A stretch of 64,000 nt of DNA from Myxococcota bacterium (GTDB lineage Bacteria; Myxococcota; XYA12-FULL-58-9; JALHOP01), in contig JBGGMJ010000158.1 in assembly GCA_041288095.1 (NCBI GenBank), forward strand, positions 11,133 through 75,132. The letters are read 5' to 3'. This document shows positions 1-64,000 of the stretch, in pieces. Position 1 is the first letter of the stretch; each line of letters opens with the position of its first letter. The position numbers were made by a program, and so were the translations under genes. The notes beneath the pieces were generated by a model that worked only from the letters and a program-made list of their open reading frames with translations, was not told the origin of the DNA and did not search any database.

Positions 1-1
1 C

Positions 2-571
2 GCACAACACCAAGTCCACCTTGATGCCCTTCTCGGCGAGACGGGCCGCGACTCCGCGAATGACCGAACCATCGGTGAACACCTCGTCGACCAGCACGGT
101 GGTCTTGCGCGGTGACGCGGTGAGCGGATTGTCGTGGACGATCGCCTGCTCGAAGTAGTGCTTGGCCGGGTGGTCGCCCTGCGGAATCGGGCTCTGCCAG
201 CGGAGCACGTCGAGGACATAGGCGTCCTTGGCCAGGCTGTTCGCGAGCTCGGCGGCCTGAGCCGAGGTGTCGCAGCTCGCGCGAATGTCGATGGCGCCAC
301 CGTTGGGGATCGGGATGAGCGCTACCGGTGTTTGGATCTTCGAGTCGAAGAGATAACGATGCGCGACGTTCGCGAACCACCGAAGCGCGACCTCGCGTTC
401 GCCGGAGCGGACACCGACCGGCTGCCCGCTGATGCGGACGCTGCACCGGCCGCTGAACGGCTTGCGCTTCAGGGCCTTGGTGACGAAAAGGCCGTTGTAG
501 TCTTCCTCGTTCCAGTCGAGGCGTTTGTCGTCGCCGGCGCTGGCCGCAAATGAGATGACGGGTAGACCCAT
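2..571 (-). CDS. Phosphoribosyltransferase-like (type I PRTase/ComF-like fold) protein, 3' end runs off the window
   Basis: Not in the ORF track. Translated by hand from ATG at 571: MGLPVISFAAS...VALIPIPNGG...KTTVLVDEVFTDGSVIRGVAARLAEKG. It is open to the window edge. VLVDEVFTDGS resembles the PRPP-binding loop hhhDDhhTTG. Confidence 0.6.
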   Translation of the reverse strand, partial: MGLPVISFAASAGDDKRLDWNEEDYNGLFVTKALKRKPFSGRCSVRISGQPVGVRSGEREVALRWFANVAHRYLFDSKIQTPVALIPIPNGGAIDIRASCDTSAQAAELANSLAKDAYVLDVLRWQSPIPQGDHPAKHYFEQAIVHDNPLTASPRKTTVLVDEVFTDGSVIRGVAARLAEKGIKVDLVLC

Positions 572-612
572 GGCGTGGGGAACCCTACACCGCGACGAAG
601 AGTCGCGCCAAT

Positions 613-1512
613 CTAGAAGCCCTCGAAAATGGCGACGCGCTTCTCGCTGCGACTGCGCGCCTGCGCGAGGCTCACGTTGACGGCGCGATAAAGGGTGCTG
701 GCTTGCGCGATCTCCGGGTGCGGATACGTCGCCGCGGCGATCGCCAGGGACTTGCCGCGCTCGAGGCCTTCGCCAGAGAGGGCCTCGTCGACGCGCTCGA
801 TGACCCGGCGAGCACCCGCGGGCGGCGTGCCCGGCAGGAGCATCACGAACTCGGAGGCGTCGACGCGAAACACCATGTCGGCGCCGCGCAACACCTTCTC
901 GATGGTGGTGGCGATGACCCGGAGGCGATCATCGGCGGACTCACGGCCGTTCCCGGAGAGGAGCTGCGAGAAGGTTTCGTCCGAAATGACGACGCACGAG
1001 AGCTCCTTGCCGGTGACGCGGGCGCACGTGAAGTGCGCATCGAGCGCCGCCGACAACATTCCGAACGAGCCGACTCCGGTGACCGGGTCCTTGGCGCGCA
1101 TCTCGAGCAAAGTGGTCTCGGCGTCGCGCAGACCGTTTTCGAGCTTGGTGATCGATACGGCGCGCTGAATACGCCTGCGGAGCTCGACGACGCGGAAGGG
1201 CTTCTCGACGAAGTCGATGGCACCGAGCTCGGTGCCGCGCATCTTGCCAGCGGCGTCGGCGGAGGCGGTAACGACGATGACGGCCGGCATCGGCTTGCCG
1301 TCGCCTTTGCGCAGGCGCTCGAGCACGCCGAAGCCGTCGAGCTTGGGCATGTTGAGATCGAGGAGCACGACATCCGGTCGTTGCCGGCTCATCTGGTCGA
1401 GCGCGTCTTCACCGTCGACCGCGGACAGCACGGTCATGCCCATGCCCTGACAAAGCTCGACGACAACGTCACGCGTGGCGTCGTCATCGTCGGCTACCAA
1501 CGCTACTGCCAC
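613..1512 (-). CDS. Response regulator with a degenerate GGDEF domain (RxxD I-site retained)
   Basis: REC motifs VADDD, LLDLNMP, VTAS, EKPF. C-terminal GGDEF-like fold (KDPVTG...LRGADMVFRVDASEFVMLLP) with GGDEF replaced by DASEF. Confidence 0.85.
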   Translation of the reverse strand: MAVALVADDDDATRDVVVELCQGMGMTVLSAVDGEDALDQMSRQRPDVVLLDLNMPKLDGFGVLERLRKGDGKPMPAVIVVTASADAAGKMRGTELGAIDFVEKPFRVVELRRRIQRAVSITKLENGLRDAETTLLEMRAKDPVTGVGSFGMLSAALDAHFTCARVTGKELSCVVISDETFSQLLSGNGRESADDRLRVIATTIEKVLRGADMVFRVDASEFVMLLPGTPPAGARRVIERVDEALSGEGLERGKSLAIAAATYPHPEIAQASTLYRAVNVSLAQARSRSEKRVAIFEGF

Positions 1513-1657
1513 CGCTGCCTCCGAACCGGGCGTCCACTCGGAGATCTCAGTTTAGCCGTGGCCGCGATGGCGGTCCAATTCGTGGGAGGAAAGATCCTCG
1601 GGGCATGCGCATGGGACCTACATCAGCTGCCTGCGCGGCTTACGGAGGTTACACCCC

Positions 1658-3316
1658 ATGCGGCCCTCGAGGCTCGCCACGGTACTCGTGTGCGCTGTAA
1701 CGGCGGGATGCTTGGGCATTATCGACCAAGCGCCGACACAAGCGACCACATCCACCGACGAGGAGGGGCTTGCGTGCGTGGGGGCACCGGTCGATCTCGG
1801 GGCGACGCCTTTAGCGCGCCTGACGAACTTCGAATACGACAATACCGTCCGCGATCTCCTGGGCGTCGACTTGCGCCTCGCGGCCGAGTTCACCGGTGAG
1901 CCGCGCGCTCCCGGCTTCGACTTCGACAACAACGCGACCATCCTGAGCACGCCACAACTGCTGGTGGAGCAATACGGCAACGCCGCGACCCGGATCGCCG
2001 CCGCCGCGGTCGCGAATCTGACGAGCCTCCTGCCATGTGCGCCGGCGGGCGCGGAGGCTGCTTGTGGCCGGCAGTTCGTCGACCAGCTCTTGCGCCGCGC
2101 TTTTCGCAGGCCACCCATGCCCGACGAGCGTGACCGCTATCGCGCCTTCTTCGCGGACAATCTCGCGGCCTACGACTTCGGCACCTCGGCGCGCATGTTC
2201 GTCGAGGCCGTGCTCCAGTCTCCACAATTCCTCTACCGCGAGGAGGTCGGCGACGTCGCCGGCAAGGTGGGCAGCGCCATTCCGCTGACCTCGCACGAGC
2301 TTGCCTCCCGCCTCTCCTATCTCTTGTGGCGCTCGATGCCGGATGCCGAGTTGTTCGCCGCGGCGGACGCGAACCTCTTGTTGCAGCCGGACGCGCTCGC
2401 GAGCCAGGTCGAGCGCATGCTCGAGGATCCGCGGGTCCAGGAATCGGTCGACCACTTCCATGCCCAGTGGTTGCACCTCGAAAAGCTCGACCGCTCCGAG
2501 AAGGATGCGACGTTGCATCCAGAATTCACGAACGACCTGCGCGCTTCGATGCGCGAGGAGACCCTGCGGTTCACCCGCGCGGTCTGGCAAAACGGAGGCA
2601 GCCTCGACGAGCTGCTGACCGGCGACTTCACTTTCGTCGACGATCGCTTGCGTGAGCATTACGGAATGTCCCCGCGCAATCCCGGAAGCGCGCTCTGGCA
2701 ACGTGTTCCATTGGGGAGCACGTCGCGAGGAGGGGTGCTCACGCAAGCATCAATCTTGTCGCTCACCGCGCACGCGGGCGACACGTTTCCGACGAACCGG
2801 GGCAAGCTCGTGCGCGAGCAGCTCTTGTGCATGCCGATGGCTCCGCCTCCGCCCGGGGTCAGCGCCGACCTCGGCGCCGTGCCCGCCGACTTGCCGGTCC
2901 GCGAGAAGCTCGTGCGCCACGCGACCGACGGGAGCTGCGCGAGTTGCCACCGCCTCATGGATCCCATCGGCTTCGGCTTCGAGGGCTTCGGGCCGACCGG
3001 CGCCGAGCGCACCCAGGACCGCTGGGGCAATCCCGTTGAGACGCACGGCGAGCTCATCGGCACCGGCGACATCGACGGCACCTTCGCGAATCCCAAGGAG
3101 CTCGCGGGACTCCTGGCATCGAGCACGCAGACGCAGGAGTGCGCGGTCATCCAGATGTTCCAGTTCGGCTACGGCCGCCGCGTGACGCGCGCCGACGGGT
3201 GCACGGTGAAATCGCTGCGCGACCAGTTCGCCGCGAGCGGCGGCAGCCTGCGCGAGCTGGTCACGGCGCTGACGACGACGCATGCGTTCCGCTATCGCGT
3301 ACCCGTGAAGGAGTAG
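1658..3316 (+). CDS. DUF1592-family secreted protein (DUF1587/1595/1592/1588/1585 architecture)
   Basis: Lipoprotein-like signal (TAGC), RLTNFEYDNTVRDLLG, SPQFLYR, ELASRLSYLLW, RGGVL, CASCH..MDPIGFGFE. Followed directly by a DUF1552 gene. Confidence 0.9.
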   Translation: MRPSRLATVLVCAVTAGCLGIIDQAPTQATTSTDEEGLACVGAPVDLGATPLARLTNFEYDNTVRDLLGVDLRLAAEFTGEPRAPGFDFDNNATILSTPQLLVEQYGNAATRIAAAAVANLTSLLPCAPAGAEAACGRQFVDQLLRRAFRRPPMPDERDRYRAFFADNLAAYDFGTSARMFVEAVLQSPQFLYREEVGDVAGKVGSAIPLTSHELASRLSYLLWRSMPDAELFAAADANLLLQPDALASQVERMLEDPRVQESVDHFHAQWLHLEKLDRSEKDATLHPEFTNDLRASMREETLRFTRAVWQNGGSLDELLTGDFTFVDDRLREHYGMSPRNPGSALWQRVPLGSTSRGGVLTQASILSLTAHAGDTFPTNRGKLVREQLLCMPMAPPPPGVSADLGAVPADLPVREKLVRHATDGSCASCHRLMDPIGFGFEGFGPTGAERTQDRWGNPVETHGELIGTGDIDGTFANPKELAGLLASSTQTQECAVIQMFQFGYGRRVTRADGCTVKSLRDQFAASGGSLRELVTALTTTHAFRYRVPVKE

Positions 3317-3319
3317 ACG

Positions 3320-4690
3320 ATGAAGACCAGGATTGACCGCCGCACCTTGTTGCGTGGCCTCGGTGGCGCGGCCATCGCCCTGCCCTTCCTGGAATCGATG
3401 ACGCCTGGGTCGGCGTCCGCTCAGACGGCGACGGCGCCACGCCGCGTGCTCGTGGTCTTTTCGCCGAGCGGCACCCTGCGCAACGAGTGGATCGCGAGTG
3501 GTGGGCTCAGCGACTTCACGTTCGGGCCACTGCTCGCGCCGCTGAACGATCACAAGGACAAGATCATCGTCATGCAGGGCCTGGTGATGGGCACCATTCC
3601 CTCGACGCCCGTCGGCGATGGTCACACCAAGAACTTCGGCGCCATGCTCACCGGCGGTCGCCTCACCTCCAACAACGGCGCCTGGGACTTCGCCGACCGC
3701 GCCTCATTCGACCAGCTGATGGCGCAGGACCCGAACATCGGCGGCAAGACGCGCTTTCGCTCCCTCGAGCTGTCGTCGGGGCGCGACGGCAACGACCTCT
3801 GGAACCGCATGATCTACGCGGGCCCGAAGCAGCCGGTGGCGCCACGCCGCAAGCCGGACGAAGTCTTCGACCTCTTGTTCTCCGACTTCACGCCGGAGAC
3901 GGGAGCGGCGCCGGACCCAGCGGCCGAGGCACGACGTCTGCAAAAGCGGTCAGTGCTGGACTTCGTGGGCGGCGAATACACGCGTTTGAAGTCACGTATC
4001 TCGGCGCAAGATCACTACGTCGTCGACCAGCACTTCACGGCGATCCGCGAGCTCGAGCAGCGCGTCGCCGGCGCCGCGGAGCAGCAGCAACAAACGTCGT
4101 CGTGCACGGTACCGGCGCGGCCGGCGACCCATGCATCCGACTATTACGGCAGCGACGCGGCGTACCCCGAGATGGTGAAGCTCCACATGGACCTCACGGT
4201 ACGAGCCCTCGCCTGTGACTTGACGCGCATCGCCTCGCTGCAGCTATCGGCCTGCTCGAGCGGCACGCGCTTCACGTGGCTCGGCGTGACCGAGGAGCAC
4301 CACACGCTGTCGCACGATCAACACGGCGATCCCAACGTGGCGCGGCCGAAGTATCGCCAGACCCAGGTCTGGTACGCCCAGCAGATCGCCTACCTGCTGG
4401 CCGAGATGCGGAAGATCGACGAAGGAAACGGCAAGTCGCTGCTCGACAACACGGCGGTGCTTTGGTGCACCGAAGTGAACCACGGCAACGATCACAGCTA
4501 CCACGACATGTCGTGGCTGCTTGCCGGGAGCTGCGGCGGCGCCTTCCAGACCGGCCGCAACCTGCAGTACGCGCCCTACGGGACCAACTACACGCAGGAC
4601 CTGCTCACCTCGCTGATGCAAGCGATGGGCTCTAGCGTCGCGAAGCTCGGCGACCCAGCGTTCTGCAACGGGCCCCTCGCCGGCCTCTAG
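3320..4690 (+). CDS. DUF1552-family protein with Tat signal
   Basis: RRTLLRG...LPFLESM twin-arginine leader, SVLD, ALACDLTR, HHTLSH, SLLDNT. Usual partner of DUF1592. Confidence 0.9.
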   Translation: MKTRIDRRTLLRGLGGAAIALPFLESMTPGSASAQTATAPRRVLVVFSPSGTLRNEWIASGGLSDFTFGPLLAPLNDHKDKIIVMQGLVMGTIPSTPVGDGHTKNFGAMLTGGRLTSNNGAWDFADRASFDQLMAQDPNIGGKTRFRSLELSSGRDGNDLWNRMIYAGPKQPVAPRRKPDEVFDLLFSDFTPETGAAPDPAAEARRLQKRSVLDFVGGEYTRLKSRISAQDHYVVDQHFTAIRELEQRVAGAAEQQQQTSSCTVPARPATHASDYYGSDAAYPEMVKLHMDLTVRALACDLTRIASLQLSACSSGTRFTWLGVTEEHHTLSHDQHGDPNVARPKYRQTQVWYAQQIAYLLAEMRKIDEGNGKSLLDNTAVLWCTEVNHGNDHSYHDMSWLLAGSCGGAFQTGRNLQYAPYGTNYTQDLLTSLMQAMGSSVAKLGDPAFCNGPLAGL

Positions 4691-6036
4691 TCGTCCTTCG
4701 CCAGATTCTCGAACTTCGTATACTCGTTGAAGAAGCGAAGTCTCACCGTGCCCGTCGGCCCATTACGCTGCTTGCCGATGATGAACTCCGCGACACCTTT
4801 ATCTGGTGACGCTGGGTTGTAGTACTCATCGCGGTACACGAAGCAGATCACGTCCGCGTCTTGCTCGATAGCGCCCGACTCGCGAAGGTCCGAGAGCATT
4901 GGCCGCTTGTCCTGCCTCTGCTCGAGCGAGCGGTTCAGCTGCGACAACGCGATAACGGGCACCTTGAGCTCTTTACCGAGCGCCTTGAGGCCGCGGGAGA
5001 TTTCGCTGATCTCGCGCTCGCGGCCTTCGTTCGAGGTGCGGCCGCGCATGAGCTGCAGGTAGTCGACCATGATGAGTCCCAGCCCGCGCTCGGCTTGGAG
5101 GCGCCGCGCCTTGGCGCGCATCTCGAGGACGCTGATCGCTCCGGTATCGTCGAGGTACATGGGCGCTTCAGCGAGAGCGCCGGCCGCGCGCGCGAGCTTC
5201 GGCCAATCGGTCGAGTTCAAGAAGCCGCCGCGCATGCGCTGGCTGTCGATACGCGCCTCGGAGCAAAGCATACGCATGACGAGCGCCTCCTTGCTCATTT
5301 CGAGCGAGAAGACGAGCGCCGGCACCTTCTGATGAACGGCCGCGTACTGGGCGATGTTGAGCGCCACCGCCGTCTTTCCCATGGAAGGACGGCCGGCGAT
5401 GATGATGAGGTCGGACGGCTGGAAGCCGGCGGTCATCTTGTCGAGGTCCTGGAAGCCGGTGGGCACCCCGGTGACCAGCTCCTTGCGCTCGTAGAGCTTC
5501 TCGATGGTCTTGAAAGCGTCTTTGACGACGTCTTTGAGCGGCGTGTAGCTGCGGTGCTCGCGGGCGCTGGTGATCTCGAAGATCTTGGCTTCGGCTTGGT
5601 CGAGCAGGATGTCGACCGTCTCGCCGCCTTGATAACCCGAGGTCGCGATCATGGTCGCCGCCGCGATCAAGCGTCGGGACAGAGCCGCGTCGCGAACGAT
5701 GCGCGCGTAGTGGATGGCGTTCGCCGCCGTCGGCGTGAGCTCGGTGAGGTGCGCGATGTACTCGCTACCGCCGACTCCGTCGATCTTGCCCTGGCCGCGT
5801 AGGTCGTAGCAGACGGTGACCTCGTCGATGGGCTCGTTGCGCTCGAAGAGGCGCAGAACTGCCTCGTAGATGGCGGCGTGCGCGGGCCGATAGAAGTCCT
5901 CGGGCTTGAGCAGCTCGATGCATTCGCTGACGGCCGCGCGCTCGAGCAGCATGGCGCCCAAGACGCTACGTTCGGCGTCGACGTCTTGGGGGGGCAATTT
6001 GCCCTGGGGGCGCTGAGGGGAGGCGTCGGCCAACAT
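4687..6036 (-). CDS. dnaB: Replicative DNA helicase DnaB
   Basis: PPQDVDAERSVLG N-terminus, Walker A GRPSMGKT, FSLEMS, VDYLQL, LSQLNR, DLRESGAIEQDAD, KQRNGPTG. 449 aa, no intein. Confidence 0.97.
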   Translation of the reverse strand: MLADASPQRPQGKLPPQDVDAERSVLGAMLLERAAVSECIELLKPEDFYRPAHAAIYEAVLRLFERNEPIDEVTVCYDLRGQGKIDGVGGSEYIAHLTELTPTAANAIHYARIVRDAALSRRLIAAATMIATSGYQGGETVDILLDQAEAKIFEITSAREHRSYTPLKDVVKDAFKTIEKLYERKELVTGVPTGFQDLDKMTAGFQPSDLIIIAGRPSMGKTAVALNIAQYAAVHQKVPALVFSLEMSKEALVMRMLCSEARIDSQRMRGGFLNSTDWPKLARAAGALAEAPMYLDDTGAISVLEMRAKARRLQAERGLGLIMVDYLQLMRGRTSNEGREREISEISRGLKALGKELKVPVIALSQLNRSLEQRQDKRPMLSDLRESGAIEQDADVICFVYRDEYYNPASPDKGVAEFIIGKQRNGPTGTVRLRFFNEYTKFENLAKDD

Positions 6037-6138
6037 CGGTCACTTCGTGCAAACGAGGGAAACAGACTATGCCAGATCGACTTCTGGAAATGCACGCTGA
6101 TCTCTGTTGCGGCCCCCCTTGGCATGTATACTGGGGTC

Positions 6139-7815
6139 GTGAGCCTACGCCTTCAGGTGATGGTCTTGGTCGCCGTGCTGGTGGCAATAAGTGTCGCCGC
6201 CATCAGTGGCATTCTGATCGCGCGTTTCCAGACGGACATGCAGCGTGAGATGACGGGCTGGTCCGAGGTGATCCGCGCCGACTTGATCGATCGCGGCAAA
6301 GCCGTGGCGACGAACGCAGCCATGTCGGCCTCCGAAGCGATCGACTCGCGTGACTTCTTGTTCCTGGCCGCGCTGGTGAAGACCGCGACGACCCAGGATC
6401 CCGACATCGAGTACGGCTTCCTCGCCGACAAGAACGGCCGCATCCTGGTGCACAGCACGCCGCAGGAGACCGGGAAAATCCTGAAGGTCGAGGAGTACAA
6501 GGAAGCCGTCACCTCCGGCTCGGCCCAGCCGCGTGACACGGTCGTCGAAGGCAAGCCCACCATCGAAGTGGTGGCGCCGATCACCGTCGGCAACTTCCTC
6601 TGGGGCACGATGCACTTCGGCCTCTCGCTCGCTAAGCTCGATCAAGCGCAGCAGCAAAGCCGCGCGGTCATCTCGACGCGCATGAAACAGGGCATTACCG
6701 CGACCGCCATCGGTGGCGGCGTGGTCCTCGTGCTGGGCGCGCTACTCGGAGCTTTCGCGGCGACACGCATCTCGGCGCCGCTCAAGCGCTTGAGCGAAGA
6801 CATCGATCGCATCCGCAGTGGTGATCGTCAGCACTTGGTGCGCGCCGGTGGCTGCCGCGAGTTCGCGCTCTTCGGCATGGGCATCAACGAGCTCACGAAC
6901 CAGAACCAGCAATCGGAACAATCGCTGAAGAAGAACATCGAAACGCTGGGCAGCGCTCTCGACGAAGCGCAAAACGCCTCGCGCTCACGCGACCAGTTCC
7001 TCGCCAACGTCTCGCACGAGCTGTCGACGCCGCTGAACGCCATCCTCACCGTGCCGCGCTCGCTGCTCGATGACTATCGCATGATGAAGGTCTGGCACTG
7101 CGGCAACTGCGGCTCGGTCTTCGAAGTCGAAGGCAAGGCGAGCGGCGCCCAGCAGTGCCCCGACTGCCACATCCCCTTGAAGCTCGAGGATCGCCATATC
7201 TTCACCGGCGATCCCAACGAGCATTTCCACTTCATGGGGCGCGTGCGCCAGGCGACGAACCACATGAAGCGCATCATCCAGGCCTTCGTCGACTACTCGA
7301 AGCTCAAGGGCGCGCGCATGGTCGCGAGGCGCGAGCAGGTGCGCGTCGCCGACCTGGTCGCCGACGTCCGCGACATCATCGGCCCGCTCGCCGAAGAGAA
7401 GAAGGTCAAGCTCGAGCTGCCCAACATCGACCCCAGCATCGTCATCGATGCGGATCGCACGATGTTGTCGCAGATCCTGGTGAACCTCGTGGGCAACGCC
7501 GTGAAGTTCACCCCCGCCAGCGGCACGGCGACGCTCGAGATCGGCGGCCGCAACGGCATGCTGTCGTTCCGCGTCCGCGACACCGGCGTCGGCATCCCCC
7601 GCGAGGAGCTCGACAACATCTTCCGCGCCTTCTACCAGGTCGATGGCTCGCACACGCGCGCCTTCGGCGGCACGGGCTTGGGCCTTGCCATCGCCCGTGA
7701 GATGGTCGAGCTGCATCAAGGCCGTGTTTGGGCCGAGAGCGAAGGTCGAGGCAAAGGTAGCGTGTTCACCTTCGAGTTTCCGGGTACGGCCGCCAAGGCC
7801 GCGAGGGCCTCATAG
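6139..7815 (+). CDS. Membrane sensor histidine kinase (periplasmic sensor, HAMP, HisKA with C4 zinc-ribbon insert, HATPase_c)
   Basis: Two TM segments, H-box VSHELSTPL, N-box NLVGNAVKF, G1 DTGVG, G2 GGTGLGL. CGNC...CPDC lies between the two DHp helices. Start placed at GTG 6139 (ATG 6124 possible); the track start overlaps dnaB. Confidence 0.9.
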   Translation: MSLRLQVMVLVAVLVAISVAAISGILIARFQTDMQREMTGWSEVIRADLIDRGKAVATNAAMSASEAIDSRDFLFLAALVKTATTQDPDIEYGFLADKNGRILVHSTPQETGKILKVEEYKEAVTSGSAQPRDTVVEGKPTIEVVAPITVGNFLWGTMHFGLSLAKLDQAQQQSRAVISTRMKQGITATAIGGGVVLVLGALLGAFAATRISAPLKRLSEDIDRIRSGDRQHLVRAGGCREFALFGMGINELTNQNQQSEQSLKKNIETLGSALDEAQNASRSRDQFLANVSHELSTPLNAILTVPRSLLDDYRMMKVWHCGNCGSVFEVEGKASGAQQCPDCHIPLKLEDRHIFTGDPNEHFHFMGRVRQATNHMKRIIQAFVDYSKLKGARMVARREQVRVADLVADVRDIIGPLAEEKKVKLELPNIDPSIVIDADRTMLSQILVNLVGNAVKFTPASGTATLEIGGRNGMLSFRVRDTGVGIPREELDNIFRAFYQVDGSHTRAFGGTGLGLAIAREMVELHQGRVWAESEGRGKGSVFTFEFPGTAAKAARAS

Positions 7816-7817
7816 CG

Positions 7818-9527
7818 ATGGCGCGAGCGCCGCAGCTTCGTCTACGAACTCAGTTCTTCCTGGTCGTGCTCCTGCTCGTCGGCATCGCCGGCGCGGCAAT
7901 CACGGCGTTCTTCGTCCGCATGCATCAGGCGGCTCTCGCCGATGTCACGGAAAAGAAAGTCGCGATGATCCGCGCCGACCTAGGCGACAAGGCCGCGACC
8001 CTCGCCCGCAACGGCGCGGTTAGCTCGGCGCGCTCCGCCGTGATGATGGACTTCACGTTGCTGCAAAACGTGATCGGCGCGACCGTGCAGGCCGACCGCA
8101 GCATCAAGTCGGCGCTGATCGCCGACGCCTCGGGCAAGATCGTCGTTCACAGCGATCCCTCCAAGGTCGGTCGCCGCGTCACCGGTGACGCGTTGCCCAA
8201 CGCCGGCAAGGACCTCACCGTGCGCGAGGTCGTCGACGACAACGGCGTGCCCTCGCTCGAGGCCATTGCTCCCATCCACGTTGGTGGCGACGTCTGGGGC
8301 AGCGTCCGCTATACCGTATCGCTCATCCCCTGTTTGATCGCGACCGAGAACAGCAAGACCGAGCAAAGCGCGGTTGCGCGCCGAGCCATCATCTTCGCGG
8401 GCGGCGTGGGCCTCGTGCTCCTGCTCATCAGCGTCGTCGCCACCGCGCTCGCGGCGAAACCCGTCGTGCGTCCCGTCTCGCTGCTCGAGGACGCCGTGCA
8501 GCGCGTGCTCGCGGGCCAGCAGAACGTGCACGTCGACATCGAGAACCCGCCCGACATCGCCCGGGTCGGCCGCACCTTCAACGACATGATCGAGGCGATC
8601 GGCAACCGCACGAAGCTGCTGCGCCAGGACCGCCGCCGAGTCGAAATCGCGCTCGAAGAAGCCCAGCAGATCTCCAAGACCAAAGAGGTCTTCCTGGCGC
8701 GCGTCTGGCAAGACCTGCTCAACCCGCTGCAGCGCATCGAGCAGGACGGCCAGACCATGCTCAAGAGCTTCTCGGGCACCGAGGGCTTGGTTTGCGCCTC
8801 GTGCAAGACCGCCTTCGAAGCCGCCGACGGCACCGCCGCGGTCGGCAAGCCCTGCCCACGCTGCGGCGGCAAGCTCGGCAAGAGCACCGTCATGCAGCTC
8901 GTCGGCGACGCCGAGGTCGTGCAGAAATCGCTGCGGGACGTCGAGACCCGCGGCACCGAGCTACGCCGCCTCGTCGGCGAGATCCTCGAGTTCTCCGCGC
9001 TCGAGGCCGACCAGAAGAAGCTCAATCTCGAGCAGCTCGAAGTGCCCAAGCTGATCGAAGCGGCCAAGGTGAGCATGACCGTCATGGCCGAGGGCAAGAA
9101 GCTCATCTGGCCCACCAAACCGCCGGCGGTGGGACTCGAAGGCGATCGCATCCGCATCGAGCAGGGCGTCACGCTCGCCGTCGAGCTGGTCTGCCAGATC
9201 TCGCCGCAGCCCTCCGACGTACGCCTCGAGGTCGACGAAGTGACTTACCACGGCGAGCCCGGCATTCAGTTCGTCGTGCGCGACGCGGGCTCCGGCTTCG
9301 CCAAGGAGTTCCTCGACGCCCTGCGCAGCGGCGCCGGTCCTGACGCCCGCGCGACCCTGTCGATGATGGCCTTACGCCGCGTCGCGGACCTCCACCACGG
9401 CGAGCTCTCCATCGAGAGCGACGTTGGCCGCGGCGTCACCGTCCGGCTCATCTTGCCCCGTGGCCAACCGCAAGTGCAGCCCCGCCCGGCCCCGCGCCGA
9501 CGCCAGGCTGAAGGTACAGCTTCGTAA
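7818..9527 (+). CDS. Histidine pseudokinase paralogue (no phospho-His, degenerate ATP-binding domain) with C4 zinc-ribbon insert
   Basis: Same layout as the upstream kinase. H-box reads VWQDLLNPL (His absent); N-box and G2 are lost, only DAGSG remains. CASC...CPRC insert at the equivalent position. Confidence 0.8.
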   Translation: MARAPQLRLRTQFFLVVLLLVGIAGAAITAFFVRMHQAALADVTEKKVAMIRADLGDKAATLARNGAVSSARSAVMMDFTLLQNVIGATVQADRSIKSALIADASGKIVVHSDPSKVGRRVTGDALPNAGKDLTVREVVDDNGVPSLEAIAPIHVGGDVWGSVRYTVSLIPCLIATENSKTEQSAVARRAIIFAGGVGLVLLLISVVATALAAKPVVRPVSLLEDAVQRVLAGQQNVHVDIENPPDIARVGRTFNDMIEAIGNRTKLLRQDRRRVEIALEEAQQISKTKEVFLARVWQDLLNPLQRIEQDGQTMLKSFSGTEGLVCASCKTAFEAADGTAAVGKPCPRCGGKLGKSTVMQLVGDAEVVQKSLRDVETRGTELRRLVGEILEFSALEADQKKLNLEQLEVPKLIEAAKVSMTVMAEGKKLIWPTKPPAVGLEGDRIRIEQGVTLAVELVCQISPQPSDVRLEVDEVTYHGEPGIQFVVRDAGSGFAKEFLDALRSGAGPDARATLSMMALRRVADLHHGELSIESDVGRGVTVRLILPRGQPQVQPRPAPRRRQAEGTAS

Positions 9528-9597
9528 ATCTTGAGCGGCGGCGCCTTTGCGTCTATTCAAGAGCCGGCAGCCGCAGCACCCCCGACACCGTTGAGCC

Positions 9598-11853
9598 ATG
9601 AAGGAGCTCATGCGCTTCTCACTTTTGACGGTCCTCGCTATCGCGTTGACTTCGACAACCGCCTCGGCTGTCGAGCCCGAATCACCGTTCAAGCAACAAC
9701 AGGCACTCGATACGCCACCACCACCCGCTGGTGGGTCGGCGCAGCTGAAGAACGTCTTCCGCTTGCTCGGTGAAGAAGCCGAGATCAAGACGGCGGTCGC
9801 CACCAAGGTCGCGCAGAGACAGATCGACGCGCCCGCGGTCATCGAGGTCATAACCTCGCAGCAACTCCAGGCCGCCGGCTACACGTCGGTCGCGGAGGCG
9901 CTCGAGCGTATCCCTGGCCTCGCTCTCAACTCCGACCTCGTCTACTCGAACGTCGGCGTTCGCGGCACCAGCGGCGGTCTGCGCAGCGGCGCCCGCCACC
10001 TCAAGGTGCTGATCGACGGCCAGCCGGTCGCGTTCCGCCCGGACGCGCAGAACTTCCTCGGCCAAGAGCTCATCCCCATCAGCGTCATCGACCGCATCGA
10101 AGTCCTGCGCGGCCCGGCGTCGGCTCTCTACGGTCTCAACGCCTTCCTCGGCGTCGTGAACATCGTCACCAAGCAAGCCGCGGCTCCGGCCGACGGCACC
10201 CACGTGCCCGGCGAATACGCTGTCCTCGGTCGCGGCTATGCGGTCAACTCCAACTGGGGCGCCGGTGGCGAGGCCCTCCTCGTCGACCGCTATGGCGGTC
10301 TCGCGGTCACCTTGGCGGCGCACTACAGCTACATCGATCGCTCGGGTCTCACCCTGCCGTCGCGTGGCCCGGCCGTCTCGGACTACTCGCTCACCGAAGA
10401 GAGCCGCGACGATATCTCGCGTCCGGCGTCGGCGTTCGCGTCGTTCGGCTACGACACCGGCAGCTTCGGCAAGTTCACCCTGACCGCCAACTATCAGCAG
10501 CTCGATAACGTCGGTGAGTTCGTCGACTACGGCGCCTTGAGCCACGGCACGCGCATCAACCTGAACAACTGGTTCGTGCGTCTGCGCCACGAGCTCGAGC
10601 TCGACATACTCCGACTGACCACCTACGCCGCCTACTCCGGCGGTGGGCCGATGGGCAACGACGTCATCCAGCCGGTGGTCAACGGTCTGCCGCTCTCGTA
10701 TCGCATCGAGCGCGACTTCGGCTATCGCGCCATCGACGTCGGAACCGAAGCGTCGGTGCCCTTGCTCACCCAGAGCGTGGTGCTCGCCGGCGCCGAGTTC
10801 ACCAACGACCAGGAAAGCATCCGTACCAACAGCTTCGTCTCGAACACGACCGGCGTCCGCCTCGATGGCGGCAGCCCCGGGACCCAGAACTTCAACAACA
10901 TCGCCGGTTACGCGCAGGCTCTGTGGCGCGAGCTCGAGTGGCTCCAGTTGGCGGCCAACATCCGCTACGACCACAGCAACCAGTTCGGCTCGAACATCAA
11001 CTATCGTGGTGGCGCGGTCATCGCGGTCGGCGACGACCTGCGCATCAAGCTGCTCTCCGGCTCCTCCTACCGCGGTCCGACGCCCGAGCAGCTCTACGGC
11101 ACCCCGCTCGCGCCAGGCGACGTTCAGGGCTCGCTCTCGGCGGTCAATCCGCGCCAGCTCGACCCGCAGACGGCGTTGACGCAGGAGATCTCGATCAATC
11201 ACGAGCTCCACGCCGACCAGACGACTTTGCGCAGCCAGCTCAACGGCTACTACACGAGCATCAAGAACCGCATCGAGTTTCTCCGTGAAGCCGGTCAGCT
11301 GCGCCCGACCAACAGCGCCACGTCGAAGACCTGGGGCGGCGAGCTGTCGCTCTCGTGGATCCAGAATCAGATCGCCGACGTGCTCTCACTGCAGCTCTCG
11401 GGCTCGGTATCGTTCGCGGACACCACCATCGACGCCAACGCCAACGTCTTGACGGACCGCGAAATCGAGCGCCTCACCATCAACGAGCTCTATCCCAAGT
11501 GGATGTACAAGGGCTTCGCGACGCTCCAGGCGCCGACGCTGCACTTGCGCCTCTACGGCCAGATCATCGCCTACGGTGAGCGTCTGCAATCGCAGATCAA
11601 CCAGACCTACAATCGCCCGTTGGTCGGCGAGCCGGCTTACACCCTGCCCGCCTCCTACCCGGTCGACCTCACGCTTTCGACGATGGGCCTGAGCATCATC
11701 GAGGGCACGGTCGACAGCGCGGAGTACGAGACGGTGCTGTCGGTGAGCGTCCGCGACGTGTTCAACTCGCAGTCGCCGGAGCCGGGCTTCAACGGCATCA
11801 ACCTGCCGCCGCTCGGCCGCCGCTACTACATCACGCTGCGCCAGCAGTTCTAG
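9598..11853 (+). CDS. TonB-dependent outer-membrane receptor
   Basis: Signal peptide, plug motifs (APAVIEVIT, VLIDG, IDRIEVLRGPASALYG, GVVNIVTK), barrel strands, C-terminal Phe (GRRYYITLRQQF). Confidence 0.92.
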   Translation: MKELMRFSLLTVLAIALTSTTASAVEPESPFKQQQALDTPPPPAGGSAQLKNVFRLLGEEAEIKTAVATKVAQRQIDAPAVIEVITSQQLQAAGYTSVAEALERIPGLALNSDLVYSNVGVRGTSGGLRSGARHLKVLIDGQPVAFRPDAQNFLGQELIPISVIDRIEVLRGPASALYGLNAFLGVVNIVTKQAAAPADGTHVPGEYAVLGRGYAVNSNWGAGGEALLVDRYGGLAVTLAAHYSYIDRSGLTLPSRGPAVSDYSLTEESRDDISRPASAFASFGYDTGSFGKFTLTANYQQLDNVGEFVDYGALSHGTRINLNNWFVRLRHELELDILRLTTYAAYSGGGPMGNDVIQPVVNGLPLSYRIERDFGYRAIDVGTEASVPLLTQSVVLAGAEFTNDQESIRTNSFVSNTTGVRLDGGSPGTQNFNNIAGYAQALWRELEWLQLAANIRYDHSNQFGSNINYRGGAVIAVGDDLRIKLLSGSSYRGPTPEQLYGTPLAPGDVQGSLSAVNPRQLDPQTALTQEISINHELHADQTTLRSQLNGYYTSIKNRIEFLREAGQLRPTNSATSKTWGGELSLSWIQNQIADVLSLQLSGSVSFADTTIDANANVLTDREIERLTINELYPKWMYKGFATLQAPTLHLRLYGQIIAYGERLQSQINQTYNRPLVGEPAYTLPASYPVDLTLSTMGLSIIEGTVDSAEYETVLSVSVRDVFNSQSPEPGFNGINLPPLGRRYYITLRQQF

Positions 11854-14012
11854 GCGATATCGATCAGGACCAGGGTCATGTCGTCCCCCTGCGGCACGTC
11901 GCGGGGGTGGACGGCATCGACGCTGCGCATGATACCGCGCAGGGCTTCGTCCAAGGGCAGGTTACGGCTGTCGCTCAAGAACTTGCGCATCGAGCGCACG
12001 CCGAGCTCCTGTCCGCTCGCCGTGTGAAACTCGTAGAGACCGTCGGTGAAGCACATGAGGCGCGAGCCCGGATGAACCGAGACCTCGGCACGTCCGACCG
12101 TGAACGTCTCCGTGGGCAGCCCGAGCGGTGTGCCACGCGTGACCGCCGCCGAGACCTTGCCTTCGGCGTTCATGGCGAGGATGTGCGGCGCGGCGGCGCT
12201 GTAGATGTGCGCGGTGCTGCCCTGCTTCGGGATCTCGAGGATGGCCATGGTCATGTGGTAGTCGCCGTGCGCCATGCCCCAGAGCTCGTTGTGGAGGAGC
12301 TGGAGCAGGTCGACGGCGCCTATGTGCGGCGAGAGCGTGCGCGCCAATCGGGTTGCACTGGCGATCGATCCGGTGACCATCGCGGAACCTGCACCATGGC
12401 CGGAGACGTCGCCGATGAAGACACGGACGCGCTCTTCGTCTTGATCGTGCCACCACCAGTCGCCACCACAGTCGTCGGCGGCGCGGTAGAAGGCGGCGAG
12501 CTGGACGCGGTCCCTGCGAACGAGCGTATCGCGCGGCAGCAACATCGTCTGGACGGCGGCAATGAGCGCCAGGTCCTTCTTGTGGGACGCCGCGAGGATG
12601 TCGTTGGCGCTCGCCAACCGGTCCGCGAGGCCGCGCTTTTCGGCGAGCAGCGCTTCCGATGTGCTCTCAAGCTCGCGATAGGCGCGCGCCAGCACGGCGA
12701 GCGGCGGTGTCGCCGACCCGATCCAGGTCTTATAGGGCGTCTGCGCGGGCAGCTCGGTGTCGGTGGTCTCGCCCAGCAGACGGACGCGGTCGGGTAGCTC
12801 TTCGAGCAGGGCCTCGACGTCCTTGCTCATGAGGCCGAGCGCCTTGCCCGTGGCCATGGCGGCGGCGTTGTTGGCGACGATGTCCCCGGTCTCGAACACC
12901 GCGGCCAGACGCTCGGCGGCCCAAGCGACGCGCGCCAGAGCATCGCCGGGCACCTCACGCTCGTGATGGCTCTGGACCGCCACGATCATGTCTTCATCGA
13001 GGTTCCAGGCTTGGGCGACCTCGAGGATGCGCTCGGGGTGCTCGATCTCGTTGCCGACGTGCTCACGCTGTAGGCGCGACGCCGCCGGAGCCATGCCGAT
13101 CTCGAGAGCGCCCGCCGGGTCGTGGATGGCGCGGATCAACAGGCCGGCATCGAGCAGGAAGCCCGTGGCCGTGGCGCGCTCGACGTCGACGACCGCGGTG
13201 CGCGTGGCGATGAGGTGACAAGCGATGGCGCGGCGGTAGACCAGCGCCGTCAGATAGCCGCTCATGTCGCTACGTCGGTGCACGAGGTCGAGCACGGTGG
13301 CGGCGACAGCGGCGGCATCCACACCCTGCTTGCCGAGGGTCCCGAGCAAGGCGCCCACGTCGCTCGCGTAGCCGCGCGGCGCGAACAAGCCGGCTTCGGC
13401 GAGCGACTTGAGATGCGCGTGGAACCGCGGATTGTCGGTGAGCAAGCGAGCGACGCCGCTCACCTGCGACGACTTCTGCGGACCAGCGATGGTGTTGCTC
13501 GACGCCCCGAACGCCAAAGCGGACAAGGCCATCGACAGCTCACCGAAGTTCACCGGCTTGGTGAGCATGCGGTTGCCGCCCTGGGCGATGAGCTCGTTCT
13601 CGGTGTAGCGCGCGCTGTAGCCGGTCACGAAGATGATGGGCAGGTCACGCCGGACCGGCACCTGCTTGGCATAGGGCGGCAGCTTGCTCGTATCCAGGGC
13701 GCCGCGCACCAGCTTGGTCAGGTCGATGCCGGAGAGCCGCGAGCCTTGCAGCTCGATGTCCATGAGCACGGCCGCGAATTGCCGTGACTCGTCGCTGAGA
13801 GCCTTGCACGCCTCCTCGTCGTTGCGCGCCCACACGAGATCGAAGCGCCGCCGCAGCTGCAGCTCGGTGACCTCCCAGTTGTCGCGGTTATCCTCGATAT
13901 AGAGGAGCGTCGCGCGTTCCGCGGTAGCGGCCAAGTGGGCCGGCCGCCCCGCAGTGCCGGCGGACCCGCCGCCGCCCAAACGTCGTAAGCCAGTCCGACC
14001 AATCTCCCGCAT
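11850..14012 (-). CDS. REC - HDOD-like - PP2C/SpoIIE Ser/Thr phosphatase
   Basis: REC (YIEDN, LMDIELQG, VTGY, TKPV); HDOD-like region (ATGFLLDAG, HPE, WNL, SHH); PP2C motifs GGDWW, GDVSGHG, FTDGL, DDMT. TGATG coupling to the upstream gene. Confidence 0.85.
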   Translation of the reverse strand: MREIGRTGLRRLGGGGSAGTAGRPAHLAATAERATLLYIEDNRDNWEVTELQLRRRFDLVWARNDEEACKALSDESRQFAAVLMDIELQGSRLSGIDLTKLVRGALDTSKLPPYAKQVPVRRDLPIIFVTGYSARYTENELIAQGGNRMLTKPVNFGELSMALSALAFGASSNTIAGPQKSSQVSGVARLLTDNPRFHAHLKSLAEAGLFAPRGYASDVGALLGTLGKQGVDAAAVAATVLDLVHRRSDMSGYLTALVYRRAIACHLIATRTAVVDVERATATGFLLDAGLLIRAIHDPAGALEIGMAPAASRLQREHVGNEIEHPERILEVAQAWNLDEDMIVAVQSHHEREVPGDALARVAWAAERLAAVFETGDIVANNAAAMATGKALGLMSKDVEALLEELPDRVRLLGETTDTELPAQTPYKTWIGSATPPLAVLARAYRELESTSEALLAEKRGLADRLASANDILAASHKKDLALIAAVQTMLLPRDTLVRRDRVQLAAFYRAADDCGGDWWWHDQDEERVRVFIGDVSGHGAGSAMVTGSIASATRLARTLSPHIGAVDLLQLLHNELWGMAHGDYHMTMAILEIPKQGSTAHIYSAAAPHILAMNAEGKVSAAVTRGTPLGLPTETFTVGRAEVSVHPGSRLMCFTDGLYEFHTASGQELGVRSMRKFLSDSRNLPLDEALRGIMRSVDAVHPRDVPQGDDMTLVLIDIA

Positions 14013-15016
14013 CAAGCGCTCGTGCTGCGCGGCGTCTCGATGCGGCTGCGACGCTGATACTCCTGCAGAGCTCTCTGGTAAGCGACGTCTTCTTGGCTGC
14101 AGAGCGCGCCGTATGCGAGCCGCCAGTTGTACAGAAACAGCCGCAGGTCATGCTGGAACTCGGACCGGTATGCTTCGCCGACGTCGCCATCGAAGTTGAC
14201 GACGATGCCCGCCTCGACAGCCTGCAAGGCCGGTGAGCGCCGGGTGTCACCGAAGATGCTGCGCCAGCCCCGCTTCATCGCGGCGCCGAGGCCCTTCTCG
14301 AGCGGCTGGCCGAGCACGCGCACCTGCACCGGGTAGGCGTATTCGCCGGGCTTCAAGCCAATCTCGGTGCCGGAGTGCAGGCGGTCGTAGCCGTTGTCTT
14401 GGCGCGCGCGCGTCAACGCTGCTCGCAAGCGCTCCGAGAGCTCGGCGTCGAGGTCGACGTTCGAGAAGAACGTCAGCTTCGCGGCGAACTTGTACTCGAG
14501 GTGCTTCAAGCTGCTGCGCATGACCGCCTCGAGATCCGTCTTCGAGGACAGCTTCTGGAAGCAGGCCGCGAAGCCCTCGAGCTGGCCCTTGAGCGCCACG
14601 AGAGTGCGGATATCCTGCGAGGCACGCAGCGCCGCGCGGATGACCGCATAGAGACGATCGGGCGTGGCGTCGGGCTTGGCCAAGTAGCTGTCGATGTCGT
14701 ATTCGTTGAGGACCTTGTCCTCGGGCGCGACACCGGGCTGACCCGTACGAAGGACGATGCGCAGCGACCGCTCGCAGACGCGGCGCAGGACGCGGCACAA
14801 GTTCAGGCCGGCGTCGTCGCTCTCCATGATGACGTCGACGAGAGCTACGTCGAAGACATCGGGTTTGTCCTTGACGATCTCTTCGGCCTCTTTGGCGCTC
14901 TTCGCACTCGTGATCGTGAATTTCCGACCGCGCCAATGCTTATGCTTCAGCGCCAGCTCGGTGATGGTGTGAACGTCGGGCTCATCGTCGACTACCAGAA
15001 CGTGCCAATTGTGCAC
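14012..15016 (-). CDS. Response regulator (REC plus DUF3369-like region, no evident output domain)
   Basis: WHVLVVDDEPDVH, LVDVIMESDDAGL, LRTGQPG.APE, YDIDSYLAK. Start uncertain (GTG 15016 chosen). Confidence 0.8.
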   Translation of the reverse strand: MHNWHVLVVDDEPDVHTITELALKHKHWRGRKFTITSAKSAKEAEEIVKDKPDVFDVALVDVIMESDDAGLNLCRVLRRVCERSLRIVLRTGQPGVAPEDKVLNEYDIDSYLAKPDATPDRLYAVIRAALRASQDIRTLVALKGQLEGFAACFQKLSSKTDLEAVMRSSLKHLEYKFAAKLTFFSNVDLDAELSERLRAALTRARQDNGYDRLHSGTEIGLKPGEYAYPVQVRVLGQPLEKGLGAAMKRGWRSIFGDTRRSPALQAVEAGIVVNFDGDVGEAYRSEFQHDLRLFLYNWRLAYGALCSQEDVAYQRALQEYQRRSRIETPRSTSA

Positions 15017-15095
15017 TTCGGACTCCGAACCTGAGTGTTGTCTTCTGTCGACCGGACAAGGGTAGCCAATGAAGCTTGGCGTTTCAACGTAGACG

Positions 15096-17030
15096 CTATC
15101 GTAACATCGACGGATCGTACGCCACCCACGCGTCGAGACCGAGCGTGCGCATTGCACGGGCCCCCGCGGCGTCGGTGTTCATCCGTTTCATCGCCGCTAC
15201 GAGCTTGGTTTGCAGCTCCGGCGTGGCCACATCCGAGATCGCGCACATCGGCGGACGCACGATGGGCTTGGTCTCGCTGAGCTTGCGGATGGCGTTTTCG
15301 GCGCCCGGCTGGATGGTTTTGATGACCTCCAGGCTCTCTGGCATGACCAGCGCCGCGTCCACCTGGCCGAAGACCAAGGCGAGCAACGCGTCCACGTCCT
15401 TCGAGACCGGAATCACCGTTACGCCTTCCATCTTCACGCCGCTCGCGGTGAGGGTACGCACCACATCGGCGGCGCCGCCGCCCGCGGAGGTCGCCGCGAC
15501 GGTAGCCATCTTCTCGCTACCCGCGGCGGCGAACAAGACTTTGCGATAGCGGACATCGCCCTTGTACGACGGGACGAGGAGCGGCACGAGATTGCCCGCT
15601 TTGCCGCGGCGCTGCACGTAGGCGGAGGGCAAGATGGCGAAGTCCGCCTGACCGTTGCGCGCGAGCTTCTCGAACGTCCCGATGCTGCGCACCGGCTGCA
15701 GCTTGAGCTGCGGATCGACGCTACGCAAGAACTCGCTGAACCAGTTGGTGATCTGCAAGATGGCTTCGTGGTTGGCGTCGGGATCGTAGAAGACGACGGT
15801 GCGCCCCTCGCGCGGCTTGCGTACCCGCGGCGGATCGGCCGGCTTCGTCGTGGTCCCATCAGGCTTGGTCACCGTGCCGTCCGGCTTGGTGCCGGTCGTG
15901 CCGGTCTTGCCGGTCTGCTTCGGGTTCGTCGTCGAGGTCCCGTGGTCGTCGGGCTTGTCGGGTTTGGTCTGCGTCGCGGTGGCCACCGTCGTCTCGCCTG
16001 GACCGGCCTCGACCTCCTCGCTGGCTTCGGCGGCGCGCAGCTTGTCGGCGTCGGAGGAGATGATCTTGTTGATGCTGCCGAGGTTCGCGACCGGGATGTC
16101 GAGGCTAATCTTCCGCGCCACGTCGAGGTTGAGGGCGAGATAGGCGCCGATCGGCGGCTGCAAGCCGATCTCGGCGGGCGATTTGCCGCCGAGGATGGCG
16201 TTCACGATATTCGCCGTCTGGGCACCGAGCGACGTCAGGTCGACGGAGACCGCGGCGGTGGCGCCGGCCTGCGCGAACTCCTCGGCGAGCGAGGCGAGGA
16301 ACGGCACGCGCGTCTCGTGCGACTTGTCGCGGAGGAAATAGAACTCGCTCTCGGTGAAGATGACGGGGTCGTTGATCTGCCAGATGGCGTCATAGCCGGC
16401 GAGCGACTTGGGGAAGCTCGTCTTCACCTCGTCGGGGCCCGCGACACTCATGGCGACGAGCTCGATGTCGAGCTTCGCGAGCTGCTCCTTGGCCCGCGTC
16501 GCGAACGCCTGGCTGCTGGGCGAGTGGAACGCCAAGACCTTGCGCATGCCGGGCAACACCAAGCGGAACTGCGCGAAGGTGTTGACCACCGAGGTCTCGA
16601 GCGCGACGCCAGCGACTTGTGGCTGCCCGAGCACCTTCAGGCGATCGGGATCGAGCACCATGGCGAAGACGTTGGGCAAGTCCGGGAAGGCGCTGCGCGC
16701 GAACACGGTCGCTTGCGAGCCGAGGGTGAACAGCAGCGCCGGCTTGTCCGCTTTGACGGCACGCGCGAGCGCCGACTCTTGTCCGCTCTTCACGGTGTAG
16801 AGCGAGACCTGACCCGGTACCGACTCGGTGAAGCCGCGGATCGGGGTGTCGTAGATAGGATTATCGCTGCTCCGCAGAACCACGACTGTCGGCGCGCCCG
16901 CGGTCGTCGCCGGACGCACGTTGTCGGCCGGCAATGGCGCGCAGGCAGCGGCGAAGATCGCCAGTGCGACTAACGCGATGACGTTCGTGGGATGAAGCCG
17001 GCCCGTGGGAAGGGACATTAGGGAGCTCAT
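15096..17030 (-). CDS. Lipoprotein fusing an ABC substrate-binding-like domain to a phosphate/phosphonate-binding-like domain through a T/K/P-rich linker
   Basis: Lipobox FAAAC. N-domain ending LALNLDVARKISL (ABC_sub_bind-like), TKPDG-repeat linker, C-domain (KDVDALLALVFGQVDAAL). No ABC permease nearby. Start uncertain. Confidence 0.7.
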   Translation of the reverse strand: MSSLMSLPTGRLHPTNVIALVALAIFAAACAPLPADNVRPATTAGAPTVVVLRSSDNPIYDTPIRGFTESVPGQVSLYTVKSGQESALARAVKADKPALLFTLGSQATVFARSAFPDLPNVFAMVLDPDRLKVLGQPQVAGVALETSVVNTFAQFRLVLPGMRKVLAFHSPSSQAFATRAKEQLAKLDIELVAMSVAGPDEVKTSFPKSLAGYDAIWQINDPVIFTESEFYFLRDKSHETRVPFLASLAEEFAQAGATAAVSVDLTSLGAQTANIVNAILGGKSPAEIGLQPPIGAYLALNLDVARKISLDIPVANLGSINKIISSDADKLRAAEASEEVEAGPGETTVATATQTKPDKPDDHGTSTTNPKQTGKTGTTGTKPDGTVTKPDGTTTKPADPPRVRKPREGRTVVFYDPDANHEAILQITNWFSEFLRSVDPQLKLQPVRSIGTFEKLARNGQADFAILPSAYVQRRGKAGNLVPLLVPSYKGDVRYRKVLFAAAGSEKMATVAATSAGGGAADVVRTLTASGVKMEGVTVIPVSKDVDALLALVFGQVDAALVMPESLEVIKTIQPGAENAIRKLSETKPIVRPPMCAISDVATPELQTKLVAAMKRMNTDAAGARAMRTLGLDAWVAYDPSMLR

Positions 17031-17111
17031 GTGGTCGGTGACCCCAGAAATAGCGTTGATTCGGTTTAGCATTCGTTGGACTGGGGTGCTAGCATCGCAT
17101 CAACCCCTCGC

Positions 17112-18950
17112 ATGCTCCCTCTCGCTCTGTGGCTAGCCACCGTCGCAGTCGGCCAGACGCCCAACCCCGTCGAGATGGCCAGCCAGGCTCGCGCTCTCCC
17201 TGGTTCGCCGCGCGCGTACTTGGTGGACGCCGACACGGGGCTGTCGTTCACCGCGCACGGCCCTACCTTCATCCTCCTACAGGTGCGCACAAAGGTGCAG
17301 CGCAGTAAGACCCTCATCGACATCACCCGTGACGATCGCTACGTGTCCCGCAATCAAGTCCGCTTTCGAAGACTGCGCGGCGTGGCGGGCTACGATTACG
17401 TGACCCTGCTGTCCCTCAAGGTGCCCGAGGGAGACCACCAGTACAGAATCTCGGGTAACGGCGTCGCCTTCGTCGCCATCGTCGACGTCACCCCCTCGTT
17501 CGCCAAGCCTTTCGCCGCGGCCGCCGAAGAAGACACGCGCGCGGTCGCGCAGGCCGAGCAACCGATCACTCCGACCAATCCACCACCAGGCGACACGACT
17601 CCGCCACCCACCGATCAGACGGCGCCAGGCGACACGGGCGACATCAGCTACGACCTGGGCGACCTCGGCACCGAGCCGGCGACGGTGAGCAGCACCTCGA
17701 GCTCGGCCCTGCAAGTACCCCTTTCGGAGAGCGCGATCTTGTCGAAGCTCGACCAGGCCGACGACGCCCTCGCCATCGGCGGCCAGCTGTTCCCGCGCTT
17801 CTTCTACAACAACGTCGAGCCGCGCTCGGCCGCGACGAAGGAGCACCAGGTCGTCCAGAGCAACCTCGTGGACGTCTACTTCGACGCTCGCCCAGCGGAC
17901 CAACTGCGTGGCTACTTCCGCGTGCGCCTCATCAACAGCCAGGGGCTCACGCGCGGCGCGCCCGACAACAACATATTCGTGCTCGATCAGCTTTGGCTCA
18001 AGTGGAGCATCGCCCGGACGCTCTTCATCACCCTCGGCAAGCAGCCCGTCCGCTGGGGCGTGGGCTACTTCTGGAACCCGAGCGACATCTTGAACCCGAC
18101 CAAGCGCGATCCGCTCGCGCCCTTCGATCAACGCACCGGCCTGGGCCTGCTCAAGCTCCACATGCCCATCGAGAGCCTCGGCTGGAACTTCTACGCCATC
18201 CTCGATCTACAAGGGCTGGACGAGCCCCAGCGCGTACCCGTGGTGACGCGCGGTGAGTTCGTCTTGGGTCTCGCCGAGCTCACGGTGACGGGCTTGTTCG
18301 CCAAGGGCCGTCACCCGCTGCTCACCAGCACGCTCAACGCCGGCTTCTGGATCTTCGACTTCAAGGGCGAGATCGCGACGTCGCAGGGGCCGATTCAGCC
18401 GCGCTGGCGCGGACCGTTCGAGCCGGAGAACGGCATCATCCCGGTGCGCGAGTCCACGGGCGACACCTGGCGCATCCAGGCCTCGGCGGCGCTCGAGATG
18501 ACGCTCAAATACGTCACCAACGATGCCAAGGTCGCCGAGGACCAGGTGATCATCGGCGTGGAGGTCTACCACAACGACGACGGCTACAACGAGCTGACGA
18601 AGCTCGCGTGGTTGCAGGCTCAGGGTGAGTTCAACTCGATCTACAGCGGCCGCGACTACGCCGGCGTTTACATCGTCGTACCGAAGCCCGGCTCCTGGGA
18701 CGAGACGACGTTCGCCTTGTCGGGCATCACCAACCTTCGTGACCGCTCGTGGTTCACGCGCTTCGACTACCGCGTCTCGCTGATGCGTTATCTGGCGCTG
18801 TCCGCGGCGGCGATTTACCACGGCGGCGACATCGGCTCGCTGCGCATGGGCTACGATCTCCCGGCGGTGGACGCGCCGGGCTTCACGGAGGGTCGTGAGC
18901 TGCCCACCGAGCGCTTCGAGCTACAGCTCGGCCTGCAGATCGCGCTGTAA
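17112..18950 (+). CDS. Secreted, probable outer-membrane beta-barrel protein
   Basis: Signal peptide, Pro/Thr linker, then alternating aromatic strands (DQLWLKW, GKQPVRWG, FWNPSD) and a terminal strand LQLGLQIAL. Confidence 0.65.
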   Translation: MLPLALWLATVAVGQTPNPVEMASQARALPGSPRAYLVDADTGLSFTAHGPTFILLQVRTKVQRSKTLIDITRDDRYVSRNQVRFRRLRGVAGYDYVTLLSLKVPEGDHQYRISGNGVAFVAIVDVTPSFAKPFAAAAEEDTRAVAQAEQPITPTNPPPGDTTPPPTDQTAPGDTGDISYDLGDLGTEPATVSSTSSSALQVPLSESAILSKLDQADDALAIGGQLFPRFFYNNVEPRSAATKEHQVVQSNLVDVYFDARPADQLRGYFRVRLINSQGLTRGAPDNNIFVLDQLWLKWSIARTLFITLGKQPVRWGVGYFWNPSDILNPTKRDPLAPFDQRTGLGLLKLHMPIESLGWNFYAILDLQGLDEPQRVPVVTRGEFVLGLAELTVTGLFAKGRHPLLTSTLNAGFWIFDFKGEIATSQGPIQPRWRGPFEPENGIIPVRESTGDTWRIQASAALEMTLKYVTNDAKVAEDQVIIGVEVYHNDDGYNELTKLAWLQAQGEFNSIYSGRDYAGVYIVVPKPGSWDETTFALSGITNLRDRSWFTRFDYRVSLMRYLALSAAAIYHGGDIGSLRMGYDLPAVDAPGFTEGRELPTERFELQLGLQIAL

Positions 18951-18956
18951 ACCGCT

Positions 18957-19787
18957 TTAGCGGATCAAGCCTTCTTGAGCTCCGTCGGGACCGCTGTCCA
19001 GGCCGCCGAGACTCGTCAGCGAGGTGCGCAGCGAGGCGTCAGCGTCGCGACGCAACCGCGTGCCGCGCAGCATGAGCGTACGCAGGCGCGAGAAGGTCTT
19101 CAAGTGGTCGATGCTCTCATCCGTTATCGTGGAGTAACCGAGATAGAGACGGACCAACGTCGGCGCCAGCGGCAACAAGCTCGCGACGCCGGCGTCGCCG
19201 ACCTGCGTCTCTTGCAGCCCGAGCGTTTCGAGAGCGGTCATCGAGGCCAACTGCTTGAGGCCGGCATTGCTGATGCGGGTGCTGCGCAGGTCGAGCATAC
19301 GCAGGCTCTTGATGCGCGCCAGCGGCTCGAGCGCGGCGTCGCCAATGCTCGTCCAGCCGAGGTGAAGGCGCTCGAGACGCTCCAGACGGGCGAGGCTCGC
19401 CGTGGCGCTGTCGGTCACGGCGGTGCCGGCGAGATTCAGGCTCTTGAGATTGGACAGCCGCGAGATGGTCGCGGCCCCGACATCGCCGATGCGCGCGTTG
19501 AAGAGGTCGAGCGTCTCGAGGTGCTTGGCCGCGAGGAGCTTCTGCAGGCCGGCGTCGGTCAGCCGCCGACAGCTGGCGAGCGACAGCCCGGGAATCTTCT
19601 TGGCGACGACCTCGGCCACCAAGACGTCCAAATAGTCGTCATCGATCTGATCGTCGTTGTGGCGCACGTACCAGGTCACGCCGTCCGGGACGGAAACCCC
19701 GCCGTCGAGCGTGTACCCGAGCGGTTTGTCGTTTCCGAGAAAGACTTGTTGGTACACACGAAGCGGCAACTGCGACTGCAGCTCCAT
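18957..19787 (-). CDS. Leucine-rich repeat protein
   Basis: About seven 24-aa repeats LxxLxLxxTxIxDxGL (e.g. LRMLDLRSTRISNAGL). Confidence 0.85.
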   Translation of the reverse strand: MELQSQLPLRVYQQVFLGNDKPLGYTLDGGVSVPDGVTWYVRHNDDQIDDDYLDVLVAEVVAKKIPGLSLASCRRLTDAGLQKLLAAKHLETLDLFNARIGDVGAATISRLSNLKSLNLAGTAVTDSATASLARLERLERLHLGWTSIGDAALEPLARIKSLRMLDLRSTRISNAGLKQLASMTALETLGLQETQVGDAGVASLLPLAPTLVRLYLGYSTITDESIDHLKTFSRLRTLMLRGTRLRRDADASLRTSLTSLGGLDSGPDGAQEGLIR

Positions 19788-19903
19788 CCTGGTTGGCTCC
19801 TGGCTCGGTCTAACGCCCCAGGCAGGTTACCAAACAAGCGGGCGACAAGCACGGTAAGCGTTCGCCCTAACGGCATCGGGTCGAAGCTCGTGTTATCCTC
19901 GCC

Positions 19904-21463
19904 ATGGCGATGCGATCGACCTATGACTATGTCGTCGTCGGCGCGGGCAGCGCGGGTTGCGTCGTCGCCGGCCGCCTAGCCCGCGGCGACGCGCAAGTGC
20001 TCCTCGTCGAAGCCGGTGGGACGAACCGCATTCCCGCGGTCACCGTGCCGGGCAAGTGGCCTTTGCTGCTCGATACCGAGGCCGACTGGGGCTTCCGCAC
20101 AACGCCGCAGCCGGGGCTCGCCCAACGCAGGCTGCACTGGCCGCGCGGCCGCATCCTCGGCGGCACCGGCTCGATGAACGCCATGGTGTACATCCGCGGC
20201 AGCAAGAGCGACTTCGACGGCTGGCGGGAGCTCGGCAACGAGGGCTGGGGCTACGACGACGTCCTCCCCTACTTCCTGGCCAGCGAAGACAATCACGAGC
20301 TTCATGACCGCTATCACGGCCGAGGCGGTCCGCTCGCCGTGACCACCGCCCCTTATCGCCATCCGCTCACCGCCGCCTTCTTGGAGGCCGCCCAGCACAC
20401 GGGCTTGCGTCACAATCCAGACTTCAACGGCGCGACTCAGGACGGCTACGGCACCTACCAAGTCCTCGCCAAAGACTGGGCTCGCTGGACCACCGCCGAC
20501 GGCTATCTGACCGGCCAGCCGCAGCTCGACGTCATGCTGCACGCGCGCACCCTGAACATCATCATCGATCGAGGTCGCGCCGTCGGCGTGAGGCTCTTCC
20601 ATGAGGGCGCCGTGCACGAGGTCCGCGCACAGCGTGAGATCGTGCTCTGCGCGGGGGCTATCGGCTCGCCGCAGCTCTTGATGTTGTCGGGCGTCGGCCC
20701 GCCGGACCACCTGCGCGAGCACGGCATCCCGGTCGCGGTCCCCTCGCCCGGCGTCGGCGGTAACCTCGTCGACCACCTGAGCGTGCGCGTGCGCTGGGCG
20801 GTGCGTGCTTCGGCTGGGGAGTGGCCGCCCTCGGCCGAGGCCGCCGAGCGCGAATACGCCGAGCATCGCCGCGGCCCCTTGAGCAGCCCCATCGTCGAAG
20901 CCGGCGCCTTCACCGCTACAGCGGACGGCACGCCGTTCCAGGTGTTGTTCCTACCGACGCTGGGCTCGGCGCACGACGGCGCTCGTCCGAGCCGCCCCGG
21001 CTTCCACATGACGGGCTACCAGCTGCTGCCCGCGAGCCACGGCACCGTCCGGCTCGCTTCGAACGATCCGCTCGATCCGCCGCGCATCGACCCCGCCTAC
21101 TTCTCGGAGGCCCACGATCACCGCGTCGCCGTCGACATCGTGCACGCGATGCGGCGGCTCGGCGCGGCGCCCGGCTTATCGGCTCACGTCGAGAGCGAAA
21201 CCGCGCCCGGCCTCGAGGCCCATGATGACGCCGCCATCGACACCTACGTCCGCACGACCGCGGCGACGCTCTTCCATCCGGTGGGTACGTGCAAGATGGG
21301 CATCGATGCGCACGCCGTCGTCGACCCACAGCTGCGCGTGCGGGGCGTCGAAGGCTTGCGCGTCGCGGACGCCTCGGCGATGCCGACCATGGTCAGCGGC
21401 AACACCAACGCCACCGTCATCATGATCGCGGAGAAGGCTAGCCGCCTCATCCTGGGCGGCTAG
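19904..21463 (+). CDS. GMC oxidoreductase (choline/alcohol dehydrogenase-like)
   Basis: GAGSAG FAD motif, RGRILGGTGSMNAM, GAIGSPQLLMLSG, HPVGTCKMG, LRVADAS, GNTNA. Confidence 0.93.
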   Translation: MAMRSTYDYVVVGAGSAGCVVAGRLARGDAQVLLVEAGGTNRIPAVTVPGKWPLLLDTEADWGFRTTPQPGLAQRRLHWPRGRILGGTGSMNAMVYIRGSKSDFDGWRELGNEGWGYDDVLPYFLASEDNHELHDRYHGRGGPLAVTTAPYRHPLTAAFLEAAQHTGLRHNPDFNGATQDGYGTYQVLAKDWARWTTADGYLTGQPQLDVMLHARTLNIIIDRGRAVGVRLFHEGAVHEVRAQREIVLCAGAIGSPQLLMLSGVGPPDHLREHGIPVAVPSPGVGGNLVDHLSVRVRWAVRASAGEWPPSAEAAEREYAEHRRGPLSSPIVEAGAFTATADGTPFQVLFLPTLGSAHDGARPSRPGFHMTGYQLLPASHGTVRLASNDPLDPPRIDPAYFSEAHDHRVAVDIVHAMRRLGAAPGLSAHVESETAPGLEAHDDAAIDTYVRTTAATLFHPVGTCKMGIDAHAVVDPQLRVRGVEGLRVADASAMPTMVSGNTNATVIMIAEKASRLILGG

Positions 21464-21470
21464 CAAGGCT

Positions 21471-22892
21471 CTAGCGAGGCGCCGGCAGCTTGACGTCGAT
21501 GAGCTGGCTCTGCGCGTACTCGCGGAGCCCCCAGATGCCGTGCTCGACACCAACACCGCTGGTCTTGGCGCCCCCGTAAGGCAGGAACGGCGTCATCGCG
21601 GAGTGCTGGTTGATCCACGCCGTGCCGACGTCGAGGGCTGCCGCGACCGGAGTGGCGGCCTCGGGGTCCGACGTCCACACCGATGCGTTCAAGCCGAAGG
21701 TCGTGTCGTTGGCGCGGCGCACGGCGTCCGCCGCGTCGGTGAAGCTCAAGATCGGCAAGACCGGCCCGAACTGCTCCTCGGCGACGAGTCGCGCGTCGTC
21801 CGCGATGGCGCTCACGATGGTCGGCCGCACGAAGTAGCCGGGACGCGCCAGGCGCTCGCCACCGGTATGGATGCGCGCTCCACGCCGTTTGGTGTCGGCG
21901 AGGAGTTCCTCGACTCGCGCCAGTTGGGCGGCATTACTGATCGGTCCCATCTGCGTCTGCGGATCGCTGCCGGGTCCGACACGGATACCCTCCGCGATGG
22001 CGGTCAGAGCCTCGACGAGCCGGTCGTGAACGCTCGCATGCACGTAGAGCCGCTTGATGGCCGCGCACGATTGTCCGCAATTGACGAAGGCGGCGTTGTA
22101 AATGCCCTCGGCGACCGCGGCGACGTCGGCGTCGGCGAGCACGATGCCGGCGTCGTTGCCGCCGAGCTCCAGGGTCACGCGCTTGAGCGACGGCGCTCCC
22201 GAAGCAAAGACGCGCCGACCGGTGGCCGTGCTGCCGGTGAAGGAGATCTTGCGGACGTCGGCATGCTGCGTGAGCGCATCACCGGCGTCACCGTCTCCCG
22301 GCAGCACATTGAGGACACCCGCCGGAAAATGCGAGGCCAGCAAGTGACCGACGGCGAGCGAGGCGATCGGCGTGAAAGGGGACGGCTTCACCACCACGGT
22401 GTTGCCCGCGCGCAGCGCCGGCGCCAGCTTCCAGGCCATCAAGGCGACGGGGAAATTCCAGGCGGGGATGGCCGCGACCACGCCCAGAGGCCGCAAGTGC
22501 AAGGTCGATACGCGATCGGCGGCGCGATGCACGACCTCGGGCGTCACCTCGAGCTCGGCGAAGTACTTGAACCAGCGGGCGGCGTTCTCGACCTCGAAGC
22601 GGGCCCGTCCGACGGGCTTGCCCTGCTCGCGGCAGATGAGTCCGGCGATGCGGTCGGCGGCGTCGAGGAGGCTCGTGGCGCAGCTCGCGAGCGCCTGGCG
22701 GCGCTTGGCCTCGTCACGGCTCCAGGATGGAAACGCGCGGCTCGCGCTCTCGACGGCGCGACCAATCTCCTCGGGTGTCGCCTTGGGATAGCTGGCGAAG
22801 GGGCGCTCGTCCGCGGGATCGATGACCTCGGCGCGGCGGCTGGGCGCGACGGCGCGGCCGTCGATGAGGAGGGATGGCTCGAGATCGTTCAT
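21471..22892 (-). CDS. Aldehyde dehydrogenase
   Basis: PAWNFP, KPSP, FTGSTATG, LELGGND, catalytic GQSC, EQFGP. Confidence 0.95.
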   Translation of the reverse strand: MNDLEPSLLIDGRAVAPSRRAEVIDPADERPFASYPKATPEEIGRAVESASRAFPSWSRDEAKRRQALASCATSLLDAADRIAGLICREQGKPVGRARFEVENAARWFKYFAELEVTPEVVHRAADRVSTLHLRPLGVVAAIPAWNFPVALMAWKLAPALRAGNTVVVKPSPFTPIASLAVGHLLASHFPAGVLNVLPGDGDAGDALTQHADVRKISFTGSTATGRRVFASGAPSLKRVTLELGGNDAGIVLADADVAAVAEGIYNAAFVNCGQSCAAIKRLYVHASVHDRLVEALTAIAEGIRVGPGSDPQTQMGPISNAAQLARVEELLADTKRRGARIHTGGERLARPGYFVRPTIVSAIADDARLVAEEQFGPVLPILSFTDAADAVRRANDTTFGLNASVWTSDPEAATPVAAALDVGTAWINQHSAMTPFLPYGGAKTSGVGVEHGIWGLREYAQSQLIDVKLPAPR

Positions 22893-22911
22893 GGGTCGGG
22901 TCCTGGGTCGT

Positions 22912-22950
22912 AAAAAAAAAGGTCGGCGTACGCGAAAGCATACGCCGACC
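22912..22950 (-). terminator. Rho-independent terminator
   Basis: Perfect 10-bp stem GGTCGGCGTA/TACGCCGACC (22921-22950) followed on the minus strand by T9, about 25 nt after the stop of the 22976 gene. Confidence 0.9.
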
Positions 22951-22975
22951 TCGAGTCAGTCAGCTTGCATCAACG

Positions 22976-24403
22976 TTATTGAACGGTGATGGGCGTCGTG
23001 GTCCACAACGGAATGCCGTTCGTCTGAACGAGCACGTTGTTGTAGACGAGACCCTGAGCATCACCGCGGTCGTCGAACTCGACGCGGCCCGAGGCGCCTT
23101 CGTAGTCGATGTCGACGCCCTGGAAGATCAGGTCGCGCGCGTGCTCGTAATCGTCCGGGTAGACCACTTCGCCCGGGCCGTTCGCGAGATCACGCACCGC
23201 CTGCGCCAGCGTCGCCGCGTCGGCGTCGGCGCCAACCTTGGTGATCGCGAGCGAAAACAGGAAGTACATGTCGAAGTTGCGCAGCGTCTGCACGCTCTCG
23301 ATGACCTTGGTCGGATCGTAGTCCGCCAAGATGCGCGCGTACGCTTCGGTGCCCGGCCAGGCCAGGTCGAAGTTCACGCCGACCGACTCCATCTGGTTCG
23401 ACGCCAAGAACGCCAAGGCCGCGGCGCTGACGTTCGAATAGTCGGTGCCGTAGGTCGGGGGCGCGAGGTAGAACTTGACGGTGTTGAAGCTGGCCGGCTT
23501 CGCACCCCAGGTCGTATCCGCCTTGAGCTGCGAATAGGCCTCGGCGAGCTGACGCACGTTCTGCTGCGGCACGTAGCCGAAGATGACCTGCGGATCATTC
23601 GTGGTGATGGTCTGCAGGATGGTCTTGAACTCGTCCACCGTCGGGCTCGCGGTGATACCGGACTCCGGAATGGTGCCGAAGCCGGCCGCGGCGGCCCGGG
23701 CCACGATGCCGCGCTTGACGGCATCACCGGTCGGGTTCGACGCCGTCATGATGGCGGCGCGCGTCGCCGTGGGATTCACGTCGATACCACGCTGAACGAC
23801 CGTGCGGCCCCAGTCGAAGGTGCGGTGGCTCAGACGGAAGTGGTAGCCGTGGTTGTCCCAGCAGGTGTTGGCCGCGTTCGACGGCGTCGGCGACTTGGTG
23901 ATCGCCCCGTCAGCCAGCTGAGCGGCGCTGCAGCCCGAGAGGCTGTCCTGCGTGCCGATGTACGTACCGAGCAAGACCCCCGCGGCGACCGGGATGTTCG
24001 CGTTCGGCGCGGTCGTATCGTTGGCGCCGATACCCGTCATCGCCTTGACGCCCGCGTCAACCAGCTGCTGCGTGACCGCTTGAGCGGTCGTGACGCTGCC
24101 CTGGGTGTCGAGCTCGGTGATGGCGAGCGGCACGCCTGCTTCGGTCGCGCTGCCCAAGATGCCGCAGTGGCGGTTGATCTCGAAGATCGCCACCGGAGTA
24201 GCGTCCTTCGCGAAGATCGACGTACCACCCGCGCCCGTGATCGGGCTCGCGGAGCCGATGGCGTAGGGTTCGCCCTCGTCGTTGAAGCAGTCGAATTCTT
24301 CTTCTTCTTCTTCTTTCTTGTCATCGCCGCACGCGCTCATTGCGAACGCGCCAAACGCCAATGCCAAGGTCCAGTGCAGCCACTTTGTCTTCATGAAGTT
24401 CAT
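22976..24403 (-). CDS. Periplasmic binding protein type 1 (LivJ-like) lipoprotein
   Basis: Lipobox MSAC followed by a Glu tract; C-terminal IDYEGASGRVEFDDRGD is typical of this family. AAGGA RBS before ATG 24403 (ATG 24394 also possible). Confidence 0.75.
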   Translation of the reverse strand: MNFMKTKWLHWTLALAFGAFAMSACGDDKKEEEEEEFDCFNDEGEPYAIGSASPITGAGGTSIFAKDATPVAIFEINRHCGILGSATEAGVPLAITELDTQGSVTTAQAVTQQLVDAGVKAMTGIGANDTTAPNANIPVAAGVLLGTYIGTQDSLSGCSAAQLADGAITKSPTPSNAANTCWDNHGYHFRLSHRTFDWGRTVVQRGIDVNPTATRAAIMTASNPTGDAVKRGIVARAAAAGFGTIPESGITASPTVDEFKTILQTITTNDPQVIFGYVPQQNVRQLAEAYSQLKADTTWGAKPASFNTVKFYLAPPTYGTDYSNVSAAALAFLASNQMESVGVNFDLAWPGTEAYARILADYDPTKVIESVQTLRNFDMYFLFSLAITKVGADADAATLAQAVRDLANGPGEVVYPDDYEHARDLIFQGVDIDYEGASGRVEFDDRGDAQGLVYNNVLVQTNGIPLWTTTPITVQ

Positions 24404-24470
24404 TTCCTTTTTTGTCGCGCCCGATTCCGGCCCATGCCGGACCGCCGAAAACGATTCGTTCCCACACACG

Positions 24471-26318
24471 TTACTCTCTCAGAATCGCTCCGACGTTCCC
24501 GGGCTCGACTGTCGATACTTGGTAAAACCCGCGCTTGCTTCCTTGCGATGCGATCTTCCAGATTTGAACGGTGTTGAGCACGTCACCAGCCGGGCTCAGG
24601 GCCAGGTTGCCGCTGGCACCGAGTAGCTTGATCTCGGTCCCCGCCGAGAGCGCGGTTTTGGCGCTGGCGAGCTCGTCGGCGGCGAAACCGGAGACGGGGT
24701 TCGTGCACAAGATGGTCTGCGGGTTCGGAAGGATTTGCGTGATGCAACCCAGCGAGACCGGCTGAATCGAGTTCTTGATCTGGGAGGCGGCGCTCTGATC
24801 GAGCGGACCACTCTGCGAGCGGGCGCGCTGCCAACCGGCCCGTTCGATCGCCAAAGCGGACAAGACGACGGCGTCGAAGGCGTTGCCGCTGTACTGATCC
24901 GGTGGCTGGCCCCAACGGGCGGCGTAGAGGTCGGGGAAGAAGCTGCGATCGGGCGCCAGCGTGTACGGGTCGACGCTGAACAGGTTGCGAATCGTGTTGC
25001 TGCCGAGCTGGTCGACGACCAACTGGCTGCGCACGAGGTCAGTGCCCATCCAGAAGACGCGGTCGGAGCCGGTCGGCAGGGAAGCGGTCTGCAGCTGCCA
25101 CTCTTGCATCAGCAACGCCGCCTCGGTGGCGCGCGCGAAGATGAAGACGACGGTGTCCGCGAAATCGTAGTTGGCTGGCAGGTCGCCGGCGGTGATCGAG
25201 GCGTCGAGACCCGCGCGGCCGGCCTCGAAGAGATCCTGGATGTTCTGGTTGAACGCGATCGGATTCGTCGGGTCGAACGCCACCCGCGACAGGATGATGC
25301 GGTCGCGCGCGCCGACCCAGGTGTCTTCGACGTCGGTCAGGAGGCTGCGGCCGAAGGCGCTATCCTCGTAGATCACCATCGCCGAGCGGGGCTGCGTGGT
25401 CAGTGTGCAATAGCGGCGCTCGCGGAAGCGCTGGCAGATGCCGTCGACGCACTCGAAGTTGGCGCCGAGCTTGTCGCAGAAGCCCTCGGCCTCGCCGCCG
25501 CAGGATTCCTCGGTCTGCTGGTAGAAATCTTTCTCGGGCTCGGCCAAGGCGAAGTTGCGCTGGCAGGAATACTGGGCGCCGTATTTGCTCTCGCAGTAGG
25601 TCGCCGTCGGGGCGGCCGTGCACTCGTCCTCGGTGCGATCCTCGGCGCGGAAGAGCACCTTGCCGCGCGCCTCGGTGTTGGTGCCGACCGTCGCCAACAC
25701 GTTCATCTGCACGTAGTCGGCGACGATGAGCCGGTAGACGTAGCCCGGCAGCTGCGAGACGGTGTCCTGGGCGGTCCTATCGGGCAGCTTCGAGATGCTG
25801 TCCGAGGTGACCACCGGAGAGATCAGCGAGGTGGAGGTCCCCGTGACGTTGGTGAACACGCTCTCCATCTCGTCGGCGGTGCAAGGCCCGATGATGATCG
25901 GCACCTCGTAGTCCTCGACGAGGGAGGTGGCGGTCGCCACCGCGGTTTGCGTGTCTTGCTCGGTGTCCGCGACGATGACCTTGATGGGCGCGCGCAAGGT
26001 CGTGCCCGAGGAGTCGCGGCCGGCCCAGACGCCGCAGTTCCCACGAGCGCGGCACGGAATGTCGTCTTCGTCGACGTCGGGGAAGGCGCGGACGCTGCCG
26101 TTCACGAGCTCTTCGGCGAGCTTGACGCTGCGCTCGAGGCCGCTCGCCTTGGCGGAGATGTCACCGGTGACGCACATGAGCGCGCCCACGTTGACGGCGG
26201 GCGCGTCGAAAGCAGGCAGCCCCTCTTCGCCGGTGAGGGGGTCGGTCCCACATCCGCTCACGAGGACGAGAGGTAGGACGAAGGGGAACAACAAGGCGAA
26301 CGCGGAGTTGAGTCTCAC
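24471..26318 (-). CDS. Periplasmic binding protein type 1 lipoprotein with Cys-rich insertion
   Basis: Lipobox VSGC, IIGP, LISP, GASGNLALSPAGD. Cys-rich segment in the middle. GTG 26318 chosen; the track extension overlaps the upstream gene. Confidence 0.7.
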   Translation of the reverse strand: MRLNSAFALLFPFVLPLVLVSGCGTDPLTGEEGLPAFDAPAVNVGALMCVTGDISAKASGLERSVKLAEELVNGSVRAFPDVDEDDIPCRARGNCGVWAGRDSSGTTLRAPIKVIVADTEQDTQTAVATATSLVEDYEVPIIIGPCTADEMESVFTNVTGTSTSLISPVVTSDSISKLPDRTAQDTVSQLPGYVYRLIVADYVQMNVLATVGTNTEARGKVLFRAEDRTEDECTAAPTATYCESKYGAQYSCQRNFALAEPEKDFYQQTEESCGGEAEGFCDKLGANFECVDGICQRFRERRYCTLTTQPRSAMVIYEDSAFGRSLLTDVEDTWVGARDRIILSRVAFDPTNPIAFNQNIQDLFEAGRAGLDASITAGDLPANYDFADTVVFIFARATEAALLMQEWQLQTASLPTGSDRVFWMGTDLVRSQLVVDQLGSNTIRNLFSVDPYTLAPDRSFFPDLYAARWGQPPDQYSGNAFDAVVLSALAIERAGWQRARSQSGPLDQSAASQIKNSIQPVSLGCITQILPNPQTILCTNPVSGFAADELASAKTALSAGTEIKLLGASGNLALSPAGDVLNTVQIWKIASQGSKRGFYQVSTVEPGNVGAILRE

Positions 26319-26407
26319 TGGTATCAAGTTCCTCGAGACGAGCGAGATTGTACACCCTAACTGGTGACACTCGCGACGCTGTAACGAACACCGGGAAGCC
26401 GGTCGAG

Positions 26408-27733
26408 TCAAGTTCGCCTCCAACGTACGTGCGAGGAGGTAACGCCTTTGACGTGCGTCACACCACATAACTTCAATGTCGTGGTGAGCTCGGCGTCGAG
26501 GATTTCCAGCAGCCGGGTGACCCCCGCTTCGCCGAAAGATCCCAGCGCCCAGGCCTGCGGCCGGCCGACCGCTATAGCATCCGCGCCCAGCGCCAGCCCT
26601 TTCACTACATCCACCCCTCGCCGCACACCGCCGTCGACAATCAGCGGCAGACGCTTGCGGATGACATGGACGACTTCCTCCAGGGCCTCGATTGGCGCCA
26701 TGCCGCTGTTCTCCTGGCGGCCGCCGTGGTTCGACACCCAGACCCCGTCGGCGCCGTGCTCCACCGCCAGGGTCGTGTCCTCGGCGGTCATCACGCCCTT
26801 GAGAACGATACGCAGCTTGGTGATGCCGCGGATCTTCGAAAACAGCTCCCAGGTAATGGGGACGATCGCCGCCTTGACGTTCGTCAGATCGAGATCCGCG
26901 AACATGGGGAAGTGCCGCAAGTAGCCGGTGAGCGATCCGCGCCCTGGATAGACCGGGTTGACGTCGGCGCCGTGGCACGTCGCGCATTGAGCGCTGTCCG
27001 TGCGGGCCGCGCGAGCGAGCGATAGGCGGTTGCCGCGCGTTGCCATGTCGGTCGACAAGACGAGGGTCGAGCACCCCGCCTCTTCGACCTTGCGGATGAG
27101 GCGCGTCGTCACCTCGAAGTCGTTCGTCGGGTACATCTGGTACCAGACCAGGCTCGGGTCACCCGCGGCTCGCGCCACCGCGCCGATGTCGCGGGACGCG
27201 GTGCCCGACAGCACGAAGATCTGACCGCGGCGCGCACTGGCGCGTGCGGTCGCCTCTTCGGCCTGCGCATCGAACAAGCCCTGCGCCGCGACCGGCGCGA
27301 GGATGATGGGGCTCTTCAGCTTGGCGCCGAGCAGCTCGAGCTTGGTGTCGACGACGCGCGTGTCGATGAACCGTCGTGGCCGCAATTGCAGACGCGAAAA
27401 GGCGGTCTCGTTGACGCGGACGGTGGCGTTGTCGTCGGACCCGCCCATGAGCTGTTCCCAGTGACTCGGGCTGACGCGCGACTTCGCGAGCGCCTCGAAG
27501 TCGAACACATCGAGGGCATCCTCGACCCGCTCGATGAGGCCGGTGGGCACTTTGGGGAGCGCCGGCAGCGGCACCGCGCTCGGGTCAGCGTCCGCCATAG
27601 TGGACGGAGCTCCGGAGGTATCGCGGCACGCGAAGTGCGCGAGCAGGGGTGAAGCAGCGAGGAACCGCAGAAACTCCCGGCGAAACAACGCGCGTTGATC
27701 GCGGGGAAGCGACGCATCGAAGGGGGGCGGCAT
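26408..27733 (-). CDS. FMN-dependent alpha-hydroxy-acid oxidase/dehydrogenase with Tat-like leader
   Basis: PIILAPV, WYQMY, LKG, SNHGGRQ, DGGVRRGVDVVKGLALGA, GRP. RREFL leader and an internal CATCH. Confidence 0.9.
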   Translation of the reverse strand: MPPPFDASLPRDQRALFRREFLRFLAASPLLAHFACRDTSGAPSTMADADPSAVPLPALPKVPTGLIERVEDALDVFDFEALAKSRVSPSHWEQLMGGSDDNATVRVNETAFSRLQLRPRRFIDTRVVDTKLELLGAKLKSPIILAPVAAQGLFDAQAEEATARASARRGQIFVLSGTASRDIGAVARAAGDPSLVWYQMYPTNDFEVTTRLIRKVEEAGCSTLVLSTDMATRGNRLSLARAARTDSAQCATCHGADVNPVYPGRGSLTGYLRHFPMFADLDLTNVKAAIVPITWELFSKIRGITKLRIVLKGVMTAEDTTLAVEHGADGVWVSNHGGRQENSGMAPIEALEEVVHVIRKRLPLIVDGGVRRGVDVVKGLALGADAIAVGRPQAWALGSFGEAGVTRLLEILDAELTTTLKLCGVTHVKGVTSSHVRWRRT

Positions 27734-27849
27734 GGGCCCGCAGGTTAGCGCGAGTCTGGCGACTCACCAAATGTTTGAGCCTTACCCCTGGCTGCGGTAC
27801 ACAGGCTCGCCCCGTTCCCGGCCGCATCCTAACGATGCCTGGAGTCGAA

Positions 27850-28809
27850 ATGCGTTTCGCTGTCCTCATCGCGCTGGCCACCAACATCGCGTGTGCAACC
27901 TCGGGAACCACCGCGGGGGCGCCGTCCGCCGGCGCGCACAGTGCTCACTCCGCGCCGAAAGCCGACGCCGCTCCGGCCACCCCGCCCGCGGTGCTCACCA
28001 CCTTCGACATGCCGAAGCTCGACGGCTTGACCGGCCTGAAGGGCCGCATGGTCAACGAGCGCGTCTATCGCGTCGACATGATCCGCCCCGAGACCCCGGT
28101 GACCGCGGAAAACGTGAAGATCATCAGCGGCTTCGCGCTCCCCACGTGGGCGACGTTCCAGCACGTCGATGCGCAGACCACGATGGTCATGGGCGACATC
28201 TTCCTCACGGAATATCAGATCACCCCAATCATGAAGAAGGCGCTCGAGCTCGGCTTCGAGGTCACCGCCCTGCACAACCATTTCCTCTGGGAAACGCCCA
28301 AGGTGATGTTCATGCACTTCGCGGGGATGGGGAACATCGACCAGCTGGCCGGGAACGTCGGCACCTTGTTCAAGGAGCTCAAGGTCCCCGTGGTCACGCG
28401 CCCCGTGCGGCCCGTCATCGACTCCGGCGCTTCGAAGCTGAACGCCGAGGCGATCGACGCCGCCATCGGCTACAAGGGCCGCGACCGCAACGGCACCTAC
28501 TTGCTGGCCATCGATCGCCCCGTGAAGATGGGCGGCCACGACGTCGCTCCGGGCATGATGATGGCGACGCTGGTGCTCATGGCCGGCACGCAAGAGATGG
28601 CGTTTGCCACCGGTGACATCGCCGTCTACCCGCAGCACATGCAAGCCGTCATCAAAGCGTGTCTCGATCGCGGCATGGACGTCGTGTCGATCCACAACCA
28701 CATGGTCGACGACGAGCCACGGACGATGTTCGTCCACTACTGGGTCTATGGCCCCGCCGTGGAGATCGCGACCAAGCTCAAGGAAGTCTTTGCGAAGGCA
28801 CCGCAATAA
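27850..28809 (+). CDS. DUF1259 (LppY/LpqO-like) secreted protein
   Basis: Two tandem domains with ALHNH...FMH and SIHNH...FVHY, and a signal peptide from ATG 27850. Confidence 0.8.
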   Translation: MRFAVLIALATNIACATSGTTAGAPSAGAHSAHSAPKADAAPATPPAVLTTFDMPKLDGLTGLKGRMVNERVYRVDMIRPETPVTAENVKIISGFALPTWATFQHVDAQTTMVMGDIFLTEYQITPIMKKALELGFEVTALHNHFLWETPKVMFMHFAGMGNIDQLAGNVGTLFKELKVPVVTRPVRPVIDSGASKLNAEAIDAAIGYKGRDRNGTYLLAIDRPVKMGGHDVAPGMMMATLVLMAGTQEMAFATGDIAVYPQHMQAVIKACLDRGMDVVSIHNHMVDDEPRTMFVHYWVYGPAVEIATKLKEVFAKAPQ

Positions 28810-29719
28810 CGGTCAGGCGAGGCGCCGCGAGCGCCACGCCGATGCCTCCCAAGACCGCGGCACCGCCGAGCACGAGTCGCACCGTCGGGTGCTCGCCGAA
28901 AGCGAACACCGCGACGCCGGCGGTGATGACCGGCTGCAGGTTCATGAACATGAGCACCTGCGTCGGGCTGAGCTTGCTGAAGGAATACGACCACAACAGC
29001 GACATCAGCGCGCCGCCTAGTGTGCCGAGGAGCACGATCGCCGTGATGGTGCTCGAGGTCAGTGCTCGCGCCGTGGCGGTGAGATAGTCCCAGTCGGTGG
29101 CGATGGCCGCCGGCAAGAGCAGCACGGCGGCGCTCGCCATGCGGTAGACGGCCACGGTGAACGGCGCGTAGCGTGTAAGGGCGCGCTTCTGCAAGAAACC
29201 GCCGAGCGCCATGCCGAACGCCGCGGCGAGAACGACCGCGTCGGCGACCAGATCGCCGCTCACCGCCAGGTCACCGTTCGACGGCCAGACGAGCACGATG
29301 ACGCCGGCCAGAGTCGCGGCCGCGCCCAACAGCTTACGTAGAGAGATGGGCTCGGCGCGCAAGAGGATGCCGAGCCCCAAGCTCCACAGAGGCGTGGTGG
29401 CGAACAAGATGGAGACGCGCGCCACCGGACTTTTCGTGAGCGCGTAGGCCAGCCCAACGGTCGTCAGGCAGAAGGTCATCAGGCCGACGAAGGCGAGCGA
29501 CGGTAGGTCGCGTGCGCTCAAGCGCATCACCTTGGCTCGGCCCATCGCCATGCCGCAGGCGAGCAAGCAGCCCGTGCCGACCAGATAGCGCAGGCAGCCC
29601 AAGGAGACGGGAGGGACTTCCTTCACCGCCACCTTGAGCAGGAGCGTCGACATCGACGCGCACAGCGCCGCCCCGAGGCACGCCAACAAGGCCACGAACT
29701 CTTTGGCAGTGCGAGTCAC
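28778..29719 (-). CDS. DMT/EamA family transporter, last gene of the PKS operon
   Basis: About 10 hydrophobic segments in two repeats, NLQPV..FGE. GTGA overlap with the PKS stop. Confidence 0.88.
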   Translation of the reverse strand: MTRTAKEFVALLACLGAALCASMSTLLLKVAVKEVPPVSLGCLRYLVGTGCLLACGMAMGRAKVMRLSARDLPSLAFVGLMTFCLTTVGLAYALTKSPVARVSILFATTPLWSLGLGILLRAEPISLRKLLGAAATLAGVIVLVWPSNGDLAVSGDLVADAVVLAAAFGMALGGFLQKRALTRYAPFTVAVYRMASAAVLLLPAAIATDWDYLTATARALTSSTITAIVLLGTLGGALMSLLWSYSFSKLSPTQVLMFMNLQPVITAGVAVFAFGEHPTVRLVLGGAAVLGGIGVALAAPRLTVIAVPSQRLP

Positions 29720-32040
29720 TCGTGCGTGATGGCTTCGCTGAGATGCGACACCAGCGCATCGACAGTGGGATGTTCGAACACGAGAGTCAACGGCAATGTG
29801 AGGCGCAAGCTGGACTGCAAGCTGTTGCGGACCGACATGGCGAGCACCGAGCTCAGACCCGCGTCGACGAGGTTGCGGTCGCCCGGCAGGGCGCCGGCGA
29901 TGTCGCTGCCGAGAGCGGTGACCAGCTCCGACGTCACGCAGTCGCGCAAGAGGCGGCCGCGCTCGGCCGCGTCGGCGAGCCGTATGCGATCGGCGATGCT
30001 GCTCGCGTCGTTGGCCGCCGCGAAGACGACGCCGTCCGCGGTACCGCGCGTCGGCGATATCGTCGCCCAGAAACGTGTCCGCTGAAACGGATACGTAGGC
30101 AGCGGTAGCGCGTTCTGACGGCGGCCGCCGAGCACACGCTGCCAGTCGCAGCGGATGCCGCGCAGCTGCAGCGACGCCGCGAGCCGCACGACGGTCTGGC
30201 GCTGCGGCACGGTCGCGGCGTCACCGACGACCAGCACCAAGCCCCCCTGGCGATCCTGCTCGACCGAGGCGTGCACGAGCTCGTCGCCGCCCTGCCCGCC
30301 GGCGGCCGCGCCGCGCGCCGCGAGCGCTTCGTCGACGACGGGCATGCCGAGGGCCGCGAGCTTCGCCGCGTCGGTCGGGGAGCCGCGAAATTGCACGACG
30401 AGCTCCGGCGGCTCTTCGTTGGGCTTCTCGCTATGACGGGTCACCCGCGAGAAATCGCCCCTCCCTACCTCGGCGAGGCGCGCCGCCAGCTCATCGCGAT
30501 CCTCGGCGAAGATGGCGAGGCGCTCGGGAAACGTAGCGCCGGACGAGTTGGCCGCGGCGCAAAGGTCGGCAATCGCGATGGTGGGACGCTCGCGCATGTA
30601 CGCGACGTAGGACTTCGCCATGTCGGACAAGGCGGCGCTGGTCTTCCCCGAGAAGATCAAGCTCACTGGGCCTCGGCGGCTCGACGCCGGCGCCGACGGC
30701 TCGAAGGGGCGTTCCTCGAGAATGACGTGGCCGTTGGTGCCGCTCAATCCGAACGCACTCACGCCGGCGCGTCGCACCCCGTCCTGCGGCGGTACCCAGG
30801 GCCGGCGCTCGGCCGCGAGCGCGAGTGGCGTCTCTTCGAGAGCGATGTGCGGATTGGTGTCGAGCAAGTGGAGCTGCGGCGGCATCTCGCCGTGCTGGAG
30901 CGCCTGGACCACCTTGATGACGCTGATGACGCCCGCCGCCGATTCGGTGTGACCGAAGTTGGTCTTCACCGAGCCGACGACTGTCCGCTTGAGCGACCCG
31001 TCCGGGGATTCGAAGACGGCGGCCAGCGCGCCCACCTCGATGGGGTCGCCAAGGCGCGTGCCGGTACCGTGCGCCTCGACGTAGTCGATTTGCTCCGGGC
31101 GCACGCCGGCGTTGGTCATCGCCTGCTTGATGAGCGCCCGGTGCGCGATGCCATTCGGCGCGGTGAGGCCCTGTGCTCGGCCGTTGTGATTGACCGCTGA
31201 AGCGGCCACGACCGCGAGCACCCGGTCGCCGTCACGCTCGGCGTCGGCGAGGCGCTTGAGCAACAACAAGCCGCAGGCGTCGCCGCGAACCATGCCGTCG
31301 GCGCCGGAGTCGAAGGCCCGACATCGGCCGGTCGGAGAGATCGCTCCCATGGCCGACAGGCAGACGTTCAGCCACGGGTCGACGACGATGTTGACGCCAC
31401 CGGCGAGCGCGAGGTCGCACTCGCCTCCACGCAGGGCGACGCAGGCGCGGTGCAAGGCAACGAGGGACGACGAGCAAGCCGTATCGACGGACTCGCACGG
31501 GCCATGGAAGTCGAAGAAGTAAGAGACACGTCCCGCGGCGATGTTGTGGGATGTGCCGGTCGCCGCGTACATGTCGAGCGTCTTGGGGCCGGTGTACGTC
31601 GACAAGAAGTAGTCGCCGTTCATGATCCCCAAGAACACTCCGGTCGAGCTCCCGGCGAGCGCGGTCGGGTCGATGCCGGCGCGCTCGATGGCTTCCCACG
31701 CCACTTCGAGGACCAAGCGCTGCTGTGGATCCAACTGCATCGCCTCGGGACGCGAAATGCCGAAAAATCCCGCGTCGAACTGGTCGACACCTTGGACGAC
31801 ACCCGCCCAGCGCGTGATCATCTTGCCCGGCGTGCCCGGATGCGGGTCGTAGAAGCTCTCGGCGTCCCAGCGATCCATGGGGATCGCGCCGACCATGTCG
31901 CGTCCGTCACGCACCAAGGTCCACAGCTCCTCCGGCGTGCTGGCGCCCGGGACGCGGCAAGCGGCGCTGATGATGGCGATGGGCTCGCTCAAGCGACCAC
32001 GGAGCTTCCGCGCCAATATGCCGCGCTTGTCCTCGCTCAT
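29716..32040 (-). CDS. Type I PKS 4: KS - (AT deleted) - ACP
   Basis: KS DTACSSS, EAHGTGT, FGHTE. Only about 80 aa between the KS-AT linker and LPTYPFQR. ACP AGLSSVLA. No thioesterase. Confidence 0.9.
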   Translation of the reverse strand: MSEDKRGILARKLRGRLSEPIAIISAACRVPGASTPEELWTLVRDGRDMVGAIPMDRWDAESFYDPHPGTPGKMITRWAGVVQGVDQFDAGFFGISRPEAMQLDPQQRLVLEVAWEAIERAGIDPTALAGSSTGVFLGIMNGDYFLSTYTGPKTLDMYAATGTSHNIAAGRVSYFFDFHGPCESVDTACSSSLVALHRACVALRGGECDLALAGGVNIVVDPWLNVCLSAMGAISPTGRCRAFDSGADGMVRGDACGLLLLKRLADAERDGDRVLAVVAASAVNHNGRAQGLTAPNGIAHRALIKQAMTNAGVRPEQIDYVEAHGTGTRLGDPIEVGALAAVFESPDGSLKRTVVGSVKTNFGHTESAAGVISVIKVVQALQHGEMPPQLHLLDTNPHIALEETPLALAAERRPWVPPQDGVRRAGVSAFGLSGTNGHVILEERPFEPSAPASSRRGPVSLIFSGKTSAALSDMAKSYVAYMRERPTIAIADLCAAANSSGATFPERLAIFAEDRDELAARLAEVGRGDFSRVTRHSEKPNEEPPELVVQFRGSPTDAAKLAALGMPVVDEALAARGAAAGGQGGDELVHASVEQDRQGGLVLVVGDAATVPQRQTVVRLAASLQLRGIRCDWQRVLGGRRQNALPLPTYPFQRTRFWATISPTRGTADGVVFAAANDASSIADRIRLADAAERGRLLRDCVTSELVTALGSDIAGALPGDRNLVDAGLSSVLAMSVRNSLQSSLRLTLPLTLVFEHPTVDALVSHLSEAITHE

Positions 32041-35000
32041 GCTTCGCTGCCGAGGAGCTCGTCGGCCAACACGCCGAGCTCGCCTTCGTCGAGTTGCTCG
32101 ATCGCCGACAAGACCGCGGCAAGGCGAGGACTGACGGAGGCCGAGGCCGCGAGGTTGGTCGTCTTGGTGACTGCCTTCTGCGGCGCGGCGGCGGGCGCCG
32201 CCACCGCCGGCTGAGCGGCCGCTGTAGCGGGCACGACGCGACTACCGAGCTTCTCGGTGATGAAGCCCAGCAGGAGCTGCAAGGTCGGATACTCGAAGAG
32301 CAAGGTGACCGGCAGCGAGATGCCCAACGCCGTCTGTAGACGGTTGCGCAGCTGGACCGCGACGAGTGAGTCGAGGCCGAGGTCCTTGAGCACCTGCTTG
32401 GCGGCGACACGTTGGTCGGCGGCGAGCCCCAGAGCGGCAGCGACCTCGCGGTGCACGAGCTCGCGCAAGCCCTCCCCGCTTCCGACCACCGCCGGCTCGG
32501 CCGCCGCGGCGACCGTCGCCTGCGCTACGGCGCTGGCCGGCGCCGGCTTGCTGCCGAGCTTCGACAAGGTGTCGGCCTCGATGCCGAGGTTGCGCACGCC
32601 GAGCATCTCGACGACGACCCGCCCCGAAGCGTCGTAGACCCTTATGTCGGAGGAGAACACGGGGCGCGTCGCCGTCGTCGACACGGGGCGCGCGACGACG
32701 TGCGACCAAACCTCGCGCCCGAGCTTGCCGTAGACGCGGATACGGTCCGCTCCAGCGAACATGAACGAGCCGGGCGTCTTGGCGTCGCCACTCACGGCCA
32801 CGTAGGTGGGGTGGCCGCAAGCATCCAGCAGGGCCGGGTGCGCGAACGCGAAGTCGCCCTCGCCGACGACGTGCTCGGGGAGCACGATGTGTCCGAGCGC
32901 CTCGCCCACGGCGTCCGGCGCCCGCGAGACCTCGCGCATGCCGCGAAACGCGGCGCCATAGTCCTGGCCGTTGGCACGCATGGCCGCGTAGAGTTGCTCG
33001 ACCGAGACGGACTTCTTCAAGCGGGCCCGCAGCGCCGCGAGCGACTCGTAGCCGGGCGCCGCCTGGCTCTCGGGTGCGCGTGCGATCGAGCCCGTCGTAT
33101 GGGTCACCCACTCACCACCGCCGGCGGCGCGACTCTCGATGACGTACGCCAAACGGCCGGGCTCGGTCACTTTCGCGTCGAAGCTCACCTCGCGCGGCAC
33201 TGCCTCGAGCAAGAGAGCGCGCTCGAAGCTCACGTCCAACAAGGCGGTCGCTTCTCCGTGGAACGCGTCGCGCGCCGCCGCGAGCGCCATCTCGATGAAG
33301 CCCATCCCCGGAAACACCGGGATCCCGAAGTTACCGTGATCCTGGAGGAAGGCGTGCTTGCCCGTGCCGTGCTCCGACACATAGCGCGACATCGATCCGC
33401 TTTCGCGGCGGCCGAGCAGCGGATGCGCCGCCGCCGCTTCGACAGCGGGCTTCGACTCGAGCCAGCAACGTTGACGCTCGAAAGCATAGGCTGGCGTCGA
33501 CAGCGAGCGCGGGGCACCGGCGGCAGGCCGTGGTGCGCTGCCGCCCGCGGCGAAGGCAGCCGCCAGAGCGACCGAGAAGCGCAGATCATCCGGTACATCG
33601 TCATCGAGACTCGGCACCACCGCGATGGCGCTGTCGGTCAACCCGGTGAAGACGAGCTCGCCGAGCTCGGTGCCGGCCCCGACCTCGACGCAGACCTCGC
33701 AGCCCAGCTTGGCGAGGCTGCGCACGGCTTCCTTGACCTGCACCGACGACCGCAACAAGCGAACCCAATAGTCCGGGTTGGTGACGTCGCCCGGCTTGGC
33801 CGGACGCCCGGTGACCGACGAGATGATCGGCAGCCGCGGCTCACCAAGGGTGATGCGGCCGATGATGGCGGAGATGTCGGAGGCCTTCGCGTCAGCCAGC
33901 CGGCTGTGAAACGGCAGTCGCGCGGCGAGGCGCGTCGCCGGCACACCCTGCGTCTGCAGCTGGGTGAGCACCCCGGCGAGGTCTTCCTGCTTGCCGCCGA
34001 TGAGCGTGCGCTTGCTGCTCTCCGATGCGAGCACCTGAACCCTCGGGCTCGTGCCCAAGAGCGCCCTGGTGCGTTCGAGATCTTCCTCCACGGCGTAGGC
34101 GACGAAGCCTTGCGCGGCCTCCGCGTAGATCTTCGCCAACGCGTGCAGCGCTCGCGCTCCGTCCTCGAGGCCGATGACACCCGCGGCATACGCCGCCGCC
34201 AGCTCGCCGAGTCCGCTTCCGAAGACAGCGAGCGGCACGGGGCCGTGCTCCGACCAGGTCTCCCAGAGCGCGCACTGCGCGACGTACGAGACCACCGCGG
34301 CACTCGCGAGGGAGCCGTCCGTACTCGGGCGACCGCTGGCGAAGATCTGGGTCAACGGCGTGTCGAGCTTGAGCACCGCGTTGCAGCGCTCGACGACGTC
34401 GCGAAAGCGCGCATGATTCGCGTAAAGGTGGCGCGTCAGCGCCGCGATGTTCGGCTGCGTGCCGGGGAAGATGAACCCGGTCTTGGGCGCGCCACGCTGA
34501 GCACGCTCGCCACGGCGCACGACCGCGCCGGCGACAGGCTCACCGCCGGCCTCGAGAGCCGCGAGCAGCTCGTCGCGACTACGGGCCACCACGGCAAGGC
34601 GGTGCGCGAGGCTTGCTCGCCCACGGCTCGCCGCGGCGACCAGCGCCGCCGCCGATGAGCCCGGATGCTCGCGCATGTAGCGCGCCCACGATGCGACCAG
34701 CGTGTCGAGCGAGGAGCGGGTGCGGGCGGAAAGCGCGAAGACGTAGGGCCCGCCATCGACCGCTTTAGCGGACGTGATCGGTGGTTCTTCGACGATCACG
34801 TGGGCGTTGGTGCCGCTCATGCCGTACGACTGCACGCCGGCGCGACGCGGCCTGAAGCCGCGCGCCCAGGGTCGTGACTCGGTAGCGACGATGAGCTCGC
34901 CGTTCTGCGGCCGACACTCGGGGTTGAGCTCGCGCAAGTGCAAGTGAGGAGGCAAGGCTTCGTGACGCATGGACACGAGCACCTTGAGCAAGCCAGCGAG

Positions 35001-38000
35001 GCCCGACACCGATTCGGTGTGGCCGACGTTGGTCTTCACCGAGCCGATGAGCAGCGGCTTCGCGCGCATCAGCGAGGCGCCGAAGACCTCGGCAAGCGCC
35101 CCGTATTCGATCGAGTCGCCCATCGAGCTGCCCGTGCCGGCGCATTCGACGTAGTCGATGTCGTCGTCGGAGAGGCCGGCATCACGCAACGCGGCGCGCG
35201 CGATCTCGGATTGGGCCGGACCACTCGGCGCGACCAGGCTGGCGCTGCGCCCATCCTGATTGACGGCCGTTCCGCGAATGACTCCGTAGACTACGTCGCC
35301 ATCGCGCACGGCGTCGGCCAGCCGCTTGACGACCATGACACAGCCGCCCTCGCTACGGCCGTAACCGTCGGCGCTCGCATCGAAGGCCTTGGAGCGGCCG
35401 TCGCGCGACACCATGCGCGTCTTGCTGAGCAAGATGTGGCCATGCGGGCTGAGCATGGCGCTCGACGCGGCGACGACCGCCAGGTCGGATTCGCGCCGGC
35501 GCAAGCTCGCGGCCGCGAGGTGCACGCCAACCAACGAGGACGAGCAGGCGGCGTCGAGAGTGGTGCTCGGGCCGTGCACACCGAGCAGATACGACAGGCG
35601 GCCCGCCGCCACGCCGTGGGCAATGCCGGCCGCCGTGTAGACGTCGATCGCGTCCCAGCCCGCGCGCGCCACACGACCGAGATGATCGGCGCCGTACACC
35701 GCGGCGAACACGCCCATCTTGCTGCCGCTGACGTCCTCGGGAGCATAGCCGGCGTCAGCGAGCGCTTGCCAGGTGAGCTCGAGCAGAATCCGCTGTTGCG
35801 GATCGGTGGCGGTCGCCTCGCGCGGCGACATACCGAAGAACAGTGGATCGAATTGTTCCCAGCCGTCGATGAAGCTGCCCGAGCGGGTGATCGACTTGCC
35901 GGGGGCGTCGGGATCGGGATCGTAAACGGCGTCGGCGTCCCAGCGCTCCTTGGGCACCTTGCGCACCGGGTCCGCGCCGTCGGCGAGGAGGCGCCAGAAC
36001 GACTCGGCGTCCTCTACTCCCCCGGGAAAACGACAGCTCACGCCGACGATGGCGATCGGCTCTTCGTAACCCAAGGCGATCTTGGGCGCGGCAACGGGAG
36101 CCGCTGGAACGAACGCCTCGATCGGGGCAGGCGCCGCCGGCGGTGCTTCGACCTTCGCGACGACGACGGGCACCTCGGCGCGCGGCAGCACGTCGGTGAG
36201 GATGTGCTCGACCAAGGATTGAACGGTGGGAAAGTTGAAGACCAGCGTCGCCGGAAACGCGCCACGGGGCAGACCCAAGTCGGGCGCCAAGCGCAGGCGG
36301 AAGTCGTTGGCCAACAGAGAGGTCATGCCCAGGTCGATGACCTGACTTTGCGGATCCACGACCGTGCCGGCGTCGAGGCCAAGGATCGCGATGATCGAGG
36401 TCTTGACCTGCGCTTCGAGGAGCGTGCGCGCTTCCGGTGGCGACAGCTCGCGAAGCCGCGCGACCAGCGGGCGCTTGTCATCGACGACCGGCTGCCCGCT
36501 CACCTCCCGTTGAAGCTCCGAGAAGAGCGGCGGGTCACCCTTACCGTGCTGGTACCAGGTGAACTTCTCGGCATCGACGATGGGATGGACGACGATCTGC
36601 GGCGGAATACGCGTGCCGCCGCCAATCACGAGCGACATGACGGCGCCGCCGTCGTTCGGGTCGATGTTGCCGACGCCGGACGCGGCGATACGGTCCTGAT
36701 CGGCGCGGGACAAGCGCAAGACACCGCCGATGCCCGCCCAAGCGGTCCAATCGATGGCGGTCGCGGGCGCGCCCTGCCGCCGGCGCCAGTACGCAAAAGC
36801 GTCCATGAAGGTGTTGGCCGCCGCGTAGTTGCTGCTTGCCTCGTAGCCGAAGCCCGAGAGCGACGCGTACATCGCGAAGAAGTCGAGCTGCCGGGCGCGG
36901 CTGTGAGCGTGGAGGTTCCAGGTGCCCGAAACCTTGGGCGCGAGCACGTCCGTGAAGCGCTTCCACGTTTGCTGCCGCATCATGCCGTAATCGACGACGG
37001 CGGCGGCGTGCACCAGGCCGCGAACCGGCGCCATTGTCCGATCGACACGCTCGAGGAGCCCGGCGACATCGCCGTCCCGCGTAATGTCGCATTGCATCGG
37101 CACCACGCGGGCGCCGTGGGCCTCGACACGCGCGATTGCGGCCGCGACCTCGGGCCAGGGCGCCTTGCGACTCACCAGCGCGATGTGGCGAGCTCCACGC
37201 GAGGCGATCCACTCGGCAAGGTAGAGCCCGAGGTCGCCGAGGCCTCCGGTGATGACATAGGCACCATCGGCGACGAGCTTTGGCTGCGGGATGCTCTTGG
37301 CGTCGATCTGCGCCTTGACGAGCCGCGAGACCAGAGGTCTGCCGTCGCGCCACGCAGTCTCGCCCTCGCGCGCCGGCGAGCGTAGGTGCGCCACCAAGCC
37401 CTCGGGGAGCGTGGCGTTCGGCTTGGGATCGAGATCGACGAGCCCGCCCCAGAGCTCGGGATGCTCGAGCGCGACGCAACGACCGAAGCCCCACAGCGTC
37501 GCCTGGGCAATCGCGACCGGCGAGCCATCGCCGATGTCTTGCGCGCCGCGGGTAAACAACCAGAGCCGGGGCTCGGCGCCACCACCGCGGCTGATCGCCT
37601 GGGCGACGTGCAGCGCACCCGCGAGCACGAGCTCTTGATCACGCGCCAGCGAGTCGGCGCTGGTCGCGGCCTCCGCCGTGGTATCGAGCGGCCAGAGATA
37701 GGCGATGCGCCGTACATCCGCGGCGGTCGCCATCCAGTTGCCGATGACGGCGCCGACCGCGTCGGGGCTCGTCGGCTCGACGCCATCCGCACGGCCGTTG
37801 CGTGCCGCGTGCACTACCTGGCAGACCGCTCCAGCGGACGTCAGCGCGCGCGCCAGCGCCTCACCCACGCCGCTTGCGTCGGCGAAGACGAGCCACGACT
37901 CGCGACCGTTGGAGCCGCCCGGGTGCTCCACCGTGAAGGGTCGCCAGGTCACGTTGTACAGCCACTGCGCCGCGCGCTGCCGATCGGCTTCGCGCCGCAA

Positions 38001-38072
38001 CAAGATGTCCAGCGCCCGGCGACGCTCGGGGGCGAGCTTCGCGATCTTCGCTTCGATGTCGTTCTTGCTCAC
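32037..38072 (-). CDS. Type I PKS 3: KR - ACP - KS0 - AT0 - DH - ACP
   Basis: KR (ITGGLGDLG, YAAAN), ACP GMTSL, KS DAACSSS but ECAGTG in place of EAHGTG, AT GSGLG (no GHSxG), DH HGNFGIPVFP and HPALLD, ACP GLDSL. Confidence 0.9.
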   Translation of the reverse strand: MSKNDIEAKIAKLAPERRRALDILLRREADRQRAAQWLYNVTWRPFTVEHPGGSNGRESWLVFADASGVGEALARALTSAGAVCQVVHAARNGRADGVEPTSPDAVGAVIGNWMATAADVRRIAYLWPLDTTAEAATSADSLARDQELVLAGALHVAQAISRGGGAEPRLWLFTRGAQDIGDGSPVAIAQATLWGFGRCVALEHPELWGGLVDLDPKPNATLPEGLVAHLRSPAREGETAWRDGRPLVSRLVKAQIDAKSIPQPKLVADGAYVITGGLGDLGLYLAEWIASRGARHIALVSRKAPWPEVAAAIARVEAHGARVVPMQCDITRDGDVAGLLERVDRTMAPVRGLVHAAAVVDYGMMRQQTWKRFTDVLAPKVSGTWNLHAHSRARQLDFFAMYASLSGFGYEASSNYAAANTFMDAFAYWRRRQGAPATAIDWTAWAGIGGVLRLSRADQDRIAASGVGNIDPNDGGAVMSLVIGGGTRIPPQIVVHPIVDAEKFTWYQHGKGDPPLFSELQREVSGQPVVDDKRPLVARLRELSPPEARTLLEAQVKTSIIAILGLDAGTVVDPQSQVIDLGMTSLLANDFRLRLAPDLGLPRGAFPATLVFNFPTVQSLVEHILTDVLPRAEVPVVVAKVEAPPAAPAPIEAFVPAAPVAAPKIALGYEEPIAIVGVSCRFPGGVEDAESFWRLLADGADPVRKVPKERWDADAVYDPDPDAPGKSITRSGSFIDGWEQFDPLFFGMSPREATATDPQQRILLELTWQALADAGYAPEDVSGSKMGVFAAVYGADHLGRVARAGWDAIDVYTAAGIAHGVAAGRLSYLLGVHGPSTTLDAACSSSLVGVHLAAASLRRRESDLAVVAASSAMLSPHGHILLSKTRMVSRDGRSKAFDASADGYGRSEGGCVMVVKRLADAVRDGDVVYGVIRGTAVNQDGRSASLVAPSGPAQSEIARAALRDAGLSDDDIDYVECAGTGSSMGDSIEYGALAEVFGASLMRAKPLLIGSVKTNVGHTESVSGLAGLLKVLVSMRHEALPPHLHLRELNPECRPQNGELIVATESRPWARGFRPRRAGVQSYGMSGTNAHVIVEEPPITSAKAVDGGPYVFALSARTRSSLDTLVASWARYMREHPGSSAAALVAAASRGRASLAHRLAVVARSRDELLAALEAGGEPVAGAVVRRGERAQRGAPKTGFIFPGTQPNIAALTRHLYANHARFRDVVERCNAVLKLDTPLTQIFASGRPSTDGSLASAAVVSYVAQCALWETWSEHGPVPLAVFGSGLGELAAAYAAGVIGLEDGARALHALAKIYAEAAQGFVAYAVEEDLERTRALLGTSPRVQVLASESSKRTLIGGKQEDLAGVLTQLQTQGVPATRLAARLPFHSRLADAKASDISAIIGRITLGEPRLPIISSVTGRPAKPGDVTNPDYWVRLLRSSVQVKEAVRSLAKLGCEVCVEVGAGTELGELVFTGLTDSAIAVVPSLDDDVPDDLRFSVALAAAFAAGGSAPRPAAGAPRSLSTPAYAFERQRCWLESKPAVEAAAAHPLLGRRESGSMSRYVSEHGTGKHAFLQDHGNFGIPVFPGMGFIEMALAAARDAFHGEATALLDVSFERALLLEAVPREVSFDAKVTEPGRLAYVIESRAAGGGEWVTHTTGSIARAPESQAAPGYESLAALRARLKKSVSVEQLYAAMRANGQDYGAAFRGMREVSRAPDAVGEALGHIVLPEHVVGEGDFAFAHPALLDACGHPTYVAVSGDAKTPGSFMFAGADRIRVYGKLGREVWSHVVARPVSTTATRPVFSSDIRVYDASGRVVVEMLGVRNLGIEADTLSKLGSKPAPASAVAQATVAAAAEPAVVGSGEGLRELVHREVAAALGLAADQRVAAKQVLKDLGLDSLVAVQLRNRLQTALGISLPVTLLFEYPTLQLLLGFITEKLGSRVVPATAAAQPAVAAPAAAPQKAVTKTTNLAASASVSPRLAAVLSAIEQLDEGELGVLADELLGSEA

Positions 38073-38084
38073 GTCACCCTCAGC

Positions 38085-39053
38085 TCAGACCGAGACCAGC
38101 ATCGAGCTCCAGCAGGCGGCTGGACTGTTGTTCTGAATGAGAACCGTATCGCCGGAGGCAATTTCGCCGCGCGCGAGGCCGGTCTTGTAGTTGAGAAGCA
38201 CGTCGATGCTGCCCAAGTGTCCATAACGGGCGCAGTTGTCGCGGCAGGAGCCGATGAAGCGGACATCGAGCGCCTCTTCGTTGTAGCGGAAGGCCTCGAT
38301 CGACAAGTTCTGCATGACGTGCGCCTTGACGCGAACGTCGGTGTTGCGCTCGAGCAGCCGGCGATTGATCGCGTTGAAGTTGTTGCGGCTCGCGATCGCG
38401 AGCTCGAACTTGTAGCGCTCGCTGGTGCAGGACTCGACCATCTCCTCGATGCGCTTGTTCTTGTACTCGACGCGGAACAGGTCCCAGTACTTGCCGTCGG
38501 TCATCAGCTCGACGTCGCGGATGACGTGGTCCTCGCAATCGCGCGACACGACGACGCCCATCCCAGCGTCGCCGTTGACCGTCACTGCTTCGCGATAACG
38601 GACGACGCCGAACGGCTTGCTGCCCGAGCAGATGAGCACGTTGTTGATCGACGAGCTGCCGTTGATCATCGTGCGTGCCACCATCACCGCGTTCGAGATG
38701 TTGGCGCAGCCGAGGTCGCCGACCGAAAAAGCGACCGCCTTCTTGAGGCCCAGGAGATCCTGGATGTGCGTGGCCTCGGAGGCCATCAGGTACGTCGGCG
38801 CGCGGCTCTGGATCGAGATCAACACGTCGATGTCGGTGGGCAAGAGCGAGCTGCTGTCGAGCGCCAGCTTCGATGCCTCGACCGCCAGCTCGACGGCTCC
38901 GCGCGATTCGTCGATGGCCACCGTCTGCATGCCGGCGAGCGTCAGGTCGAACACCTTGCGCTTCTGGGCGTCGAGGCGCTTCACCTCGTCGAGCTCGCTG
39001 ACGGGCACGAGGTTGGGTGGTAGCGCGAATTCGATGGCTTTGAACCCGATCAT
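38085..39053 (-). CDS. 3-oxoacyl-ACP synthase III (FabH)-like protein, non-canonical triad
   Basis: DLGCAN active Cys, NGDAG, HVMQNLS in place of HQAN, YGHLGSID in place of GNT. Confidence 0.75.
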   Translation of the reverse strand: MIGFKAIEFALPPNLVPVSELDEVKRLDAQKRKVFDLTLAGMQTVAIDESRGAVELAVEASKLALDSSSLLPTDIDVLISIQSRAPTYLMASEATHIQDLLGLKKAVAFSVGDLGCANISNAVMVARTMINGSSSINNVLICSGSKPFGVVRYREAVTVNGDAGMGVVVSRDCEDHVIRDVELMTDGKYWDLFRVEYKNKRIEEMVESCTSERYKFELAIASRNNFNAINRRLLERNTDVRVKAHVMQNLSIEAFRYNEEALDVRFIGSCRDNCARYGHLGSIDVLLNYKTGLARGEIASGDTVLIQNNSPAACWSSMLVSV

Positions 39054-40216
39054 GAGTCAGCGGCTCCGTAGGACGCCAAATTGTACTTCTGGAGGGCGTG
39101 CTTCGCGATGATCTGTTGCTGCACCTGGGAGGTACCCTCGATGATCTCGAGGATCTTGGCTTCGCGGAAGTAACGCTCCACCGGGTAGGCGTCGCTACAG
39201 CCGTTGCCGCCGTGAACCTGTATCGCCTCCCGGGCGATGTCGTTGGCCATGGTCGAGGTGAAGTACTTGGCGATGGAGGTCTCGATCATCGCGTCCGGGG
39301 CATCGGCCTTGCGCAGCTCCCCCACCCGCATGCATAGAGCGCGGCCGGCGCACATCTTGGCGGTCGCGTCGCCGAGGATCGCCTGAACCTGCGGGAACTC
39401 GAGCAACTTCTTGCCGAACTGGCTGCGTCGCCGCGCGTAGCTCGCCATCGACTCGACGCATGCGCGCGCCAGGGCCTGGCCGGCCCAGGCAATGCTATAG
39501 CGGCCATGGTCGAGAGCCCAGTTCGCGACGTAGCGAAAGCCGTTGCCGATCCCGCCCACGACGTGGCTCGCGGGGACGACGACGTCATCGAAGAGGATCT
39601 CGCCGAGGTGACCGCCGCGCAGGCCCAACAGGCCCGTCATCGGCTTGACCGAAACACCGGGGGCCCGGCGCTCGACCAGGAAGGCCGTGATGGTCTCGTT
39701 CTCCCGGGCGAACACCAGGTAGAGGTCGGCAAGCGCGCCGAAGGTCATCCACTTCTTGTGACCCTTGATGACGAACGAGTCGCCGTCTTTCCTGTAGATG
39801 GTGCCGACCGAGCGCGCGTCGGTACCGACCTCGGGCTCACTGAGCGCAAAAGCGGACAGCACGTCGCCGGAAGCCAACCGAGGGATCCAGGTGGCGACCT
39901 GTTCCGGGGTGCCCCACTTGAGGAGGCTCTCGCCGACGAGAGACACCTGCAACGTCAGCAGGGCGCGCGAGTTGCTGCAGACCGTCCCGATGGCCTCGGT
40001 CAGCAGACCATAGGCGACGGGGTCGAGGCCCATGCCGCCGCGGTCACGTGGGAACGTGGCTCCGAGCCACCCCTGCGCGGCCATCTTCTCGATGAGGTCA
40101 CGCGGCAGGCCTTCACCACCGGCGTCGATGGCTCGGGCTCTCGGGCGTATCTCTGCCTCCACGAACGCCCGAGTCTTCGCGACCAGGTCCGCGTACTGCT
40201 GTTCAGCACTCGCCAT
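39050..40216 (-). CDS. Acyl-CoA/ACP dehydrogenase (FkbI/ZmaE-like)
   Basis: FALSEPEVGTD, GHKKW, RSQFG, AIQVHGGNG, IIEGTSQVQ. Same operon as the FkbH, FkbK-like and ACP genes. Confidence 0.88.
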   Translation of the reverse strand: MASAEQQYADLVAKTRAFVEAEIRPRARAIDAGGEGLPRDLIEKMAAQGWLGATFPRDRGGMGLDPVAYGLLTEAIGTVCSNSRALLTLQVSLVGESLLKWGTPEQVATWIPRLASGDVLSAFALSEPEVGTDARSVGTIYRKDGDSFVIKGHKKWMTFGALADLYLVFARENETITAFLVERRAPGVSVKPMTGLLGLRGGHLGEILFDDVVVPASHVVGGIGNGFRYVANWALDHGRYSIAWAGQALARACVESMASYARRRSQFGKKLLEFPQVQAILGDATAKMCAGRALCMRVGELRKADAPDAMIETSIAKYFTSTMANDIAREAIQVHGGNGCSDAYPVERYFREAKILEIIEGTSQVQQQIIAKHALQKYNLASYGAADS

Positions 40217-40226
40217 TCCCACTCCA

Positions 40227-42847
40227 TCACGCGTTGGCACGCAGCAATGTTTCGATTTCGGCCTCCCCCATGCTTTCGACCGTGTCGAGCGTACGGGCCA
40301 TGTCGTCGGCCGAGGGACCGTGGTCGGTCAGCAGCACCGGCGTCGCCGGAACTTGCTCGGTCTCGAACCAATAGCGCTGGCGTTGGAAAGCGTAGGTCGG
40401 CAGCACCACGCGTTGACGTTTGAAGCCGGCGTCGACCGCCTTCCAAGCCACGTCGAACCCGGCGGCGTAGAAGGAAGCAACGGCCTCGATGATCGTCTTC
40501 CATTCCACGGCGCGGTCGCTGGTGCCGAGGAAGACCTGACCCTTGCCGAAGGTGTCCTGCTGCGCGGCGCCGCAAACGTCGAGCAGCGCCGTGCAACCAT
40601 GGCGCTTCGCGGCGGCGAACGCCGGCGCGAGACGCACCTCGGACGCGCGCTTCCAGTGCTCGATGCCCAACTCGGAGACGCCGCTCGCAAGCTCGCCGCT
40701 CACATTGGACGCGAGGAGAATGCGCGGCGGCGCGACGCGCCTGACGAGCTCGGTGGGCAAGTGCAGAGGTCCGCCGGCCGCGCTTGCCTTGGCGACTCCG
40801 ATGCTGATGGCCAGGGCGTCGGCGAGGCTCAAGCTCTGCGCGAGAGTGGCGGCGACGACCGCGCCGATGCCGCGTCCGAGCAACACCTCGGGACGCAAGC
40901 CCAGCGACAGCCACGCTTGCCCCAGCGCGTATTGGACCGCGAAGGCGAGCACCGCGCCGGTGGCCGTATCCATGCCGCCGCGCAACGGGCGGTCGGTCGC
41001 CAGGCCCGTCAGGTCGAGGCTCGGCACGGTGAGCAGGGGTCGCGCGTGCTCCTCGCAGCTGGCGAGTGCCGCGCGGATCGCGGGCATGGTCGTGAGCAAG
41101 GAGCGCTCGATGACCGGCGTCACGCTGAGCGTGTCGAAGCACCAGGCGAGCTTGCCGTCGCCCGCGGCGGCCGAGCTACTGCGTAGCCCTTCGCCGCCGG
41201 CTCCCCTCGCGAAGGCATCGACGCCTTGCAGGAGCTCCGCGGTGGTAGCGCCGGTGACCGCGAGCCGGTGCTGAAAATGGGTGCGCCCGGTGTTGGCGGT
41301 GAAGCAAACGTCGGCGACGCGTAGGCTCGGGGTCTCGCGCAGGGTCCGCGCATAGCGACGCGCGAGCCCCTGCAGGGCGGCTTGCGAGCGCGCCGACAAG
41401 GCCAGCACGTGGAGCGGCCGCTCGAGCGGATTCTCGGGCGCGGCGACGACGGGCGGCTCTTCGAGGACGACGTGAGAGTTCGTGCCTTGGAAGGCGAACG
41501 CGCTGATGCTCGCGATGCGCTTGTTGCGGTGGCGCGGCCACGGCCGCCGCTCGGTGGGGAGCAGGAGGCGCAACTCCTCGAGCGGAATGTCCGGGTTCGT
41601 TTCGTTGAGGTTCAGGTTCGGCACCAGCTCGTCATGTTGCAGCGTCAGGATGATCTTGAGCAGGCCCGCCATGCCGGCACCGGCTTCGAGGTGGCCGACG
41701 TTCGTCTTGACCGCGCCGACCGGCAACGGCACCGGACGCTCCACTCCGGTGAGCACGGAAGCGATGCTTTGCAGCTCGATGGGATCGCCGAGCGGCGTCC
41801 CGGTGCCGTGAGCCTCGGCGTAGAGCACGGCCTCGGGACCGACTCCGGCATTCTGCAAGGCCTCGCGAATCACGGCGCGCTGCGCGAGACCGTTCGGGGC
41901 GGTGAGGCTGCTGCTACGGCCGTCTTCGTTGACGGCGGTCCCGCGCACGACGGCGAGAATCTTGTCACCGCGCTCGATGGCGTCGGCGAGGCGACGGACG
42001 ACGAGCACGCCGCAACCCTCACCCCGCGCATAGCCGTCGGCACCGACGTCGAACGTCTTGCAACGGCCGTCCGCCGCGACGAATCGGCCCTTGCAGCAGT
42101 AGACCGTGAACTCGGGGTTCACCATGACGTTGACGCCGCCGACCAACGCGAGATCACAGCGACGCTCGCGCAGATGTTGCCCGGCGAGCTGCAGCGCCAC
42201 GAGCGAAGAGGAGCACATGGTGTCGACCGCCATGGCGGGGCCTTGCAGACCGAGCACGTAGGAGATGCGGCCGGCGGCGACACAAAAGCCGGTGCCCGAG
42301 AACCAATAAGCGTCGATACCTTCCGCACCGGTGCGCTTGAGGTGCTCCATCATGTAGTCGTTGGTGCTGACGCCCACGAACACGCCGGTGCGCGAGCCCA
42401 CGAGCTCGCTGGGCGCTTGACCAGCGCGCTCGAGCGCCTCCCACGAGACCTCGAGCAACAGGCGCTGCTGCGGATCGAGGCTCGCCGCTTCCGGCGGCGC
42501 GATGCCGAAGAACTGTGCGTCGAACTCCGCCAGGTCGACGTCCTTGAGAAAGCCCGACTCGCGCACGTACATCTTGCCCGGCACGTCGGGGTCGGCGTCG
42601 TAATACTTGTCGAGGTCCCACCGCGCGCTGGGAACCTCGCAGATGGCTTCGCGGGCTTCGCGCAGCAGCTGCCAGTAGGCCTCGGGGTCGTTGGCGCCGC
42701 CGGGAAAACGACAGCTGACGCCGACGATGGCGAGCGGCTCTGGTCCCGAGGAAGCCTTGACGCCGTCGACACCCGCGAGCTCGAGAGCGAGCAGCTTGCG
42801 TTTGGCGGGGGACAACTTCGCGAGCAGCTCTTTCAATGCATCCTGGG

Positions 42848-42851
<4 letters not shown>
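40227..42851 (-). CDS. Type I PKS 2: KS - AT0 (internally truncated), no ACP
   Basis: KS DTMCSSS, EAHGTGT, VGHLE. AT GRGIG lacks Ser. LPTYAFQR is followed directly by a docking-like helix. Confidence 0.9.
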
Positions 42852-49831
<6,980 letters not shown>

Positions 49832-49846
49832 CCGGAGTGTAGCGGC

Positions 49847-51529
49847 CTATGGTTGGCCCAGCAACTTGAGCGACGGCGGTATCGTAAATGGCTGTGGCGG
49901 TTGCCATAGGAAGCGGGTTGGGGAGGCCGCGGTGAGGCCGGACCGCTTGAGGAAGTCCAAGGTTACTGAGTTTTTCTCGGTTGCCACGTACTCGGCGGCG
50001 ACACCCGCGAGCCCGACGCGGGCAGCGTGGGCCGTGATCACCCCGAGCATGGCGTCCTCGACGTGACGGTTGAAGACGCGGCAGCTCAAGAGGAAATCGG
50101 CGACCCGGCCCCCGTCACCGTCCCGCTCGAGGCTCGCCACGCCGACCAACCCCGAGTCCCCGAACTTGTCGGCGACGCGAAAGGTCCACATCCAGCGCTG
50201 TTCGGCGCCCAGCCAGCGGCGCAGCTCGTCGGCGTCGACCCGGCGCGTGCGCAGGTTCATTTGGTTGGTCTTGTTGATGAGCTGCAGGGTGCGCTCGAAG
50301 CTGTCTTCATCGAGCAAGCGCACGGTGACCTCGGTCCCGAGGGAGTGCAGCCACTCGTCGACCGAACCGACGCTTTCGCGCACGCGGTTGCGCTCGCGCT
50401 CGGCGACGTACATCCGCGTGCGTTCGCTGTCCTCGCGGCTCGAGGTGACGGAGTCGAAACAACGCAGGTCCGCCAGCGCGTCCGCATAGCGCGTGACGTC
50501 CACGGGCCACTCGGGCACCAGCACCTTCGGCAACGCGTCGCGCACACGGGCGCGCTCCACCGGGTTGTCGTCGATGAATACGACGGCGTCGAGACCGAGG
50601 TTCAGCTCCGACGCGAGCTCGGCGATGTTGGCGGCTTTGTCCTGCCAGTTGATGCGCCACGCGGCGATGTCGTCCTGGGAAAGCACCATCTCGGGATGAC
50701 TCTTGATGGCGGCAAGCGCGCGCGCCTCGTCGTTCTTGCTGGCGACCGCCAGGACGACGCCGCGACGGGTGAGCGCCTTCAGAGCGCGCTGAAAGTCGAC
50801 GTAGGCCTCGCCGATCGGGTCATGCCCGCCAAGGCGGAGCTTCTCCCAACCCACTTCGCCGACCACCCCACCCCACAAGGTGTTGTCGAGGTCGAGCACG
50901 AGAAGCTTCTTGGCGAGGCCGCGCGACGCCCGCAACGTGGCCAGCATATCGGTGGCGGCGCGCTGGAAAACCGCCGGCGCGTACGGAACCTTGGCCGCGT
51001 ACCACATCGTCGGGTTCGCGGGCTCGGCGCCGCTCATCCAGCGCTGCGTGTCGAAGACGTAGACGCCGGCGACGCCCGCGAGCCTGGCCGCGAGGTGCGC
51101 GTTCATCTGCAGCAGCATGCCGCCGACGCCGCGATCGCTGGTCATGTCGAGAGGACCGTGGCCGCGGATGCGCGACGGGTAGGAGAAGGTAGGCACGAAG
51201 ACCACGGCGGTGCCGCGGTCTCGGCAAGCCAGCACGGCATCGCAGAAGACGTCGACGTCGGCGATGGCGGCCTCCACCTCGGCGGGACGGTGCTCGACCC
51301 GAGCCGCGAAAGCGGCCGACATCGCCTCCGGCCGCGCCCACACCACGCAAAAGTCGGCTTTGGCGGACCACAGATCGGACGAGCCATCGAGGAGCGGCGC
51401 GATGACGTTCATGCCGCTCGTCGAGTGGAGCTCGAGAGACCAGCCGTGGTCGCCCGCCTCGAAGGCCTGCGCCAGCGGACCGATGGTGAAATCCGCGACC
51501 AGCACGCCGCGGAGGTTGAGGCTAGCCAC
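49847..51529 (-). CDS. Long FkbH-like HAD-IIIC protein (extra N-terminal domain, C-terminal GNAT-like domain)
   Basis: LDLDNTLWGG, ASKN, INWQDK, FIDDNPVER, KTNQMN, DKFGDSG, LSCRV. About 200-aa N-terminal extension. Confidence 0.9.
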   Translation of the reverse strand: MASLNLRGVLVADFTIGPLAQAFEAGDHGWSLELHSTSGMNVIAPLLDGSSDLWSAKADFCVVWARPEAMSAAFAARVEHRPAEVEAAIADVDVFCDAVLACRDRGTAVVFVPTFSYPSRIRGHGPLDMTSDRGVGGMLLQMNAHLAARLAGVAGVYVFDTQRWMSGAEPANPTMWYAAKVPYAPAVFQRAATDMLATLRASRGLAKKLLVLDLDNTLWGGVVGEVGWEKLRLGGHDPIGEAYVDFQRALKALTRRGVVLAVASKNDEARALAAIKSHPEMVLSQDDIAAWRINWQDKAANIAELASELNLGLDAVVFIDDNPVERARVRDALPKVLVPEWPVDVTRYADALADLRCFDSVTSSREDSERTRMYVAERERNRVRESVGSVDEWLHSLGTEVTVRLLDEDSFERTLQLINKTNQMNLRTRRVDADELRRWLGAEQRWMWTFRVADKFGDSGLVGVASLERDGDGGRVADFLLSCRVFNRHVEDAMLGVITAHAARVGLAGVAAEYVATEKNSVTLDFLKRSGLTAASPTRFLWQPPQPFTIPPSLKLLGQP

Positions 51530-51821
51530 CCGCGGCCTCCACGAAGGCCGTGACCCGGGCAACGAGGTCGGCGACCTTGGCGGGTCGCTGGCTGCGGCTG
51601 AAGAACGACTCGTCGGTCGTCAGGCTCGGCGCGGCGGCGAAGGCTTCCCGCAGCTTTCCGTCGAGGGCGACGATCAACGTGACCAAGCCGAGCGAATCGA
51701 GGCCCGCGAGGCTCGTGTCATCGGTGCTTTGCAGGTGTTTCGCCGCCGGCAACTGCTGATTCACGGCGGCGATGGCCGCCTGCACCGCGCCGCGCACCTG
51801 TTGTTCGCGTCCTCCAGCCAT
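51522..51821 (-). CDS. Discrete acyl carrier protein 2
   Basis: About 100 aa with GLDSLGLVTL; overlaps the start of the long FkbH gene. Confidence 0.75.
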   Translation of the reverse strand: MAGGREQQVRGAVQAAIAAVNQQLPAAKHLQSTDDTSLAGLDSLGLVTLIVALDGKLREAFAAAPSLTTDESFFSRSQRPAKVADLVARVTAFVEAAGG

Positions 51822-51836
51822 CACCAACCTCCACCG

Positions 51837-52826
51837 CTATCGCGGATGAGAAGCATAGAATCGGAGCATGCGTTCGGCGTCCTTGACCAGCGTTTGCGCC
51901 ACCGGTGGCAGGGCGATGACCTTGCGGGTCCGGGACGCGACTACCAGCGCGTTGGTGCGCTCGAGATGAATCTCGGAGACCGTGTCGACGACGCCGACGA
52001 CGGTGAAATCCTGCGCTGGCGTGCCGAGCGCCTCGAGGTCGTTCGAGATGCTCACGCGCAAATCGATGCGCAGGACATCCTCGCCGCGGCAACGGTCGAA
52101 CAGCATGGTCTCGCTGTCGACGACCGACAACATGTCCACGATCGCGGTCGGGAAAGGCGTTTGCACCATGCGCGTGAGCACCTGGCGCTGCGCGAAGTCG
52201 AGCACGCGCACGAACTGGCTGCAGGTCACCGGGTGGCCGGGCGCGCAATCGCGGCCGGCGCTGATTTGGTAAGAGAGGCGCGCGCCACGGGTGACGTTGC
52301 CGACGAAGCCCTCGTCGAGCGTGCCGATGCCCCGCACGTCGCGAAAGCGTTGAATGGATTGTGGCGCGGCGTCGAGCTGCGGCAACGTCGCCAGCAGCTC
52401 GGCGCGCGGCAACGACATCTCGGGCTCGCGACCGTCGTCCTCGAGCCAGAAGGCACCGCTCGCCGCCATCGACGGCAAGTCGGTCGGGGCGCGTTTTTCC
52501 GGGTCTTCGGTGAGCTCCGACGTCGAGCCCAACGCGCACTTCGTCTCGAACAGCATGTTGCCGTAGCTGCCGCCGGTGACGCCGAGCCGCAGGTGGTCCC
52601 AGGCGCTGAAGCGGCGCAGCAAACGCGATACCGGCACGGTGAGGCGAGTGACGTAATTGCCGAAGTGCAGGATCTTGCCGGCCCGATTGGTGATCTGCGC
52701 CGCGGTGTTCGAGCGACCGGCGACCAAGCGCGACGACTGCGCCGCGGCGGCGAGCGTCGTCGCGGCGTATTCGTCGACGACGCCGACCCCGACGTGCGCG
52801 TAACTGAGCTGTTGCTCGATCAACAT
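51837..52826 (-). CDS. Hypothetical protein, possibly double-hotdog fold (LnmK-like)
   Basis: 329 aa, strong RBS GAGGAGG, in operon. Segments LSYAHVG..DE and YQISAGRD...SQFVRVLD loosely recall LnmK-type proteins; the fold is inferred. Confidence 0.5.
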   Translation of the reverse strand: MLIEQQLSYAHVGVGVVDEYAATTLAAAAQSSRLVAGRSNTAAQITNRAGKILHFGNYVTRLTVPVSRLLRRFSAWDHLRLGVTGGSYGNMLFETKCALGSTSELTEDPEKRAPTDLPSMAASGAFWLEDDGREPEMSLPRAELLATLPQLDAAPQSIQRFRDVRGIGTLDEGFVGNVTRGARLSYQISAGRDCAPGHPVTCSQFVRVLDFAQRQVLTRMVQTPFPTAIVDMLSVVDSETMLFDRCRGEDVLRIDLRVSISNDLEALGTPAQDFTVVGVVDTVSEIHLERTNALVVASRTRKVIALPPVAQTLVKDAERMLRFYASHPR

Positions 52827-52842
52827 CCGCCGCGATTCCTCC

Positions 52843-53622
52843 TCAGCGCGCCTTGGTCTCGATCCAAGCCTTGGTGAACACGGAGTCGTCGACCGCCGAG
52901 GTATCCATCTGCAGCGCCTTCACCAGCGTGAAGCGCTCCTTGTCGATGCGATCTTGCACGCGGTACTCCTTGACCATGGTGACGGTCTCGCCGTTCACCT
53001 GGGTCTTCGAGTATCCGGTATAGAAGACGGTGCGAAGCGCCTTCCCGGAGGCGGAGTAGGTCTCCATCTTCAACGGGTTGCCGCTCGCCTTCTCGATCCA
53101 GAAGTCGACGAGAGGCTCGCCGGTGTCCGACCCGGGCTTGGCCTTGAGCTTCAGATGGTGGACGTCGAAGCTACCGACCTTCTCCTCGGCGACGTACTCC
53201 GCGTCGTAGTCCGAGTTCAGCGACCAGGTGTCGAAGTCGGCGGCGCGTACGTCACCGACCTGGATGAACTCGCGGGCCGTGCGCCGGTCCCACTTGCCGC
53301 TGCTGGCGTCGTATGCCCAGCTGTTGCCGTCGATGCGCAAGAAGGCGCGCCCGGCCTCGGTCTTCGGCTTGATGAAGAGCACCGTCATGCGGTGACTCGC
53401 GTCGCGGCGATAGATGACGCACTCGTAGGCGCGCACCGGGTAGTCCTTGCGGTGGTCCTCGATGAAGACGTGACGCGTGAAGTCGCTCGGATAGCTGAAG
53501 CGCTTGTCGATGACCTTCAGCATGCCGACGACCTCATCGTGAGACGGCGCGGCGCGGGCGACAGAGACGGCGGTGAATGAGCAGAGCAACCAGGTAAGCA
53601 ACACGCGCATGACAGACCTCAT
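52843..53622 (-). CDS. Outer-membrane lipoprotein-sorting (LolA-like) protein
   Basis: Signal peptide, LFIKPKTEAG..FLR, DDSVFTKAWIE. TGATG coupling to the permease. Confidence 0.8.
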   Translation of the reverse strand: MRSVMRVLLTWLLCSFTAVSVARAAPSHDEVVGMLKVIDKRFSYPSDFTRHVFIEDHRKDYPVRAYECVIYRRDASHRMTVLFIKPKTEAGRAFLRIDGNSWAYDASSGKWDRRTAREFIQVGDVRAADFDTWSLNSDYDAEYVAEEKVGSFDVHHLKLKAKPGSDTGEPLVDFWIEKASGNPLKMETYSASGKALRTVFYTGYSKTQVNGETVTMVKEYRVQDRIDKERFTLVKALQMDTSAVDDSVFTKAWIETKAR

Positions 53623-54977
53623 CAGAAAGTGTCGCGCATGGCGTCGGTCGGGCCAATGCGCGCCGCCTGCGCGGCGGGGTACAGCGCCGCGGCAACGGTA
53701 ATGCACACCATGAGAAAGAGAACGAAGAACAGGTGACCGTACGAAACCGCCATGTGTAACGTATCGCCGAACAGCAGGTAGCGCGCGGTGCTGTTCGCGA
53801 GCGTCACGCCGGCGCCGTTGACGGCGGCGACGATGACGAGCCCAACGGCCGCGCCCAAGCCCACGGCCATCACCGCGAGCAGCGCGGTCTCGAGAAGCAC
53901 CATGCCGACGAGCTGCGCTGGCGAGATACCGAGCGCGCGCAAGGTACCGAGCTCGACGGTGCGCGACCGCACCGCCACCGTAGTGGCGCTGATGGCACCG
54001 AGCCCAACCACGAGACAGAGCATGGCAGTCAGCACGATCAAGATGATCTTAGACGCGTGAACGCGCCAATCCATCCACCACATTTCGTTCGACCACGGCC
54101 CAATCTCGAAACGCTGGCCAATCCAGCTCTCGCTCCAGGCGTCCCAGAGCTTGAAAATCGCCTGTGTCGACCGCGGGATGGAGAGCTCCCAGTTGGCGGC
54201 GGCAAAGCCTTCACGCAGGGTGGCGGCCGCCTCGTCGATGCGGCGGATGCTGGGCAGGCGCAGGCCGACGATGGTCGTCTGCGTCGGCTGCAAGGTGAGC
54301 AGCGTGCGCGCCGTTTCCTTGTCCGAATAGCAGAAGAAGTTACTGAAGTCGGGCACGTCACGGACGACGGCGACCACGGTGGCATCGACGGCGCTCTCGA
54401 TGGCCTGCGTGGCGGTGACGCGCAGGGTGATCGTGTCGTTGACGTCCACGCCGAGCTTGCGTGCTTGCTCGGCGAAGATCACCACGCTGTGTGGCTCGCG
54501 AAGCCGCTCGATGTCGCCTACGACCTCCGCGCCAGCGCCATCGACGTATTCGTGGCGCGGCGCCGGCACGAGCACCTCGGCGAGGCCTCGGTCCTTCGCG
54601 ATATCGACACCGTAATAGAAGATGCAAGTCGTCTCGGAGTTGTTGCTGGAGAGGCCGGTGAGTCCGCGAATGCGGTCATCGACGAACGCGTCGGGCACCA
54701 GCCGCTGCGCCAGCGCCATCACCTCGTCACGCTTGTCGATCGCGAAGGTGCCGAAGCTGCGGCGGTTCTTCAGGTAGCCCAGCACGTGCACCTGGCCACC
54801 GCCGAGGATCGACGAGACCTCGACGACGCGATCCGCGACGCCCTGCAGCAGGCCCATCGACAGCACGAGGAGCAACGTCGCGGCGGCGACGGCCGCGCCC
54901 ACCAAGCGGTTGCGCTTCTTCGCCTGGAACAGGTAGCGAACGCTCAAGCGTATCCACAGAGGCATCTGCATGCTCAC
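53622..54977 (-). CDS. ABC transporter permease (FtsX/LolC-E-like)
   Basis: N-terminal TM, periplasmic domain, RTVELGTLRALG, C-terminal TMs, PAAQAARIGP. GTGA overlap with the upstream permease. Confidence 0.88.
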   Translation of the reverse strand: MSMQMPLWIRLSVRYLFQAKKRNRLVGAAVAAATLLLVLSMGLLQGVADRVVEVSSILGGGQVHVLGYLKNRRSFGTFAIDKRDEVMALAQRLVPDAFVDDRIRGLTGLSSNNSETTCIFYYGVDIAKDRGLAEVLVPAPRHEYVDGAGAEVVGDIERLREPHSVVIFAEQARKLGVDVNDTITLRVTATQAIESAVDATVVAVVRDVPDFSNFFCYSDKETARTLLTLQPTQTTIVGLRLPSIRRIDEAAATLREGFAAANWELSIPRSTQAIFKLWDAWSESWIGQRFEIGPWSNEMWWMDWRVHASKIILIVLTAMLCLVVGLGAISATTVAVRSRTVELGTLRALGISPAQLVGMVLLETALLAVMAVGLGAAVGLVIVAAVNGAGVTLANSTARYLLFGDTLHMAVSYGHLFFVLFLMVCITVAAALYPAAQAARIGPTDAMRDTF

Positions 54978-57103
54978 CAGCGTTGCCGCATCGCGACTTG
55001 CGGCTCGGTAGATGCCGCCTCGAATGCCGGAAGTGCGGTGGCGATGAGACTGCCAACCACGGTGGCTGATATCGCGCCGATCAACTCGGCGACGCCGAGC
55101 ACCGGAAATAGACGCGGACCGCCGAAGATGACCTCCATGGCCGGCGATTGCGCCGGTATGCCATAGCGGCCGACCCAGGCGAGCAGCGCCACACCGGCGG
55201 CGGCGCCGACCAAAGCGGAGAGGAAGCTCAAGATCAGAGATTCGCACATCAACAAGCGCAGGACGAATCCCCGGCTCGCGCCTTGCGCCCGCAGCGTGCC
55301 GATCTCGCCTTCACGGCCGGCGGTGGCGATGACCACGCCGAGGTTCGCGACGATCAGCGTCACCAGGAAGACGGCGATGCCGCCCATGCCGATCTGCACC
55401 TGCAAGAACGAGAGCTGCGTCGCGAATCGAGACGCCGCCTCGCGCCATGTGCTCACCCGCGCCGAGACACCGGCGCTCTGGAGCGCCGCGGACAGCCGGG
55501 CTCGAGCCGCCTCGACACCATGCTCGTCAGCCAACCAGACGACGACCGCCGGCACCAGGTCGCCGGTCGTCGCGGCGCCGGCTTTCTTGGCCGCGTCCTT
55601 GCGGAAGCTCTTGCCTTCGTCGAGCGCCGAGTCGACGAGCGCCGTGAAGCCCCCGGCCCCGGCATGCAGCTCCTCTTCGACCACGAAAGCGCCGCCGAAG
55701 AGCGCCGCCTCGTCGGACTTGCTCATGCCCTCCGCGGCGCCGATGCCGTAGCGCTCGCGCATGCCGGCCATCTCGGCCAGCGTCTCGGCGGTGGGCTCGC
55801 CGTAGATCTCGCGGAAGGTCGCGAAGTCCACGAGGTTGTAGGAAACGTGCTTGGCCATCTGCACGCCGCGGAAGCGGTAGGTGCCGAACACCGTGGCGCG
55901 CACCGACTTCGGAGCGCCGTCACGCCCGCGCGAGTTGACCGAAACGATATCGCCGACGTCGACCGAGTACTTGCGCAGCAACGGCGCGATCGCCTCGTAG
56001 ATGAAGGCACGCCGCTTGGCGAAGTTGTCGTTGTCGACGGCGAGCAGGCCACGAAGCTGAGCACCGAGCTCACCGTCGAGCGTCGGGTCGAACGCGCGAA
56101 TACGCTCCCGCAGCGCCGCGACCTTGTCGGCCGGCAATTGCAGCCCGATGAGGTCGTACATTTCGACGAGGCGCGCGCGCCGCTGGCTCATGTCGGCATC
56201 CGACAGCCGGCCTCGGCTCGCGAGCAGCTCGGCCAAGTCGTCGAGCGCCAGCAGCACGGGATGGCGAGCTTGAGCCTCGCGTCGATCGTGCTCGAGCAGG
56301 ATGCCGCGCACCCCCGGGGGAATGAGCTTGCCCGAGACCAGCTCGAAGCGCCCCGAGGCTTTTTGCAACGCCTCGAAGTCCACGCCGAGCACCGGCGAGC
56401 GCAAGATGCGCGTGTCTCCGGCCCAGCGCACGATCTTGGTGTCGAGGAACTCGATGCCCTTGGCCGGGTCCTGCTCGAGCTCCGTCCAGAACGTATCGCT
56501 CACCGCTCGCTCGAGGGCCTGGACGGCACCGGCATTTTCGGCGGCGTCCCTGGCAAGGCTGCCGTAGCCCGCTTTCACGTGATTCAGCATGACGCCCGCC
56601 GCTTGGCGAATGTCCGCGATCACGGCCGCGGCATCGCCACGCGGCTCACGCTCGTAGAGCCGGCGAAGCGCCTGGACCTTCTCTTGGAGCGGACTGTTGA
56701 TGCGAATGTTGGCGTTCCAGATACCGATTGGCGCGAAGCCACGCACCTCCGGCGCTTGCTCGAGCACCTTGGCGACCGCTTCGTAGTCCTTGAGATTTCC
56801 GCTATCGCGTTGCTCGGCGGTCCAAGCGGTCACCAGCATGTCGAGCGTGTCGCGGGCTCCATTCGAGTAGACCTGGAGGTGACCGACGAACGATTCGGTC
56901 AAGCTATGCTCGAGCGCTTGCGAGCTCGAGCGCACCACGGAGCCAATCACGATCAACAGCGCCGTGTTGAGCATGAAGCTCAAGGAGAGCGTGAGGCTTT
57001 TGCCTCGGTGCGCGAGCACCGAGCGCCACGCCAGGCCGACCAGCAACCGAACTCGACTCAGCACGTGAGCACTCGCGGGAACGATCGCATCAGGCCGCCG
57101 CAC
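54974..57103 (-). CDS. ABC transporter permease (FtsX-like) with a large periplasmic domain
   Basis: REGEIGTLRAQG and C-terminal TMs; about 500-aa soluble domain. Confidence 0.85.
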   Translation of the reverse strand: MRRPDAIVPASAHVLSRVRLLVGLAWRSVLAHRGKSLTLSLSFMLNTALLIVIGSVVRSSSQALEHSLTESFVGHLQVYSNGARDTLDMLVTAWTAEQRDSGNLKDYEAVAKVLEQAPEVRGFAPIGIWNANIRINSPLQEKVQALRRLYEREPRGDAAAVIADIRQAAGVMLNHVKAGYGSLARDAAENAGAVQALERAVSDTFWTELEQDPAKGIEFLDTKIVRWAGDTRILRSPVLGVDFEALQKASGRFELVSGKLIPPGVRGILLEHDRREAQARHPVLLALDDLAELLASRGRLSDADMSQRRARLVEMYDLIGLQLPADKVAALRERIRAFDPTLDGELGAQLRGLLAVDNDNFAKRRAFIYEAIAPLLRKYSVDVGDIVSVNSRGRDGAPKSVRATVFGTYRFRGVQMAKHVSYNLVDFATFREIYGEPTAETLAEMAGMRERYGIGAAEGMSKSDEAALFGGAFVVEEELHAGAGGFTALVDSALDEGKSFRKDAAKKAGAATTGDLVPAVVVWLADEHGVEAARARLSAALQSAGVSARVSTWREAASRFATQLSFLQVQIGMGGIAVFLVTLIVANLGVVIATAGREGEIGTLRAQGASRGFVLRLLMCESLILSFLSALVGAAAGVALLAWVGRYGIPAQSPAMEVIFGGPRLFPVLGVAELIGAISATVVGSLIATALPAFEAASTEPQVAMRQRW

Positions 57104-57782
57104 CGGAATCGACGAAGTTGCCGTCGCGCATGCGCACCGCCACGTCGGCGATCTGCATGAGCGGCTCGTGATGCGTCGAGAAGATGATGGTGGTGTTGTA
57201 CTTCTTCGGCAGCGAGCGAATCAGATCGACGACGACCGTCGAGGTCCGCGAGTCGAGGTTCGCCGTCGGCTCGTCGGCGAGCACCAGCGGCGGCCGCTTG
57301 ACGACGGCACGCGCGATGGCGACGCGCTGCTGCTCACCACCCGAGAGCTCGCTCGGCTTGCGGTTCGCCTTCTCGCCGAGACCGACGTCGGCGAGGATTT
57401 GATGAACCACCTTGGCGCGCTCACCCGCGGTCATGCCGCCGGCGAGCAGCAGCGGCATCTCCACGTTCTGAAAGGCGGTGAACACGTGCAGCAGGTTGAA
57501 CGATTGGAAGACGAAGCCGACCTTGCGCAAGCGATAAGCGTCCTGGCCCGCGCGATCGAGGTTCGAGATGTCGGCACCGTCGACCCGGATCTCGCCCGAG
57601 GTCGGCCGGTCCATGCCGCCGACCAAGTTGAGCAGGGTCGACTTACCGCTGCCGCTCTGGCCGGCGATCGCCAAGAACTGGCCGGCCTTCACATTGAGAC
57701 TCGCGCCCCGCAGCGCTTCGACCGTCTGGTTGCCCAGGCGGTACTCTTTGCGCACGTTGCGGAGCTCGACGATGTAATCCAT
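57090..57782 (-). CDS. ABC transporter ATP-binding protein (LolD/MacB-like)
   Basis: [41 protein letters not shown]. Start at MDYIVEL. Confidence 0.95.
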
Positions 57783-57793
57783 TTGCGGTGTCC

Positions 57794-58561
57794 TCAGGTG
57801 CTCTTCAGGTCTGTCGCGAGCCACTCGAGGAGCGCAGCCTCGCACGTGTGCAAGAAAAAGTGATGCCCATCGAAGGTGCGCAGGTCGAGATTCTTCGATG
57901 AATGACGGCGCCAGTCTTCGAGGTCGGCCACGGGGGTCGCGTCGTCGTTGGCACCGCCGAGCGCCACGATGGGAACGTCGAGAGGGTCTTCCTCGCGGAA
58001 CTTGTAGCCCTCGAACATGACCATGTCGGCGCGCAGAATCGGCAGCACGACGGACAGCAGCTCCGCGTCCGCCAAAACCTCCGGCGCGAAACCGCCAGGG
58101 TAACGGCGGTTCATGGCGTCCACCAAGCCGTTGTCGTCGAGGTGCAAGAAACTGCCATGCACGGCTACGGGGTAGAGATGGGGAGCGCGGCGCCCGGAGA
58201 CGTAAAGCCGGCTCGGCGCCCTCACCTGCCGCCGCCGGCATTCGCGCGCCAGCTCGAACGCCAGCAACGCGCCGAGGCTGTGCCCGAAGATCGCGAAGGG
58301 CCTGTCCATCAGCGGCAGTAGGCCGTCCATGATAGCGGGCACGAGCGTCGCCGTGTCGGTGTGCAGCGGCTCGCGCATGCGCATCCAGCGCCCCGGCAGC
58401 TCGACCGGACAAACCTCGATGTCCGCGCTCAAGGTCTTCGACCAGTTGCGATAGATCATGCTGCTGCCGCCGGCGTACGGCAGACAGAACAGGCGCAGCC
58501 TCGCGTCAGGGCGCGTCTGGTGAGAGGCGACCCACCTGGATGGTGGCGGTGACATGAACAC
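57794..58561 (-). CDS. Type II thioesterase
   Basis: LFCLPYAGG, ELPGR, FGHSLG, LRAD, GHHFF. Confidence 0.92.
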   Translation of the reverse strand: MFMSPPPSRWVASHQTRPDARLRLFCLPYAGGSSMIYRNWSKTLSADIEVCPVELPGRWMRMREPLHTDTATLVPAIMDGLLPLMDRPFAIFGHSLGALLAFELARECRRRQVRAPSRLYVSGRRAPHLYPVAVHGSFLHLDDNGLVDAMNRRYPGGFAPEVLADAELLSVVLPILRADMVMFEGYKFREEDPLDVPIVALGGANDDATPVADLEDWRRHSSKNLDLRTFDGHHFFLHTCEAALLEWLATDLKST

Positions 58562-58566
58562 TAGCC

Positions 58567-58815
58567 CTAGCCCGCCTTCTTCCTGGCGATGAACTTGGCG
58601 ATGTTGGCCACCGAGTTGAAGTTCGCGAGCTGGAGGTCGTCGTTTTCGACGCGCAGGCTGTGCTCCTTCTCGACGTACTGGACGAGCTTCAGCGCGAACA
58701 TCGAGTCCACGAAGCCAGCCTTGAAAATGTCATCGTCGTCGCCGAACTTGGCGTTGTCCTCGTAGATGACGAGATTCGAAGCGATGAAGTTGCGGATCTG
58801 CTCTCTGATATCCAT
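58567..58815 (-). CDS. Discrete acyl carrier protein 1 (FkbJ/ZmaD-like)
   Basis: 82 aa MDIREQIRNF...GFVDSMFALKLV...NFNSV. Confidence 0.88.
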   Translation of the reverse strand: MDIREQIRNFIASNLVIYEDNAKFGDDDDIFKAGFVDSMFALKLVQYVEKEHSLRVENDDLQLANFNSVANIAKFIARKKAG

Positions 58816-58841
58816 ATGACCGAGTCTCCTGGGTATCCCGA

Positions 58842-59912
58842 CTACTTTTCGCGAGGGGTGCTGGGCGTCACGACGGAAACGTATTTTGGAAAAGGCTGGA
58901 TGTTCGTCAGGTCGTTCTCGAAGACGATACGACCGTTCTCCCCCGACTCGACTTCCTTGAACTGCGAGAACTTGTACGACACGTACATCATGCGATTGCG
59001 TTCGGTCTGGATGAAGTCGGCGAGGAACCGCGCGCCGGCCTCCTTCGCCTGCTGCATGATGTAGCTGAGAAAGATCGTACCGACGCCGCGCGACATCACG
59101 CGACACGACATGAGCATCAGGCGCAGGTGCCAGACCTCGCGGCCGGTCTCGACGAGCGCGAGACCGATCTTGCCGTACGACCCGAACTTGTCGGTGAGCT
59201 CGCAGATGAGCAGCTGGTGCTCGTTCGAGCGACGCAGCTTGTCGAGCTCCTCGTACGAGAAGGTGACGCCGGTCGAGTTGAGCTGATTGGTGCGCACCGT
59301 GAGCTCTTCGGCGCGTTGGAGGTCGGCCTCCGTCGCGCGCGAGATGACGAAGCGCATCTCGAGGCTCTGGAGAAACTCCTCCTTCGGCCCCTTGTACTCG
59401 GCCTCGATGTGATCGCGCTGCGCCGACTCGAGATACATGAGCCGGCGGCGACGTGAGTCCTCGGTGAGGTACTTCGGTGAGAAGCGCGGCTCGCCGAGAA
59501 GCTTGGTGTAGTCGCTCCAGTAGTCCGTCGAGTTGATGACGACGAGGTCGGGATGCGCGGCCTGCACCTCGGCGCGCTCGAAGTCGTCGTCGTCGATGAA
59601 CGCGATGGTGTCCATGCCGATGTTGAGAGCTTCCTTGATGCTCGCCAAGCTCTCACTCTTCGCGCTCCAGGTGATCTGCGGGAAGAGGAAGTAGTGGTCG
59701 ATGCCGAGCTGCTTGAGCCGCGCCATGGCATCGCCGTGATTGTTCTTGCTGGCGATGGAGAGAAGGATGCCTCGCTCGTCGAGCGCCTTGAGGGTCTCGA
59801 CGATGCCCGCCCGAAGCGTCAGGTCGTCCTTCTCGAGCAGCACTCCCTTCCACAGGGTGTTGTCGAGATCCCATACCAGTGCCTTGAGCTCTTTTGGCTT
59901 CCCCTTACCCAT
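58842..59912 (-). CDS. FkbH-like glyceryl-ACP-forming phosphatase/transferase (short type)
   Basis: VWDLDNTLW, ASKN, FIDD, RTNQLN, DKFGSYG, LMSCRV. GAGGAG RBS. Confidence 0.92.
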   Translation of the reverse strand: MGKGKPKELKALVWDLDNTLWKGVLLEKDDLTLRAGIVETLKALDERGILLSIASKNNHGDAMARLKQLGIDHYFLFPQITWSAKSESLASIKEALNIGMDTIAFIDDDDFERAEVQAAHPDLVVINSTDYWSDYTKLLGEPRFSPKYLTEDSRRRRLMYLESAQRDHIEAEYKGPKEEFLQSLEMRFVISRATEADLQRAEELTVRTNQLNSTGVTFSYEELDKLRRSNEHQLLICELTDKFGSYGKIGLALVETGREVWHLRLMLMSCRVMSRGVGTIFLSYIMQQAKEAGARFLADFIQTERNRMMYVSYKFSQFKEVESGENGRIVFENDLTNIQPFPKYVSVVTPSTPREK

Positions 59913-59916
59913 CTCC

Positions 59917-60783
59917 TCACCTCTGTTGTCGCGCGTAGTCGAAGAACCCCTTGCCCGACTTCTTGCCCAGCAAGCCCGCATCCACCATCTTCTTCAATAG
60001 CGGACACGGGCGGTATTTCGAATCGTTGTAGCTCTCGTACAAGACTTCGACCGACTGCAGGATGGTGTCCAAGCCAATCAGGTCCGCGGTCGCGAGCGGC
60101 CCCATCTTGTGCGCGAAGCCCAAACGGAAAATCTTGTCGACGTCGGCGGGCGAGGCGACACCGTCTTGGACGACGTACGCGCACTCGTTGATCATCAACA
60201 TCATGACGCGGTTGGTGACGAAGCCGGGATAGTCGTTGACCACCACGGCTTCCTTGGCGATGACGCTCGCGAGCTCCTTGGCGCGGCCGATGGTGGCGTC
60301 GCTGGTGTGATAACCGCGAATCACCTCGATCAGCTTCTTCATCGGCACCGGGTTCATGAAGTGCATGCCGACGACACGAGCTGGGTTCGGGACCAGCGAG
60401 CCTACGCGCGTGATCGAGACGCACGAGGTGTTGACCGCGAAAACCGTCTCGGTGCTGCAGATCTTCCCGAGGTCGCGGTAGACGTTCGACTTCACCTGAA
60501 AGTTCTCGGTGACGTTCTCGACCACGAAGGTGGCGGGCGCGAGGTCGCTTATTTCGCGGGTGAAGCGGATGCGCCCCAGCACGTCTTCATCGCGCACGGC
60601 GCGGAAAGCACCGTCGGAGAAGCGCAGCAGATTCGCGTTTTCGCGGACCGCCGCGGGGCCTGCCGCTAAAGCGGACTCCGCTATGTCGTGGACGATGACC
60701 GTCTTGCCACGACAGGCCAGATCCGTCGCGATGCCGCACCCCATGATTCCCGCGCCAACGACTCCGTAGATGCCCTCTGTCAT
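59917..60783 (-). CDS. 3-hydroxyacyl-CoA/ACP dehydrogenase (FkbK/ZmaG-like)
   Basis: GAGIMG, VENVTE, NTSC, GMHFMNP, PGFVTNR, MGPLATADLIGLD, LGKKSGKGF. Confidence 0.92.
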   Translation of the reverse strand: MTEGIYGVVGAGIMGCGIATDLACRGKTVIVHDIAESALAAGPAAVRENANLLRFSDGAFRAVRDEDVLGRIRFTREISDLAPATFVVENVTENFQVKSNVYRDLGKICSTETVFAVNTSCVSITRVGSLVPNPARVVGMHFMNPVPMKKLIEVIRGYHTSDATIGRAKELASVIAKEAVVVNDYPGFVTNRVMMLMINECAYVVQDGVASPADVDKIFRLGFAHKMGPLATADLIGLDTILQSVEVLYESYNDSKYRPCPLLKKMVDAGLLGKKSGKGFFDYARQQR

Positions 60784-60793
60784 CGCGTCAGTC

Positions 60794-60818
60794 TCTCCTA
60801 GAGCCGAGTTTCATTGTA
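60794..60818 (-). promoter_or_regulatory. Putative -10 element (TACAAT) and RBS (AGGAGA) upstream of the PKS operon
   Basis: Minus strand reads GGTACAAT (60813-60818 = ATTGTA on plus), then AGGAGA about 10 nt before ATG 60783. No clear -35. Confidence 0.35.
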
Positions 60819-60857
60819 CCGTGTATTGGAACGAGCGCTGCGAGAAATAGAAGCGCG

Positions 60858-61832
60858 TCACTGACTGCCCAGCGTCCGAGACGCATCGATAGTAGCCACG
60901 CGCTTCTCCACCACCGCGGCCTGAAGCTGGAATAACGAGAAAATAACGTTCCAGTTGTCGGCGCACTGTCCCAGATCGCGTTGCAGCTCGATCCGGTCGC
61001 GGGCCGTCAGCGGCTGTGCCGCCGTGGCGAGAAAACCCGCCGTGAGATGTGGTGCCTCGTCTTCCGCTTCGACGAGGCTGCGCAACAACGCCCGCGTCCG
61101 ACCGAGGAGCGACTTCGTCGGTTTGTCGACCTGCGCCGCGGGCTCGGAAATGATCATCGGATAGCGATTGGTGCCGTCGGCGGGCTCGCCCAGCACCAAT
61201 GGCACGGCCTGGCCGCTCGCTTGCTGTAGCGGTGTGACGAGCTCGGCGCCGTAGCGCTCATGGTCCGCTATATCGTGCACGAACTTGAGCTGCACGTCGT
61301 ACTTGCGCTCGAGGAACTGCATCTGCTCGTCCATGATACCGATCAGCGTGGTGAGGTCGGTCGAGCTGTGTTGCAAGGCCTCGGCGAACCTCCGCAGCTG
61401 CGCGCCGAAGAACAAGCTCGAGGCGATGTCCTGCGAGCTCCGCAGGGAAATGCGAAGCGCCGAGAACAGCCGGTCGGGCGTCGCCTCCGTCTTCGCCAGG
61501 TACTGGTCGATGTCATAGGTGTTGAGGACGTCTTCTTCGGGTGCCACGCCGGGCTGACCAGTCCGCAAGATGATGCGCAGCGACAGCGGTGCGTTTTCGC
61601 GGATGTGCCGGCAGAGCTGTAGACCAGCGTCGCTGGTCTCCATGACGACGTCGACCAGCGCCGCGTCGAACCCGCCGTCGCGCGCCAGAATCTCCCGGGC
61701 CTCACGGGCGCTATGCGCGCTCGTCAGCTTGAAGGGACGGCCGCGCCAACTTCGTCGTTTGACGGCGATGTCGGTGACCGCATGAATGTCAGGCTCGTCA
61801 TCGACGACGAGCACCCGCCAGGGTTCAGCCAT
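60858..61832 (-). CDS. Response regulator (REC plus DUF3369-like region, no evident output domain)
   Basis: WRVLVVDDEPDIH, LVDVVMETSDAGL, LRTGQPGVAPE, YDIDQYLAK. Paralogue of 14012-15016. Confidence 0.85.
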   Translation of the reverse strand: MAEPWRVLVVDDEPDIHAVTDIAVKRRSWRGRPFKLTSAHSAREAREILARDGGFDAALVDVVMETSDAGLQLCRHIRENAPLSLRIILRTGQPGVAPEEDVLNTYDIDQYLAKTEATPDRLFSALRISLRSSQDIASSLFFGAQLRRFAEALQHSSTDLTTLIGIMDEQMQFLERKYDVQLKFVHDIADHERYGAELVTPLQQASGQAVPLVLGEPADGTNRYPMIISEPAAQVDKPTKSLLGRTRALLRSLVEAEDEAPHLTAGFLATAAQPLTARDRIELQRDLGQCADNWNVIFSLFQLQAAVVEKRVATIDASRTLGSQ

Positions 61833-61850
61833 GGCCTATCGTCGCTCTCG

Positions 61851-63584
61851 CTATGCTGCGTTACCTGGAATCGCTGCCAGAATTGGCGCCGCGTCGCCCT
61901 TCTTCTCTTTCACCGCGCGGGGAATCTCGACGGTGAACTTGGTACCCTTGCCCTTGGCCGTCGTGCACTTGATCGAGCCATCGAGCAGGTTAGTGACGAT
62001 GTTGTGAACGATAGCGAGCCCGAGGCCCGTACCGCCCTTGCCGCGCGCCGAGGTCACGAAGGGCTCGAAGAGATTCTTCATGATGTCGTCGGCGACACCG
62101 TTGCCGTAATCCTCGAACTCGATGCGATAGCCGATTCCAGCCTCGAGGATGCGGATGTCCATGCGCCCGCCCGGCGCGCCCGGGTAGGCGTAGCGCAAGA
62201 CGTTCTGCAGCATGTTGAGCACGACCTGGCTCAAGTGGCTGGGATAACCGTCCCACGAGAGGTGGCTGCTCGGAGCGCTGAGGTCGACCTTCAGGCTGTG
62301 CTTCTTGAGCTCCGGCGTCATGGACTCGACACAGTCCCTGACGACCTCGACCAAGTCGAACTCACCACGCTGATCGGAGAGCTGCGAAGCCGAGAGCTGC
62401 TTGAAGCTTCGGATGAGGGTCTGGGCGCGCGCCAGGTTCTTGGTGAGCAGAGCACACGACTCTTCGAGATCGCGCGCAATCTCCGGACCGGTGCTGTCGC
62501 CGTGCTTGAGCTGCACGATCTGCTGCGCCAGCGTCACCACCATCGAGTTGGCGGTGTTGGCGATGCCGAGCGGCGTGTTGAGCTCGTGCGCCACGCCGGC
62601 AACCATGGTCGCCACACTCTGCAAGCGCTCGAAGTACATCTTCTCGCGGAGCATGCGTTCCCGGGCGAAGCGCTCCTGGAGACGCAAGGTCGCGTAGGCG
62701 ATGCGCCAGTTGTCGACGAAAAGCACGGCGTCCGCTTCGAGATCGCGCTTCGCTTTGTCGCTCAACACCTCGGGGGCGATCTCGAAGTAGAGCGCGCCGG
62801 GCACGGTCTCGGCCTCTTCGGGCTTGGCGGGGCCGACCGCGGTCTGGTCCTGGCCCTCGAAGGGGATGATGAACGCGTTGTTGGCGAGACCATAGTTGCG
62901 CCCCTCGTGAACCTGCATGCGAGAGCCTTGGGCATAGGCCTTCGTCATGGCGGCGGTGATCTTGGCGAGGTCACCGGTCGCGAGCCGGGGCGTAATGTAG
63001 TGGCCGCTCGGAGCGTTGAGATCGTAGTTGAAGACGGTCTGCGCCGAGTGCTTGAGCTCGAGGAATTGCAGCGCCTCGCCCATGAACACCAAGAGGTCCG
63101 CTACAGAGGACACGTCTTGCAGGGCGCGAGTGAAGCTCTGCAACTGCCGGCCGAAGGCGAGGAGCGTCGAGATGTCTTGCGAGCTGCGCAGACAGGCGCG
63201 CACGACCGCGAACAGCTTCTCGGGAGTCGCCTCCGCTTTGGCGAGGTAATAGTCGATGTCGTATTCGTTGAGGACGTGCTCCTCGGGCGCGGCGCCCGGC
63301 TGGCCGGTACGCAAGACGATGCGCAGCGAGCTCGGGCAGTGGCGGCGCATGAACTCGCAGAGCCGCAGACCGGCGTCGTTCGTCTCCATGACGACGTCCA
63401 CGATAGCGACCTGGATGTTGCGCCCCGTGTCGGTCTCGAGGAACGCCACCGCTTCCTTGTAGCTCGTGAGACTGGTGAGCGCGAAGGGTCGCTTGCGCCA
63501 ACGCTTGTGCTTCAACGCGAGGCGCGTGACCTCGTGGACGTCGGGCTCGTCATCGACCAGCAGGATGTTCCAAGGCTCATTCAT
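61851..63584 (-). CDS. Cytoplasmic hybrid kinase REC - linker domain - HisKA - HATPase_c
   Basis: REC as in the neighbour; H-box VAHELNTPL, G1 EDYGNG, FEPF, GGTGLGL. AAGGAG RBS before MNEPW. Confidence 0.9.
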   Translation of the reverse strand: MNEPWNILLVDDEPDVHEVTRLALKHKRWRKRPFALTSLTSYKEAVAFLETDTGRNIQVAIVDVVMETNDAGLRLCEFMRRHCPSSLRIVLRTGQPGAAPEEHVLNEYDIDYYLAKAEATPEKLFAVVRACLRSSQDISTLLAFGRQLQSFTRALQDVSSVADLLVFMGEALQFLELKHSAQTVFNYDLNAPSGHYITPRLATGDLAKITAAMTKAYAQGSRMQVHEGRNYGLANNAFIIPFEGQDQTAVGPAKPEEAETVPGALYFEIAPEVLSDKAKRDLEADAVLFVDNWRIAYATLRLQERFARERMLREKMYFERLQSVATMVAGVAHELNTPLGIANTANSMVVTLAQQIVQLKHGDSTGPEIARDLEESCALLTKNLARAQTLIRSFKQLSASQLSDQRGEFDLVEVVRDCVESMTPELKKHSLKVDLSAPSSHLSWDGYPSHLSQVVLNMLQNVLRYAYPGAPGGRMDIRILEAGIGYRIEFEDYGNGVADDIMKNLFEPFVTSARGKGGTGLGLAIVHNIVTNLLDGSIKCTTAKGKGTKFTVEIPRAVKEKKGDAAPILAAIPGNAA

Positions 63585-63676
63585 CAGCTGATAAACTCCT
63601 TCACAGGTGCCGACCGACCTGAAGCAAACGCAAAAGGTTAACACCCGCTCAACCGACTTACAAAAAGAAGCTTGTG

Positions 63677-64000
63677 ATGAAACCGCTGGAGGTCTGCACC
63701 GTCGATTGCGAAGCGCCCGGGGTCTTGGCCCGCCTGGCAATCTACCGCGAGGTGCTGAGCTCCGAGGAACGACGGCGCATCGACCGCTTCCTCCGGCCCG
63801 GCGATCAGCGCGCGCACCTCGTGTCGACGGCCCTCCTGCGCTGGGGCCTTGGGCGATCGCTCGGGGTGGACGGCAAGAGCTTGCGTCTAGAGCCCGGTAG
63901 CCATGGCAAACCCACACTCACCTTCCCCACCGCCGAAGTGGCGTTCAACGCCTCGCAGAGCGGCCAATTCGCGGTGGCGGCGTTCGCACCGAAGGGCAGC
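63677..64000 (+). CDS. Sfp-type 4'-phosphopantetheinyl transferase, partial (runs off the window)
   Basis: Not in the ORF track. Hand translation MKPLEV...LSSEERRRIDRF...LLRWGL...SHGKP...FNASQSG matches the Sfp-family N-terminal pattern (LSxxE..R..RF, GKP, FNxSHS). Confidence 0.8.
   Translation, partial: MKPLEVCTVDCEAPGVLARLAIYREVLSSEERRRIDRFLRPGDQRAHLVSTALLRWGLGRSLGVDGKSLRLEPGSHGKPTLTFPTAEVAFNASQSGQFAVAAFAPKGS

Follow-up and report, generated by a model that had tools for sequence, protein, structure and literature searches.

Which building blocks feed a polyketide synthase (PKS) that has lost most of its acyltransferase (AT) activity, and what could such a line make? The question is raised by an operon in a 64,000-nt window, the whole stretch of DNA analysed here. 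The operon is intact, lineage-restricted and biosynthetic, and its source is an uncultured soil myxobacterium. The answer that we lean towards, as somewhat probable, is a cis-AT-derived PKS with decayed ATs that is primed by glyceryl-ACP, carries out at most three extensions and receives hydroxymalonyl in trans via the KSIII-like protein g15.

Operon layout and the PKS line

Eighteen co-oriented genes occupy the minus strand between 60783 and 28778, and ORF and profile reading bore out the count and order given in the initial annotation. With plausible start codons chosen, successive genes are separated by gaps of 2 to 26 nt or overlap by 1 to 14 nt. The exception is g10/g11, which overlap by 41 nt with the longest ORF and by 8 nt with the next GTG. 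The downstream neighbour (27649-28809, plus strand, DUF1259) is convergent with the operon as judged by GC3, so the operon ends at g18. Three genes were found upstream of g01:

60858-61832, minus strand: response regulator, possible regulator, 75 nt upstream of g01 (Response_reg 3.9e-9; GC3 0.81)
61851-63917, minus strand: hybrid histidine kinase/receiver, possible regulator (HATPase_c 2.3e-23 plus Response_reg; GC3 0.81)
63674-64000, plus strand: HetI/Sfp-type PPTase, divergent (NF042922 4PPT_HetI 4.6e-9; GC3 0.83)

The PPTase previously noted beyond the regulators is thus present and HetI-like, but its ORF is cut by the contig end, which is also the end of the window.

Four genes encode the PKS:

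42848..49831, minus strand: g12, PKS1, AT0-ACP (loading), then KS-AT-DH-KR-ACP (module 1); Pfam and motif reading
40227..42851, minus strand: g13, PKS2, KS-AT0, first half of split module 2; Pfam and motif reading
32037..38072, minus strand: g16, PKS3, KR-ACP (second half of module 2), then KS0-AT0-DH-ACP (module 3)
29716..32040, minus strand: g17, PKS4, KS, linker, post-AT-linker remnant, ACP; Pfam and motif reading

Direct reading of domain order and active-site states showed that the line AT0-ACP-KS-AT-DH-KR-ACP / KS-AT0 / KR-ACP-KS0-AT0-DH-ACP / KS-ACP had been assigned correctly, residue by residue. The serine of GHSxG is replaced by glycine in all three AT0 domains, namely GYGPGE in PKS1, GRGIGA in PKS2 (with ~80 residues deleted) and GSGLGE in PKS3 (with Arg changed to Ala). 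The sole intact AT of the line is AT1 of PKS1, which has Q, GHSIGE, R and RAFHS, and its xAFHS motif is malonyl-like. The KS0 of PKS3 has AGTGS in place of HGTGT and lacks the His. Outside the AT0s and KS0, motif reading found every catalytic motif intact: C/H/H in the KSs of PKS2 and PKS4, LDD in the PKS1 KR, HxxxDxxxxP and DxxxQ in the PKS1 DH, and HxxxGxxxxP and DxxxH in the PKS3 DH. Module 3 is predicted from its active sites to be non-elongating and dehydrating. In PKS4, LPLPTYPFQRTRFW is the post-AT linker remnant and the ACP carries GLSS; Pfam found no AT and no reductive domains in this protein, and no TE domain in it or in the other PKS proteins. Only three KS domains are elongation-competent, in agreement with the initial estimate of at most three elongations, and this sets a ceiling of three extensions if no module iterates.

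The PKS is modular type I and of cis-AT descent; of its four AT domains three are dead, and a further position has lost its AT. A cis-AT PKS from a genome of the same order has KSs that share 53-57% identity with those of the operon. An active AT of its own is present in only one of the three extending modules, which departs from the modular cis-AT pattern, and neither the cluster nor its surroundings contain a gene for a discrete AT. Split modules, KS0-DH 'dehydrating bimodules' and AT-docking remnants belong to the logic of trans-AT PKSs, and in colibactin biosynthesis aminomalonyl-ACP is delivered in trans by ClbG. The segment KS-AT0 / KR-ACP-KS0-AT0-DH-ACP has the layout of such a bimodule, and the supply of an ACP-bound extender in trans, as proposed here, would be a further likeness. 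However, trans-AT PKSs differ from this operon, which has no discrete AT gene, AT scaffolds that are still recognisable and KSs that resemble those of cis-AT PKSs.

The cluster could also be decaying or silent, with its inactive ATs, KS0 and orphan distribution as marks of a pathway that is being lost. We regard this as very unlikely. The ~32 kb of ORFs contain no frameshift and no internal stop, the genes are translationally coupled, and the PKS ORFs (2327, 2011, 874 and 774 aa) run uninterrupted and in tight coupling, whereas decay would be in keeping with the loss of the catalytic Ser from three of four ATs, one AT being truncated and one deleted. The remaining catalytic motifs are all intact, and KS0-DH modules and AT remnants function in known AT-less systems. 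The cluster is missing from three same-genus genomes and the remainder of the order, which would fit a loss; however, pieces ~97-98% identical over 41.6-59.9 kb persist in a metagenome run of a second study (X3, P2). This variant has no frameshift in the eight pieces listed, and the two X3-only substitutions in PKS1 among those listed are both at third codon positions. The operon appeared in no RNA run, a blank that is not evidence on expression. Furthermore, the arrangement of an AT-less KS with a KSIII-like gene recurs in several phyla, as described below.

The hydroxymalonyl cassette and the g15 family

Five genes at the head and in the middle of the operon form a cassette:

59917..60783, minus strand: g01, FkbK-like 3-hydroxyacyl-CoA/ACP dehydrogenase, 288 aa (3HCDH_N 3.8e-48, 3HCDH 2.3e-32)
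58842..59912, minus strand: g02, short FkbH, 356 aa from MGKGKP (TIGR01686 FkbH 3.7e-82, 276 bits, cut-off 146.65)
58567..58815, minus strand: g03, discrete ACP, 82 aa (PP-binding 1.7e-4, 22.2 bits, cut-off 20.8)
39050..40216, minus strand: g14, FkbI-like acyl-ACP dehydrogenase (ACAD) (Acyl-CoA_dh_1/N/M 1.3e-42 to 7.9e-23)
38085..39053, minus strand: g15, KSIII-like protein, 322 aa (weak ACP_syn_III match, 4.5e-4)

With predicted substrates, the FkbH-dependent hydroxymalonyl-ACP set is complete (FkbH, discrete ACP, FkbK-like 3HCDH and FkbI-like ACAD), and g02 is the predicted glyceryl-ACP synthase of this extender-unit cassette. The five proteins are 43-60% identical to those of syntenic FkbK-FkbH-ACP-ACAD-KSIII cassettes at loci L014, L015 and L016. 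The values are 52-55% for g01 with the FkbK-like gene of L014 and L016, 60% and 53% for g02 with L015 and L014, 43-57% for g03 with the syntenic ACPs of all three loci, and 50-55% for g14 with their ACADs. Pfam and NCBIfam detected no methyltransferase family, and hence no FkbG-type O-methyltransferase, in any of the 18 proteins, which points to hydroxymalonyl rather than methoxymalonyl.

FkbG-K (FK520), ZmaN/D/G/E (zwittermicin A) and Mad11-15 (tetromadurin) are the same enzyme set as g01-g03 plus g14, and the steps of hydroxy- and methoxymalonyl-ACP formation are described in the excerpts of PMC7489565 and PMC6395733. Compared with these cassettes, the operon has no O-methyltransferase but has a fifth member, the KSIII-like gene. 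The cassette is also split, with g01-g03 at the operon head and g14-g15 between PKS2 and PKS3. FK520 and zwittermicin use a cis AT, and in the excerpt of PMC4207774 ZmaA-AT is a cis AT that takes the ACP-bound unit. In contrast, the receiving modules of the operon have no working AT to accept such a unit, the AT being dead or absent in modules 2 and 4.

Residue mapping gave Cys116-Gln248-His279 as the active site of g15, as opposed to Cys-His-Asn in FabH. The g15 family profile matched ChlB3, CerJ and DpsC in the PDB with E values of 1e-6 to 1e-14, and matched FabH better (1.5e-25). ChlB3, CerJ and DpsC resemble g15 in the thiolase/FabH fold, the Cys nucleophile and the non-canonical partner residues, although the similarity is distant only. 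ChlB3 transfers an acyl group to an ACP, according to the excerpt of PMC9573744. Transfer of a malonyl-type extender by a KSIII-like fold is not described in those portions of the literature that our search reached. We propose, with gene neighbourhood as the single basis, that g15 loads the extender unit derived from FkbH in trans.

The family comprises 114 clusters, with 318 relatives in species-representative genomes. We sampled its neighbourhoods at 80 loci from several phyla, among which related genomes are not independent samples. Short FkbH was found at 47 loci, ACAD at 50 and both at 45, so that the short-FkbH/ACP/ACAD cassette for hydroxy- or methoxymalonyl-ACP accompanies the family at 45 of 80 loci. 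The ACAD gene is directly upstream of the KSIII gene in 16 of the 50 loci with both genes. A KS without an AT, where there was room for one, occurred at 67 loci; the KS lay at a contig edge at two, and 11 had no KS. A full AT domain was found at none of the 80, and the only trace was a 113-residue AT fragment at L077. Six loci read by Pfam all had an AT-less KS beside the KSIII-like gene: KS-linker-ACP-C stands there at L014, L024, L043, L067 and L089, and L025 has an edge-cut KS followed by C-A-T-TE. The post-AT linker is kept in eight AT-less modules of the family, as in PKS4. Among five whole host genomes scanned, four had no AT inside 60 kb of the locus, and the fifth showed one weak, partial AT at a distance of 32 kb. 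As a control, 121 Streptomyces genomes were used, 25 of which supplied 27 FkbH loci. Where the g15 family was present (6 loci), the KS found at 5 was AT-less in all 5, whereas in its absence (21 loci, 12 with KS) only one KS was AT-less. The neighbours that go with the g15 family are thus cassettes of short FkbH and ACAD and KS modules without AT, as opposed to long FkbH genes.

At 28 of the 80 loci, neither FkbH nor ACAD lies within 10 kb, indicating that the link between the family and FkbH-derived units is not strict. Furthermore, Cys-Gln-His could allow decarboxylative condensation, and the role of g15 may therefore be condensation instead of transfer.

Plain malonyl could reach the AT-less modules through the intact AT1 or through a housekeeping FabD. 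The operon might accordingly be read as a conventional PKS that runs on malonyl and has an accessory KSIII, in which AT1 or FabD loads malonyl in trans on all module ACPs and g15 primes or condenses, for example with a hydroxymalonyl-derived starter or side chain. We consider this unlikely. AT1 has every catalytic residue and the malonyl-like motif, and the g15 triad and the 28 loci just mentioned are compatible with such a role. However, the strong link between the g15 family and AT-less KSs (67 of 80 loci, and 5/5 against 1/12 in the control) argues against it, as does Virgibacillus, in which the single AT genome-wide is on a different contig from the g15-family locus. In the assembly that carries the cluster (G000), PF00698 matched four in-cluster domains and, partially, two sites on other contigs, and no FabD-like AT was detected at an assembly completeness of 90%.

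A second glycerate set and the tetronate question

A second set of genes lies directly upstream of PKS1:

51837..52826, minus strand: g09, LnmK-like double-hotdog protein, 329 aa (AF2 model and fold search)
51522..51821, minus strand: g10, divergent discrete ACP, 99 aa, between g09 and g11 (PP-binding E 0.061 only; GLDSL motif)
49847..51562, minus strand: g11, long FkbH, 571 aa, N-terminal extension plus FkbH domain (TIGR01686 1.4e-84, residues 217-542)

The initial label 'hotdog-like' for g09 was right as to the fold, which the model refines to an LnmK-like double hotdog. By itself g09 matched nothing in Pfam, NCBIfam or PDB sequences, and a full HMMER scan gave a family of 103 representatives. 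The AF2 model (pLDDT 94.8) had LnmK as its best Foldseek matches (E 1.1e-14, TM 0.71/0.77), followed by double-hotdog acyl-ACP thioesterases, and LnmK was the only PDB match of the family profile (E 1e-3). In leinamycin biosynthesis, LnmK is a bifunctional acyltransferase/decarboxylase and LnmL is an ACP; g09 is similar in its modelled fold and in adjoining a dedicated ACP. However, g09 and LnmK share only 14-16% identity. Three relatives of g09 (P0118, P0119 and P0134) score 74-84 bits with TIGR04098, below the cut-off of 100, and g09 itself gives no match. In addition, g09 has His at a position that is Tyr in over 90% of its family. The Tyr column aligns, in a weak 2.5-bit local alignment, with a Tyr of LnmK that we take to be its catalytic residue; LnmK-type chemistry may thus not apply to g09. 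Unlike the leinamycin cluster, the operon has no HMG-CoA-synthase beta-branching cassette, and the partner of g09 is an FkbH.

We propose that g09 is the partner of the g10 ACP and g11 FkbH. Fusions of a g09-like protein with ACP, and with FkbH and ACP, were observed elsewhere. In G030 and G038, g09-like genes lie directly upstream of PKS loading modules (FAAL-ACP-KS), where the partner is FAAL-type loading, not FkbH. A malonyl-fed PKS could instead use g09 as a chain-releasing hotdog thioesterase, in line with the fold matches that follow LnmK and with the missing TE domain; however, g09-like proteins occur in fusions with FkbH and ACP, not at PKS termini.

The predicted role of g11 is that of a second glyceryl-ACP synthase. 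It matches PDB 3slr over residues 205-375 and FkbH_N with an E value of only 0.23, and shares 40% identity with a protein of G106 and 34% with the long FkbH of G406, a genome of the tetronasin producer species. The two independent FkbH/ACP sets, observed directly in the operon, agree with the glycerate-derived building blocks suggested initially, and suggest that such units enter twice.

A long FkbH with its own ACP, here g11 and the weakly matched g10, also belongs to tetronate cassettes. The glyceryl-ACP of g11/g10 could be condensed by g15 with the beta-ketoacyl chain of PKS4 to give a tetronate or a related butenolide/furanone, the condensation forming the ring and releasing the product, while one FkbH/ACP set provides a (hydroxy)malonyl extender. 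The same logic is seen in the tetromadurin (mad) cluster, with likeness also to tetronasin and tetronomycin: two FkbH-like genes, two ACPs and a FabH-like gene by the methoxymalonate operon within one PKS cluster (excerpts of PMC7489565). PKS4, a KS-ACP without reductive domain or TE, would leave the beta-keto thioester that is needed. We nevertheless judge this route improbable, more so than feeding by plain malonyl. At the 80 g15-family loci, g11-type matches do not exceed 36% identity and homologues of g09 and g10 are missing; 45 of these loci carry short FkbH and ACAD instead. In G406, the KSIII-like ORF by the long FkbH scores 38 bits with the g15-family profile, and the true family member, beside a short-FkbH cassette and an AT-less KS, scores 235 bits, which indirectly sets g15 apart from the former. 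These ties and scores speak against the tetronate or furanone guess of the initial annotation. Polyether tetronate clusters have 13 or more modules, as opposed to the four small ones here, and Pfam found no Agg4-type (2-oxoacid-dehydrogenase acyltransferase) or Agg5-type gene in the operon, the sole alpha/beta hydrolase being a Thioesterase-family protein. An Agg4-like acyltransferase and Agg5-like eliminase are optional and required only for an exocyclic methylene. Moreover, AT-less module 4 would still be without a loader.

Export, release and the proposed pathway

The remaining genes are candidates for release and export:

57794..58555, minus strand: g04, type II thioesterase, 253 aa (Pfam Thioesterase 1.2e-40; GHSLG motif)
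57090..57782, minus strand: g05, LolD/MacB-type ABC ATPase, 230 aa from MDYIVEL (ABC_tran 1.3e-34; TIGR02211 LolD 8.2e-67, under the family cut-off)
54974..57103, minus strand: g06, FtsX-type permease, 709 aa (Pfam FtsX 9.8e-11; lolCE 3.1e-11, under the cut-off)
53622..54971, minus strand: g07, FtsX-type permease, 449 aa from MQMPLW (Pfam FtsX 3.3e-14)
52843..53622, minus strand: g08, LolA_like periplasmic protein (PF17131 LolA_like 2.1e-26; N-terminal signal-like segment)
28778..29719, minus strand: g18, EamA/DMT transporter, final operon gene (EamA 2.1e-37, two stretches)

An ABC system is present as first noted, although its three genes are one ATPase (g05) and two permeases (g06, g07). The g04 protein is an editing enzyme or the sole candidate release hydrolase. 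A LolA-like/LolCDE-like exporter fits a lipid better than a C9 polyol.

From these assignments we infer a pathway from precursor to export. The proteins g02, g03, g01 and g14 would make hydroxymalonyl-ACP, with g01 carrying out the first oxidation of glyceryl-ACP and g14 the second. With its nucleophilic Cys retained, g15 would take the ACP-bound hydroxymalonyl to modules unable to load themselves, namely the AT-less terminal KS-ACP module of PKS4 and possibly split module 2. The g11 enzyme would load glycerate on the g10 ACP, and g09 might process the glyceryl unit or pass it on, as starter, to the loading didomain AT0-ACP. Module 1, with its malonyl-type AT, B-type KR and DH, would give an enoyl intermediate, module 2 would extend and reduce, and module 3 (KS0-DH) would dehydrate without extension. 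Module 4 would add the final unit and leave a beta-keto thioester, which the type II thioesterase or spontaneous cyclisation could release. Export may proceed via the MacB/LolCDE-like ABC system and LolA-like protein, via the DMT transporter, or both. Provided that no module iterates, a skeleton of about C9 is expected, from one C3 and three C2 units, and the product would be a small, highly oxygenated polyketide.

A search of 22 genomes from the order and 401 from the phylum gave no orthologous cluster. Literature searches returned no cluster with this gene order and, in full text, no paper holding both 'FkbH' and 'LnmK'. Within this genome sampling and full-text literature, the architecture has no characterised match, as the initial annotation had suspected. 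The operon is unusual in detail, yet it is one uncharacterised gene cluster among many.

Organization of the operon and states of its PKS domains

The initial annotation had described 18 co-oriented, tightly packed genes, and this arrangement was confirmed. They occupy the minus strand between 60783 and 28778 and, when plausible start codons are used, are separated by gaps of 2 to 26 nt or overlap by 1 to 14 nt. The exception in spacing was g10/g11, which overlap by 41 nt with the longest ORF and by 8 nt with the next GTG.

Genes of the operon (g01 to g18, numbered in transcription order, minus strand) and the adjacent downstream gene
g01: FkbK-like 3-hydroxyacyl-CoA dehydrogenase (Pfam/NCBIfam)
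g02: short FkbH (TIGR01686, 3.7e-82)
g03: ACP (Pfam/NCBIfam)
g04: type II thioesterase (Pfam/NCBIfam)
g05 to g07: LolD-like ABC ATPase and two FtsX permeases (Pfam/NCBIfam)
g08: LolA_like protein (Pfam/NCBIfam)
g09: 329 aa, no Pfam/NCBIfam family
g10: divergent ACP with a GLDSL motif (PP-binding E 0.061)
g11: long FkbH, 571 aa, FkbH domain at 217-542
g12, g13, g16 and g17: four PKS proteins, PKS1 to PKS4 (Pfam/NCBIfam)
g14 and g15: ACAD and a weak KSIII-like protein, between PKS2 and PKS3
g18: EamA/DMT transporter (Pfam/NCBIfam)
27649-28809, plus strand: DUF1259 gene, next downstream of g18 and convergent (third-position GC and Pfam)

Because the plus-strand DUF1259 gene converges on g18, we placed the end of the operon at g18. 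Two candidates for additional members were ruled out: a minus-strand ORF at 27829-28806 as a 19th gene, since GC3 favours the plus-strand DUF1259 frame, and an FMN-dependent alpha-hydroxy-acid dehydrogenase with a twin-arginine-like N-terminus (26408-27733, minus strand; FMN_dh, 5.5e-99), since the convergent DUF1259 gene lies in between. A tailoring role for the latter protein, encoded just past the operon, is conceivable but unsupported. Upstream of the operon, 75 nt away and in the same orientation, genes for a response regulator and for a hybrid histidine kinase were found, and the PPTase noted beyond these regulators was indeed present; it is of the HetI type, divergent and cut by the contig end. 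Elsewhere in the window, the stretch 1658-4690 encodes a DUF1592/DUF1588/DUF1587/DUF1585/DUF1595 protein and, after it, a DUF1552 (HXXSHH) protein, a gene pair typical of Planctomycetes and Myxococcota. Signalling genes abound in the flanking stretches 11850-17072 and 5878-9527, which encode two sCache_3_2 histidine kinases, a response regulator, an RR-HDOD-SpoIIE phosphatase, a TonB-dependent receptor and a fused double substrate-binding protein.

The domain line read from the sequence proved correct in Pfam searches, with AT0 and KS0 denoting domains with lost active sites: AT0-ACP-KS-AT-DH-KR-ACP in PKS1, KS-AT0 in PKS2, KR-ACP-KS0-AT0-DH-ACP in PKS3 and KS-linker-ACP in PKS4. The catalytic Cys and both His residues were present in KS1, KS2 and KS4. 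KS3 carries AGTGS at the HGTGT position of the other KSs and is thus unable to decarboxylate an extender. Alignment of the AT regions showed a graded series of loss, which is an unusual point of this operon. The Gln, the Arg and the motifs GHSIGE and RAFHS are all kept in AT1. In the loading AT, which has GYGPGE, Tyr replaces the Gln and His the Arg, and the PKS3 AT has GSGLGE with the Arg replaced by Ala. The PKS2 AT has GRGIGA, misses about 80 residues and contains no xAFH motif, and in PKS4 the post-AT linker (LPLPTYPFQRTRFW) is the sole remnant of the AT region. The LDD motif was found in KR1, and both DH domains kept their catalytic His and Asp motifs. The possibility of a decaying cluster is argued against by the long open frames and the intact motifs outside the ATs. 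From the active-site states of the KS and AT domains it follows that at most three condensations can take place unless a module iterates, in agreement with the ceiling of three elongations proposed earlier, and that self-loading is possible in one module only.

The KSIII-like protein g15 and its family

No close relative of g15 was found in 400 other genomes of the phylum, a tally that takes in one genome marked unpublished (G195); the best match was of the FabH type with 26% identity. Among three genomes of the same genus, two gave no match and one a match at E 1.7e-4. A large protein collection held 114 clusters at E ≤1e-10, the nearest with 71, 63 and 57% identity, and a protein-atlas look-up for g15 gave only generic '3-oxoacyl-ACP synthase' names. 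A pattern scan of species-representative genomes yielded 318 relatives in at least five phyla.

We took the best 80 of these 318 loci with 10 kb on each side. Within this sample the top identity was 54%, in Virgibacillus proomii; next came one MAG each of Halothermothrix and Phycisphaerales, and then many actinomycetes along with some Bacteroidota. Neighbourhoods were counted by tblastn of the window proteins; simple ORF calls were poor at high-GC loci. Among the best 80, a short FkbH was found at 47 loci, an ACAD at 50, both at 45, an ACP at 42 and an FkbK-like protein at 26, and homologues of g09, g10, the LolA_like protein, FtsX and the loading AT0 were found at none. One KS without an AT, with room for one, was present at 67 of these 80 loci; at two the KS lay at a contig edge, and 11 had no KS. 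A full AT domain was found at none of the 80, the sole AT-core match being a 113-residue fragment at locus L077. Eight AT-less modules at the family's loci kept the post-AT linker, as does PKS4.

The gene orders obtained with Pfam were FkbK-FkbH-ACP-ACAD-KSIII-MT (L014), FkbK-ACP-ACAD-KSIII-FkbH (L024 and L025), FkbK-FkbH-ACP-ACAD-KSIII (L016), FkbH-ACP-ACAD-KSIII (L015) and ACP-KSIII-MT (L067). A KS-linker-ACP-C module of an NRPS-PKS hybrid adjoins the KSIII gene in L014, L024, L043, L067 and L089, and in L025 a KS cut by the locus edge is followed by C-A-T-TE. Orphan NRPS-PKS loci of this kind, with one AT-less KS-linker-ACP-C module and a KSIII-like gene, are widespread in Streptomyces, Amycolatopsis, Actinokineospora, Micromonospora, Nocardia, Bacillota and Bacteroidota, with the FkbH/ACAD cassette present or absent (for example L043:9548-20739, L089:4635-10960 and L025:65-11995). 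We know of no product for any of them.

ATs were also sought at a greater distance. In an Acyl_transf_1 scan of five host genomes, four had no AT closer than 60 kb to the locus and the other had a weak partial AT at a distance of 32 kb; the single AT of the Virgibacillus genome lies on a different contig from the g15-family locus. No FabD-like stand-alone malonyl-CoA:ACP transacylase was detected with PF00698 in the source assembly (G000; 5.85 Mb in 212 contigs, the window being C158:11133-75132), which is 90% complete and may have a gap at this point. The PF00698 matches in this assembly were the four AT regions of the cluster and two partial ones, on contigs C150 and C55.

A short-FkbH search of 121 Streptomyces genomes served as a control for whether AT-less KS modules track the KSIII-like gene or just FkbH cassettes, and gave 27 loci, spread over 25 genomes and taken with 10 kb of sequence to either side. 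Of six loci with the KSIII-like family, five had a KS, five an AT-less KS and one any AT, as against 12, one and 13, respectively, of the 21 loci without it; these counts come from related genomes and are hence non-independent samples. The direction of the association between the family in the cassette and a neighbouring KS without an AT is clear in this control.

When the family profile was aligned with FabH structures, Cys112, His244 and Asn274 of FabH stood opposite an invariant Cys116, a near-invariant Gln248 and an invariant His279, respectively. The family has thus retained the nucleophile Cys, with the FabH pair that drives malonyl decarboxylation altered. As far as residues can tell, this Cys-Gln-His set is consistent with an enzyme that would carry a malonyl-type unit without decarboxylating it. 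A precedent for the fold is ChlB3, a KSIII-fold acyltransferase which is reported to put an acyl group on an ACP (PMC9573744). However, ChlB3, CerJ and DpsC scored lower than FabH proper in the PDB search with the family profile. Instead of the predicted transferase, g15 may be a condensing enzyme. In the full text of the open-access literature we found no description of a KSIII/FabH-like transferase for hydroxy- or methoxymalonyl or for AT-less extender loading. A 2010 galbonolide study by Karki reportedly ties, in its title, a methoxymalonyl locus to a nearby ketosynthase-domain gene.

The two FkbH/ACP sets and the FabH-like enzyme could alternatively belong to a tetronate pathway, a tetronate-like polyketide being among the products guessed in the initial annotation; polyether tetronate clusters share this gene set (PMC7489565). 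This likeness made the alternative worth testing. Both kinds of locus occur in the genome of Streptomyces longisporoflavus, the tetronasin producer species, on contigs C1 and C21. On C1, a g15-family member (42% identity, 235 bits) lies with a short FkbH, an ACAD, an FkbK and an AT-less KS. On C21, in contrast, the neighbours of a long FkbH (34% identity to g11) are a TE, a PKS with KS-AT and a KSIII-like ORF, the last reaching only 38 bits against the family profile. The association of the g15 family with the short FkbH, and the scores of 38 versus 235 bits, argue against the tetronate guess, albeit indirectly, as C21 is only presumed to hold the tetronasin cluster. The earlier polyketide reading was thus partly right: the gene and domain observation and the ceiling of three condensations stood, and the tetronate guess found no support. 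The operon is a modular PKS on FkbH-derived units, a kind already known, with new details.

The LnmK-like protein g09 and its partners

The word-index protein search with g09 returned only itself, the PDB sequence search gave no match at E up to 10, and the pattern scan of genome contigs with g09 alone gave 99 pattern matches, none of them confirmed. When 1.84 billion representatives were scanned in full with HMMER, on the other hand, 103 proteins were found at E ≤1e-3, 85 of them at ≤1e-10; most have about 325 to 335 aa, and the best shows 38% identity. Two relatives are fusions, P0134 of a g09-like protein with an ACP and P0177 with an FkbH domain (289 bits) and an ACP; by these fusions g09 is functionally tied to FkbH and ACP. 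A pattern scan of metagenome contigs with P0134 gave 121 pattern matches and no confirmed one.

Relatives of g09 scored 74 to 84 bits with TIGR04098 (LnmK family), below its cut-off of 100, and one source labels them as LnmK family. LnmK was the sole PDB sequence match of the g09 family profile (E 1e-3). The AF2 model of g09 reached a pLDDT of 94.8 with a 54-sequence alignment and 31 from the single sequence. Seven LnmK entries were its top fold matches (E ~1e-14, TM 0.71/0.77), and double-hotdog acyl-ACP thioesterases came next. At a position where more than 90% of the family has a Tyr, which aligns weakly with an LnmK Tyr, g09 and its nearest relative have His. Overall, g09 is a predicted LnmK-like enzyme associated with loading, and its activity may be transfer, decarboxylation, dehydration or hydrolysis. 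The unit of LnmK-like protein, ACP and long FkbH for priming is a further unusual point of the operon; no paper treating FkbH and LnmK together was found in open-access full text.

The g09 family occurred in four of 401 genomes of the phylum sample. In two genomes of the same order, a g09-like gene lies directly upstream of PKS genes starting with FAAL-ACP-KS (L099:14194-L100:7423 on G030:C8 and L102:15198-L103:8708 on G038:C52). In G030, SDR, AMP-ligase, LuxE and LuxC genes precede the g09-like gene, and this copy has one in-frame TAG. A third genome, G106, has a g09-family gene near a long FkbH. There (L104:8547-17327, G106:C218), after a 712-aa FkbH_N+FkbH protein, come an acetyl-CoA-carboxylase-like protein of 1901 aa in a single chain (with biotin carboxylase, BCCP, ACC_central and carboxyltransferase parts) and a thioesterase; the g09-like gene is in the vicinity, as are two SDRs, a FabA-like gene and a PPTase.

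Proposed pathway, origin and significance

In the proposed pathway, g02, g03, g01 and g14 would make hydroxymalonyl-ACP, there being no methyltransferase in the operon, and g15 would pass the hydroxymalonyl unit to module 4, which lacks an AT, and perhaps also to module 2. Glycerate would be placed onto g10 by g11, and g09 would then pass or reshape it for the AT0-ACP loading didomain. Module 1 would add malonate to give an enoyl chain, module 2 would extend and reduce it, module 3 (KS0-DH) would dehydrate, and module 4 would leave a beta-keto (alpha-hydroxy) thioester. A product of about C9 could be released by the type II thioesterase or by spontaneous cyclisation, and exported by the MacB/LolCDE-like ABC system with the LolA_like protein, the DMT transporter or both. 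Since this type of exporter would suit a more lipophilic product, an iterating module is worth keeping in mind.

Neither the 22 genomes of the order, in which the best long FkbH had 40% identity, nor the phylum samples yielded an orthologous cluster. The nearest relatives of the cassette lie in other phyla, consistent with horizontal acquisition. The GC content is 0.68 to 0.70 in most of the operon and 0.62 to 0.67 both in its first 9 kb and in the near flanks, a weak signal. Parts of the region are contained in four DNA runs of two studies; no RNA run was listed for it, a blank that has no bearing on expression. It is nearly identical in two soil runs of the first study (P1), which may be its source. 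In X3, a cave-metagenome run of the second (P2), eight listed pieces of 231 to 506 nt across 41.6-59.9 kb showed 5 to 13 differences each, and the two substitutions in PKS1 among those listed that were X3-only (43541 and 44354) both fell on third codon positions. Otherwise, most entries of the read tables were short contigs from other organisms, matching conserved motifs of KS, FkbH and ABC proteins. In the ABC ATPase gene (56808-57474) the depth leapt to 50 to 400 in all four metagenome runs; it is not a property of the locus, since short contigs of other organisms stack on the Walker/ABC-signature region.

The KSIII-like family is the strongest general lead of this analysis, and the cassette-borne g15 is most likely the predicted replacement for the lost ATs of the operon. 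A joint reading, which we offer tentatively as possible rather than probable, is that the Cys-Gln-His family of g15 comprises unrecognised trans-acting loaders, which would take extender units from a free ACP to KS-ACP modules that have no AT, with a thiolase fold replacing the AT. The operon would then be a cis-AT PKS under conversion, its ATs passing from intact through point-dead and truncated to deleted, with a second new module of LnmK-like hotdog protein, ACP and long FkbH for glycerate priming. The units loaded would be hydroxy- or methoxymalonyl made via FkbH, and perhaps further malonyl-type units carried on an ACP.

If this model is false, the operon is one further orphan PKS cluster. 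Its predicted product is a small polyhydroxylated polyketide of an uncultured soil myxobacterium, reachable solely by heterologous expression. If the model is true, the operon displays a modular PKS that is losing its built-in ATs and handing their job to non-AT folds, which would bear on the origin of AT-less assembly lines and on ways to supply engineered PKSs with unusual ACP-bound extender units. In Streptomyces, Amycolatopsis, Bacillota and Bacteroidota, orphan NRPS-PKS clusters carry the KSIII-like family beside AT-less KS-ACP-C modules, and because the family is so widespread, assigning its function would, under the same model, annotate hundreds of clusters.
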